Positions 1-64,000 of a stretch of 64,000 nucleotides of DNA are shown in pieces. Both the position numbers and the translations under genes were made by a program. The notes beneath the pieces were generated by a model, which worked only from the letters and a program-made list of their open reading frames with translations, was not told the DNA's origin and did no database searches. The stretch's first letter is position 1, and the number at the start of each line of letters is the position of its first letter. Source of the DNA: Ranitomeya imitator (lineage: Eukaryota); contig NC_091285.1 in assembly GCF_032444005.1 (NCBI RefSeq), forward strand, positions 607,972,001 through 608,036,000, given 5' to 3'.

Positions 1-505
1 GCCCAGTCACATAGTATATTGGCCAGCCACGTAGTATAAAGCACAGAGTCACGTAGTATACAGCACAGAGCCACGTAGTATACAGCACAGCAACGTAGTA
101 TAAAGCACAGAGCCACGTAGTATACAGCACAGCCACGTAGTATAAAGCACAGAGCCACGTAATATATTGCCCGGAGCCAAGTAGTATATTGCCCAGTCAC
201 GTAGTATACAGCACAGAGTCGCGTAGTATACAGCACAGAGCCACGTAGTATACAGCACAGAGTCACGTAGCATACAGCACAGAGCCACGTAGTATACTGC
301 CCAGTCACGTAGTATATTGCCCAGTCACGTAGTATATTGCCCAGTCACGTAGTATACAGCACAGAGTCGCGTAGTATACAGCACAGAGCCACGTAGTATA
401 CAGCACAGAGCCACGTAGCATACAGCACAGAGCCACGTAGTATACTGCCCAGTCACGTAGTATAGAGCACAGTCTCGTAGTATATTGGCCAGTCACGTAG
501 TATGC
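1..505. repeat. Minisatellite of mixed 20/22-bp units (gcccagtcacgtagtatatt / gcacagagccacgtagtataca)
   Basis: Tandem units are directly visible; they explain the repetitive ORFs 49..288 and 305..496. Confidence 0.95.
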
Positions 506-1145
506 ACCATATCCCTGTTAAAAAAAAGAATTAAAATAAAAAATAGTTACATACTCACCTTCTGGAGCCTCCGGATCGAAGCGGCCGGTTCCCGATGCTT
601 GTCGCGTGCTACGGTCTGAAGATTGCATTGCGGTCTCGCGAGATGATGACGTAGCGGTCTCGCGAGACCGTACGTCATCATCTCGCGAGACCGCAATGCA
701 TGCAGCGGTCACCGGGGCGTCGCGCGGAGCGGGAAAGGCCGGTTCCTGATCCAGTGGGGGGGGCCACCGGAGGGGGAGTATGCAACTATTTTTTTTTTTT
801 ATTATTTTTAACATTAGATATTTTTACAATTCATGCTGCATAGGCAGCATGAAGAGTAAACAGTTGGTCACACAGGGTTAATAGCAGCATTAACCGAATG
901 CGTTACACCGCGGTCAACGCTGCCATTAACCCTGTGTGAGCGCTGACCGGAGGGGAGTATGCGGACGCCGGGCACTGACTGCGGGGAGGAAGGAGCGGCC
1001 ATTTTCTTCCGGACTGCGGCCGTCGCTGATTGGTCGCGGCAGCCATGACAGGCAGCTGCCGAGACCAATCAGCAAATGAATAACCGTGACAGACAGACAG
1101 ACAGAAGGACAGACGGAAGTGACCCTTAGACAATTATATAGTAGA
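1..1145 (-). mobile_element. Non-autonomous Helitron-like element, 5' part (continues beyond the window edge)
   Basis: On the minus strand it begins A|TCTACTATATAATTG at 1145, followed by a (CTGT)n microsatellite (1088-1113), a typical Helitron 5' end. Contains a CpG-rich palindromic core and a minisatellite. Confidence 0.65.
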
Positions 1146-1146
1146 T

Positions 1147-1380
1147 AGAATCAAAGAATATAGGGTTGGAAGGGACCTAACATCATGTCCACCCCCTGCT
1201 CAATGCAGGATCCACTAAACCATCTTTCTGTTTGTAGACTTCCATTGAAGGAGAACTCGCCACCTCTCGTGGCAGCCTGTTCCACTCACTGATCACTCTT
1301 ACTGTCAAAAAGGTTTTTATAATATCTAATCTGTGTCTTCTCCATTTCAGTTTCATTCTGTTGCTTCTTGTGTTTCCTTA
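1147..1380 (-). mobile_element. Old CR1 LINE 3'-end fragment
   Basis: Reverse complement resembles the CR1 ORF2 C-terminus and 3'UTR (acagtaagagtgatcagtgagtggaacaggctgcc...ccttccaacc...attct), like the other CR1 ends in the window. Confidence 0.65.
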
Positions 1381-1751
1381 TTGTATCTATAAAGTAATTA
1401 CCATAAAAAGTAAATAACAAAATTTACATTTTTTTGGTTGCAGATGCTGCACCTCCCCAAAAATATACAGTATAAAGCGATCAAAGAATTGAATGTACAC
1501 CAAGATGGTACCAATAAAAACTACAGCTCGCCTTACAAAAAACAATCTGTCAACAGCTCTGTTGCTGGAAAACTAAAAAAGTTACAAGTCCCAGAAAATG
1601 GTGAACACCATTTTTTTTTTTTTAACAAAGTTCAATTTAAAAAACAAAATAGTATCATCTTACCAATTTTCTCTCCATTTCATCTCACATAGGTAAGTTG
1701 ACAGAAAAATCCATAATGTAGTAAGGCAAAAGTAAAATGTCATGATTCTAT

Positions 1752-2315
1752 TGTTGGGTGACCCAGGACCAGGGGCTCCTTCCCTTCTCCTAACACTAGG
1801 GGGGCGCCCAGCTCGCCCTGTTCCCTGGGTTACTTCTGACGGTAAAGATGCCGGCATCACGTACCTTCCCTTATCTCCTGAATCTGCACCCCATCTGTAC
1901 CCTTCCCCCACCCAGAGAAGAGAGAAGTAGTTGTGCACCGTAGTACACCAACCAGGTAACATGAACAGGGGAAACAGAAACTATCAGGCATACAAATATA
2001 CACTCACATATAACAGAAGTATGCACCAGGGAGTGGCAGATGGGGTAGAAGCAAAGTAGGAGAAAAAAGGGAATTATCACACTTACTAAACCAAGCAACA
2101 GTCACAGATAAACACACCAAACACCTTCCCATATAACCACCAACTACTATCCTCCCAGCCATGCAGCAAAAGCTAGCTCTGACAATGTGTGTCAGTCAGG
2201 ACCCAGATTATATAGAGTATATATAGGAGTAGCTAACCGTGCTCAGCTGAGAGCCGTAGCTCCCAGACCTCTCGACATGGCCGATTAACCCCTGTACAGA
2301 CAAGAGAAATTTACA
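1752..2315. mobile_element. Probable solo LTR or LTR fragment
   Basis: TG...CA ends and LTR-like composition; no clear target-site duplication. Confidence 0.4.
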
Positions 2316-2592
2316 TTGTTTAAAAAGAAGTTGAAGTGCTTGAGTAGGAGCATACAGGAAAGATATATATCTTTGTACCGTGATAGCCAGTAGATAGAAT
2401 ATTATTTAGACGTGAGAGTCCTCAGTGGTTGATACCTTTTGAGTCGGAGCTATCAGATGCTGCAGTCTTCTGGCTCCTCTCTGTCGCGGTAGCCCAGTGA
2501 CAGAAAAAGTCTGCTGTGTTAATAATGCAATATTTGTATGGGTCCTCAATGGGGCAATTTTTCCATAAGATTATAACAGGTTACGAAATATT

Positions 2593-4340
2593 CATTGGTT
2601 ATGCAGTGGATGTTGCAATGGGTCCTTAAAGTACTACCAGAATCTTAGGGGAATGAAGAGAGAAAAAAAAAAAAAAAAGGGGTAAATGTTTGTTTTGGTG
2701 AATATAGTGAGTCTAAATAGATTTATAATATATACTCACTCAGATATTAAATGGAAATGTGCAATGAAGAGACGTGATCCCTGTGTATCTGCAATTGATG
2801 CGGGTATTGTGATGAGCACGGTTGCTTAATCTTCAGAGGTTTATAGTAGATGCCCCTGCTTAGATAAATGTACAACCTTTATAGGTAATGGTGGTTTTAA
2901 ATAAATGTGGTCTAGTTTTCCCAGTACACAATAAACTTACTGCTGGTGGGAGTAGCGCAGGATTCCGTTAGGTTAAGGTAGTAAGATGACCATCAGATGC
3001 TGGCTGACAAGGATTACTGTGATTAGAATTGATTGCCCATATGTTGAGATGAGGAGAAATGCTCCCCCAGTATGTTGGAGCGCTAATATGCCACAATTGC
3101 TATGTGCACATAAAATATGCTATACTCACTGTGGTGCTGAGTGCGGAGGGAAGCGGTTCCGGAAAGTCTGAGCCACCGCTAGGTGTACCACTATGACAGA
3201 GCGGTGGGTTAAGGAGAGAGTGGCGGCAGAAGCCGTGCGACCGCGAAACTTTGCGTGCCCCGGCCGGATGCAGCGCTGAGGTAGCGGTCTTAGGGTTTAA
3301 CCCTGATGAAGAGGGCCTGAGCCCTTGAAATGCATTGGTTTGCTGACTAGCTATACTAGCACACCTGTCCTCTTTAGCCCCGTAGCGTGGTGACGTCACC
3401 AGCAGCTCTGCCCACCCTCTCCAACCGCTACCTCAGCGCTGCATCCGGCCGGGGCACGCGAGGTTTCGCGGTCGCACGGCTTCTGCCGCCACTCTCTCCT
3501 TAACCCACCGCTCTGTCATAGTGGTACACCTAGCGGTGGCTCAGACTTTCCGGAACCGCTTCCCTCCGCACTCAGCACCACAGTGAGTACAGCATATTTT
3601 ATGTGCACATAGCAATTGTGGCATATTAGTGCTCCAACATACTGGGGGAGCATTTCTCCTCATCTCAACATATGGGCAATCAATTCTAATCACAGTAATC
3701 CTTGTCAGCCAGCACCTGATGGTCATCTTACTACCTTAACCTAACGGAATCCTGCGCTACTCCCACCAGCAGTAAGTTTATTGTGTACTGGGAAAACTAG
3801 ACCACATTTATTTAAAACCACCATTACCTATAAAGGTTGTACATTTATCTAAGCAGGGGCATCTACTATAAACCTCTGAAGATTAAGCAACCGTGGTCAT
3901 CACAATACCCGCATCAATTGCAGATACACAGGGATCACGTCTCTTCATTGCACATTTCCATTTAATATCTGAGTGAGTATATATTATAAATCTATTTAGT
4001 CTCACTATATTCACCAATACAAACATTTACCCCTTTTTTTTTTTTTTTCTCTCCTCATTCCCCTAAGATTCTGGTAGTACTTTAAGGACCCATTGCAACA
4101 TCCACTGCATAACCAATGATTACTCATTAAGTAAGTGCTCTCTTATTCATTTATTCATCTATTTTTCATTTTATTGTTCGTTTTTGTAGACAGCGCAGGT
4201 GAATACCACTCTTTTTCATTTTATATACTTTACAGGTCTACACAGAACCTGTCACAATCACCAGCAGCACGCTACATTCAGCAATTTTGTTTCCCCACTA
4301 GGGACTATCAGGAGCGCCAGTGCTTTTTACTTTCTTTTTT
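2593..4340 (+). mobile_element. Fold-back insertion of probable Penelope-like origin with a 15-bp TSD
   Basis: AGGTTACGAAATATT occurs at 2578-2592 and 4341-4355. Near-perfect inverted arms at 2592-3288 and 3424-4119; hammerhead-like core in the 135-bp spacer. Confidence 0.7.
3299..3340 (+). ncRNA. CpG-decayed minimal type-I hammerhead ribozyme motif
   Basis: AACC-CTGATGA-A-GAGGGC ctga GCCCTT-GAAA-TGCAT-T-GGTT gives stem I (4 bp), the catalytic core, stem II and a palindromic stem III. TTGAAATGCATTGG equals TCGAAACGCGTCGG after CpG deamination. Confidence 0.6.
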
Positions 4341-4360
4341 AGGTTACGAAATATTGATAG

Positions 4361-7218
4361 TCTAATATATAAAGCTGAATGTGTGTATGTGTGTATGTAT
4401 GTATGTATGTATGTATGTGTGTATGTCCGGGATTGGCATCTGCACCGTCACAGCTACAGCCACAAAATTTTGCACAGTCACACGTCTGGACCCCGAGAGC
4501 GTCATAGGCTATGTTGTGAGGTGAAATTTTAACCCCGCGCTTTCCAATTCACCAAACAATTTTGCCCCTATCTACATAATGGGGAAAAAGTGAAAGGAAA
4601 AGTGTTGGAGGCAAATTGACAGCTGCCAGATGTGAACAAGGGGGACTTAAAGAATGAGAGCGATGGCGCCAAAGAGTATATACCGATCAGTTGCTAAGGT
4701 GGGGCCCCGACATGGGATACTCACCACACACGGGGATATGAACACACACACAAAAGGCGCCACAAACTACCACGTGCTTGAACACATATACCACCCTCAG
4801 CACACATTTCACTGCACATACACCAACCTCGCCACATAAAAGTCGAAACACAAAAGTCGCCGCTCAAAACTCGCCACGCGCAAAACTCGCCACATGCAAA
4901 ACTAGGTTCACGCAAAACTCGCCACATGTGCAAAACTCACCTCATGGAAAACTGGCCACATGCAAAACTTGCACACGCGGAAAAATTGCCACATGCACAA
5001 AAGTTTCAACACACGCAAAAGTTGCCTCACACAAAACTTGCACATACTCAAAACGCACCACACATAAAACTCGCCACGCGCAAAACTCGCCATGCGCAAA
5101 ACTTGCTGCACACAACTTGCTACACTAACCTGTCACATGCAACTCGACACACAAAAAGTTGCTACACGCATGTTGCCACACAAAACTCATCTCACAAAAG
5201 TCGGTACATGCATGTCGCCACATGCAACTCAACACACACAACTTGACACATGAAACTCACCCTAAAACACACACAAGTCTGGCACTATCCTTCAAAAATA
5301 AAAATCTGATTAATAAGCAGACAAACTACAAGAGCAACAAATGTACCATATAGGAAATACGGCAGCTGTCAGTCACATGACCTGTCTATTATGTGTATGT
5401 GTGAGCTAATATATACTGCCAGGGGGAGGGCTTCCTGTTGGCTGGGGATTTATCAGGCTGCCAATTTAGCTTACAAATACTGAGGTAAAAATACTGACCA
5501 AATAACGTGTGAACGCGGTCTAATACAGGAGGAGATGACACACAGGTATATACTATATACAGGAGGAGATGACACACAGGTATATACTATATACAGGAGA
5601 GTTGACACACAGGTATATACTATATACAGGAGGAGATGACACACACGTATATACTATATACAGGAGCAGATGACACACAGGTATATACTATATACAAGAG
5701 GAGATGACACACACATATATACTATATACAGGGGAGATGACACACAGGTATAAACTATATACAGGAGGAGATGACATACAGGTATATACTATATACAGGA
5801 GGACATGACACACAGGTATATACTATATACAGGTGAGATGACATACAGGTACATACTATATACAGGGGCGATGACACACAGGTATATACTATATACAGTG
5901 GACATGACACACAGGTATATACTATATACAGGAAGAGATGACATACAGGTATATACTATATACTGGAGGAGATGACACACAGGTATATACTATATACAGG
6001 AGCAGATGATACACAGGTATATACTATAAACAGGAGGAGATGACTTACAGGTACATACTATATACAGGAGGAGATGACACACGTATATACTATATACAGG
6101 AGGAGATGACATACAGGTATATGCTATATAAAAGAGGCGATGACACACAGGTATATAGAGGAGGAGATGACATACAGCAGGTATATACTATATACAGGGG
6201 AGATGACATACAGGTATATACTATATACAGGAGATGACATACAGGTATATACTATATACAGGAGATGACATACAGGTATATACTATATATAGGAGGAGAT
6301 GACATACAGGTATATAGTATATACAGAAGAGATGACATACAGGTATATACTATATACTGGAGGAGATGACACACAGGTATATACTATATACAGGAGCAGA
6401 TGATACACAGGTATATACTATAAACAGGAGGAGATGACTTACAGGTACATACTATATACAGGAGGAGATGACACACGTATATACTATATACAGGAGGAGA
6501 TGACATACAGGTATATGCTATATAAAAGAGGCGATGACACACAGGTATATAGAGGAGGAGATGACATACAGCAGGTATATACTATATACAGGGGAGATGA
6601 CATACAGGTATATACTATATACAGGAGATGACATACAGGTATATACTATATACAGGAGATGACATACAGGTATATACTATATATAGGAGGAGATGACATA
6701 CAGGTATATAGTATATACAGAAGAGATGACATACAGGTATATAATATATACAGGAGGAGATGACATATGGGTATATACAATATACAGGACAAGATGACAT
6801 ACAGCAGGTATATACTATTTACAGGGGAGATGACATACAGGTATATACTATATACAAGAGAACACATACAGGTATATACTATATATAAGGGAGATGACAA
6901 ACATGTATATACTGAGGTAAAAATGAGGGGTGTGAGGTGAAAATGAAAAGGTGTGAGTGCAAAATGAGAGGAGTGAGGGAAAATAGTGGAGTGATCGGGA
7001 AATGACAGATGTGAGGTCGAAATGACAAGTGTTAGGGGGGAATGAGAGGAGTGAGGGGGAAAATAGGAGGAGTGAGGGGGAAAATGAGAGGTGTAAGGGA
7101 GAAAATGAGAGGTGTAAGGGAGAAAATGAGAGGCATGATGGGAAAATAAGAGACGTGAGGTGCTATAACTAACCACAGATATTTACTATGCCCAGGCAAC
7201 GCCGGGCTCTTCAGCTAG
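4361..7218 (+). mobile_element. Non-autonomous Helitron
   Basis: 5' TCTAATATATAAAGCTG followed by (TGTA)n; 3' hairpin gcccaggcAACgccgggc (7190-7207), then CTAG (7215-7218) followed by T. The base before the 5' TC is G rather than the usual A. Confidence 0.85.
5520..6900. repeat. ~36-41-bp minisatellite (gatgacacacaggtatatactatatacaggagga) inside the Helitron
   Basis: Tandem units visible; includes a 394-bp block duplication (identical ORFs 6040..6237 and 6434..6631). Confidence 0.95.
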
Positions 7219-7934
7219 TTCATTTATAAATGTAGGACTCAAGATATTTACAGGATTTATGTAACACAGCTGATATTTTTCTGTAACACCATTGTTGTGT
7301 TCCCGAAAGCTAAAAAGAGAATGGTTTCCATTTAAAAAAACCCAAACATTTAAATCTGCCTAAATGAATTCCAAATGGGCCATCTAACTACACTAGGGAG
7401 CACACCCATGAGGCAGGATGTGACAAGTGATGCCCTCATCTTATACATACACATTATCTCACCATGTGGCAGGTCACTCGTCTACAATTCCACTAAGGAT
7501 TATCCTATCTGTTACACAATTTCTAAACTTCCAGATGGACTGGAGTTTTATCTAATTAATTTGTAACCTTGACTTTGGCAGGAAGCCCACCCACATCATG
7601 CCGCTCTAGTATATGGTCATAGATGACCATTAATTTAGATATTATAACCCCTCGTTGACCTGAAAAAGTCCAAAAAAGTAAGGCAACTGCCACAGTAAGA
7701 AAGCAGTTTTCATTTTGCACAGGCAGGGGTGCATGAGATATAACGGGATGTTAATTTTAGAAATGTCTATTCATTATTTGTACTTGAGCATACATAAAAA
7801 AGCTATAATCAAAAAATTACCTATTTTTTAAATCATGTTTTTTGGTTACATCTTTTTTTAATTTCACAATTTTTTTTATTATAACACAATCTTTAAAAAA
7901 CAAACAAACAAACAAAAAAACCACTACATCAACA

Positions 7935-8505
7935 TGTGACAACTGAGTGGTCAGACAAAACGAGTAAATAAGTCGGGGTCGGTAACAGGAGAGACTAAAT
8001 AATAAAGCACCTTGACAGGGAACTAGAAACAAACTGAAACTAGGACCTAAGCTCATGCGAAGTGTGGAGGGAGGAGCTATCTCATATATTCACTGCTGGC
8101 AGGGTATGTGCCAGGGAAGCAAAAGTTTAAGTACACAGTGGTTATAAATTCTAGCAGATTCTGGCCATGCCTCCCTATAGCTGGGTTGGGATTCTTCAGC
8201 AACAGGAGGATGTAGCAGTGATGAGGCAGCTCAGCGAGATGGTCTGACACTGGGAGGAGCAAAAGCTGTGCACACAGTGAGTAGGACGGTGGTTACAAAC
8301 CGTGCAAGGCACCGGCATGACAGTACTCCCTTACGCCTTCTGCTTTTTTGGCCAGACCAATGGAGAAACCTCTCAAGAATGGTAGGGGAGTAGATGTTTT
8401 TAACAACAGATGTTTTTAGAGATCTCACAATCTTTTTTTCATGACCAAAGCCCCTCCAATTGACCAAATATAAGGTTTTCCCCAAGCGTGCTCTCTGCAC
8501 TTCCG
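7935..8505 (-). mobile_element. Gypsy/chromovirus 3' remnant: integrase chromodomain, PPT and LTR (7935-8322)
   Basis: Minus ORF 8231..8500 reads RARLGKTLYLVNWRGFGHEKK...NIYSPTILERF (chromodomain-like YLVxWxGF), then purine tract AAGGGGAGTAC, then TGTCATG...GTCACA. Confidence 0.7.
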
Positions 8506-8589
8506 CTAAGGGGCCCCTGAGCAGGTGGTGGGCCCGGTGCCAGTAGTGGGCCCCCTGCCCATCATTGCAAGGTCAGCTGTTTTGGTGGG

Positions 8590-9545
8590 TCTGCTTATGG
8601 GGGTGCTGCCTTATGCTACAGAGTCTGCTATGGGATGCTGCCTTATACTACAGAGTCTGCCTATGGGGGCTTCCTTATACTGCAGGGTCTGCCTATGGGG
8701 TGCTGCCTTATACTGCAGGGTCTGCCTATGGTGGTGCTGCCTTATACTACAGAGAATGCCTATGGGGTGCTGCCTTATACTATAGAATCAGCCTATGGGG
8801 TGCTGCCTTATACTACAGGGTCTACCTATGTTACATAGTTACATAGTTACATAGTTATTAAGGTTGAAGGAAGACTATATGTCCATCTAGTTCAACCCAT
8901 AGCCTAACCTAACATGTTGATCCAGAGGAAGGCAAAAAAAACCCATGTGCAAAGAGTAAGCTCCACATTGGGGAAAAAAATTCCTTCCCGACTCCACATA
9001 CGGCAATCAGACTAGTTCCCTGGATCAACGCCCTATCAAGGAATCTAGTGTATATACCCTGTAACATTATACTTTTCCAGAAAGGTATCCAGTCCCCTCT
9101 TAAATTTAAGTAATGAATCACTCATTACAACATCACTATGGGGGTGCTGCCTTATACTACAGGGTCTGCCTATGTGGGTGCTGCCTTATACTACAGGGTC
9201 TGCCTATGTGGGTGCTGCCTTATACTACAGGGTCTGCCTATGGGGGTGCTGTCTTATACTACAGAGTCTGCCTGTGGGTGCTGCCTTGTGCTATAGAGTC
9301 TGCCTATATGTGCTACCTTGTGCTATAGAGTCTGCCTATGGGTGCTGCCTTATACTACAGGGTCTGCCTATAGAGGTGCTGCCTTATACTACAGAGTCTG
9401 TCTATATTGGTGCTGACTTTTACTACAGGGCCTGCCTATGGGGTGCTGCATTATACTACAGAGTCTGCCTATGTGTGCTGCCTTGTGCTATAGAGTCTGC
9501 CTATGGGTGCTGCCTTGTGCTATAGAGTCTGCCTATGGGGGTGCA
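8590..9545. repeat. 33-35-bp minisatellite (ctatgggggtgctgccttatactacagagtctgc)
   Basis: Tandem units visible; interrupted by a CR1 fragment. Confidence 0.95.
8831..9135 (-). mobile_element. CR1 3'-end fragment inserted in the minisatellite
   Basis: (GTTACATA)n tail at 8830-8856 plus CR1 3'UTR; CTATG flanks both sides (8826-8830 and 9136-9140). Confidence 0.8.
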
Positions 9546-10339
9546 TTATACAGTATAGAGTAGGCCTAAGGTGAGTGCATTATACTATATTTAGGACAAT
9601 CTGGTGCATTTAACTATATGGAGACTATCTAGGGGGCCATCCTACAGTGTGGAGATTACAGTGAGGGGGCCATTGTACAGTGTGGGGATTACAGTGAAGG
9701 GGCCATCATACAGTGTTGGAGTCATCAAGCAGTTTGAGAGCTACTAAGGGGTCAGTATACTGCGTGGGTGGTACTATACAGTGAAGGGGCATTATACTGT
9801 GTATAAGAGATCATCATACTGTGTATGAGGGAGCTGTACAGGGGTGAGACTCAATACATTATTAAATGTAAAGTGGGCACTTATTGTTATAGGGGAATTC
9901 AGGTTACTGTCACTGTCAAAGGGGCACACAGGGCAATATTACTTTCTAGGGGGCAAAATGTGGGCACTGTTTTCTAGGGCACTTTCACCCGGCATTACTA
10001 TATTACAGAGGGGTGCTTTAGAATTTGGAGGGCACAGAGAACCACACATCAGGGGCAGTAATAAGGTCACATAGGGCAGCAGCGGCTCTGTATTGGGGTA
10101 TCAGCAGGATAAGGAGTTTGTGCAGGTTGGGAATAGAAGGTGGTGGATGGAATATGAGAAGTGAAATGTGTCTTTGTTGTATTCTCTGCAGCTGAGACCT
10201 GGGTGGAAGAAGTTGTCATGTCGGTCTGGGCCAGAAGGAAAAGATGGGAAAAGCATAAGTACATGTGGAGACTCCCTAGCAACCAGGCAACCCCCACATG
10301 TATTTATGCTGGCTAACAGATGTAAATCATTCAGCTGCG

Positions 10340-10487
10340 GCAAGAAAAACTAAATCTCCGAGCTAAAAAATACTCGGATGACACTCGAGCGTGCTCAAGA
10401 AATCTTGAGTAACAAGTATATTCGCTCATGACTACACATGAGCGTGCTCGGGAAATCTTGATTAACGAGTATATTCGCTGATCACTA
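10340..10487. mobile_element. Right end of a TAGTGATG-type (hAT-like) MITE with a duplicated terminal ~48 bp
   Basis: Ends ...attcgctgATCACTA; the terminal segment occurs at 10387-10434 and again at 10440-10487. Same family as the element starting at 38777. Confidence 0.55.
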
Positions 10488-10489
10488 GT

Positions 10490-10808
10490 CAGGAAGTCTG
10501 AGGTTTAAGGCGAGCAGCACAGGTTCAGAATATGATACGACGCTGGCAAGATTTGGAGGTAGGAGCTGCCTAATATATCTACTGCTGGAAGGGGGAGGCC
10601 AGGGAAGCAAAATTCTGCAGTACAGTGGTTTTAAATTCCTGCAGAGTATGGCCACTCTTCCCTATAGCGGGGTGGAGACTCTCCAGCAACAGGAGGATGT
10701 AGCACTGCTGAGGCAGATAACAGAGGTGGTTTGACACTGGGAGGAGCAGAGCGGTGCGCACAGTGAGTAGGATGTCGCTTTCAAACCGTAAGAGTCACCA
10801 GCATGACA
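10490..10808 (-). mobile_element. Diverged LTR related to 7935-8322
   Basis: Alignable by eye with 8085-8322 (cagcaacaggaggatgtagca...gacactgggaggagca...cacagtgagtagga...catgaca). Confidence 0.65.
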
Positions 10809-10980
10809 CAGCATAAGTAGTCTTGCAATTTTCACACTGGCCACATGAGGTTATTTTAAACTCATACATTCTGTCCTTTCAGGAAGAGTATTTAACATGG
10901 AAACATCAATCATAGGCAATATTGCTGTTAACCCTGTTTCTGCTCCTTTCACAATGACCTTTGTACAGGCGCATTAGACA

Positions 10981-11265
10981 ATTAATAATCTTTAATAATC
11001 GTTACTTTTTATATAGCGCTAACATATTCCGCAGTGCTTTACAGTTTGCACACATTATCATCGCTGTCCCTGATGGGGCTCACAATCTAGATTCCCTATC
11101 AATATGTCTTTGAAATGTGGGAGGAAACCGGAGAATCCAGAGGAAACCCACGCAAACATGGGGAGAACATACAAACTCCTTGCAGATGTTGTCCTTGATG
11201 GATTTGAACCCAGGACCCCAGCGCTGCAAGGCTGCAGTGCTATCCACTGAGCCACCGTGCTGCCC
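10981..11265 (-). mobile_element. tRNA-derived SINE (V-SINE-like, L2-type tail)
   Basis: Minus strand: GGGCAGCACGGTGGCTCAGTGG (A box), GGGTTCAAATC (B box), central gtttgcgtgggtttcctc...tttcctcccac domain, 3' gcactgcggaatatgttagcgctatataaaaa and a short ATT-rich tail. Confidence 0.85.
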
Positions 11266-12479
11266 TATTCAATATAAAAAAAGATAAGAGTCAGGGTCTG
11301 ACTATTATGGTTAAATACATATGATGTTTCCTGAAATAACTGAAGAAGCTGAGCCCCCCCATACATCTTAGATAGCTGTAAGACGAATGATGGCTTAGCC
11401 AAACATTAGTCAGAATGCTATCTCAACAATCTCTGGAGGTGGTTTATCTACGGGGAATAAAAAAAAAATTGGACAAGCCAGATCCTTAACTCCCCTGACA
11501 GTCATCTGTCCTGGCCCCCACCCCAACCCCCCCTAAAACACGAGATTGTCATTTGAACCTGTCAATATTGGCAGGTTAGTCGAGGTCTGTTTAATGTGTA
11601 TTGGGTCTTTAGAGTCTAAAAAAGCTCCAGTGTCCATTGTGAAAATTTCAAGATTTTATATTTTTAATATTGATTAATATATACAAAACTGGAAAAATAA
11701 TATTTTATAAATACATTTAACACAAACCCTGTTTTAAACAAAAGGCCTTGTTCTGATGGCCCTTTAATTTTCTCACTGAAGAAGTGGATCTTTTAGGCCA
11801 GGGCTTCTCAAACATTTTCTACTTGGGCCTCACCAGACCAACCAAGATGATGCCTAAGCCATAAATCAAGGCTCATAACATACCATATATACTCGAGTAT
11901 AAGCCGAGATTTTCAGCCCAAATTTTTGGGCTGAAAGTGCCCCTCTCGGCTTATACTCGAGTCATGGTCGGCGGCAGGGTCGGCGGGTGAGGGGGAGAGA
12001 GGACTGTCGCATACTCACCCTCTTCCGGGGCTCCTGGCGCTCCCTCTGCCTGTCCCATGGTCTTCGGGTGCCGCAGCTCTTCCTCTGTTCAGCGGTCACA
12101 TGGTACCGCTCATTAAAGTTATGAATATGGACTCCACTCCCATAGGGGTGGAGCCGCATATTCATTCCTCTAATGAGCGGTAACGGTGACCGCTTACAGA
12201 GGAAGAGGCTGCGGCACCCGAAGACCATCTGTCCGGGATAAGGAGCCAGGGATGCCGGAGCAGGTGAATATCTCATATTTACCTGTCCACGTTCCATCCG
12301 CCAGGCGCCGCTCCGTCTTCCATGTCCTCTGCACTGACTGTTCAGGTCAGAGGGCGCGATGACGTACTAATCTGCGCGCCGCCCTCTGCCTGAACAGTCA
12401 GTGCGGAGAGACGCCGAGACGGGACGCTGAGGAGCTGCGGGCAGCAAGAGAGGTGAGTATGCCATTTTTTTTATTGCAG

Positions 12480-14030
12480 CAGCAGCATTATATATTGCAT
12501 AGCTTTATATGGAGCGTCTATGGGGCAATAATCAACGGTGCAGAGCATTATATATGGCACAGCTTTCTATGAAGCATCTATGGGGCCATAATGAACGGTG
12601 CAAAGCATTATATATTGCACATCTTTATATGTAGCATTTATGGGGCCATAATGAACGGTGCAGAGCATTATATATGGCACAGCTTTATATGGAGCATCTA
12701 TGGGGCCATAATGAACAGTGCAGAGCATTATATATGGCACAGCTTTCTATGGAGCATCTATGGGGCCATAATGAACGGTGCAGAGAATTATATATTGCAC
12801 ATCTTTATATGTAGCATCTATGGGGCCTGTTGTGAATTCTGCTCTTGGGCTCCCTCCGGTGGTTATGAGTGGTAGTGCTGCTGTCTTTGGATCGCAGCAC
12901 TTATCAGGTGTGTCCACCTTGGACTGGGCTATTTAGTCTTGCTTGATCCTTTAGTCAGTGCCAGTTGTCCATTGTTTTTGGAGGATTCACATCCCTGACT
13001 GGTCTCTCCTGTTTGCTGCTCTTTTCAACAAAGATAAGTTCTGGCTTTGTTTTTGCTGTCCACATGCTGTGAGCCTTATAGTTCTGTGCATTTTCATGTT
13101 TTGTCTTGTCCAGCTTGGTTTGTGTAAGGATTTTTTTGCAGCCAAGCTGTATCTCTGGAGATGCAGATATACCCTCCATGTCTTTAGTCAAATGTGGAGA
13201 TTTGTATTTTCTGTGGTGGATATTTTCTAGTGTTTTAATACTGACCGCATAGTACTCTGTCCTATTCTTTCTTTTTAGCTAGAAAGGCCTCCTTTGCTAA
13301 ATCCTGTTTTCAGTCTGCGTATGTCATTTCCCTCTCCTCTCACAGTCAATATTTGTGGGGGGCTGTCTATGCTTTGGGGATTTTCTCTGAGGCAAGATAG
13401 TTTTCCCGTTTCTATCTTTAGAGGTAGTTAGTTCTTAGGCTGTGTCGAGGGGTCTAAGGAGTGTTAGGTACATCCCACGGCTACTTCTAGTTGCAGTGCT
13501 AAGTTCAGGGTCTGCGGTCAGTACAGGTACCACTTTCTCCAGGGTACGTCACATGCTGCTCCTAGGCCACCAGATCATAACAGGGGCCATAATGAACGGT
13601 GCAGAGCATTATATATTGCACATCTTTATATGGAGCATGTATGGGGCCATAATCAACGGTGCAGAGCATTATATATGGCACAGCTTTATATGGAGCATCT
13701 ATGGGGCCATAATGAACGGTGCAGAGCATTATATATTGCACATCTTTATATGGAGAATCTATGGGGCCATAATGAATGGTGCAGAGCATTATATATGGCA
13801 CACCTTTATGTGGAGCATCTATGGGGCCATAATGAACAGTGCAGAGCATTATATATGGCACAGCTTTATGTGGAGCATCTATGGGGCAATAATGAAATGT
13901 ATGGAGCATTATGTGTGGCACAGTTTTATATGGAGCATCTATGGGGCAATAATGAAATGTATGGAGCATTATATGTGGCACAGCTTTATATGGAGCATCT
14001 AAGGGGCCATAATGAACGATATGGAGCATC
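12480..14030. repeat. 60-bp minisatellite inside the MITE, split by a solo LTR
   Basis: Unit tatggggccataatgaacggtgcagagcattatatatggcacagctttatatggagcatc repeats in register with the 60-nt lines. Confidence 0.95.
12828..13582. mobile_element. Solo LTR
   Basis: TGTTGTGAA...TCATAACA ends; GGGGCC on both sides; removing it restores the 60-bp unit. Confidence 0.85.
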
Positions 14031-15289
14031 TATTTTAATTTTTGAAATTCACCGGTAGCTGCTGCATTTTCCACCCTAGGCTTATACTCGAGTCAATAAG
14101 TTTTCCCAGTTTTTTGTGGCAAAATTAGGGGGGTCGGCTCATACTCGGGTCGGCTTGTACTCGAGTATATACGGTATATACGGTGTTTCCTGTATAACCT
14201 AAAAATAACAAACATCTAGTGTATTATGTTGCTGAACCAGATATTGCTGCAGCTACATAAAGGGCTGGAATTTATCACTACTGGAAAAGTTGCCTCCTTA
14301 TCTGGGCCTCACCTACTAAGGGGTGCCTCACTGGTGGGGCCCATATCACAGTTTGAAAAGCACTGTTTTAGGCCATAATTGGTTTTGTGCTCTAAACATT
14401 CTGAAGAATTTTCCATTTCCTGACCCTTAACCACTGCACGAAGGATCTTCAGGTTGCGGAGCGAGCCCAGAATAGTCACCAGATATACTGTTGTGAAAAA
14501 AACTTGTAGTAAAGTTATGAAAATAGCCTGGAGTCATCAATGGATTTAACAGTCAGGAGGCAAATCCTTTGTCAGGAGGCAGGCATGGAATTGATACAAG
14601 GAGAGAAACTACTGGAATCAGGCAGCAAATCCAAAGAATGAGACAAAAGTGTAATCCAAGAACAAGACCAAGGTGAAAAACAGGGTCAGACTCAAGGGTC
14701 AGGAACAATAATTCAGGCCAGGGATGTTCCTTAAAGGGATGGTTGACATTAACGTTGATTTTAATCCTAAACTTCTGTCTATTTAATGTAATAATCTAAT
14801 CGCTTTTCTACTATAAAAAGTCCCTATTGTTCCCTCTCTACTCTGTTCATCTGCTTTTTTTTACCTACCTCCAGTTTGATGACATTTAGTTTGATAATTC
14901 CAAGTGCATGCTGTGCTACTCAAACGGGACAACATCAGGGGGTAGAGGCTTGTCAATATGCAATATTACTTTCAATACATAGTGACAGTGCGCTCTCTTG
15001 CTGGCTCAGTTGAGAAGTGACATGGCCTGTCAGAAACCACACTGTCAGTGCATACTGTAAGAAGAGAATAAGGTGAGCAGGAAAAGCAGACACTCGTTCT
15101 GCCCCTAAAACTGACGTCAATTTTGGGGGTGGAACTGGTCTCTGCTAGCCTTGTTCTCACCTGACAGTGCGATCTCTTGCCAGATTGTCCCATCTTAGTA
15201 GTGCTGTGCATGGGCGATTGCCGTCGGGTGTCAGCTGATTCTGACAGCTGACACCCGGCACTAAATGTCATGAATGGTTCTGCACCGCT

Positions 15290-18200
15290 CCCAGCACTTT
15301 AACTCCCTAAATGCTGTAACCGCAGCATTCCGGGAGCCGGCAGTGGGATGACAGCCCCTCTGCCTTTGGATGGAGACCACGCAGCGTGATGCGGGGTCTT
15401 GATTGTTGCCATGGTGACTCGATGTCATTATGACGACATCCGGGTCACCAGAGCTAGAAAAGTTGCTGATCATGTGCTGTGCATGATCAAAAACTATCTC
15501 TGTTTGAATAGCATGGGTATGGTGCTGCATCCCCATTCTGTACAAGTGATCAGCCTGCAAAAAATGATAGTCCCATAGTGGGACAAAGTTAAGAAAAGTA
15601 AAAAAATGTTTTTTTTTTAAATAATTGTAAAAATATTTAAAAAAATAAATAAACAAATAAAAAGATATTGTATCGATAAATAAATATTTGTATGAAAAAA
15701 ATATAAATGTAAACATATATAAAACTGTCCCACTAGTTAACCCCTTTAGTGAATACCATACAAAAATAAATTAAAACAAGGCAAAAAACGACGCTTTATC
15801 ATCATACTGCTGAACAAAAAGTAGAATAAAACGCGATCAAAAAGACGGATATAAATAAACATGGTAACACTGAAAATGTCATCTTGTCCTGCAAAAAACA
15901 AGCTGCCATACAGCTCCATCAGCAGAAACATAAAAAAAGTTATAGCTCTCAGAATAAAGTGATGCAAAAATAATTTTTTCTTAAAAAAAATTGTTTTTAT
16001 TGTGTAAAAGCACCAAAACATAAAAAAACTATATAAATGTGGCATCGCTGTAAACGAACTGACCTGAAGAATAAAACTGCCTTATCAATTTTATCACACA
16101 TGGAATAGCATAAATCCCCCCTCCAAAAAAAAAAATTCCTGAATTGCTGGTTTTTGTTCACTCTGCCTCACAAAAATCGGAATAGAAAGCAATCAAAAAT
16201 GTCATGTGCTTGAAAATGGTACCAATAAAAATATCAAATCGTCCTGCAAAAAACAAGACCTGACATAATTCTATGGGCCAAAATAAGGTAACATTATAGC
16301 TCTCATAAAATGGTGATACAAAAACTATTTATTGCAATAAAAAACATCTTTAAAGGGACTATGTCACAAGGTTTGGCCGATATGAGTTACGGCCATCACC
16401 TTTCAGGGCTTATCTACAGCATTCTATAATGCTGTAAATCAGCCCCCAACCTGACCTGTAGGAGAAGAAAAATAACTTTTATTATACTCAGCCGTGGGGC
16501 AGTCCGGTCCGAGGAGCGTCACTCTTCATCTTATGATCGCAGTCCCCCTTCTTGCTTCATGTAGATGACGCGTCCAGGCATCATCTACACAGTCTTCTCA
16601 GCATTGCGCTCCTGCGCAGGCGTACTTATCTGCCCTGTTGAGGGCAGAGCAAAGTCCTACAGTGTGCAGGTACTGGGTCACTTTGACCTTTCCCAGGGCC
16701 TGCACACTGCAGTACTTTGCTCTGCTCTCAACAGTGCAGATAAGTACGCCTGCGCAGGAGCACGATGCCAAGCAGACTGTGTGGATGATGCAAGGACACG
16801 TCATCCACATCAAGCAAGAAGGAGGATGGCGATGGTAAGAAGATGGGAGGCACCAGACCAAGAAGAGTGACACTCCTTGGACCAAAGCACCCCGCAGGTG
16901 AGCATAATACAGGTCGGATTGGGGGCTTATCTACATATGGGGTATCGGCGTACTCAGGAGTAATTGCACATCAAATTGTATGGTGCAATTTCTCCTGTTA
17001 CCCTTTTGAAAATGCAAAACTTGGGGCTAAAATAACATTTCTGTGGGGACGAAGTGATTTTATTATTTTTACGGCTCAACGTTATAAACTTCTGTGAAGC
17101 ACCTGGAGGTTCAAGGTGCTCACCACACATCTAAATACATTCCTTGAGGGGTCTAGCTTCCAAAATGGGGCCTCTTGTGGGGGGTTTCCATTGTTTAGGC
17201 ACATCAGGGGCTCTCCAAATGGGACATGAAGTCCGCTAATGATTCCAGGAAATTTTACATTCAAAAAGTGAAATGATACTCTTTCCCTTCTAAGCCCTGC
17301 TGTACGCCCAAACAGTAGTTTTCTCCCTCATATGGGGTATCGGCATACTCAGGAGAAATTGCACATCAAATTGCATGGTGCAATTTCTCCTGTTACCCTT
17401 ATGAAAATGCAAAATTTTTGGCTTAAAATAACATTTTTGTGGGGAAAATGTGATTTTTTTTATTTTCACGGCTTAACATTATAAACTTCTGTGAAGTACC
17501 TTGGGGTTCAAGGGGATCACCACACATCTAGATCAGTTCGCTGATGAATCTAGTTTCCAAAATGGTGTCATTAATGGGGGCTTTCACAGTTTAGGCACAT
17601 CAGAGGCTCTCCAAATGCAACATGGCATCCGCCAATTGTTCTAGCAAATTTTGCATTCAAAAAATCAAATGTCGCTCCTTCCCTTCCGAACTTTGCTGTG
17701 CGCTCAAACAGTGGTTTTCTCCCTTATATGGGGTTTTAGCATGCTCAGGAGAAATTACACAACAAATTATGGGGTCCATTTTTTCCTGTTAAGTTAAATG
17801 TTCATTTTTATTTAAACATTACAAAAATTCCTGTGAAACACCTGAAGGGTTAATAAACTTCTTGAATGTGGTTTTGAGCACCTTGAGGGTGCAGTTTTTA
17901 GAATGGTGTCACACTTGGGTATTTTCTATCATGTAGACCCCTCAAAGTGAATTCAAATGTGTTGTGGTCCCTAAAAAATAATTTTGTAAATTTTGGTGAT
18001 AAAATGAAACATCGCTGGTCAATTTTTAACCCTTGTAACTTCCTAACAAAAAAAAAATGTTTGTTCCAAAATTGTGCTGATGTAAAGTAGACATGTGGGA
18101 AATGTTACCTATTAACTAATTTGTGTGACGTATCTCTGTGATTTAAGGGCATGAAAATTCAAAGTTGGAAAATTGCGAAATTTTCTAAATTTTTACCAAA

Positions 18201-18407
18201 TTTCCATTTTTTTCACAAATAAACGCAAGTCATACCGAAGAAATGTTACCACTATCACGAAGTACAATATGTCACGAGAAAACAATCTCAGAATCACCGG
18301 GATCTGTTGAAGCGTTCCAGAGTTATAACCTCATAAAGTGACAGTGGTCGGAATTGTAAAAATTGGCCCGGTCAATAAGGTGCAAACCACCTTTGGGGGT
18401 AAAGGGG
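15290..18407 (-). mobile_element. Non-autonomous piggyBac-like element, inverted relative of 25222-30190 (left boundary uncertain)
   Basis: Right end ...AAAGGGG|TTAT; reverse complement of 17800-18407 aligns with 25222-25900; carries diverged ~390-bp units at 16900-17780. Confidence 0.7.
16354..16915. mobile_element. T2/Kolobok-type MITE (truncated) with a palindromic core
   Basis: Starts TTAA|AGGGAC; internal inverted repeat at about 16590-16770. Confidence 0.5.
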
Positions 18408-19955
18408 TTATGTGCAGAATCAACGCTTTTCTGTAGTATTAAAAAGCGTTAAAAACTCTGCTTCCTATGTGCATCAAGATCGCATCCACAAACCCTCCAC
18501 AGAAAACACGCAATAAGATTGTTATTGCGTTTTGTGGTGAGGATACTTGCAGAAAGAAATCAGCAGAAAGAACACAGCATTTACACTACGTGTGAACACA
18601 GCATCAGCATTTAAGTTTTATTACATTTTTTATGGGTTTAATAATAGATCAATCATGCCATTTTTACTCCATTTACCGATTCTCATAAATAATCTGATTG
18701 CCGTATTGTGCGGCTCGTTATGATTACAGGGACACCAAATATGTCTGTATTATTTGCTGTTTATGATGTTTATTATTATAAAAAAAGAAACGCATAAAAA
18801 AATTACGTTATTTTTTTCGTTATCACTTGTTTTCATTTTTTAGTAATTTTATAGGATGAAAAAATCTCTTATTCGCCGTCTGGAATACAAAGACATAGAA
18901 ATTCACTACTGTGCACAATTTGTCAGTACAATTTGCCTGTGGAATCAGAGTCTGCAATACAGATCAAGTACACTAAATTCTACTCATTAGTCTGTGGCTC
19001 AGTAGCTTTAGCTGCTACCTGTAATGCTAAGGTTGTGGATTCAAGACTCTCACAAAAAAGAAAAAATGACAGTTTTGTATCATTTTTACTATTTTTATAA
19101 GAACACAAAAAATCTGTTTCTTCACCTCAGTACACAGGGACCATAGAAATACATTGTTATACACAATGCATCTATATGGACATGTATAATCTGTTTCTGT
19201 GTTCACTGTCTGCAGTACATGTCAAGATTATCAAATTCTCCTACGTACATCATTGTGGGCTGTGGCTCCTAGATAGAGCTACAGCTTGTGAAATTGGGGT
19301 AGTGAGTTCAAGTCCTGGGGAGACTTGATCTAAGGATGGAGGAAAAGTGAATAATATGATTTAATTTATGCACTGAGCAGAGAGATGCAGCCTCGCCCCG
19401 AGGAGGAGGAGCTCTGGAGCAATGAAGACGTTGGAGACAGATTAGTATTTAGAATCTGGGACTGTTGGGAGCTATGCCTCAGGAAGTGCAAGAAACCCCT
19501 CGATAGCCTTTTTGGAAGCCAGGTCCTAGACTTTAACGGGACCAGTTGGGTGCAGGGTCTCTCTTTGTAAGTCTTTTCCTTCTACCGTTACTCGTGTGAG
19601 TGCGTGAACATGTTCATAAGAGGCCCCAGCACACGGGAGCTTCCTATACTTGCTAGATCTTAGAAATCAGTGACTCCTAATAAAAAAAATCAGGTCAGAG
19701 GGTTGAATCTCAAGATAAAAATAGAGATGTTGGGTTTCAGATTTACTGCGTCTTACAGCTATGAAAATAATTTATGACCAGCAATAGCTCATAGTCCACC
19801 TTGTACTCAAAGTGTCTGTCCAGGATTAGGGAAAAATCTTGTTACTTTCCTCCCAAAACAGTGCCACCCCTGTCTACTGGGTGTGTTTTACATAGCATCT
19901 CAGCTCCAGTAAAGTGATGGTTCAGAGCTGGAATACCAGAAACAACCTGTAATAG

Positions 19956-20984
19956 TGTGACACCCCAGGAATCCGGTTGTCACAGTGGTATTGCCTCATG
20001 GGGAGGGTGATGCCATGTCTGGAAGCAAGAAGGAATCCCCTTGGCAGGTAGCAGTAGCATGCAACACTTTCCTGACTCCAGGCCAGAAGGGGGAGCTCTA
20101 GACCCGGTTTCAGGGTAGTTTCCCTATAAGTTCTGGCTTGGAGGAGGAGTTAGAGTTCAGTCTGTGTGAGACAGTGAAGGGAGAGGGAGCAAAGGAGAGA
20201 GAAACTGGGAGTGGAGCTGCGATTGAGCTCACTCCCAGGATAGAGCGCAAGAAACCGAACACCAGGGTCTGAGGTTGTGTGGGAACTGTATGCCCCACAG
20301 CAGAAACCGGAGGGCAGGAGATTGCAGGTCTTCTAGCCACAACTGACACCCGAAGGCACAGCAGCAGATTAGAGACCAGAGTCACCACAAGAAAGGGACC
20401 TATAACAGGCACCTGTAAAAAGGCTTGAGCTATCTGCCATGTGGGTAGTGTTCCACCTAAGGGACAGATTGAGAGAGGGACTTGAGGAAAGCTAATGTAT
20501 CAAGGACCCAGAATTCAGTGCAGAAAGGAAGGCTTCAAACCCCACCTTTCTAGGGGGATTCCGAATCGCTTCCAGGCTGCCCGGATTTCCAAGATCACCT
20601 GTAATCTGTGACCTGGACCGCAATTTCACAGGTAAAAGGTAAAGAGACTGCAAATCCTGTGTCCTAGAATTATTTCCTGCACTTCACCATCTATCATCCC
20701 TTACCAACTGCAGTGGGATCCCTGGGGACTAAGCTCTACCTGTGGGGAGCTATACCAACTCTGCTGCAATCCAATCAGCCCCAGTGGACCCTTTTAAGCA
20801 GCGCCGGCCATCCCTGGCTGAGTACCTCAGGTGGCGTCATGAACACTTATCCCATAAACTCTATTCCCCTTTTTCATATTTTATTGGACGCCCAGGACCA
20901 CGGACTGGGTCATTGCTGCTGTGACACATCCCTTTAAGATACCGGCTTAGTACCGAATACCCCACTGTCCTAGTAGGTGCTCCA
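19956..20984 (+). mobile_element. Solo LTR (~1 kb)
   Basis: TGTGACACCCCAGG...GGTGCTCCA; alignable to the inverted copy at 35630-36752. TSD not clean. Confidence 0.7.
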
Positions 20985-21439
20985 ACAAGACAGTGTTTTT
21001 TTATACGTGACAACCCATTTTATGATTTTGTGTACTAGGTAGTTACAGGGGCTGTTTGGGCATAGGTATCCTATGCCCAGACCATCAAGTACCTTTACCC
21101 AGGCCACCCCATTAAGCATGACTTGTATGGTCTACTGAGATAGATAGCTGTCTGTGGTCTTCAAGGTACATCAGCATCTCCGCAATCTTTTGCCTTGACA
21201 TCTCTTATTCTTCTACGTCAGTGATCTTGGGATTTCCACTAATTCTTGAATGGTAAAAGCCAGATCAAACAAAGCCTCTTTCCATTTCATAACCTATAAT
21301 CGTCAAGCACACATTTTGAAAGAGAAAAGAGTCAAGAAGCTTCCCTGGGACAAACCGGTAATGAAAACGCTACAAGTCAACCACTGTTACAATATGCTGA
21401 ATGCTATCAGTGGGCATTTCCACACATTTTTTAAACTAA

Positions 21440-21860
21440 AGCTACTTTCACACTAGCGTTAACTGCAATCCGTCACAAAGCGTTGTTTTGCAGAAAAAAA
21501 CGCATCCTGCAAAAGTGCTTGCAGGATGCGTTTTTTCCCCATAGACTTGTATTGACGACGCATTGCGACGGATTGCCACACGTCGCATCCGTCGTGCGAC
21601 GGATGCGTCGTGCTTTGGCGGACCGTCGGGAGCAAAAAACGCTACATGTAATGTTTTTTGCTCCTGACGGACTGCTTTTTCCGACCGCACATGCGCGGCA
21701 GGAACTCCGCCCCCACCTCCCCGCACCTCACAATGGGGCAGCGGATGCGCCGGAGAAATGCATCCGCTGCCTCCGTTGTGCAGTGCGTTAAACGCTAGCG
21801 TCGGAATCTCTACCCGACTCATTGCGACGGGGAGATTCCGACGCTAGTGTGAAAGTAGCC
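21440..21860. mobile_element. PIF/Harbinger-type MITE
   Basis: TIRs (A/G)GCTACTTTCACACTAGCG; TAA/TTA flanks; related to 28829-29248 and 52273-52697. Confidence 0.8.
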
Positions 21861-22091
21861 TTAGCTACGTTACCATAAAAATTTCCTCCAAGACTTTGTG
21901 TGATACACAGTATTTTGGTCATTTGCCCAGGGATTTGTAGCGTTGCTACATTTCTTTAGCTTCTTTTTCAGTTTGCACATATCTCAGTAACCGACTTCTC
22001 CAGATGCTACAGGTTAAACTTGTGGATCGGAATGTTAATGCTCGTTCTTGTATGAGCAATGATGGTAATTCTTTATATTATCATCGGCTTA

Positions 22092-22806
22092 AGGTACCTT
22101 CACACTGAACGATATCGCTAGCGATCCGTGACGTTGCAGCGTCCTGGCTAGCGATATCGTTCAGTTTGACAGGCAGCAGCGATCAGGATCCTGCTGTGAT
22201 GTCGTTGGTCGCTGCAGAAAGTCCAGAACTTTATTTCATCGCTGGACTCCCTACAGACATCGCTGAATCGGCGTGTGTGACGCCGATTCAGCGATGTCTT
22301 CACTGGTAACCAGGGTAAACATCGGGTTACTAAGCGCAGGGCCGCACTTAGTAACCCGATGTTTACCCTGGTTACCAGCGTAAATGTAAAAAAAAAAAAA
22401 AACTACATACTTACATTTCGGTGTCTGTCCTCCGGCGCTGTGCTTCTCTACATTGTCAGCGCCGGCCAGCCGGAAAGCAGAGCACAGCGGTGACGTCACC
22501 GCTGTGCTTTCCGGCTGGCGCTCACAGTCAGTGCAGAGAAGCACAGCGCCGGGGGACAGACACCGGAATGTAAGTATGTAGTGTTTTTTTTTTTTACGTT
22601 TACGCTGGTAACCAGGGTAAACATCGGGTTACTAAGCGCGGCCCTGCGCTTAGTAACCCGATGTTTACCCTGGTTACCAGGGGACCGGCATCGTTGGTCG
22701 CTGGAGAGCTGTCTGTGTGACAGCTCTCCAGCGACCAAACAGCGACGCTGCAGCGATCGGGATCGTTGTCTGGATCGCTGCAGCGTCGCTAAATGTGACG
22801 GTACCT
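22092..22806. mobile_element. Palindromic GGTACC-ended MITE (Harbinger-like)
   Basis: TIRs AGGTACC(T/G)TCACA; TTA on both sides; nested hairpins around a central TGACGTCA (22491-22498). Confidence 0.8.
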
Positions 22807-24095
22807 TTACTCCACTGTCTGAGGCTTGTTTCCCATTGAACCTGCTCGAGGCTGCATCATAATTAGCTCTTCCTTTGTTATTTTAAAACAAGTCTGAGCG
22901 CTTCCAAAATAATGTGTGTTACCATGTTGTCCTGCTATCTTCATTCAGTATTAAAGGGAATGTGCTATCAGAAAAATAACATCTTGTATAAAGTGGGTTT
23001 CTGTATTAAATATATATTTAACACTTTTCCCAAAGTTTGTAATTTCCATATCACAATTTTTATTAAAAATTAGAAATCTTGCAATTTTCATGCTATTTAA
23101 GAATACAACATGCTTAGAAAAATTCACACACACATTAGCAGCAATGAACAGATCCTGACTCTTATCTTTTGTACTGAAGCATTTAATGAGCATGTGCAAA
23201 GGTCAATGTGAACACACAGGAAACAGGGTCAGGGACATGACCTATTGTGAATGATGAATCCTTTGTTATCAGCTCTGTATAGTGATGTTATCAGACATCG
23301 TAATTCTACCTCTGATCAAACTACTGTAAACTATTCCTACAAGGAACATCGCAGAAATATATTTATGACACGCTAAATATACATATAAGTCATAGACAGG
23401 GCTGGATTGGCACAGTCTTTTAAATGGGAAAAAAAGTCCGGGAACATCAGCCACAGTGTCCTATCAGCATCAGTCAGAAGAGAGAGGGGTCAACAAATAG
23501 CAAACACAGCCCTGCAGCAGTTTTCATGGATAAACAGCATGGCAGGAGGAGGATGCAGTCTGTGAGTCTACAGCTGATTATCAACATAATAATAACCTAT
23601 ATGCCAAGCCAGCACCCAAAATCCACAGTGCACGGAATGGAAAAGTATCAAGGGGTGCAAGGATGTATAGGACAAGGTTCAGTGCAAAATCATGAAAATC
23701 ATACCGAAGAGAAAGCACCAAGAGAACCAAAATTAGTAAAAATATTAAACTTAATTATTACACATCAAATTATGATCATACGTGTTGAAAATTATGCATG
23801 GAAAAGACAATGGTAAGCTGAAAGATGAAACCACGGTGGTAAAACAGGCTAGCAAGTTGCAAAAATCCCCAGGCCAAGTTAGCGTGACAAACAGGTCATA
23901 AAGTAAAATGCATTGGGCAGTAATGTGTATCATTGTGCAATAACAATATAGATACTATAAGTGGTGAGACACTCATTGCGCACAAAATACATAGAGGCTG
24001 GCAGCCATCAAAAGAAAAAAGTGCAAGATCTGAACTCATTGATGTAAAATACATGAACAGCCAAAGGGGTTACCTGTAAAGCCATGGGGCCACCC

Positions 24096-24137
24096 ACCCC
24101 AACGCGCGTTTCGGCAATAGTGCCTTCTTCCGGGGGT
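24096..24137 (-). ncRNA. Variant minimal type-I hammerhead motif in the PLE 3' region
   Basis: Minus strand: ACCCC-CGGAAGA-A-GGCA ctat TGCC-GAAA-CGCGCG-T-T-GGGGT; the core has U4->G. Confidence 0.55.
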
Positions 24138-25779
24138 ATGGCATCAGAAAGGAAAGTGGGCTTTAAATACATGTGACAAACCAATCCGAGTGACTGGGTG
24201 TATGGGAAGTGACGTAGCTCTATAGCGGCGCATACGCAGATGACAGCACCCACCTGCGCATCACCAAGGGCGTCATCGGATGTGAGAGCCAGCGCCGCCA
24301 GGCCACACCCACATGGATCACATGGACAGAGCCACAGACGCAAGCCCGAACAGAGCCAAAAGAAGTCGACGCGCATGCGCACAGAGCAAGTGCACGCATG
24401 TAAGAGAAATAAGAATTGCTAACTGTGTGTAATTGAGAATAATATACAGTATTGAGTGTGAAATATGTGAACTGATAAGTACATAAAAGTAGGGTGACCA
24501 ATAATTGTAATAATAGTGATTGGGGCAAGGAGACATACAAATACAATGCAATTAATTATGATACACAACAACAGAAAAAAAAATGATGCGTGGCAATAAT
24601 ACTTAAAATCATTATTACCAAAAAATATGGAAATGTAAGCGTGGTAAAATCAATAACATATGCAAATACAGTGTAATCAATTATGACAAAGAGCAATAAT
24701 AGAAAAACTTTATATCCATAATACATAAGATCAACACTACCAAAAGATATGGCAGTATATACGTGATAGAATCATTATAAATAAGAAAAGCTATTTTATA
24801 TACATATACAGTACATATTAGAGGGAGTGTCATCTTTCTTCAAGAAAAGAAACCTTGACCCGTAGTGGAGAAAGCGTCCGGAGTAAAAATACGAAGACCA
24901 GAATCCATATATAACTATCTAGAATGAAAAGTTTTTTAATTAAAAAAAAATTATATACACATAAAAAAGGAAAAATCAACATACAGTAAATAAAAATGAA
25001 TAAATAAAAGATGCCAGTTAAAAAACATGGGACAAGTGATCAAAAAAAGGAGCGAAACTCAACATTTCATTAAGGCCATACGGTTGTGTTGGTTTGAGCC
25101 TCCATATCCTCCGGGATTCACTCTGTGCCAAAAGTTGACTCAAATTACCACCTAGAAGGACTCAACATTGTCGTCCTTGGCAGCCGCCATTATATCACGT
25201 GTTTTCGTACATGGACCTTAACCCCTTAGTGACAGAGCCAATTTGGTACTTAATGACCAGGCCAATTTTTGCAATTCTGACCACTGTCATTTTATGAGGT
25301 TATAACTCTGGAACGCTTCAACGGATCCCGCTGATTCTGAGATTGTTTTTTCGTGACATATTGTACTTCATGTTAGTGGTAACATTTCTTCGATATTACT
25401 TGCGATTATTTATGAAAAAAACGGAAATATGGCGAAAATTTTTAAAATTTTGCAATTTTCAAACTTTGTATTTTTATGCCCTTAAATCAGAGAGATATGT
25501 CACAAAAAATAGTTAATAAATAACATTTCCCACATGTCTACTTTACATCAGCACAATTTTGGAAACAAAATTTTTTTTTGTTAGGGAGTTATAAGGGTTA
25601 AAAGTTGACCAGCAATTTCTCATTTTTACAACACCATTTTTTTTTAGGGACCACATCACATTTGAAGTCATTTTGAGGGGTCTATATGATAGAAAATAAT
25701 GAAGTGTGACACCATTCTAAAAACTACACCCCTCAAGGTTCTCAAAACCACATTCAAGAAGTTTATTAACCCTTTACGT

Positions 25780-28420
25780 GCTTCACAGGAACTGAAACAA
25801 TGTGGAAGGAAAAAATGAACATTTAACTTTTTTTTGCAAACATCTTAATTCAGAACCATTTTTTTTATTTTCACAAGTGTAAAAACAGAAATGTAACCAT
25901 AAATTTTGTTATACAATTTCTCCTGAATACGCCAATACCCCATATGTGGGGGTAAACCACTTTTTGGGCGCACCGCAGAACTTAGAAGTGAAGGAGCGCC
26001 GTTTGACTTTTTCAATGCAGAATTGGCTGGAATTGAGATCGGACGCCATGTCACGTTTAGAGAGCCCCTGATGTGCCTAAACAGTGGAAACTCCCCACAA
26101 GTGACACCATTTTGGAAACTAGACCCCTTAAGGAACTTATCTAGATGTGTGGTGAGCACTTTGAACCCCCAAGTGCTTCACAGAAGTTTATAACGTAGAG
26201 CTGTGAAAATAAAAAATCGCTTTTGTTTACACAAAAATGATCTTTTCGCCCACAACTTCTTATTTTCACAAGGGTAACAGGAGAAATTAGACCACAAAAG
26301 TTGTTGTGCGATTTCTCCTGAGTACGCTGATACCCAATATGTGGGGGTAAACCACTGTTTGTGCGCACCGCAGAGCTTGGAAGAGAAAGAGTGCCGTTTT
26401 ACTTTTTCAATGTAGAATTGGCTGGAATTGAGATCGGACGCCATGTCGCGTTTGGAGAGCCCCTGATGTGCCTAAACAGTAGAAATCCCCCACAAGTGAC
26501 CCCATTTTGGAAACTAGACCCCCCATGGAACTTATCTAGATGTGTGGTGAGAACCTTGAATGCCCAAGTGCTTCATAGAAGTTTATAATGCAGAGCCGTG
26601 AAAATAAAAAATATTTTTTTTTTCCACAAAAAAGATTTTTTAGCTCCCAAGTTTTTATTTTCACAAGGGTAACAAGAGAAATTGGACCCCAAAAGTTGTT
26701 GTCCAATTTGTCCTGAGTATGCTGGTACCCCATATGTGGGGGTAAACCACTGTTTGGGCGCACGGCAGAGCTCGGAAGCGAAGGAGCGCCTTTTTGGAAT
26801 GCAGACTTTGATAGAATGGTCTGCGGGTATTATGTTGCGATTGCAGAGCCCCTGATGTACCTAAACTGTAGTAACCCCCCACAAGTGACCCCATTTTGGA
26901 AACTAGACCCCCCAAGGAACTTATCTTGATGTGTGGTGAGAACTTTGAATGCCCAAGTGCTTCACAGAAGTTTAGAATGCAGAGTCGTGAAAATAAAAAA
27001 ATTTTTTTTTTCCACAAAAAAGATATTGTAGCCCCCAAGTTTTTATTTTCACAAGGGTAACAGGAGAAATTGGACTGCAATAGTTGTTGTCCAATTTATC
27101 CCGAGTACGCTGATGCGCCATATTGTATGTGGGGGTAGACCACTGTTTGGGCGCACGGCAGAGCTCGGAAGGGAAGGAGCGCCTTTTTGGAATGCAGACT
27201 TTGATAGAATGGTCTGCGGGTATTATGTTGCGATTGCAGAGCCCCTGATGTACCTAAACTGTAGTAACCCCCCACAAGTGACCCCATTTTGGAAACTAGA
27301 CCCCCCAAGGAACTTATCTAGATGTGTGGTGAGAACTTTGAATGCCCAAGTGCTTCACAGAAGTTTAGAATGCAGAGTCGTGAAAATAAAAAATATTTTT
27401 TTTTCCACAAAAAAGATATTGTAGCCCCCAAGTTTTTATTTTCACAAGGGTAACAGGAGAAATTGGACTGCAATAGTTGTTGTCCAATTTATCCCGAGTA
27501 CGCTGATGCGCCATATGTGGGGGTAAACCACTGTTTGGGTGCACGGCAGAGCTCGGAAGGGAAGGAGCGCCTTTTTGGAATGCAGACTTTGATAGAATGG
27601 TCTGTGGGCATTATGTTGCGATTGCAGAGCCCCTGATGTACCTAAACTGTAGTAACCCCCCACAAGTGACCCCATTTTGGAAACTAGACCCCCCAAGGAA
27701 CTTATCTAGATGTGTGGTGAGAACTTTGAATGCCCAAGTGCTTCACAGAAGTTTAGAATGCAGAGTCGTGAAAATAAAAAATATTTTTTTTTCCACAAAA
27801 AAGATATTGTAGCCCCCAAGTTTTTATTTTCACAAGGGTAACAGGAGAAATTGGACTGCAATAGTTGTTGTCCAATTTATCCCGAGTACGCTGATGCGCC
27901 ATATTGTATGTGGGGGTAAACCACTGTTTGGGCGCACGGCAGAGCTCGGAAGGGAAGGAGCGCCTTTTTGGAATGCAGACTTTGATAGAATGGTCTGTGG
28001 GCATTATGTTGCGATTGCAGAGCCCCTGATGTACCTAAACTGTAGTAACCCCCCACAAGTGACCCCATTTTGGAAACTAGACCCCCCAAGGAACTTATCT
28101 AGATGTGTGGTGAGAACTTTGAATGCCCAAGTGCTTCACAGAAGTTTAGAATGCAGAGTCGTGAAAATAAAAAATATTTTTTTTTTCACAAAAAAGATAT
28201 TGTAGCCCCAAAGTTTTTATTTTCACAAGGGTAACAAGAGAAATTGGACCCCAGAAGTTGTTGTCCAATTTATCCCGAGTACGCTGATGCCCCATATGTG
28301 GGGGTAACCCACTGTTTGGGCGCACGGCAGAGCTCAGAAGGGAGGGAGCACCATTTGACTTTTTGAGCGCAAAATTGGCTGTCGTGTTTGGAGACCCCCT
28401 GATGTACCTAAACAGTGGAA
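25780..28420. repeat. Tandem array of ~390-bp units (about 6-7 copies)
   Basis: Marker AAGTGCTTCA at 26171, 26566, 26955, 27348, 27736, 28129 (periods 395, 389, 393, 388, 393). Confidence 0.95.
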
Positions 28421-28424
28421 ACCC

Positions 28425-29273
28425 CCCAACTCTAGCTCCAACCCTAACCCCAACACACCCCTAACCCTAATCCCAACCTGTTCCATAATCCTAATCACTA
28501 ACCCTAACCATAATCACAACCCTTACCCCAAAACAACCCTAATGTCAACCCTAACCATAACCCTAATCAAAACCCTAAATCCAACACACCCCTAATCCTA
28601 ATCTCAACCCTAACCTCAAACCTAACCCTAATCCCAATACACCCCTAATCACAACCCTAACCTTAACCCTAATCCCAAACCTAACCCTAATCCCAAGCGT
28701 AACCCTAATGCCAACCCTAACCCTAATACCAACCCTAATCCAAACCCTAACCCTAATCCCAGCTCTAACCCTAACTTTAGCCCCAACCCTAGCCCTAACT
28801 TTAGCCCCAACCCTAACCCTAGCCCTAAGGCTTCTTTCACACTTGCGTCGTTTGGCATTCCGTCGCAATCCGTCGTTTTGGACAAGAAACGGATCCTGCA
28901 AATGTGCCCGCAGGATGCGGTTTTTGCCCATATACTTGTATTGCCGACGGATCGTGACGGATGGCCACACGTCGCGTCTGTCGTGCACTGGATCAGTTGT
29001 GTTTTGGCGGACCGTTGGCACAAAAAAACGTTCAATGAAATGTTTTTTTGTACGTCGCATCCGCCATTTCTGACCGCGCATGCGTGGCCGTAACTCCGCC
29101 CCCTCCTCCCCAGGACATAGATTGGGCAGCGGATGCGTTGAAAAACTACAGCTGCTGCCCACGTTGTGCACAATTTTCACAACGTGCGTCGGTATGTCGG
29201 GCCGACGCATTGCGACGGCCCCGTACCGACGTAAGTGTGAAAGAAGCCTAACCCTAAATTTAGCCCCAACCCT
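28425..29273. repeat. Degenerate telomere-like (CCCTAA)n tract inside the piggyBac-like element
   Basis: CCCTAA hexamers interleaved with variants (CCCCAA, TCCCAA, CCCTAG); runs into the assembly gap. Confidence 0.9.
28829..29248. mobile_element. Harbinger-type MITE inserted in a CCCTAA unit
   Basis: TIR GGCTTCTTTCACACTT; TAA TSD at 28826-28828 and 29249-29251. Confidence 0.85.
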
Positions 29274-29447
29274 NNNNNNNNNNNNNNNNNNNNNNNNNNN
29301 NNNNNNNNNNNNNNNNNNNNNNNNNNNNNNNNNNNNNNNNNNNNNNNNNNNNNNNNNNNNNNNNNNNNNNNNNNNNNNNNNNNNNNNNNNNNNNNNNNNN
29401 NNNNNNNNNNNNNNNNNNNNNNNNNNNNNNNNNNNNNNNNNNNNNNN
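29274..29447. other. Assembly gap (174 N)
   Basis: Run of N in the sequence. Confidence 1.
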
Positions 29448-31154
29448 CTGCTGTTCTGACAGATGGCGGGCGCACTGCGCATGCGTCCACCATGTTCTTC
29501 TGCCGGCGGCCAGGAGGAGCAGCAAGAGGATCCAGGGACACAGGTGAGTATTGTAGGGTCCCCGAATCCCCCTATTTCTCTGTCCTCTGATGTGCGATCA
29601 CATCAGAGGACAGAGAATTACAATTTACTTTTTTTTTTGCGGTCGCCGGTAAACAGTTAATTACCGGCGATCGCAAAACAGGGGTCGGTAAAACCGACCC
29701 CGATCATGCTCTTTGGGGTCTCGGCTACCCCCGGCAGCCGAGACCCCAAAGATTTTCCCGGTGCCGGCCGGCGGGCGCACTGCGCATGCGCCCGCCATTT
29801 TGAAGATGGCGGCGCCCACCGGGAGACACGAGGAGCATCGGGGGAGCTAGGTGAGTATTGGGGGGCCACCTGGGACCCCTTTTCTCTGTCCTCCGATGTG
29901 CGATTACATCGGAGGACAGAGAAATTAAAAAGAGATCGCGTTTTTTGGGGTTTTTTTTGCGATCGCCGGTAAACGGTTAATTACCGGCGATCGCAAATGC
30001 GGGGTGGGTTAAAAACCCCCCGAATCATGTTCTCTGAGGTCTCGGCTACCCCCGGCAGCCGAGACCCCGGAGAAAATCGGCCTCTGGGGGCCGCTATTGA
30101 CTTTTTCCACAGCGCCGTTAATTAACGGTGCTGTGGTTTAAGTACCCTTAGCGGCCGCCGTTAAAAGGCGTATCGGCGGTCGCTAAGGGGTTAAAGCCCC
30201 TTGTCATGAGGCCCACATAAATTTTATTGCAAGGGCATGTCCCATGATAAACAACCATAGTGGTTTAACAAGTAATTGTTTGAGTAATCAAAAACTCTTT
30301 GCCCTCAGAGGATAGAAAATGATTGGCACTGACAATATTCGGGCAGGAAACACAATTTCCATAGGGTCTGCAACCCCATGGAGAACCACGGGGAACAGAC
30401 TCTATAGAGAAAATGGGGGACGGCTTAGCAGGTTTAAAATAACTCTTAACCAGATGGTCACCCAAGTTTTATGACCTACGAGCTGTAATTGAAGGTCGGG
30501 AAGGTAAGTATTGCCTCAAAATAGGGTCGGCAAGGAGTATGGGCCAATATTTAGACACTGAGTCCTGCATCTCCCTCCAACGTGAGTGATACTGTGTTAC
30601 CAAGCCTTACCTTGTTAGTGGTCCTAGTTTTAGCAGTCGAATACAGGAGTTGATGTCTGTCAGTGTTCTTGGCCCTATTGTTGGCCTTTTTGATACTCCT
30701 CTTCCTATAGCCGCAATTCAAAAAACGAGTTTTCATATCCTCAGGATGGGCCTCAAAAGCTTCATTAGATGAACAAACTCTCCTGATACGGAGAATCTGG
30801 CCAGCGGGAACGGCATTAATCACATGAGGCGGGTGGGATGATGATGAATGTAACACAGAAATAACCGCCGTATCCTTACGGAAGGCATTGGCAAGCAACA
30901 TGCCATCCATACCCCTCTCCACCAGTACATCTAGAAAATCAATCCGAAAAAAATCAAATTCATAAGTAAGATGTATATTAAGCTGATTGTCATTTAGTTC
31001 ACAAAAAAAAAACTGCAATTCAAGAGGTGTGCCTCGCCAGATCAGGAAATGTAAATATACATATAAATCGTACACAGGGCTGGACTGGCACAGTCTTTTA
31101 ACACAATGGGAAAAAAAGTCCTAGAACATCAGCCACAGTGTCCTATCAGCATCA

Positions 31155-34100
31155 GGCCGGCGTCACACTCAGCGTATAAAAATACGGTCCGTAATTTACG
31201 GCCTTAATACGCAGAAAAGTCCCCAAAATAGTGGTCCGTATCTCCTCCGTAGGCAGGGTGTGTCAGCGTATTTTGCGCATGGCATCCTCCGTATGTAATC
31301 CGTATGGCATCCGTACTGCGAGATTTTCTCGCAGGCTTGCAAAACCGACATACGGACATACAATGGATCCATGTTCTCAAAAAATCATAAAAACATATAT
31401 ACTGTCTATATATACATATATCAGTAGACACATATATGTATATATATTAATATTTACTTCAGCGCGATATAGCAGAAAGGCGGTAATTCAATTGCCGCCT
31501 TTTGCTCATTCCTAAACCCGACATGATATGAGACATGGTTTACATACAGTAAACCATCTCATATCCCCATTTTTTTTTGCATATTCCACACTACTAATGT
31601 TAGTAGTGTGTATGTGCAAAATTTGGGCGCTCTAGCTATTAAAATAAAGGGTTAAATGGCGGAAAAAATTGGCGTGGGCTCCCGCGCAATTTTCTCCGCC
31701 AGAGTAGTAAAGCCTGTGACTGAGGGCAGATATTAATAGCCTGGAGAGGGTCCACGGTTTTTGCCCCCCCCCCCCCCCCGGCTAACAACATCTGCCCCCA
31801 GCCACCCCAGAAAAGGCACATCTGGAAGAGGCGCCTATTCTGGCACTTGGCCACTCTCTTCCCATTCCCGTGTAGCGGTGGGATATGGGGTAATGAAGGG
31901 TTAATGTCACCTTGCTATTGTAAGGTGACATTAAGCCAGATTAATAATGCAGAGGCGTCAATTATGACACCTATCCATTATTAATCCAATAGCATGAAAT
32001 GGTTAAAAAAACACACACATATTATTCAAAATTATTTTAATGAAATAAACACACAGTTTGTTTTAATATTTTATTGCTCTCTCAATCCACCTGAAGACCC
32101 TCGCTCTGTAACAAAGGAAAAATAATAAACCAACAATATACATACCTTCCGATGATCTGTAATGTCCCACGATGTAAATCCATCTGAAGGGGTTAAAATA
32201 TTCTACAGGCAGGAGCTCTGCTATAATGCAGCTGTGCTCTTGCCTGTAAAACCCCGGGGAATGAAGGTAATGTAGGTCAATGACCTGTAGTTACCTTCAT
32301 TCACGGTGATGCGCCCTATGCTGGTTGTCCTCATATGAACTCAAGTGTGGGAACTTTCCTGGAAAGCATAAAGCATAATTGACGCCTCTCCATTATTAAT
32401 CTGGCTTAATGTCACCTTACAATAGCAAGGTGACATTAACCCTTCATTACCCCATATCCCACCGCTACACGGGAATGGGAAGAGAGTGGCCAAGTACCAA
32501 AATAGGCGCATCTTCCAGATGTGCCTTTTCTGGGGTGGCTGGGGGCAGATGTTTTTAGCCAGGGGGGGCCAAAAACCATGGACCCTCTCCAGGCTATTAA
32601 TATCTGCCCTCAGTCACTGGCTTTACTACTCTGGCAGAGAAAATTGCGTGGGAGCCCACGCCAATTTTTTCCGCCATTTAACCCTTAAATTTAATAGCTA
32701 GAGCGCCCAAATTTTGCACATACACACTACTAACATTAGTAGTGTGGAATATGAAAAAAAAAATCGGGATATGAGATGGTTTACTGTATGTAAACAATGT
32801 CTCATATCATGTTGGGTTTAGGAAGGAGATAGCAAAAGCCGGCAATTGAATTACCGGCTTTAAAGCTATCTAGCGCTGTATTAAATATTAATATATATAC
32901 ATATGTGTGTCTCAATGACATATATATACAGTGCCTGCAAGTAGTATTCAACCCCCTGCAGATTTAGCAGGTTTACACATTTGGAATTAACTTGGCATTG
33001 TGACATTTGGACTGTAGATCAGCCTGGAAGTGTGAAATGCACTGCAGCAAAAAAGAATGTTATTTCTTTTTTTAAATTGTGAAAAGTCTTTTCAGAGGGT
33101 CATTTATTATTCAACCCATCAACCCACCAGAATTCTGTTTGGTTCCCCTAAAGTATTAAGAAGTAGTTCAGGCACAAAGAACAATGAGCTTCACATGTTT
33201 GGATTAATTATCTCTTTTTCCAGCCTTTTCTGACTATTTAAGACCCTCCCCAAACTTGTGAACAGCACTCATACATGGTCAACATGGGAAAGACAAAGGA
33301 GCATTCCAAGGCCATCAGAGACAAGATCGTGGAGGGTCACAAGGCTGGCAAGGGGTACAAAACCCTTTCCAAGGAGTTGGGCCTACCTGTCTCCACTGTT
33401 GGGAGCATCATCTGGAAGTGGAAGGCTTATGGAACTACTGTTAGCCTTCCACGGCCTGGACAGCCTTTGAAAGTTTCCTCCCGTGCCGAGGCCAGGCTTG
33501 TCCAAAGAGTCAAGGCTAACCCAAGGACAACAAGGAAGGAGCTCCGGGAAGATCTCATGGCAGTGGGGACATTGGTTTCAGTCAATACCATAAGTAACGT
33601 ACTCCACCGCAATGGTCTCCGTTCCAGACGAGCCCGTAAGGTACCTTTACTTTCAAAGCGTCATGTCAAGGCTCGTCTACAGTTTGCTCATGATCACTTG
33701 GAGGACTCTGAGACTGACTGGTTCAAGGTTCTCTGGTCTGATGAGACCAAGATCGAGATCTTTGGTGCCAACCACACACGTGACGTTTGGAGACTGGATG
33801 GCACTGCATAAGACCCCAAGAATACCATCCTTACACTCAAGCATGGTGGTGGCAGCATCATGCTGTGGGGCTGTTTCTCAGCCAAGGGGCCTGGCCATCT
33901 GGTCCGCATCCATGGGAAGATGGATAGCACGGCCTACCTGGAGATTTTGGCCAAGAACCTCCGCTCCTCCATCAAGGATCTTAAGATGGGTCGTCATTTC
34001 ATCTTCCAACAAGACAACGACCCAAAGCACACAGCCAAGAAAACCAAGGCCTGGTTCAAGAGGCCAAAAATCAAGGTGTTGCAGTGGCCTAGTCAGTCTC

Positions 34101-34853
34101 CTGACCTTAACCCAATTGAAAACTTGTGGAAGGAGCTCAAGATTAAAGTCCACATGAGACACCCAAAGAACCTAGATAACTTGGAGAAGATCTGCATGGA
34201 GGAGTGGGCCAAGATAACTCCAGAGACCTGTGCCGGCTGTAATTGCAAACAAAGGTTATTCCACAAAATATTAAACCTAGGGGTTGAATAATAATTGACC
34301 CACACTTTTATGTTTAAAATTTATAAAAATTTAACTGAGCAACAAAACTTTTTGGTTTGTAAGATTTATGCATCTGTTAATAAATCCTGCTCTTGTTTGA
34401 AGTTTGAAGGCTCTAACTTATTTGCATCTTATTAAACCTGCTAAATCTGCAGGGGTTGAATACTACTTGTAGGCACTGTATATACCTATTCTATTTGTAC
34501 ACATTTATTCTACATATTCTATTGTAAGGTGTCCGTGTGATTTTACTGTACACCGCACTGAATTGCCGGCTTTTCTCTCTAACACCGCTGCGTATTTCTC
34601 GCAAGTCACACTGCTGGTCCGTGTGTAATCCGTATTTTTTTGGCCCCCATAGACTTTCATTGGCGGATTTTTTGCGCAATACGGTGACAAACGCAGCATG
34701 CTGCAATTTTCTACGGCCGTAGAAGACCGTATAATACGGATCAGTAAAATACGGCTGATAGGAGCAGGGGCATAGAGAAGCATTGTACCGTATGCAATCC
34801 GTATTTTTAGCACCTCTCTTACGTCCGTAAAACTCGCTAGTGTGAGGCCGGCC
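31155..34853. mobile_element. Harbinger-like non-autonomous element with a 3-bp TCA TSD, long internal inverted repeat and nested Tc1
   Basis: TIR GGCCGGC(G/C)TCACACT; TCA at 31152-31154 and 34854-34856; the empty site cagcaTCAgtcagaag is present in the paralogous segment near 23465-23480. Confidence 0.85.
32929..34478 (+). mobile_element. Tc1 transposon, copy 1 (defective)
   Basis: TA TSD and TIR CAGTGCCT(G/A)CAAGTAGTATTCAACCCC; transposase broken by TAC->TAA at 33809-33811 and a ~32-bp deletion near 34237. Confidence 0.95.
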
Positions 34854-35269
34854 TCAGTCAGAAGAGAGAGGGGTCAACAAATAGCCAACACAGCCCTGCA
34901 GCAGTTTTCATGGATAAACAGCATGGCAGGAGGAGGAGGAGGATGCAGTCCCTGTGTCTACAGCTTATTATCAACATCACTGTGCTCCTGACCTGACCCT
35001 CTTTACTGATTTCTTAGGATGGGGGAAGGGAGTGAAATGAGGAGCTGCCAAGAGAGAAGTGTCAGATCAGGGTTGTCAACAGTACATAAATTCCAGGAGA
35101 GTCCGTTAAAATTGACCACTTTTTTGCACTGTTCTTTAAAAAAAAGGTAAGGTGTTTGTGATTTTTTTTTAAGCTGAAAAAACTTATACAGATTATTATG
35201 ACTGTAATTATCATCATTTTACAATTTGCAGTGAATGCAGCTGATGTCTTTATATGAGAATTATGGCCT

Positions 35270-37270
35270 GTAGACAGGTATCACTTAAAATCATGATGAT
35301 TTATTATGGTTCTCCAAAGTGTCCGTAAAAAATAATGTTTGTTTGTGATTTTTGGATAAGCTGTCGAGAAAAAATAAAAAGTCAGGTTGGCATCGCTAAT
35401 AACTCTGGTGCCACCATCATGTTTCTCTGTTGACACCAGGCATTTTTCTTTGTGCTCCTCACCTTTGCAATGGCTCAAAGCTTTAAAGCCATCAGTTCCA
35501 AAAACATTTATCATGATTTCATCACTCATGAGTATAGAGTCCCAGTAGTTTTCAATTTTCTAGCCTGGGCCCTGGCTAATTGTATGTGGCCTTTTTTTTG
35601 TGCATGGGCTTTAGGAAACCCTTGCATGATAAGTCACCCCGTCTGGGCCGTGGGGTACTCGGTACCGGGTCCAGTTTTCACAGGGGGATGTCACGGTGGT
35701 GACGCGGTCCGTGGCCAAGGGCGCCCATGTAAAGGGAAAGGTCTTTAAAGGGAATAAAGTTTATGTTCGTGACGCCACCTGTAGTATTCGGTCAGTGGGG
35801 ACCGACGTTGCTTTAAGGGGTCCTCTGGGGTTATGTTATGGCAGCTAGATGGTATACCTTCCCACAGGTGAAGTATATCCCCAGGGCTCCCGGTGTGTAG
35901 ATGGTGGATGGTGAATGGCGCAGTAAAGAACCAGGACACGGGTTTGCAGTCTCTTTACCTTGTTTATTGAATACTTCAGCATCCACAGTCCAGGGCACCA
36001 GATCACAGGGCAGGCAGGGTCCGGCCGGCTTGGAGGCAAGTTAGGAGTCCCCTTACCCAGGTGAAGATCAAAGCCTTCCTCTAACACGGTGGTGTTGTAG
36101 TCCCTTACTGCCTATGGCTTCACATAAGGTCCTCACAGATGTTCTCTCTCTGTCCCCCGTATAGGATAGGACATAACCCGTATGGCTGGTGACTTGAGCC
36201 TGTTTATAGGGACTCTAGCATGCCCTGGGCTCTATGGGTGTCACCTTACCTTCTGGGTATTATGAAGGACAGGTAACTTGGAGTTCAGCTGTCCTGACGG
36301 TCTCTGATGTAACTTGTAGAGGCCCCATGTTCCGGCTACCGGTCTCTGCGCCTCAGAAGGAGGCAGCCTGCTCGTGGCTGGTCTCCCACTGGCGTTCCTC
36401 TCCTGTGCTTCGCTCTCCTACATACTCACTGCAATATATTCGGCTTTCATATAATCTCTTTCTAGGAACTGCAGCACTGCAGCTACACAGCTCCGTACAC
36501 CCTCTTCTGTCTCAGACTGCTCCAGTCTTTTTCCTGGCAAGAACTGACTAACTTTCCCTACAAACTACCATATATATTAGGAGTCACCTAGTAAATAGGA
36601 TCATAAGCTCCCCCTGGTGGCCTGGAGTGTGAATGTGTTGCATGCTTGTGTTTACCTGGTGACAGTTATCCCTTCTTGCCTCCAAACGTAACATCACTCT
36701 CCCTGTGAGGATAGCAATGATACTGTGACGACCAGGACCCTGGGGCGCCACAATACCATTTCTCTTTAGATTTTCTTTATCCCTTTTCACCAGATGATGC
36801 TGCTGTTTAGGTGTTAACTTCTATGGTCGACCTGGAGGTTTCTGTGAGCTGGTTGCAGTTTTGACTTACATTTTCGTATCACTTTTGCTACAACATTCTG
36901 ACTGATAAGTAAAGCTTTGCTGGTCTTCTTGTAGCCATCACCATTCTTGTGTAAAGAAAATATTTTGTTTCTCAGGTTTTGTGATATTTCTCTTCCATGT
37001 GGTGCCATTGCACAAAATGGGAAAAGTTTTTTGTTTTTTTTATGTAACACCCTTTTATAGTAATTTGTCTGCTGGACACCTGTGTAATGAATAATTAGAC
37101 CTACCTGTGGCTGAATTCCTGTTAATTAGAATTTTGTAGCCTAAACTTTAGCTTTCCTCCTAAGACTTTCATTGGGGTGTACTCATTATTGCAACATGGT
37201 TGTCTATTAATTTGTTAGGAAAATTACTTTTTTGGGGGGTGAAAAATAACAAACCTTGTTTGCAATCAAT
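35270..37270 (-). mobile_element. Old Tc1-like remnant interrupted by a solo LTR
   Basis: ORF 36814..37050 contains MAPHGREISQNLRNKIFSLHKNGDGYKKTSKALLISQNVVAKVIRK, a Tc1 N-terminal HTH; boundaries approximate. Confidence 0.7.
35630..36752 (-). mobile_element. Solo LTR, same family as 19956-20984
   Basis: Minus strand starts TGTGGCGCCCCAGGGTCCTGGTCGTCACAGT and ends with a gtaccgagtacccca motif shared with the 20.9-kb copy. Confidence 0.75.
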
Positions 37271-38020
37271 GCCCCACATTTGTGGAAGCATTTTCTTGTA
37301 TGGTATGGCATAGAGAATTCTGATACTGAAAGGGAGGAAAAATATATGTAACGTATATATCTTTCTTTGTCAGTGTTTTTTGTAATTTTTGTAATAACAT
37401 TTTTAAACTTCTTTGGACTTGGACTACTAGTCTCTTATAGGTTATATATCTAAAAGGAGCGTCCACTGCTATCCCTTTGTTGGCTACTTATAGGCAATTA
37501 GTCATGATACATTAATATATTATCACATAATGTCTTTTGTTTGGATGATATTTATCACTTGTTCGCACCTACGGTCCCGTACTTCTCCTGCCAGTGACCT
37601 CGTTCTTCCTGAATCTGTTCCTGTCCATCCTGTCTGAGCATGGCACAGCTCCGGAGTCTGCCCTGGAGTAGCACCTAGCATCCCCCTGAGTTCAAGTCTA
37701 ACCACACCATCACGGGCTTTAGTGAAGAACCAGGTGGGCGCTCAGTTACGCCCCTCGAGGCTCTCACCAGACTGTGGCACAGTAAGTCCAAGATCAACGC
37801 ACGAGCGTTACAGTTTGCAGTGTGTCAATGTTCAGGACCTTTGTCTTTCTCAGCCCTTATTCACACAGACGTCACTATGGCGCATGGTAAGGTTTTAATA
37901 CTAGAGGTTAGGACCACCCACAATTTGGGTACACCTTGACGCTGGTGGGTTGTTATTTATAAATGTCACTATATAGCAATATGCACAATAGCTTTTACTT
38001 AGCTACTTACAGCAGGGTAT

Positions 38021-38243
38021 CATAGTAACATAGTAACATAGTTAGTAAGGCCGAAAAAAAACATTTGTCCATCCAGTTCAGCCTATATTCCATCATAATA
38101 AATCCCCAGATCTACGTCCTTCTACAGAACCTAATAATTGTATGATACAATATTGTTCTGCTCCAGGAAGACATCCAGGCCTCTCTTGAACCCCTCGACT
38201 GAGTTCGCCATCACCACCTCCTCAGGCAAGCAATTCCAGATTC
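38021..38243 (-). mobile_element. Young CR1 3'-end fragment fused to half a MITE
   Basis: Nearly identical to 40816-41038, with (CATAGTAA)n tail; switches abruptly at 38244 into GGTACC-MITE sequence. Confidence 0.9.
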
Positions 38244-38499
38244 CAGAGCGCCGGGGACAGACAGCTGAAGGTAAGTATGTAGTGTTTGTTTTTTTTACTT
38301 TTACGATGGTAACCAGGGTAAACATCGGGTTACTAAGCGCGGCCCTGCGCTTAGTAACCCGATGTTTACCCTGGTTACCGGCATCGTTGGTCGCTGGAGA
38401 GCTGTCTGTGTGACAGCTCTCCAGCGACCAAACAGCGACGCTACAGCGATCGACATCGTTGTCGGTATCGCTGCAGCGTCGCTTAGTGTGAAGGTACCT
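38244..38499. mobile_element. Right half of a GGTACC-ended MITE
   Basis: Matches 51620-51876 and 22550-22806; ends gtgtgaaGGTACCT|TTA. Confidence 0.85.
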
Positions 38500-38776
38500 T
38501 TAGTAAAAGTATGTTTAATAGCCAATATGAACATGCTCCTATTTTGCATGCATACCAACTTATACTCCAGTTAATTTTTTCAGCTTAGTTTAACAAAATT
38601 GTCCAGCCCTTTTTGGAGTTTTGTGTGAAACGATGACCATTATTTCTTTCTACCTCTGTGTTTTTATGTTGTTCCAATACACACAAAGGAAATATGTATA
38701 TAACAAAACACGTGTAATTGCAATAATTTTCTGGGAGAAACAATTCATTTCCTGGAACAATTTCAAGGGTGCCAAC

Positions 38777-39840
38777 TAGTGATGAGCGAGTAAACTCGTT
38801 ACTCGAGATTTCCCGAGCATACTCGGGTGGTCTCCGAGAATTTCAGCGTGCTCAGAGATTTAAAGACACAAAAGATCACAGTCAAAAATACTCTGTTGTA
38901 AAAAAAAATCACAGTAATAAGCAAGTGCTAGTCAAAAGATGGAAAAAACAGGGTATTTAGTTGATATTTTTTTTGCAAAAAAATGTATACTAAGCTGCTC
39001 CACCAATTGTCAAGGTATACCCATATAGAGCAGTCCTACCTAATGTATATAATCCCTATCTGATGTATTTAAAACCTGATCATCTGTATAGTACCTGTAT
39101 AAGCAGGGTTCAGAGAGGGAATATCCGTGTGGACATGCTGGATGGAACAGCTTTGATGCAAATGACCCATAAGGAGTGGTGAACTCCCTAGTTTTGTAGA
39201 AACAAGAGAACAATTATGGAACCAGAAACACATGGGCTGCTTGCACATTGAACAAGTCTGTAGGAACCTGTTCACACACCACCAAGAAACTTGAAGACAC
39301 AAAAAAGCACAGTGAGGTCAAAAATACTCTATTGTAAAAAAAATCACAGTAATAAGCAATTGCTAGTCAAAAGATGGAAAAAACAGGGTATTTAGTTGAT
39401 ACGTTTTTTTGCAAAAAAATGTAACTAAGCTGCTCCATCAATCGTCAAGGTATACCCATATAGAGCAGTCCTACCTAATGTATATAATCCTTATCTGATG
39501 TATTTAAAAACCTGATCATCTGTATACTACCTGTATAAGCAGGGTTCAGAGAGGGAATTGTCATGTGGACATGCTGGATGGAACAGCATTGATGCAAATG
39601 ACCCATAAGGAGTGGTGTTTCTGGTTCTGCTCAGAGATTTAGTTTATGTCGATGCAGATTCATGATTTACGGCTGATAGACAGCTTGAATACATGTGAGG
39701 ACGCTCTAATAAACAGGCAACCCCCACATGTATTCAAGCTGTCTAACAGTCACAAATCATGCATCTGCATCGACATAAACTAAATCTCCTAGCATGCTGA
39801 AATACTCGGAGACCACCCGAGCATGCTCAGAGAAACCCGT
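38777..39840. mobile_element. TAGTGATG-type (hAT-like) MITE with an internal ~436-bp tandem duplication
   Basis: Starts TAGTGATGAGCGAG; degenerate inverted end at 39780-39840; 38866-39182 is repeated at about 39296-39617. Confidence 0.6.
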
Positions 39841-39926
39841 ATATATATATATAAAATGGTAGAACAGCACAGTTAGAATAGGGTGCAAAGCCTCACAGGT
39901 ACATACCAGTCCCCATGAACAAAAAC

Positions 39927-40128
39927 CAGAAAAGATTGAGGCAGCACACCACATTAAAGTTGAAAAAAGTGCTCCTTAATGGCCCATATGGCGGCGACAT
40001 TTCAGTCCTAGGTGTGGACCGAAAGCTTTAGAAAGGTCCACACCTAGGACTGAAATGTCGCCGCCATATGGGTCATTAAAGAGCACTTTTTTTATCCTTA
40101 ATGTGGAGTGCTACCTCAATCTTTTCTG
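39927..40128. repeat. 94-bp-arm hairpin containing a degenerate hammerhead-like motif
   Basis: Arms 39927-40020 and 40035-40128 with a 14-nt loop; the inner ~40 bp are essentially perfect. Confidence 0.85.

Positions 40129-40130
<2 letters not shown>

Positions 40131-40170
<40 letters not shown>
40131..40170. repeat. (TA)20 microsatellite
   Basis: Directly visible; abuts a Tc1-like end. Confidence 0.95.
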
Positions 40171-40173
<3 letters not shown>

Positions 40174-40816
40174 TCAGGTCCAGAAATATTTGGACAATGA
40201 CCGAAATCTTAATAATATGGGCTCTGCATGCCACTATTTTTGATTTAAAAACAACAGATGCAATTGAAATGGAGACTTTCAGGTTTAATTAAAGGGGTTG
40301 GACAAAAATATCCTGTGAAACATTAAAGATTTGCAACTATTTTTTTACAAATCCACCTCATTTCAGGGGCTGAGAAGTAATTGGACACATTAAATTTTTA
40401 ACACTTTGTAGAGAATCCTTTGCATGTGATGACTGCCTGAAGTCTGGAAGCCATGAACATCACCAAGCACTGGATTCTCTCCTTTGTGATGTTTTGCCGG
40501 CCTTTTCTGCAGATGACTTCAGTTGTTGCTTGTTTGGATGTTTCTACTTTAAGTTTTGTCTGCAGCATGTGAAATGCTGCTCATTGGGTTTACGATCTGG
40601 TGCTACACTTGGCCATTGCAGAATATTCCACTTCTATGCCTTAAATACCTCCTGGGTTGCTTTTGCAGCATGTTTTGGGTCATTGTCTGTAGTTTTAAGA
40701 GCCATCCATTCACCTGCATCTGGTCTATTTTTAAGGCTGAGTAATGGTTTGCACCTTGTGGTGAACCCTCTGTATTTCCTCTCATTATGTCTTCTCTTTA
40801 CAGTACACTTGAATAC

Positions 40817-43395
40817 ATAGTAACATAGTAACATAGTTAGTAAGGCCGAAAAAAGACATTTGTCCATCCAGTTCAGCCTATATTCCGTCATAATAAATCC
40901 CCAGATCTACGTCCTTTTACAGAACCTAATAATTGTATGATACAATATTGTTCTGCTCCAGGAAGACATCCAGGCCTCTCTTGAACCCCTCGACTGAGTT
41001 CGCCATCACCACCTCCTCAGGCAAGCAATTCCAGATTCTCACTGCCCTAACAGTAAAGAATCCTCTTCTATGTTGGTGGAAAAACCTTCTCTCCTCCAGA
41101 CGCAAAGAATGCCCCCTTGTGCCCGTCACCTTCCTTGGTATAAACAGATCCTCAGCGAGATATTTGTATTGTCCCCTTATATACTTATACATGGTTATTA
41201 GATCGCCCCTCAGTCGTCTTTTTTCTAGACTAAATAATCCTAATTTCGCTAATCTATCTGGGTATTGTAGTTCTCCCATCCCCTTTATTAATTTTGTTGC
41301 CCTCCTTTGTACTCTCTCTAGTTCCATTATATCCTTCCTGAGCACCGGTGCCCAAAACTGGACACAGTACTCCATGTGCGGTCTAACTAGGGATTTGTAC
41401 AGAGGCAGTATAATGCTCTCATCATGTGTATCCAGACCTCTTTTAATGCACCCCATGATCCTGTTTGCCTTGGCAGCTGCTGCCTGGCACTGGCTGCTCC
41501 AGGTAAGTTTATCATTAACTAGGATCTCCAAGTCCTTCTCCCTGTCAGATTTACCCAGTGGTTTCCCGTTCAGTGTGTAATGGTGATATTGATTCCCTCT
41601 TCCCATGTGTATAACCTTACATTTATCATTGTTAAACCTCATCTGCCACCTTTCAGCCCAAGTTTCCAACTTATCCAGATCCATCTGTAGCAGAATACTA
41701 TCTTCTCTTGTATTAACTGCTTTACATAGTTTTGTATCATCTGCAAATATCGATATTTTACTGTGTAAACCTTCTACCAGATCATTAATGAATATGTTGA
41801 AGAGAACAGGTCCCAATACTGACCCCTGCGGTACCCCACTGGTCACAGCGACCCAGTTAGAGACTATACCATTTATAACCACCCTCTGCTTTCTATCACT
41901 AAGCCAGTTACTAACCCATTTACACACATTTTCCCCCAGACCAAGCATTCTCATTTTGTGTACCAACCTCTTGTGCGGCACGGTATCAAACGCTTTGGAA
42001 AAATCGAGATATACCATGTCCAATGACTCACCGTGGTCCAGTCTATAGCTTACCTCTTCATAAAAACTGATTAGATTGGTTTGACAGGAGCGATTTCTCA
42101 TAAACCCATGCTGATATGGAGTTAAACAGTTATTCTCATTGAGATAATCCAGAATAACATCCCTCAGAAACCCTTCAAATATTTTACCAACAATAGAGGT
42201 TAGACTTACTGGCCTATAATTTCCAGGTTCACTTTTAGAGCCCTTTTTGAATATTGGCACCACATTTGCTATGCGCCAGTCCTGCGGAACAGACCCTGTC
42301 GCTATAGAGTCACTAAAAATAAGAAATAATGGTTTATCTATTACATTACTTAGTTCTCTTAGTACTCGTGGGTGTATGCCATCCGGACCCGGAGATTTAT
42401 CTATTTTAATCTTATTTAGCCGGTTTCGCACCTCTTCTTGGGTTAGATTGGTGACCCTTAATATAGGGTTTTCATTGTTTCTTGGGATTTCACCTAGCAT
42501 TTCATTTTCCACCGTGAATACTGTGGAGAAGAAGGTGTTTAATATGTTAGCTTTTTCCTCGTCATCTACAACCATTCTTTCCTCACTATTTTTTAAGGGG
42601 CCTACATTTTCAGTTTTTATTCTTTTACTATTGATATAGTTGAAGAACAGTTTGGGATTAGTTTTACTCTCCTTAGCAATGTGCTTCTCTGTTTCCTTTT
42701 TGGCAGCTTTAATTAGTTTTTTAGATAAAGTATTTTTCTCCCTATAGTTTTTTAGAGCTTCAATGGTGCCATCCTGCTTTAGTAGTGCAAATGCTTTCTT
42801 TTTACTGTTAATTGCCTGTCTTACTTCTTTGTTTAGCCACATTGGGTTTTTCCTATTTCTAGTCCTTTTATTCCCACAAGGTATAAACCGCTTACACTGC
42901 CTATTTAGGATGTTCTTAAACATTTCCCATTTATTATCTGTATTCTTATTTCTGAGGATATTGTCCCAGTCTACCAGATTAAGGGCATCTCTAAGCTGGT
43001 CAAACTTTGCCTTCCTAAAGTTCAGTGTTTTTGTGACTCCCTGACAAGTCCCCCTAGTGAAAGACAGGTGAAACTGCACAATATTGTGGTCGCTATTTCC
43101 TAAATGCCCAACCACCTGCAGATTTGTTATTCTGTCAGGTCTATTAGATAGTATTAGGTCTAAAAGTGCTGCTCCTCTGGTTGGATTCTGCACCAATTGT
43201 GAAAGATAATTTTTCTTGGTTATTACCAGAAACCTGTTGCCTTTATGGGTTTCACAGGTTTCTGTTTCCCAGTTAATATCCGGGTAGTTAAAGTCCCCCA
43301 TAACCAGGACCTCATTATGGGTTGCAGCTTCATCTATCTGCTTTAGAAGTAGACTTTCCATGCTTTCTGTTATATTTGGGGGTTTGTAACAGACC
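40817..43395 (-). mobile_element. CR1 LINE, 5'-truncated, young
   Basis: Uninterrupted ORF2 portion, 3'UTR and (TTACTATG)n tail; possible AATAC TSD (40812-40816 and 43404-43408). Confidence 0.95.
40926..43361 (-). CDS. CR1 ORF2 fragment (end of APE endonuclease plus reverse transcriptase), 811 aa
   Basis: Motifs MGDFNYPDINW, SDHN, YRPVSLTS, YLDFSKAFDTVPH, GVPQGSVLGP, FADDTKL; no stops. The 5' part of the endonuclease is missing, so it is probably not autonomous. Confidence 0.9.
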   Translation of the reverse strand: MESLLLKQIDEAATHNEVLVMGDFNYPDINWETETCETHKGNRFLVITKKNYLSQLVQNPTRGAALLDLILSNRPDRITNLQVVGHLGNSDHNIVQFHLSFTRGTCQGVTKTLNFRKAKFDQLRDALNLVDWDNILRNKNTDNKWEMFKNILNRQCKRFIPCGNKRTRNRKNPMWLNKEVRQAINSKKKAFALLKQDGTIEALKNYREKNTLSKKLIKAAKKETEKHIAKESKTNPKLFFNYINSKRIKTENVGPLKNSEERMVVDDEEKANILNTFFSTVFTVENEMLGEIPRNNENPILRVTNLTQEEVRNRLNKIKIDKSPGPDGIHPRVLRELSNVIDKPLFLIFSDSIATGSVPQDWRIANVVPIFKKGSKSEPGNYRPVSLTSIVGKIFEGFLRDVILDYLNENNCLTPYQHGFMRNRSCQTNLISFYEEVSYRLDHGESLDMVYLDFSKAFDTVPHKRLVHKMRMLGLGENVCKWVSNWLSDRKQRVVINGIVSNWVAVTSGVPQGSVLGPVLFNIFINDLVEGLHSKISIFADDTKLCKAVNTREDSILLQMDLDKLETWAERWQMRFNNDKCKVIHMGRGNQYHHYTLNGKPLGKSDREKDLEILVNDKLTWSSQCQAAAAKANRIMGCIKRGLDTHDESIILPLYKSLVRPHMEYCVQFWAPVLRKDIMELERVQRRATKLIKGMGELQYPDRLAKLGLFSLEKRRLRGDLITMYKYIRGQYKYLAEDLFIPRKVTGTRGHSLRLEERRFFHQHRRGFFTVRAVRIWNCLPEEVVMANSVEGFKRGLDVFLEQNNIVSYNY

Positions 43396-45045
43396 TGATA
43401 CCTAATACTGAAACACCTACTTCCTGGAAAGTGTTCTTCACTTGAGTGGACGTTGAGAAGGGGCTTTTTTTCACCATGGAAAGGATTCTGCTATTATCCA
43501 CCACTGTTGTCTTCCGTGGATGTCCAGGCCTTTCTGAGTTCCCAAGCTCACTAATGTGCTCCTTTTAAAAAATATATAGATATATATACCAAACTGTTGA
43601 TTTTGCCACTCCTATCATTTTTGCTATCTGTCAGATGGATTTCTTCTTACTTTAGCCTAATGATGGTCCGTTTCTTTTCCATTGGGAGCTCCTTTGACCG
43701 CATTTTGTGGGTTCACAACAAAAGCTTTCAAATGCAAATGCCACACCTAGATTCAGCTCAGGATCTTTTACCTGCTTAATAGATGATGGATTTATGAGGG
43801 AATAGCCCATGCAGCCCGTTAAAGAGCTTTTTAGATAATTGTCCATTACTTTTGGTCTCTTTAAAAAGAGGCAGCAACATATTAAATAGCTGTGATTCCT
43901 AACCCAAACTCCAGGTAATCCAATTAGGATGTGAATACCATCAATTTAAAACTCAGAGTCTACACTTTAAGACCATATTGCTATAAGTGTATCTTGAACA
44001 TGATTTGGTAAATAGCTAAAATAACAAAACTTGTATCACTGTCCAAATTTTTCTGGAACTATCTGTATATATGTACAGCGAGTAACATAAGTTTTTGATG
44101 CGCTGCCGTTTCTGCAAGTTTTCTCACCTATAAAGAATGGAAAGGTCTGTTATTTTTTATCGTAGGTACACTTCAACTGTGAGAGATATAACCTTAAAAA
44201 ATCCAGAAAATGACATTGCATGATTTTTACATACCGTAATTAATCTGCAGTTTATTGTATGAAATAAGTATTTGATACAATAAAAACACAGAACTTAATG
44301 TTTGGTACAGTTTGCACACACTGCAGCAGGGATTTTGGCCCACTCCGCCATACAGATTTTCTTCAGATCTTTCAGGTTTCGGGGCTGTTGCTGGACAATA
44401 TTGAGTTTAAGCTTCCTTCACATATTTTCTTTCGGTTTCAGATCTGGAAACTGGCTAGGCCACTCCAGAACTGGAGATGCTTTTTACTGAGCCACTCCTT
44501 AGTTGCCCTGGCTATGTGTTCGGGTCATGACCCATCTTCAATGCTCTTATTGAGGGAAGGAGGTTGTTGGCCAAAATCTCGCAATACATGAACCCATCAA
44601 TCCTTCCTTAAATAAGTAATCCTGTCCCCTTTGCATAAAAACACCCTCAAAGTATTTTGTTTCTCCCACCATGCTTCATGGTTGGGACAGTGTTCTTTTT
44701 TATTGTACTCTTTCTTTCTTCTTCCTCCAAACACGGTGAGTGAAGTTGATTCCAAAAAGTTCTATTTTGGTCTCATCTGACCACATGACCTTCTCTCATG
44801 CCTCCCCTGAATCATCTAGAGGGCCATTGGCGAACTTCAAACAGGTCTTGACATGTGCTGGCGTGAGAAGGGTAACTTTGTGTGCCATGTAGGATTTTAG
44901 TCCATGACGGAATAGTGTGTTACTAATGGTAATGTTTGACTGTGGTCCCAGCTCTCTTCATTCAGGTCACTGACCAGGTCCTGTAGTTCTGGGCTGATTC
45001 CTGATCTTTCTCATATCATCCTTACCACATGAGGGGAGATCCTGC

Positions 45046-45662
45046 TGTCACAGGTTTACTGCGCCAGAGAGATGCCAGAAGACCGCAGCAATTGTGTAAC
45101 TTTCTTTTAGCAGCGCAGGGGTTAATGTGCTCAGTTGAGAGCTTCTTGAAACTTTCTTGCATTAAGGCTCTCAGCTGTGCACTGTTAGCCAATTCCATCT
45201 CTTATATAAACTGGGTCCTGGCTACCACTCATTATTATCAAAGCTAGCTTTTGCTGCATGGCTGGACGCTGTTGATGGTTGTTGTTTGAGAAGGCATTTG
45301 GGGGATTTATCTGTGACTGTTGCTAGGTTTTGACTTTGTAATAATTCCCTTTTTTCTACTACTTTGGTTTAACCCCATCCTCCAGTCCTCGGTGTTTACC
45401 TTAGTTGTTTATGCGTGTATATTTGTATGATTGGTATTTTCCTTTATCCCTGTTCGTTTTACCTTGTTAGTCTGTTTAGTATATTATGGTACACTACTAC
45501 TCCCCTCTTCCCTGGGTGGGAGAAGGGTACAGGTTGAGGGTGGATTCAGGAGATAAGATAAGGTACGTGGCCCCGATGTCTTCACCGTCTGAAGTAATGT
45601 GGGGAACAGTGTGAGCTTAGTCACCCCTAGCGTTAGGGACAGGAAAGGAAAGAGTCATGACA
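45046..45662. mobile_element. Solo LTR with a perfect 5-bp TSD
   Basis: TGTCA...TGACA ends; CCTGC at 45041-45045 and 45663-45667. Confidence 0.9.
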
Positions 45663-46110
45663 CCTGCATGGAGCCCCAGACAGAGGAAGATTGACAGTTA
45701 TCTTTTGTTTCTTCCATTTTCTAATAATTGTGCCAACAGTTTTTGCCTTCTCATCAAGTGCTTGCCTATTGTCCTGTAGCCCATCACAGCCTTGTTCAGG
45801 TCTGCAATTTTTGTCCCTGGTGTCCTTAGACAGCTATTTGGTCTTGGCCATGGTGGAGAGGTTGGAGTGTGATTGAGTGTGTGGACAGGTGTCTTTTAGA
45901 CAGGTAACAAGTTTAAACCAGTGCAATTAATAGAGGTAATGTGCAGAGTAGGAGGGCTTCCTAAAGAAGAACTAACAGGTCTGTGAAAGCCTGAATTCTT
46001 GCTGATTGGTAGGTGATCAAATACTTATCTCATGCAATAAAATTAAATTTAATTATTTCAAAATCATACAATGTGATTTCCTGTGATTTATTTTTAGATT
46101 CTGCCTCTTA

Positions 46111-46315
46111 GGACGAGGTCACACTTGCGAGTGCAATGCAAGAAACTCACGCAAGTCTCTCGCTTCAATACCTGGCACTGCCGCTGGCATTTGAGACCGG
46201 AGAGTGCAGCTGCATGTATTTCTATGTAGCCACACGATTCGGTCCCGAGTGCCGGCGCCAGTGCCAGGTATTGATGCGAGTTTCTCACATTGCACTCGCA
46301 AGTGTGACCCCGGCC
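46111..46315. mobile_element. Short Harbinger-type MITE
   Basis: TIR GG(A/C)CG(A/G)GGTCACACTTGCGAGTGCAATG; TTA TSD. Confidence 0.85.
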
Positions 46316-46596
46316 TTACAGTTGAAGTGTATCTACGATAAAAATTAAAGACCTCTCCATTCTTTGTAGGTGGGAATATTTGCAAGATTTGCAGTATATC
46401 AAATACTTATTTTTCACCCTGTATATGCATACAAATGTGCAAATATGGATATAGAAATCTCCTATTATGGATTTAACACAGCTTGCTTTTATTTTTTGCT
46501 GGACAGCATTTAAAAAAAAATCACAAGTAGGCAACATTTTTAACAGACATATTAGGGCATGTTAGGTTAGGCTATGGGTTGAACTAGATGGACTTA

Positions 46597-48217
<1,621 letters not shown>

Positions 48218-48569
48218 TATAGTCTTCCTTCAACCTTAATAACTATGTAACTATATATTGGAAAACTATAATAAATTATTAATATGATACATTTCTACAG
48301 TCCATAATTTTGGACATGAACACATTAATTTTGTTGGCCATGTGATTATATCACTTGCTTGTCCATTATTGTTACATGTTTTTTTTTCTTACTCCACTTT
48401 GTGTTACCCTAATGGCATTCCTCAATCCTTTTTATCTTTCATTTTCCACCAATATTTCTCTTTCCCTGAATATTTTGTAGTGTGAGATATAGTATTTTTT
48501 TCTATAGTTTTATGTCACTGATTTTCACAGATTCCAATCATTTATCCCCTTGTTTTGCAGTTTTTCTAA

Positions 48570-50240
48570 CCCCATCACACAGCAAATCTGTTTTTACCTT
48601 CGTGACGAGGCCAAATTTTACAATTCTGACCACTGTCACTTTATGAGGTTATAACTCTGGAACGCTTCAACGGGTCCTGATGATTCTAAGAATGTTTTTT
48701 CGTGACATATTGTACTACATGATAGTGGTAAAATTTCTTTGATATGATGTGCGTTTGTGAAAAAAACGGAAATTTGAAGAAATTTTTATAAAAATTGCAA
48801 TTTTCAAACTTTTAATTTGTAAGACCTTAAAAAAGAGTTATCTCACACAAAATAGCTAATCAATAACATTACCCACAAGTCAACTTTACATCAGCACAAT
48901 TTTTGAAACTTATTTTTTTTTTTGTTAGGAAGTCATAAGGGTTAAACGTTGACCAGCGATTTCTCATTTTTTCAACAAAATTTATAAAACGATTCATTAG
49001 GGACCACATTACATTTGAAGTCACTTTGAGGGGCCTATATCAGAGAAAATAACCAAAAGTTACCCCATTCTAAAAACTGCACCCCTCAAGGTACTCAATA
49101 CCACATTCAAGAAGTTTATTAACTCTTGAGGTACTTCACAGGAATATATTTTTCACCCAAAAATGTTGTTTTAACCCCAAATATTTTCGTTTTCAAAAGG
49201 ATATCAGGAGAAAATGCACCTGAAAATTTGTTGTGCAATTTTATGACAGTACAATGATACCCCATGTGTGGTTGAAGACTACAGATTTTGCTGGACTAGT
49301 TTGAGGATGCCATGTCACATTGGCAGAGCCCTTGAGGTACCTGAATTCACCTCTCAAAGAATTAATATAGGGGGTGCAGTGATCATATTGACACCTCAGT
49401 TTGGACCCAGAATGTTATACCATTGGGCTGTGAAGAAAAAAATAATTACATTTTTACCACCAAAATATTGTTTTAGGCCCAGATTTTACATTGTCACACT
49501 GGGAAATGGGTAAAAATGGCACCATAATTTGTCCCACAATTTCTGCTGAATGTAGAAATGCCCCATATATGACCGTACAGTACTGCTTAGACATACGGCG
49601 AGACTCTGGAGGGACGGAGCGCTTTTTGCCTCATGGAGCTCACATTTTTCTATAATAGTTTGTAGACTCCATATATACAATTATACCTCTTTGGGAATTT
49701 ATTTACAAGTGTAGTGATGGTTTTGACTCCATGGGTGTTTTCCAGAAACAAGCAGAAGTGAATGTTGCTGAGTGAAAATTGCAAACTGCCATTGTGACCA
49801 GTATGCTTTAGTGCATAGAACGTGGTGGTTCCCAGTACACTTTAGAGACGAGTACGTGGTAGTGACCAGCTTATGCTTCTGCAGTCATGCACCTGTAAAT
49901 GAGTTGGGCTCTCATTGCTATGGAAATGCCAAACATGCAGACGCTTAATGTGGTTTAGGCACACTGTGGGGAAAGGAGAGGGGCATTTGGATTTTGGAGC
50001 GCAGAATTCACTGGATTTCTTTGGTGGGGGCGAGGAGCCATTTTGCTTTTCTAGAGCCTTAGTACTACCAGTATCATGGAAGCCCCCTATATTTCCATTG
50101 ACAGATGACGGACCTGAGCGGATACTTGCTTTTTTTGTGGATTGATTTGAAGCTTTTGTTAGGAGCATTTTACATAATGTAATGTTTTAGCTCTCATTTA
50201 TCCTGCGCTCTACGCTGAGCACTTACATCGACGTTTCAGA
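48570..50240 (+). mobile_element. Decayed left part of the piggyBac-like family
   Basis: Aligns by eye with 25222-26400 (caattctgaccactgtcactttatgaggttataactctggaacgcttcaacgg); right boundary approximate. Confidence 0.75.
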
Positions 50241-50678
50241 CAGTGTCCACAGTGCATCCATCTGCCTCAATATAGGGAATCTTCTGTCTGAATCACGTAT
50301 TTCATAGATTTACATTGAAACCTGACGCAAAAAAACTGACACACAGACAAAATAATACATAATAGTGGTATAAAGAGAAAATAATTTAATAACTTAATAT
50401 CATTGTGTCTATGACAACATAACAAAAGTTGGCTTCTGTCGTTCTTTAGAACTCCATGTTCTTACATTGTTAGCGTGGTTACATAGTTACATAGATACAT
50501 AGGTTAAAAAAGACCTAGGTTCAACAAGTTCAACCTTTCTCCATTTTGTCACTGATTTATCTAAAACCCCCAATGTTATGCGTATTGAGGAAATCATCCG
50601 GACCTTTTTTGAAAGCTGATATAGTGTCGGCCATTACTACCTCTTGTGGTCGGGCATCCCACTGTCTGACTGCTCTTA

Positions 50679-51034
50679 GGCTATGTGCACACGTTCAGGT
50701 TTTTTCGCGGTAAAATTGCTATAAAAACTCATTAAAAACGCATACATTATGCATCCTATCATTTAGAATGCATTCTGCATGTTTTGTGCACATGATGCGT
50801 TTTTTTTCCACAAAAAAAAACGCATCGCAGTAAAAAAAAGCAGCATGTTCATTAATTTTGCGGATTTTCCCGCTATTCTATGCATTTGGGAAAAAACGCT
50901 CAAAAAACGCACCAAAAACACATCAAAAACGCATCAAAAATGCGGAAAAAAAAAACGCATGCGGATTTCTGCCAGAAAGGTCTGGTTTTTGTCAGGAAAA
51001 TTTCTGCAAGAAATCCTGACGTGTGCACATACCC
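50679..51034. mobile_element. Harbinger-type MITE
   Basis: TIR GG(C/G)TATGTGCACACGT; TTA TSD. Confidence 0.85.
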
Positions 51035-51123
51035 TTACTGTAAAGAACCCTTTCCTATATTGCTACCGGAATCACCTTTCTTCCACCCATAATGAGTGCC
51101 CGTATGGCCCTTGAAAGGAATAA

Positions 51124-51876
51124 AGGTACAGTCACACATAACGATATCGTTAACGATATCGTTGCTTTTTGTGACGTAGCAATGATATCGTTAAGGAAAT
51201 CGTTCTGTGTGACAGCAACCAACGATCAGGCCCCTGCTGGGAGATCGTTGGTCGCTGAGGAAAGTCCAGCACTTTATTTCGTCGCTGGATCTCCCGCTGA
51301 CATCGCCGGATCGGCGTGTGTGATGATCGGCGTGTGTGATGCCGATCCAGCGAAGTCTTCACTGGTAACCAGGGTAAACATCGGGTTACTAAGCGCAGGG
51401 CCGCGCTTAGTAACCCAATGTTTACCCTGGTTACCAGCGTAAACGTTAAAAAAACAAACACTACATACTTACCTTCAGCTGTCTGTCCCCGGCGCTCTGC
51501 TTCTATGCACTCCTCCTGCATCCTGTGTCAGCGCCGGCCGGCCGGAAAGCACAGCGGTGACGTCACCGCTCTGCTTTCCGGCTGACCGGCGCTGACAGTG
51601 CAGAGGAAAGCACAGCGCCGGAGGACAGACAGCTGAAGGTAAGTATGTAGTGTTTGTTTTTTTAACGTTTACGCTGGTAACCATGGTAAACATCGGGTTA
51701 CTAAGCGCGGCCCTGCGCTTAGTAACCCGATGTTTACCCTGGTTACCGGGGACCTCGGGATCGTTGGTCGCTGGAGAGCGGTCTGTGTGACAGCTCTCCA
51801 GCGACCACACAGCGACGCTGCAGCGATCGACATCGTTGTCGGTATCGTTGCAGCGTCGCTCAGTGTGACGGTACCT
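51124..51876. mobile_element. GGTACC-ended palindromic MITE
   Basis: Same family as 22092-22806 and 62301-63061; central TGACGTCA at 51558-51565. Confidence 0.85.
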
Positions 51877-52272
51877 TTAGTCATGTACCATACTCTGTAC
51901 TGTCCACACACATATTTATACATATAAATCACATCTCCTTTGAGACGTCTTTCTTCTATGCTAAATGAGCCCAACTTGGTCTTTGTGTCTTGTTTGTTTT
52001 GTGTCTCACTGAATCTCTGTAGAGATAAAATGCTTTAGTTTGGTAATCAGACTAAAGATAGTAATTGTATTTGTAAAATGATTGTGAAAGCCTGCAAAAT
52101 GCAATTATCACATAAAGGAAAGCCAAGGAGGAATTCTCAATTTGCACAAAGTTTAACTATTTTGACTACAAAGTTGTCTGATCTGTAGATAGAAGTTTAT
52201 CCAAGAGACCAAAACTGATTTCATTATGAATGTACAAACAGGTTTGTATTAATCATTTTATGTCCTACCTTA

Positions 52273-52697
52273 GGCTACTTTCACACTAGCATTGTTTGGC
52301 CTCCGTCGCAATGCGTCGTTTTGGAGAAAAAACGCATCCTGCAAAGTTGCCCGCAGGATGCGTTTTTTTTTTTTCTCCATAGACTTTCATTAGAGACGCA
52401 TTGCGACGGATTGCCACACGTTGCATCCGTCGTTCGACGGATGCGTTGTGTTTTTGCAGTCCGTCGGGACAAAAAAAGTTGCATGCAACATTTTTTTGTC
52501 CGTCGGTTCCGCTTTTTCCGACCGCGCATGTGCGGCGGGAACTCCGCCCCCTCCTCCCCGGACCCTACAATGGGGCAGAGGATGCATTGTAAAACTGCAT
52601 CCGCTGCCCCCGTTGTTCATTTTCTTCACAGTTTGTGTCGGTACGTCGGGCCGACGCATAGCGACGGCCCCGTACCGACGCTCGTGTGAAAGTAGCC
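52273..52697. mobile_element. Harbinger-type MITE
   Basis: TIR GGCTACTTTCACAC; TTA TSD. Confidence 0.85.
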
Positions 52698-53799
52698 TTA
52701 TTGTCCACGCGTCCGGAGGTGCAGATACACGATAGATAAGCTGCTTACACAATAGACGCTGTCAGTTGGCTCCTCCGTACACAGTATGGCTCCTCCATAC
52801 ACAGGACCGCTTGCTCTTTCATCCGGTAGCAGCATATCAGAGAACAAAAAGATTGTCAGTCTCAAATTGGACCTACGTGACCCGTCTCTCCTGTTCTGTC
52901 AGGGGAAAAGTCGGGATGGAGGCCCCGGACACATTAGAATGTCGTCTGATCCCACAGTTGTCTGGTTAGGCTGACATTAAAAGGAACCTGACAGCTGATA
53001 CATGCTGCCCGATCCACAGGCAGCGGCTACATGACTTCGGCTAGGTATGGTCGACTATGAAATGATGCGGCATTTTAGAGATAAACATACTTTACAAGCC
53101 ACCGGAGACCGAGCCCCATAGGAGACTAATCAGGCGGGCGAGTCCCTGTGGCTTCTCCTCACCCGCACCCCTATAGTGACAGGTCTCACACTTTGTTTTC
53201 TGCTCTTCATCATTTTATAATGGATTCATATCACTAGAAGCGGCAAGGTGTTCTGGGCTTACGCAATGCTTAACAGATCTACACTATGACCGTCCATTAT
53301 GATCTGGTTCCTATAGACTTCAATGTTGAAAAAACAAACAAAAACCCAAACGATCCAGTCTCTATATATGTATAAGGTGATAGAAAACTTACTTAGGTAG
53401 CTCATTGCACAGTTTGGTTATGTTCTTAAACATCACCGCCCTCCCCACCGGACAGATATTTGCACACAGAAACGTGTCAGCAATATGTTGCCTTAAGGTG
53501 CAATAAATCTAAGAATGCCGCATGAGAATGTGTCAAAACAGCCATTCCCCAGGTACACGGCGCACGCGCACCCAGCCATAGGATATAGAAGGAAATATGG
53601 TTTGTCAGACTAGGCCACGGCATTCAATGTTATAAAAACAGTTTATTTGCTGAAGACTTTGGAGATTCTTTCTTCCATAGAAGTAAATAACAACACAATC
53701 CTTTACCTTCTACCCCTGATTATTGCACAACACGTGTGAGTCACAAATGTGAGAGTATTCTGGTATTACTAACAGTTTCTATCAACGCTTTAGAGACAT

Positions 53800-54037
53800 C
53801 TTTGATATGCACTATCTATCTATTATCTATATATCTATATCATATCTATATATACTGTATATTATCTATTATCTATATATCTATATCATATCTATATATA
53901 CTGTATATTATCAATCTATTATCTATATATCTATTATCCATCTATTATCTATATCATATCTATATATTATCTATCTATAGATCTATCTATTATCTATATC
54001 ATATCTATACACAGTATCTATTATCTATCTATTATAT
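53800..54037. repeat. Degenerate (TATC)n / TA-rich microsatellite
   Basis: Directly visible; followed by a Tc1-like end CAGTTAGGTCCATATATATTTGGACA at 54038. Confidence 0.9.
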
Positions 54038-55149
54038 ACAGTTAGGTCCATATATATTTGGACAGAGACAACATTTTTCTAATTTTGGTTTTAGACATTA
54101 CCACAATGAATTTTAAACAAAACAATTCAGATGCAGTTGAAGTTCAGACTTTCAGCTTTCATTTGAGGGTATCCACATTAAAATTGGATGAAGGGTTTAG
54201 GAGTTTCAGCTCCTGTATATCATATCTATATATCTATCTATCTACCGTTTTCCCCAAAAAATAAGTCTTAGCAGGGTTTTATAGGATATTTGAAGCTTAA
54301 AATATAAGCCTTACTCAAAAAATAAGGTTAGGGGGAGAGAACTTGGCAATTTCCCAGGGCCCGACTCTCTTAGGGGCCCCCAGCATTTATATTCCGTGGT
54401 TAAGACTGCTTAAGGACCTTTAATGACATTACAGTCATGTGACCATGATGTCACAAAAGGTTCTTTAACTGCAAGAGTCTAGAGAAACTAAAGAGGAAAT
54501 AAGCTGGTATATACCACATGTGCAGTGTGTGTGCGAGTATATACAGGTACATCTCACAAAATTAGAATATTATCAAAAAGTTAATTTATTTAAGTTCTTC
54601 AATACAATAATAAAGGTAAATGGGCAAACCCTTTTAACTCTTGCTAAAACTAGCCAAGGTGTCAGATATTGCCCGAATGTATAGGGAAAGATTCCAATTG
54701 TATTCTCAAATTTAAAAGGAATCTGTCACCGAGTGTTTGATACCCCATCTGATAGCAGAGCAATATATGGGCAGAGATCCCGATTCTAGCAATATGTAAT
54801 TTACTGGGCTGCTTGCTACAGTTTTGATAAACACAGTGTTTTACCTGCGGCAGATCTAGCAGTTCTCTAATGCTGAGACATAGACAAAATAATACATAAT
54901 AGTGGTATAAAGAGAAAATAATTGAATAACTTAATATCATTGCGTCCATGCCAACTTTACAATAAGTAAAGCCAACGTTTTAGTCATTCTTTAGAACTCC
55001 ATGTTCTTACATTGTTAGCGTGGTTACATAGTTATGTAGGTTGAAAAAGACCTAGATCCATCAAGTTCGACCAGCAGATGACACGGCTCCCCAAACCATC
55101 ACTGGTTGTGGAAACTTCACACTAGACCTCAAGCAGCTTGGATTGTGGC

Positions 55150-56020
55150 CTCTCCACTCTTCCTCCAGATCAGGTGACTGCTCTGGCAGAGCAGTTGCAA
55201 AAACTATGTCTTGATGTAGCAGATCTGGGTTCATTTGCCTTGCAGCACCCAGCATTGACCTCAGGTTTAGCGTCCGCTGCTCCCAGGCAACTCCGGTCGG
55301 AACCTAAACAAGCCTTGCGGGATAGGTCCTCTGGGGGCTGGGACAAGTTGTGATATTTAGGGCGGTATGCAAACTATACTTTAGGCTACTTCCACATTCT
55401 TTGGGTACCGAGGACCAGCAAGTTGGGATAGTCATCTCTTCTACAGGGAGTCCCCCAAACCTGAGCATTTCCCCTTCTATCTAGTTTCCAGTCGCTCCAG
55501 ACAGTCAAGGACTCTTTAGTGCTCTGGGGCTCGTTCATGATAATCCCGACCGTTTCTCTCTTGTTGAATCAAAATCGGATCAAGTTCAGCCAGGAGACCG
55601 GCCAGTGGATTGGTCATGTGTCTAATGAACCTAGGTCTGAGTCTACTGAGGAACCCATGCATTTGGGGAAACAACTCCTAGCACCGGTCCTCCAGCGGTT
55701 CAGCGTAAAAAAGGAGTGTGTTTTTGTGGCAGGAAGGGTCATTTGCTGGTACCTGTCAATCCATACGTAACCGGAAAACTAAAGAGCACAGATTGCGTGG
55801 CGTTTATCAACCTGGGTCTAAATAATTCCTCCTTTGGAATGTTGCAAATTTTTCTACCCACCGTGATCTTATTAGGTGGAAGAAAGGTGTTTATTTCTGC
55901 CTTTTTGGACAGTGGGGAGGGGTTTAATCCGGTCGACACCTGGTTTGTCCGGGCCCTTGGTCTTTTTCCTCATAAGTTGTCAAAAAACCTATACCAATAA
56001 TTACTATAGATTCAGCAGCC
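55150..56020 (+). mobile_element. Gypsy gag-protease remnant
   Basis: EPKQALRDRSSG (gag EPKxxLPDRFxG-like), degenerate zinc knuckle CFCGRKGH and aspartic-protease motif AFLDSG in ORFs 55138..55353 and 55716..56000. Confidence 0.75.
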
Positions 56021-56559
56021 TTGTGTGAAAAAGAAGAGCGGAGTTCTTAGCCGATGAACTCCATTCACCTCACTGACGTCACTGCTCTCACACTAGTGGT
56101 GACGTCAGTGAGGTGAAAGGAGGTGCAGCTGTTTGCCTAGCCTGTGCTGGTTATTAAATACGGGTGGGGGGGGGGGGGGGGTTGTCATTTTTTTTGTGTG
56201 TGTGTGTGTGTGTGTGTGTGGGGGGGGGGGGGGTATTTTAATAACCAGTAAAGGCTAAGCATAAAACTATAAGCTGATAATAATAGCCTGGGAAGATCCA
56301 TGTTGATTATCCCCTTCCCAGGCTATAGACATCTGCCATCAGCCCTTTCCCTTTGCTGGTTATTAAAATTTTCAGGGGACCACACACCCTTTTTTTCTTA
56401 ATTAAATAACTCTTATTAGCTAAATCCATGAACATTAAACTACAGACACACCGCACTAATTATATACGTCTCTGACATCTTTCTATCTATTCCATGTATC
56501 TATATCTATTCTATGTATATACCTGTTCTGATGGCTCACACAGTGAATTTACTGTAGTC

Positions 56560-57152
56560 GGCTGATGAAATATCGGGTTTTCTAGATGGGTGCGTAAAAA
56601 TCAGATGGCACACACAGAGCTGAGATTAAAAAAATCAAAACCACTGAATTATGTTTTTTTCGGTCACTGCAACATTGCAATAAAATGCAATTAGAGGAGA
56701 TCAAAAGAAGGTATCTACCCCAAAACGGTATCAATAAAAACGTCAACTCGGGGCTCATGAAATAAGACGTCACACAGCTCTGCATCCAGAAAAATGAAAA
56801 CGTTACGGGTTTGGGAAAATGGTGACAAAAGCAACATTTTTCTTCTTAGAAATTTCCAATTTTTTTTTTACCGCTTGAATTGAAAAAAAACAAACAACAA
56901 AACTATAGATGTTTGGTATCTGCGAACTCGCCCTGCCCCGAGGAATCATATTGAGGGGTCAGTTTTACTATATAGTGACTATGGTATAGAAAAAAATCCA
57001 AATATTGTAGAATTGCACTTTGTTTTTTGCAATTTTACCTTACTGGGAACGTTTTTCTCATTTTCCAGTACACTATATGGTAGAATGAATGGCGTCATCC
57101 AAAAGTGCAACTAATTCTGCAAAAAATTAAGAATGACCACTGCGAGAAAGGG
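56560..57152. mobile_element. Terminal fragment of a piggyBac-like element
   Basis: Ends ...GAAAGGG|TTAA; similar to 15750-16340 and 1440-1720. Confidence 0.55.
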
Positions 57153-57289
57153 TTAAAGATCAGTGATAGTTGGGGGGATGGGTCCTGGGAGATTTTGACA
57201 TTGGAGCAGGAGAGTCAGGTCCTCACTGCAGGAGCGGGCAGCAATGGTGACCTCTGGGCTATGTGCCCCTTCTACACAGGTCCCTGCAT

Positions 57290-57960
57290 ACACATCGACT
57301 GTATGTGAGGCCGCCATACGCCGCGCACCGCAGCGCTATGGCCAACGAATGGTTAACTGCCGCCACTCCTCGTCCATGACGTTAAGCCCCGCCCGTCCTG
57401 TCCCTCCGCCCCGCCCACTCTGCGGAGTCACCGCTCCTTCGGTGGCTTCTCAAGAGTTGGATCCGGCCACGTCACTCCTGCCAGCAGAACGGCACGCCTT
57501 CCTCTCATTGTCACCAATCAGCGGAAGACTGGGCGGGACAAGTGTGAGGGGAGTGCCCAATAGAGACGCGCTCCGGGAATGACGGGCAAGGAGGCGACCA
57601 ATAGGAAGAATCAGGTTGTTCTGGTGACGTCGGCAGCACGGTCCGTGGTCCTTATGTAGGGTCGGCGAGGCTGAGCTGGCCGCAGACAGTGTGTGATAGT
57701 GACATCTCACAGAGCGCGGCACAGAGGAAGAGCAGCATGTGTGGTGAGTATGCGCACACTGCCTGCCGGCTACGGGGCTTCCCGGCTCCCTGCATGGCAC
57801 ACGGGCAGCTTCTTCCCCTCTTCTCAGCATCCTCGGGCTGACGTGCTCGGTGCTGCTCACCTTGTGCTGACGGCCGGTGACCCTGTCTGTGCCCTCTCTC
57901 CAGTAATGGCCGTTCTGGGCTCTGATGTTCTCTCATCGCTGCTTCACTCCTGTGTGTGGT
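57290..57960 (+). promoter_or_regulatory. CpG-island promoter
   Basis: CpG-dense, non-palindromic sequence with GC boxes (about 57387, 57404, 57530), three CCAAT boxes (about 57514, 57557, 57598) and a CRE-like TGACGTC (57624-57630), upstream of an ATG and splice donor. Confidence 0.75.
57737..57743 (+). CDS. Coding part of a probable first exon (ATG TGT G | GTGAGT); candidate GFPT1-type glutamine--fructose-6-phosphate aminotransferase, unconfirmed
   Basis: Kozak -3A (gcAgcATG) and a consensus donor GTGAGT at 57744. A 7-nt MC(G) first coding exon is the known GFPT1/GFPT2 structure, but exon 2 (GIFAYLNY...) is not visible in the window. Confidence 0.45.
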
Positions 57961-58139
57961 GATGGGGCTGCGGCAGATATTCGGGGCGACCCAGTGTGTT
58001 ATTCCTCAGTCCCCGGGGTCACTTACCGATTATTGGAGCTTCTCTTCACATTGTTGCTATTGGTAACATTCTATGCGTTCCATCATTAGCATCATCTCTG
58101 GGGGACACTTATCCCCTTCAACATAGATCACAGTGGGTC

Positions 58140-58415
58140 TTGTATGACAGGCCCCGGTGGGTCTCTGTATGGCTGGCCCCGGCGGGTCTCTGTATGGCCG
58201 GCCCCGGTGGGTCTCTGTATGGCTGGCCCCGGTGGGTCTCTGTATGGCTGGCCCCGGTGGGTCTCTGTATGGCCGGCCCCGGTGGGTCTCTGTATGGCTG
58301 GACCCTGTGGGTCTCTGTATGGCCCGCCCTGGTGGGTCTCTGTATGGCCCGCCCTGGTGGGTCTCTGTATGGCCCGCCCCGGCGGGTCTCTGTTGGCCTG
58401 CCCCGGCGGGTCTAA
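58140..58415. repeat. GC-rich 25-bp minisatellite (gccccggtgggtctctgtatggctg)
   Basis: Units start at 58151, 58176, 58201 and onward. Confidence 0.95.
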
Positions 58416-60220
58416 GTATGGCTGCCCTGTTACTTCCCGTGGCCCATGATATCTGCATATGAGTATTGCTACTTTGTATCATTCACTCTTCCAGGGATAT
58501 TCTGTGTTTTGCGCTTTTTTTTTTTTCTTAGTCCATGTTCGCACATTGCAGAAAATCTCTGGTGCCGATTTGCTTACAGTCTTCCCACTAATCAGCGGCC
58601 AGAATCCGCCACACAGGTCTGATTCCGCCTCCTTGTGTTACAAGCCCTGAAGAAGGCGTTCCCTACACCCTGGGAATCCGCGCCGTGCGCTCAGGTTTGT
58701 GCAGCTTCGTTCTTCCTCCAAGGATGAGCTTGTTGTGAAAACCCCACGTTCTTGCATTGCCCTGTAATTGCTGTGATCTTAGAATATTCCTGGGTGTCGG
58801 GGGCTCATCTGCGGGGTCCTTCCGTTTGATAGGTGGGGCCGCTTTATTGCTAAACACAATGTGAGGTTTGTCTTCGCTTTGGCCTAAATTCCTGTAATTA
58901 TCCCTATTAGTATAATAGCGGGGCGCCGTGTCATCAGTGGATATTATGGGGTTATTGCTGGATGATGACATTTGCGCAATTTATTTGTGCCATATGATGA
59001 TCTGCTTTCATTTGGAGACCCCAAAACTAAGTTTAACGTCAGAACGCCTGTTCCTTACCTTGTGGTCTATGGTGACAAGGTCACGTGCAGCTTGTGACCT
59101 TTGGAGAAAAATGCAGCAAGTCTGGATGTTTGAGGCTGCTGTCACACTAGCAGTATTTGGTCAGTATTTTACATCAGGATCTGTAATCCAAAACCAGGAG
59201 TGGAACAAATAGAGGAAAAGTATCATAGAAACATATGCACCACTTCTGTATTTATCACCCACTCCTGGTTTTAGCTACAAATACTGATGTAAAATACTGA
59301 CCAAATGCTGCACATTTGTTGCTTTGTGTCCTGTTCCACATTGGGCACTCATCAATAAAAGGTGGCGACATTGCATCCCCTGCGCCGCCTCCAAACACTG
59401 CTGCCTGGGGATTTACCTATGTCCGGGAGCTAACAAATTCGGGAATGGTGTTGATTGCAGACTAAGCGCTCGTTCACACCTCTGACTTTTCCACAAATGA
59501 GAAAAACAGACATGTTGATCAGACCTTGATCACAGTGCGCTCCAAGTGTCCTGCATTTTTCCAGCTTCTCCTTTCTGATAGCCTGGGCCACACTCTGATG
59601 TCATCCAAGGGCGTTCAGATTTATTTATTTATTCTTTCCTGTTTATGGGTCTGTTTACTTGCATTATAAATTTTCATTTTACTATTGGATCAAAATCAAA
59701 CCTGTCTCCTCCATTTGCCACAGACATGTGGCACTCAACTAATATACCTGGTATTGGTCACAGCAAGCAAAATGATCCATCCGAGTCCAAGTCTTGTTGT
59801 GCAGGCGGTGGTTCTATCTGGATCCTGCTCCCCAGGATGTGGGGTTAGCTGTGTTTAACTAGCCACAGACATCCATCTGTTTTACCAAGGAATTATCTGA
59901 AGGTGACAAGTTTTAATTAGATTTTTGGGCAGTTTTTTTTTTTGTGTGTGCCACTTTGTGTTTTATTTAGGCTTTTTTGCATTTCAAAGGGCTGTCTGGT
60001 GTTTAAGTCCAACTTTGCTGATAATGATGCAAATTAGAATCCTATCTCTGTCCTAATAGCTGGAGTCCTCTGTGTTTGGTGGCACAGGCCCCAGGTGGTG
60101 GCCATGGTTCTGCTTGGTTTACTATTGTGTTTTTGCTGTTTGTTTGTGACTGATCATTATCATAGTTACCCTATAACCTCTAAAATGTAACATCTTATAG
60201 GTCCTGGAATATGTTTGTTA

Positions 60221-61175
60221 GGCTGGTTTCACATGTCAGTGACTCTGGTACGTGAGGTGACCGTTTCCTCACGTACCGGAGACACTGACTCACATAGACA
60301 CATTAAAATCAATGTGTCTCTGCACATGTCAGCGTGTTTTCACAGACCGTGTGTCCGTTTGGAAAACACGGAGACATGTCAGTGTTCGTGGGAGCGCACG
60401 GATCACACGGACCCATTAAAGTCAATGGGTCCGTGTAAAACACGTACCGCACACGGATGTTGTCCGTGTGCCGTGCAGGAGACAGCGCTACTGTAAGCGC
60501 TGTCCCCTGCGTGCGTTGCTGAAACCGGTATTCATCCCTTCTTCCCAGCAGCGTTCGCTGGAAAGAAGGTATGAATAATTTTCTTTTTATTTTTTAAAAT
60601 AAAGTTGCCGGTAATCTGCCCCCTCCCACCCCCTGTGCGCCCGCCCGCTGGCATTAAAATACTTACCCAGCTCCCTCGGCGCTTCCATCCTCTCAGCGTC
60701 GCTGCTTGTCCTGTATGATCGGTCATGTGGTGCCGCACATTACAGTGATGAATATGCGGCTCCACCTCCCATAGGGGTGGAGCCGCATATTCATTACTGT
60801 AATAAGCGGCACCACGTGACCGCTCATACAGGAAGAGCTGCGACGCTGAGGGAGCTGGGTAAGTATTTTAATGCCAGCGGGCGGGCGCACAGGGGGTGGG
60901 AGGGGGCAGATTACCGGCAACTTTATTTTAAAAACAAAATAAAAAAAAACTTATTCATTCCTTCTTTCCAGCGAACGCTGCTGGGAAGAAGGGATGAATA
61001 CCGGCTTCAGCACCGCACGCAGGGGACAGCGCTTAACTCTAGCGCTGTCTCCTGCATGGTCCGTGTGGTCCTCAGTCGGCACACGTGTGCCACACTGATG
61101 TGCTACGTAAGCACACGGACAATTCCAGTACCGATTTTTCCGGTACCGGAATTATCTGGACGTGTGGGACAGGCC
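60221..61175. mobile_element. Harbinger-type MITE with a long internal palindrome
   Basis: Imperfect TIR GGC(T/C)(G/T)GT(T/C)(T/C)CACA; TTA TSD at 60218-60220 and 61176-61178; arms about 60470-60770 and 60775-61050. Confidence 0.85.
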
Positions 61176-61335
61176 TTAGGTAGCTTGGCAGATCTTTTTA
61201 AAGTCCTACATAAAGAACATTTTTGAAGGGCTTATGGTCTGCGTACGTACGGACGACAACCTGAAATGCCTACCAAGTGCAAGAGAAAGTTTACACTTGT
61301 CAGAGACTCTCACCCAACCAAACCAGAGCTCCTAC

Positions 61336-61377
61336 TTTACACTGATGAGGGGCAAAGACTCGAAACATGTCTGCAAA
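61336..61377 (+). ncRNA. Near-intact minimal type-I hammerhead ribozyme motif
   Basis: TTTACA-CTGATGA-GGG gcaaaga CTC-GAAA-CATG-TC-TGCAAA: full core, palindromic stem III ACATGT, GUC cleavage triplet and stem I with 5 of 6 bp paired. Confidence 0.7.
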
Positions 61378-62300
61378 TTCAGTTTTTCTTATCCTACTCA
61401 ACCCTACCTTTTCTAGGGTCAATATTGACTCTGTAGGATTGCTATCTCCAATATAGGGCCCTAGAGTTCCTGTTCTCTTCCTGTCTAAAGTGACTACTTG
61501 TTTACCAGGAATATAAATTGTGCCACCATAGCATTTCAAGACTGTGTTTTCTTTGTGTCTAGTTATGTCCAATTTTGTAAGAGTAGAGTTGAGAGATACT
61601 TGGATGCTTTATCATTTGGGTGGAGGACTTGAGAAAGATTTGCATTTAAGTGCCCGGATTTCTTCTTCTCATGGGCAGATTTCCCAGAATTACTAAGCTA
61701 GAACAAGTCTTGGGCAATGGATGATTTTGCATCTGTTAAGGAAGCCATAGACAAAAAGATTTGGTCACAAACAAGTTTGCATCGCTGTAGAAAGTGCAAA
61801 TTATGGAGGTCTGAGCCTAGAAAGGGGTTTGCTTATGATTTTAATGATATCCTGATCATGAAAATTAAAGTCTCTCTTATCTAATATTTATATTGCCCTA
61901 AATGGGATATTCTCTGCTGATGACCCTGGGGAGTGTGAACATGATTTATGAAGTAAGGCCACATATACAGTAGTTCCTGAATGTCTTCATCCCAGGGAAT
62001 AACTGATGCACTGAAGAAATCCTGCACTTTAATGGGAATTTTTCAGTATGATCCATCCCCATGATATCTGATGTCATATTACAGAAAAATCCATTTTTTT
62101 CTTAATATGTAAATGAGTTGTTAAGATCTATGGGCTGGACAAAGATCTCCCTGAGAATCTGCCTCCAGAGCTTATTGTAAATGAAAGTGGCAGTTACCAG
62201 TGTGAGTCGTGTAATGACTGACAGTCTGCTCTGAATCTACATGTCTCACTCTGGTAATGCCCTTTTTAATTTAAAATAAGCCCTGGGGGCAGATTCTTAA

Positions 62301-63061
62301 GGTACCGTTACACTAAACGACTTACCAATGATCACGACCAGCGATACGACCTGGCCGTGATCGTTGGTAAGTCGTTGTGTGATCGCTGGGGAGCCGTCAC
62401 ACAGACAGCTCTCTCCAGCGACCAACGATCAGGGGAACGACTTCGGCATCGTTGAAACTGTCTTCAACTATGCCAAAGTCCCCCTGCAGCACCCGGGTAA
62501 CCAGGGTAAACATCGGGTTACTAAGCGCAGGGCCGCACTTAGTAACCCGATATTTACCCTGGTTACCACTGTAAAAGTAAAAAAACAAACAAAAAAAAAC
62601 ACTACATACTTACATTCCGATGTCTGTCACGTCCCCCGCTGTCAGCTTCCCTGCACTGACTGTGTCAGCGGCGCCGACCGTAAAGCAGCACAGCGGTGAC
62701 GTCACCACTGTGCTCTGCTTTACGGCCGGTGCTGACAGTCAGTGCAGGGAAGCTGATGGCGGGGGACGTGACAGACATCGGAATGTAAGTATGTAGTGTA
62801 GTGGCCCTGCACTTAGTAACCCGATATTTACCCTGGTTACAAGTGAACACATCACTGGATCGGCGTCACACACGCCGATCCAGCGATGACAGCGGGAGAT
62901 CAGCGACCAAAAAAAGGTCCTGATCATTCCCCACGACCAACGATCTCCCAGCAGGGGCCTGATCATTGGTCGCTGTCACACATAAGGAGATTGTTAGCGG
63001 GATCGTTGCTATGTCACAAAAAGCGTGATGTTGCAACGATATCGTTATGTGTGAAGGTACC
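62301..63061. mobile_element. GGTACC-ended palindromic MITE
   Basis: TIR GGTACC(G/T)T(T/C)ACAC; TTAA on both sides; central TGACGTCA at 62697-62704. Confidence 0.85.
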
Positions 63062-64000
63062 TTAAGGGAGATCTATCTCTGACCCATAGATCTTATCAGA
63101 TGATGTACAAATTAAGAAAAATGTGGCTTTGTCTGGAATAAGACATCGGGTCGCCGATATCAAGGTGTCACTTTAATTGGGTTGCTGTGACCTCACTGTC
63201 CATATAGGTGTCTTAGGAGGGTCAATCCTACTGACAGTTTCCATTTTTAAAGGGGTTCTCTACTACTGAATATTCTTGTACAAAAGGGCACATGGTGGTC
63301 TTAACATCAGAAAACTTATCCAATGGACCCCAACCATTCATGTCATGGCTGCAGCGTTTCCACTGGCTGTTGCGATTGGTGGATCTAGTGTATAGAGGTG
63401 CCTCCTGTCATTGTAACCCTGCCTCTGCTGATAAGCAGCCTGCTGAAAACTCTACCTGAAAAGACAGGAAGTAGGTGTCTGAATACGTCCCAGTGACCTG
63501 CGTGAAAGTTGCAGGATTACAATTATAATTTTTTATTGATATGAAAAAATGAAAGCATTGTCGAAAATGTCATGCATATAACACATACGTAATTCCTAAA
63601 ATGGATAATTTCCTAATGCTGGCTTCCATTTAATGTAGCTCCAATACATTTCCCTTTGTATTATTATAGCAGGTACTTAATTGGCTCATTAAGTCCTGGA
63701 GAGCCCCTTTAAATGCTCAAAATCCTATAATTGACCAGTGACCAACCATAGACGCAGATGCCGGTTATTAATACGCGGCGCTGGTTGAATGGACCGGAGT
63801 ATTTTCACATCTGCAATAAGTCTCCTTTTCCTTAGCTCTTCCTTCTGGGTTTCTAGTGAACTTTGGTCCTGAGTGGGGCTGATCAGTTTGGTTAGATGTG
63901 TTCTGTTACCCTGTCCTCACACCTCTGAAAGCAGGATGGGCCGGGATGGGGATTTTTTTGACACTTATTTCCGTCATGGAGAGAATACCATGGCCACCTC

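Follow-up and report, generated by a model that had tools for sequence, protein, structure and literature searches.

Fold-back modules carrying promoter-type words and outward-facing 5' splice sites recur in the genome of a dendrobatid frog, Ranitomeya imitator, in a pattern that is non-random, exceeds chance and is repeated across modules unrelated in sequence. They are almost certainly internal parts of highly abundant non-coding DNA transposons (MITEs). The analysis covers one window, the whole 64-kb stretch of DNA, in which the sites were picked by eye. From the centre outward, an arm contains first promoter-type words (CRE, the CGCG element, NRF1/YY1 and ETS-like CCGGAA), next ~40-100 nt rich in purines, then a 5' splice site complementary to U1 snRNA from -1 to +8 (GGTRAGTAT) and, often, a U-rich tail (pyrimidine- or T-rich in the DNA). 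We tentatively suppose, with a probability of roughly 0.4, that selection acting in the transposon lineages has preserved the donor word as a putative RNA-level landing site for U1 snRNP, the module being a natural promoter-plus-splice-donor unit. The modules, their hosts and a control promoter are located as follows.

523..809: module A, a palindrome with A-rich and T-rich flanks.
551-559, minus strand: donor of module A, ATACTCACC (reverse complement GGTGAGTAT).
624-700: centre of module A, a 77-bp palindrome, 97% symmetric, with TCTCGCGAGA at 634, 658 and 681.
773-781: mirror donor of module A, GGGGAGTAT, degenerate.
2664..4048: fold-back absent from the first-pass annotation, with 625-nt arms of 99% complementarity and the layout of the modules; TGACGTCA at 3391 in the loop, GC-rich inner arms leading outward to GTGAGTAT (3122, minus) and GTGAGTAC (3583, plus), then AT-rich sequence.
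11882..14172: host of modules B and C, a 2.3-kb non-coding element with a 28-nt TIR (CCRTATATACTCGAGTA...), TA-flanked.
12011..12271: module B, a palindrome; donors at 12011 (minus, exact) and 12263 (plus, GGTGAATAT).
12275..12460: module C, a palindrome with TGACGT at 12360; donors at 12275 (minus, reverse complement CAGGTAAATAT) and 12452 (plus, exact); on its right side a T run, then a 60-bp tandem repeat.
16475..16914: module D, a 440-bp palindrome adjoining a ~395-bp satellite; degenerate donors at 16484 (minus, reverse complement GCTGAGTAT) and 16897 (plus, GGTGAGCAT).
22091..22807: copy E, a ~700-bp MITE with TIR AGGTACCKTCACAC, TTA-flanked.
22303-22680: palindrome of copy E, 378 bp, centred on TGACGTCA (22491); donors at 22407 (minus) and 22570 (plus).
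29448..30195, plus strand: modules F and G, two tandem ~305-bp units in a single orientation; the unit holds NRF1-type and YY1-type words (GCGCATGCGC at 29782, AAGATGGCGG at 29803), a purine-rich stretch, AGGTGAGTAT (29543, 29850) and then four short hairpins.
38244..38504, plus strand: half copy K, a right arm, with an exact donor at 38270.
51123..51879: copy H; donors at 51465 (minus) and 51638 (plus), both exact; TGACGTCA at 51558.
57300..57751, plus strand: single-copy real promoter and first exon, the control; donor GGTGAGTAT at 57743.
60221..61185: host of module I, a Harbinger-type MITE with TIR GGCTGGTTTCACA / GGCCTGTCCCACA (reverse complement, ending at 61185) and a TTA target duplication at 60218-60220 and 61186-61188.
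60494-61035: module I, the central palindrome of that host; exact donors at 60659 (minus) and 60858 (plus).
62300..63062: copy J, in the opposite orientation to E and H; donors at 62606 (minus) and 62785 (plus); TGACGTCA at 62697; right T run deleted.

All words cited in the first-pass annotation were found where it had placed them, and its central description, donors that face outward after a purine-rich segment in modules sharing little sequence, is confirmed for the U1 word from -1 to +8. It counted at least seven elements with different termini; the hosts show two distinct end types (TTA-flanked Harbinger-type and TA-flanked Tc1/pogo-type), and the ten sites collapse to six sequence families: E with H, J and K; B with I; F with G; and A, C and D singly. 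Outside the donor word, families share only blocks of at most 10-16 nt (z at most 5), such as the 16 nt common to C and E, the 16 nt common to C and I and the 10 nt common to C and F. In all modules except F/G, the outward donor pairs that had been described are the two mirror arms of a single long palindrome; F/G is a tandem unit pointing one way. Since such a module is a palindrome, its second donor mirrors the first, and the bidirectionality that had been taken for an evolved property follows from the fold-back, which supplies both directions. The donor word occurs once per arm, at the edge of the GC-rich interior and away from the element ends; no direct target duplication was found around the modules, whose flanks are mirrored rather than repeated. 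Purines make up at least 67% of the 30 nt upstream of the donor in 6 of 8 families, and 70% in the real exon.

Enrichment was evaluated against a first-order Markov model of the window. GGTRAGTAT occurs 13 times on both strands against 1.08 expected, a raw count inflated by palindromy and by family copies; approximately eight exact words are independent, which by a rough estimate gives a Poisson tail near 1e-5. U1 complementarity of 9/11 or better is reached at 31 sites of the window, and 19-20 of them fall in modules. The orientation is outward in six families, or seven when the weaker 8-mer words of the fold-back at 2664..4048 are included, and inward in one case, a CRE-centred palindrome at 15061-15170 with weaker donor-like words.

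The promoter-type words (CRE, CGCG element, NRF1 with YY1) are enriched, central and clustered upstream of the donor. TGACGTCA was observed 7 times against 0.5 expected in the window, and TCTCGCGAGA 3 times against 0.02, but all three lie within a single palindrome. The other promoter motifs first annotated fare less well: the YY1 core is not enriched in the window (11 observed, 13 expected), nor is CCAAT (14 against 22), which had been listed as a common feature. The proposed CpG-rich core is likewise not distinct from its surroundings, because the whole MITE bodies are CpG-rich (o/e 1.0-1.3); the flanks reach 1.03-1.34, the cassettes 0.84-1.32 and the window 0.54, and no CpG island set apart from flanking MITE bodies of equal or higher o/e was found. 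Module D has a CpG o/e of just 0.52. T-rich tracts, said to follow the donors usually, do so in about half of the families: they are present in A, on the right side of C, in the E family and on the left side of D, and absent from B, F, G and I.

Two hosts have recognizable ends. The host of module I is a PIF/Harbinger-type MITE, as its TIR, its 3-bp TTA duplication and an empty site demonstrate; at the latter, 60222 is connected to 61205 in a related-species contig by a run of 16 diverged letters. The host of B and C has ends of the Tc1/mariner/pogo type and is non-autonomous: its inverted repeats (11880-11907 and 14150-14177) are 93% identical, TA adjoins both ends, and no transposase domain was found in its ORFs. 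The Harbinger and pogo labels given earlier fit these two. The flanks of the E family are mixed, TTA/TTA in E and TAA/TTA in H, and those of J can also be read as TTAA plus GGTACC, a TTAA-target alternative. The labels Helitron-, T2- and piggyBac-like are not supported at the level of verified element ends. Helitrons have 5' TC and 3' CTRR ends with a 3' hairpin and insert between A and T; module A has no second copy within the window. The piggyBac elements have CCC...GGG termini with TTAA duplicated on either side, and the right end of the F/G host reads ...CTAAGGGG TTAA, while its left end lies within or beyond an assembly gap (29274-29447) that cuts module F and across which no conclusion rests on sequence. 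Kolobok and T2-MITEs are defined by a TTAA target and terminal AGGRR (PMC6004289); near module D, AGGAGAAG occurs at 16460 with no TTAA before it and no mirror on the right.

In unrelated hosts that differ in end type, modules B and I share a ~150-bp core of 84% identity. Beyond this core the arms are non-homologous and of unequal length, and every arm still ends in a donor. The shared core with different arms supports exchange or modularity; the earlier proposal had named exchange or convergence.

Between the two arms of a palindrome, the donor word differs at 8% of positions and the surrounding 60+30 nt at 30% (Fisher p = 3e-5, a value biased by site choice). Its variation resembles that of splice donors, with +3 being A or G and -2 being A in, by eye, 6 of 9 representative arms, and so fits recognition by U1 at the RNA level better than binding of a protein to DNA. 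The AT at +7/+8 is retained in all families, and ordinary splice donors mostly lack it. Five donors are degenerate (773, 12263, 12275, 16484 and 16897), and one donor has decayed in 4 of 8 palindromes, implying no constraint on individual insertions. We discarded a reading of the word as a U1 snRNA pseudogene: no Rfam family exceeds threshold anywhere in the window, there is no homology to U1 beyond the first 11 nt, and the likeness ends past ATACTTACCT when judged by eye against the U1 sequence.

RNA evidence was available as contigs, in which transcript starts cannot be seen and depth is a poor measure. At the real promoter, which has orthologous single-copy sequence in a related species, contigs cover only 57594-57790. 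Modules I and J lie within a transcribed first intron, with locus-specific contigs on the flanks (59595-60143 and 61167-61508). Among the best-supported rows listed for two RNA contig sets, none shows a GT..AG joint from 60866 or 62792, and the cassette bins are represented in RNA relative to DNA no better than neighbouring transposon bins. In four public R. imitator gene models (P0003, P0004, P0005 and P0008), transposon-derived exons from two module families end at a cassette donor; the exon is the first in three models and internal in P0008. These ends are perhaps just a choice of the gene finder. The models resemble real-gene fragments to which ab initio initial exons have been attached.

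If the proposed U1 landing site operates, an RNA starting inside the module would have a short, exon-like leader with a very strong donor at its end. Such an RNA might be joined by splicing to host exons further downstream or, failing that, be protected against early termination. An RNA reading through the whole palindrome would instead form a hairpin of ~100 bp with the donor buried. For this reading we count the word enrichment, the outward orientation, the concentration of U1-complementary sites in modules, the shortness of the blocks that families share outside the word, its donor-like variation, the purine-rich upstream stretch, the B and I arms, the two end types, the empty site at I, the arm mismatch and the gene-model exon ends, as well as the published description of TCTCGCGAGA as a methyl-sensitive element inducing bidirectional transcription (PMC6192621). 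Against it we count the decayed donors, the CpG richness that is not specific to the core, the restriction to one window with sites picked by eye, and the RNA contigs, which gave no sign of donor use. Also against it are two other Harbinger-type MITE families in the window that lack such a module, the model exons, which traverse the whole palindrome instead of beginning at its centre, and the read-through hairpin of -162 kcal/mol, which would bury the donor. A wider version seems doubtful to us: that in poison frogs non-coding DNA transposons belonging to different superfamilies gained, by exchange or convergence, a portable unit of putative promoter, leader and perfect U1 site, whose recruitment of U1 snRNP and housekeeping factors might keep chromatin open or unmethylated, or make the transcripts seem 'intron-bearing' to host surveillance, with thousands of alternative first exons as a by-product.

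Other origins of the pattern have to be weighed. The module could be a relic, namely the promoter, non-coding first exon and first-intron start of an autonomous parent, mirrored later by fold-back duplication and inert in the MITE; its likeness to housekeeping promoters would then arise because transposon genes need germline expression. F/G, which is one-directional and reads as an ordinary NRF1/YY1 promoter with a first exon, fits this, as does the decay of donors in single copies. However, a relic is hard to reconcile with a B/I core in hosts of different end types, with the AT at +7/+8 and with the two deletions required to retain only the middle of the parent, and we regard it as unlikely while giving it appreciable weight. 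We assign a clearly lower probability to a tolerance filter, in which no promoter is involved and a strong U1 site in both orientations suppresses premature cleavage of the host transcript. Copies with donors would survive preferentially because they are less harmful, the A-rich, poly(A)-signal-like runs of the MITE being countered in host introns. U1 is known to suppress nearby poly(A) sites, A and I have A-rich runs with AATAAA-like words immediately beyond their antisense donor, long A runs occur in the E family, and I and J sit in the transcribed first intron. Yet the donor would be paired within the long hairpin of a read-through transcript, many MITE families lack the module, and survival bias acts on insertions whereas single copies lose donors freely.

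A DNA-level or historical origin is similarly improbable: the word might be left over from a single ancient module that the families had in common, or be bound by a transposase or accessory protein, with its donor likeness incidental. The short blocks common to C and other families and the clearly common B/I core would be expected from this, but not a word that is single in each arm, invariably faces outward from the border of the GC-rich interior and lies away from the element ends, that varies as splice donors do, and that lies in modules with mirrored flanks. As for chance combined with selection by eye, donors would be found in any repeat-rich window and each match doubled by palindromes, and the inflated raw count, the inward case and the weak significance of the orientation tally alone (6-7 against 1) agree with this. 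Approximately eight independent exact 9-mers where about one is expected, in a consistent position after a purine-rich stretch, render it very improbable.

If the donor and promoter words are under selection, the modules would be nature's equivalent of engineered promoter/splice-donor traps, spread through a 6-7-Gb genome by MITE copies numbering tens of thousands. Direct tests could then ask if parasitic DNA exploits the splicing machinery to evade silencing or to reduce the damage it does in introns, how many frog alternative first exons arise via modules, and for what reason gene finders break up genes and call spurious initial exons in genomes of this kind. This last question would be of practical use even with inert modules; among the public models examined, four take a MITE-module exon.

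Several known systems resemble parts of this arrangement. Introners are non-autonomous DNA transposons reported to bear splice sites and to generate introns (PMC9860276, PMC12130899), and share with the frog elements inverted repeats, target duplications and spliceosomal signals in their sequence. They differ in supplying or co-opting a 5' and a 3' site and being removed as introns, whereas the frog modules have two outward 5' sites, and the frog element would start or end an exon instead of being spliced out. A matched acceptor and spliceable interval were looked for and none was seen; we reject an introner reading, because the two strong sites are both 5' sites that point out of the interior. 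CpG-island promoters with the CGCG element (PMC6192621) are comparable to module A, a putative promoter with three exact TCTCGCGAGA 10-mers; only module A has them, all in one 77-bp palindrome. A strong putative U1 site near A-rich, poly(A)-signal-like sequence resembles two further systems. These are the retroviral major splice donor and telescripting, which involve U1-dependent suppression of nearby poly(A) sites; the frog site differs in being a predicted one, base-paired in read-through RNA. The L1 antisense promoter and LTRs supply a start and a donor, yielding repeat-gene fusion transcripts, and a repeat-borne putative start and donor are found here as well; those are retroelements with one family each, whereas the frog look-alikes sit in short non-coding DNA transposons of differing end types. 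In insertional mutagens of the Sleeping Beauty T2/Onc type, an engineered promoter and splice donor give transcripts that splice into downstream host exons. The frog modules share with them promoter-type words, a short leader and a strong donor inside an inverted-repeat cut-and-paste transposon; unlike these man-made constructs of shown activity, they occur naturally in tens of thousands of copies, owe their mirrored form to palindromy and are putative in function.

The words cited in the first-pass annotation were all recovered at their positions. The counts of donor and promoter words are as follows.

Words in the window, observed count against first-order Markov expectation
GGTRAGTAT (donor word), both strands: 13 observed, 1.08 expected
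TGACGTCA: 7 observed, 0.5 expected
TCTCGCGAGA: 3 observed, 0.02 expected, all in one 77-bp palindrome
GCGCATGCGC: 2 observed, ~0 expected
CCAAT-type words: 14 observed, 22 expected
YY1 core: 11 observed, 13 expected

CCAAT and the YY1 core had been listed among the motifs of the module cores, but neither is enriched in the window because both counts lie below expectation. The modules (A-K, putative units of promoter words and splice donors inside small non-coding DNA transposons, MITEs) hold 19-20 of the 31 window sites whose complementarity to the U1 5' end extends to 9 or more of 11 positions. The stretch preceding the donor is 67-77% purine for six of the eight families; the real exon of the single-copy promoter/first-exon control (57300-57751) has 70%. 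Read by eye, donor variation tracks the degeneracy of splice donors, with A or G at +3 and mostly A at -2, and the AT at +7/+8 is invariant among intact words. Therefore, the word covers -1 to +8 of the U1 pairing.

The outward-pointing donor "pairs" are the two arms of single long palindromes.

Palindromes carrying the donor modules
523-809, module A
12011-12460, modules B and C, two adjoining palindromes
16475-16914, module D
22303-22680, module E
51359-51752, module H
60494-61035, module I
62497-62840, module J

The paired geometry claimed earlier thus stands, whereas an evolved bidirectionality does not, since the arrangement follows from fold-back symmetry. Modules F and G have no palindrome; they are two tandem units of ~305 bp in a single orientation, F being interrupted by the sole assembly gap (174 N, 29274-29447), on which none of our conclusions depends. 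In four of eight palindromes the donor on one arm has decayed to GG, GC, GTGAAT or GTAAAT, implying that single insertions are not constrained. Arm-versus-arm mismatch is 8% in the donor and 30% around it, a biased comparison that we discount because the sites were chosen for carrying the word. The two arms of B, of C and of D are strongly unlike over the 35-45 nt preceding the donor, and the donor word is retained. The T-rich tract said to follow the donors is present after A, C, the E family and D_L, but absent after B, F, G and I.

The read-through RNA of module E is predicted to form one hairpin (-162 kcal/mol, z = -22), in which the donor pairs with its own mirror, i.e. the first nine letters of U1. 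On this folding model, the donor would be exposed solely in RNAs that start within the palindrome, which bears on mechanism.

Two further fold-backs were observed. The palindrome at 15061-15170, centred on TGACGTCA (CRE), has weaker donor-like words that point inward (AAGGTGAGCAG on the left, CTCACCT on the right) and is a counter-example to the outward-donor rule. The fold-back at 2664-4048, uncited earlier, has the same layout as the modules; its arms are 625 nt long with 99% complementarity, its loop holds a hammerhead-like CTGATGA...GAAA word (~3303-3330) and TGACGTCA (3391), and a search of the whole window returned no Rfam family at threshold for it.

BLAST within the window sorts the modules into six groups: E, H, J and the half copy K; B and I; F and G; and A, C and D singly. 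With the donor word masked, local alignments across families reach z values of at most 5, and the shared blocks of C are 16 nt with E, 16 nt with I and 10 nt with F. B and I have a common core of ~150 bp at 84% identity in unrelated hosts; beyond it their arms are non-homologous and 13 versus 45 nt long, with the donor at the end of each. A small MITE nested in many hosts was considered and rejected: the flanks outside the donor words are mirrored (ctac...gtag, cattaaa...tttaatg) rather than direct repeats, so there is no target duplication around the modules, and the palindromes extend past the donor word.

E, H and J are MITEs of ~700 bp with ends AGGTACCKTCACAC, adjoining TTA/TAA. The host of module I, a MITE of 965 bp, ends in GGCTGGTTTCACA / GGCCTGTCCCACA and is flanked by TTA at either end; B and C lie in a non-coding element of 2.3 kb whose 28-nt inverted repeats adjoin TA. 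The Helitron, T2 and piggyBac labels given to the hosts of A, D and F/G are putative. The claim of unrelated hosts is therefore supported for two end types, but not for five superfamilies. A contig of organism B, a related frog, joins 60222 to 61205, a clean empty site for the module I host, so that this insertion arose after the two frogs split. The two arms of the palindrome show a 10% difference and a 17-nt indel, implying that the source copy was already an imperfect palindrome. One DNA contig (depth ~197) of organism A, whose DNA runs match the window better than those of organism B, omits 288 bases at 62532-62821; some E-family copies may therefore lack the whole cassette (the stretch between paired donors), or the palindrome collapsed in assembly. 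Two more Harbinger-type MITE families, with ends AGGCTNCTTTCACAC and GGCCGGGGTCACAC adjoining TTA, occur in the window.

Harbinger-type MITE families without a donor module
21441-21863, 28824-29249 and 52272-52698, copies of one family
46105-46321, the other family

Several repeats adjoin the modules. Tandem arrays lie beside A (1-500, units of ~20-22 bp), C (12470-12830, 60 bp) and D (16932-17700, units of ~395 bp, an array found also at 25861-28428), and a donor word at 4717 (minus strand) borders a ~20-bp repeat at 4740-5040. Immediately right of A (952-1080), a second GGGGAGTAT precedes a GC-rich stretch that holds GCCATTTT, and a palindrome with two CCAAT boxes (1027-1071). A small palindrome at 56040-56130 has two TGACGTCA words 26 bp apart and adjoins G-runs and a GT microsatellite.

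The window (G+C 43%, CpG o/e 0.54) is generally rich in repeats, including several MITE families, satellites and transposon ORFs.

Transposon ORFs in the window
46955-47986, intact Tc1-like transposase, 343 aa, HTH and DDE_3 domains; enclosing element begins at ~46596
33275-34291, second Tc1-like transposase copy, broken
40926-43361, minus strand, LINE, 811-aa ORF with endonuclease and reverse-transcriptase domains

Sampled words of the window are present at 0.73-0.77 in organism A DNA runs and at 0.22-0.24 in organism B. ORFs across one module match solely Ranitomeya imitator gene models, and a 29-nt E-family pattern had no match in metagenomes.

The CpG richness ascribed to the cores is not specific to them, since the remainder of the same MITEs has an o/e of 1.03-1.34 compared with 0.84-1.32 in the cassettes; whole MITE bodies exceed 1, with the genome at 0.54. 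In the E family, the loss of consensus CpGs is 0.20 per dinucleotide, i.e. ~0.10 per site versus 0.092 per non-CpG site, in a sample of four copies (22091-22807, 51123-51879, 62300-63062, 38244-38504) that is too small and confounds subfamily differences with decay. These rates give no sign of the excess loss expected in methylated DNA. Together with the CpG-rich MITE bodies, they hint that the elements are weakly methylated in the germline, or that the family has subfamily structure.

As expected of RNA, the RNA contigs cover the real first exon (57594-57790) and leave its unique flanks uncovered. Unique intron sequence next to module I is covered too, and therefore I and J are transcribed within an intron. 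Among the best-supported RNA contigs listed, neither 60866 nor 62792 is the start of a GT..AG joint. In one RNA/DNA comparison (X8), based on best-supported contigs and on depth, which is a poor measure, the ratio is 0.3-0.4% in cassette bins, the low end of the 0.4-4% range of transposon bins.

Public Ranitomeya imitator gene models end transposon-derived exons at the donor (P0005 after GQTAEG, P0003 after GTDTE, P0004 similarly), and P0008 ends one at the B/I-family donor. The module-bearing models consist of short pieces of real genes (MCM10, IGF1R, a Sushi-domain protein). They open with an ATG within the MITE and cross the entire palindrome, and so resemble initial exons predicted ab initio. 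A gene finder "sees" a first exon here, which is no demonstration that the frog does. Across P0001-P0008 (GCA_958301615.1), MITE sequence serves as initial, internal or terminal exons beside real domains (G-alpha, Sushi, MHD, IGF1R kinase, MCM10 zinc finger), probably as annotation artefacts from strong donors.

Judged from sequence, the best description of the module is a fold-back unit with arms that imitate, or descend from, a promoter, leader exon and strong donor. We tentatively favour selection on transposon lineages for an RNA-level U1 site, at a probability of about 0.4. Several observations count for a real, selected feature: the exact 9-mer recurs in about eight independent contexts, keeps one orientation and stands where the purine-rich stretch ends; it varies as splice donors do; it closes the non-homologous arms of B and I and persists between the unlike arms of B, C and D; and gene models end exons at it. 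The absence of the module from the window copies of both further Harbinger-type families counts against one. Chance and ascertainment, the reading opposed to such a feature, is very unlikely. That the modules are a relic of the parent elements' own gene starts is a weaker candidate than RNA-level selection, though the likeliest of the remaining readings. Both a filter against premature polyadenylation and a DNA-level or purely historical cause of the donor word seem improbable.

Other candidates were rejected. A U1 pseudogene or Dada-type snRNA-targeting element does not fit, as the likeness to U1 stops at 10-11 nt and the window is without an Rfam match. An introner or mini-intron, with donor, T run and AG within 27-47 nt, would be below vertebrate intron length, and the layout is unmatched. 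A Pol III unit, with the CRE upstream and a T-run terminator, was an idea only, and internal promoter boxes are absent. In searches that covered few subscription journals, the literature on splice donors, U1 sites and promoter words in DNA transposons, MITEs and frog repeats held no description of such modules, which does not establish their novelty. Among published classes, introners (PMC9860276, PMC12130899) and CGCG-element promoters (PMC6192621) come closest.
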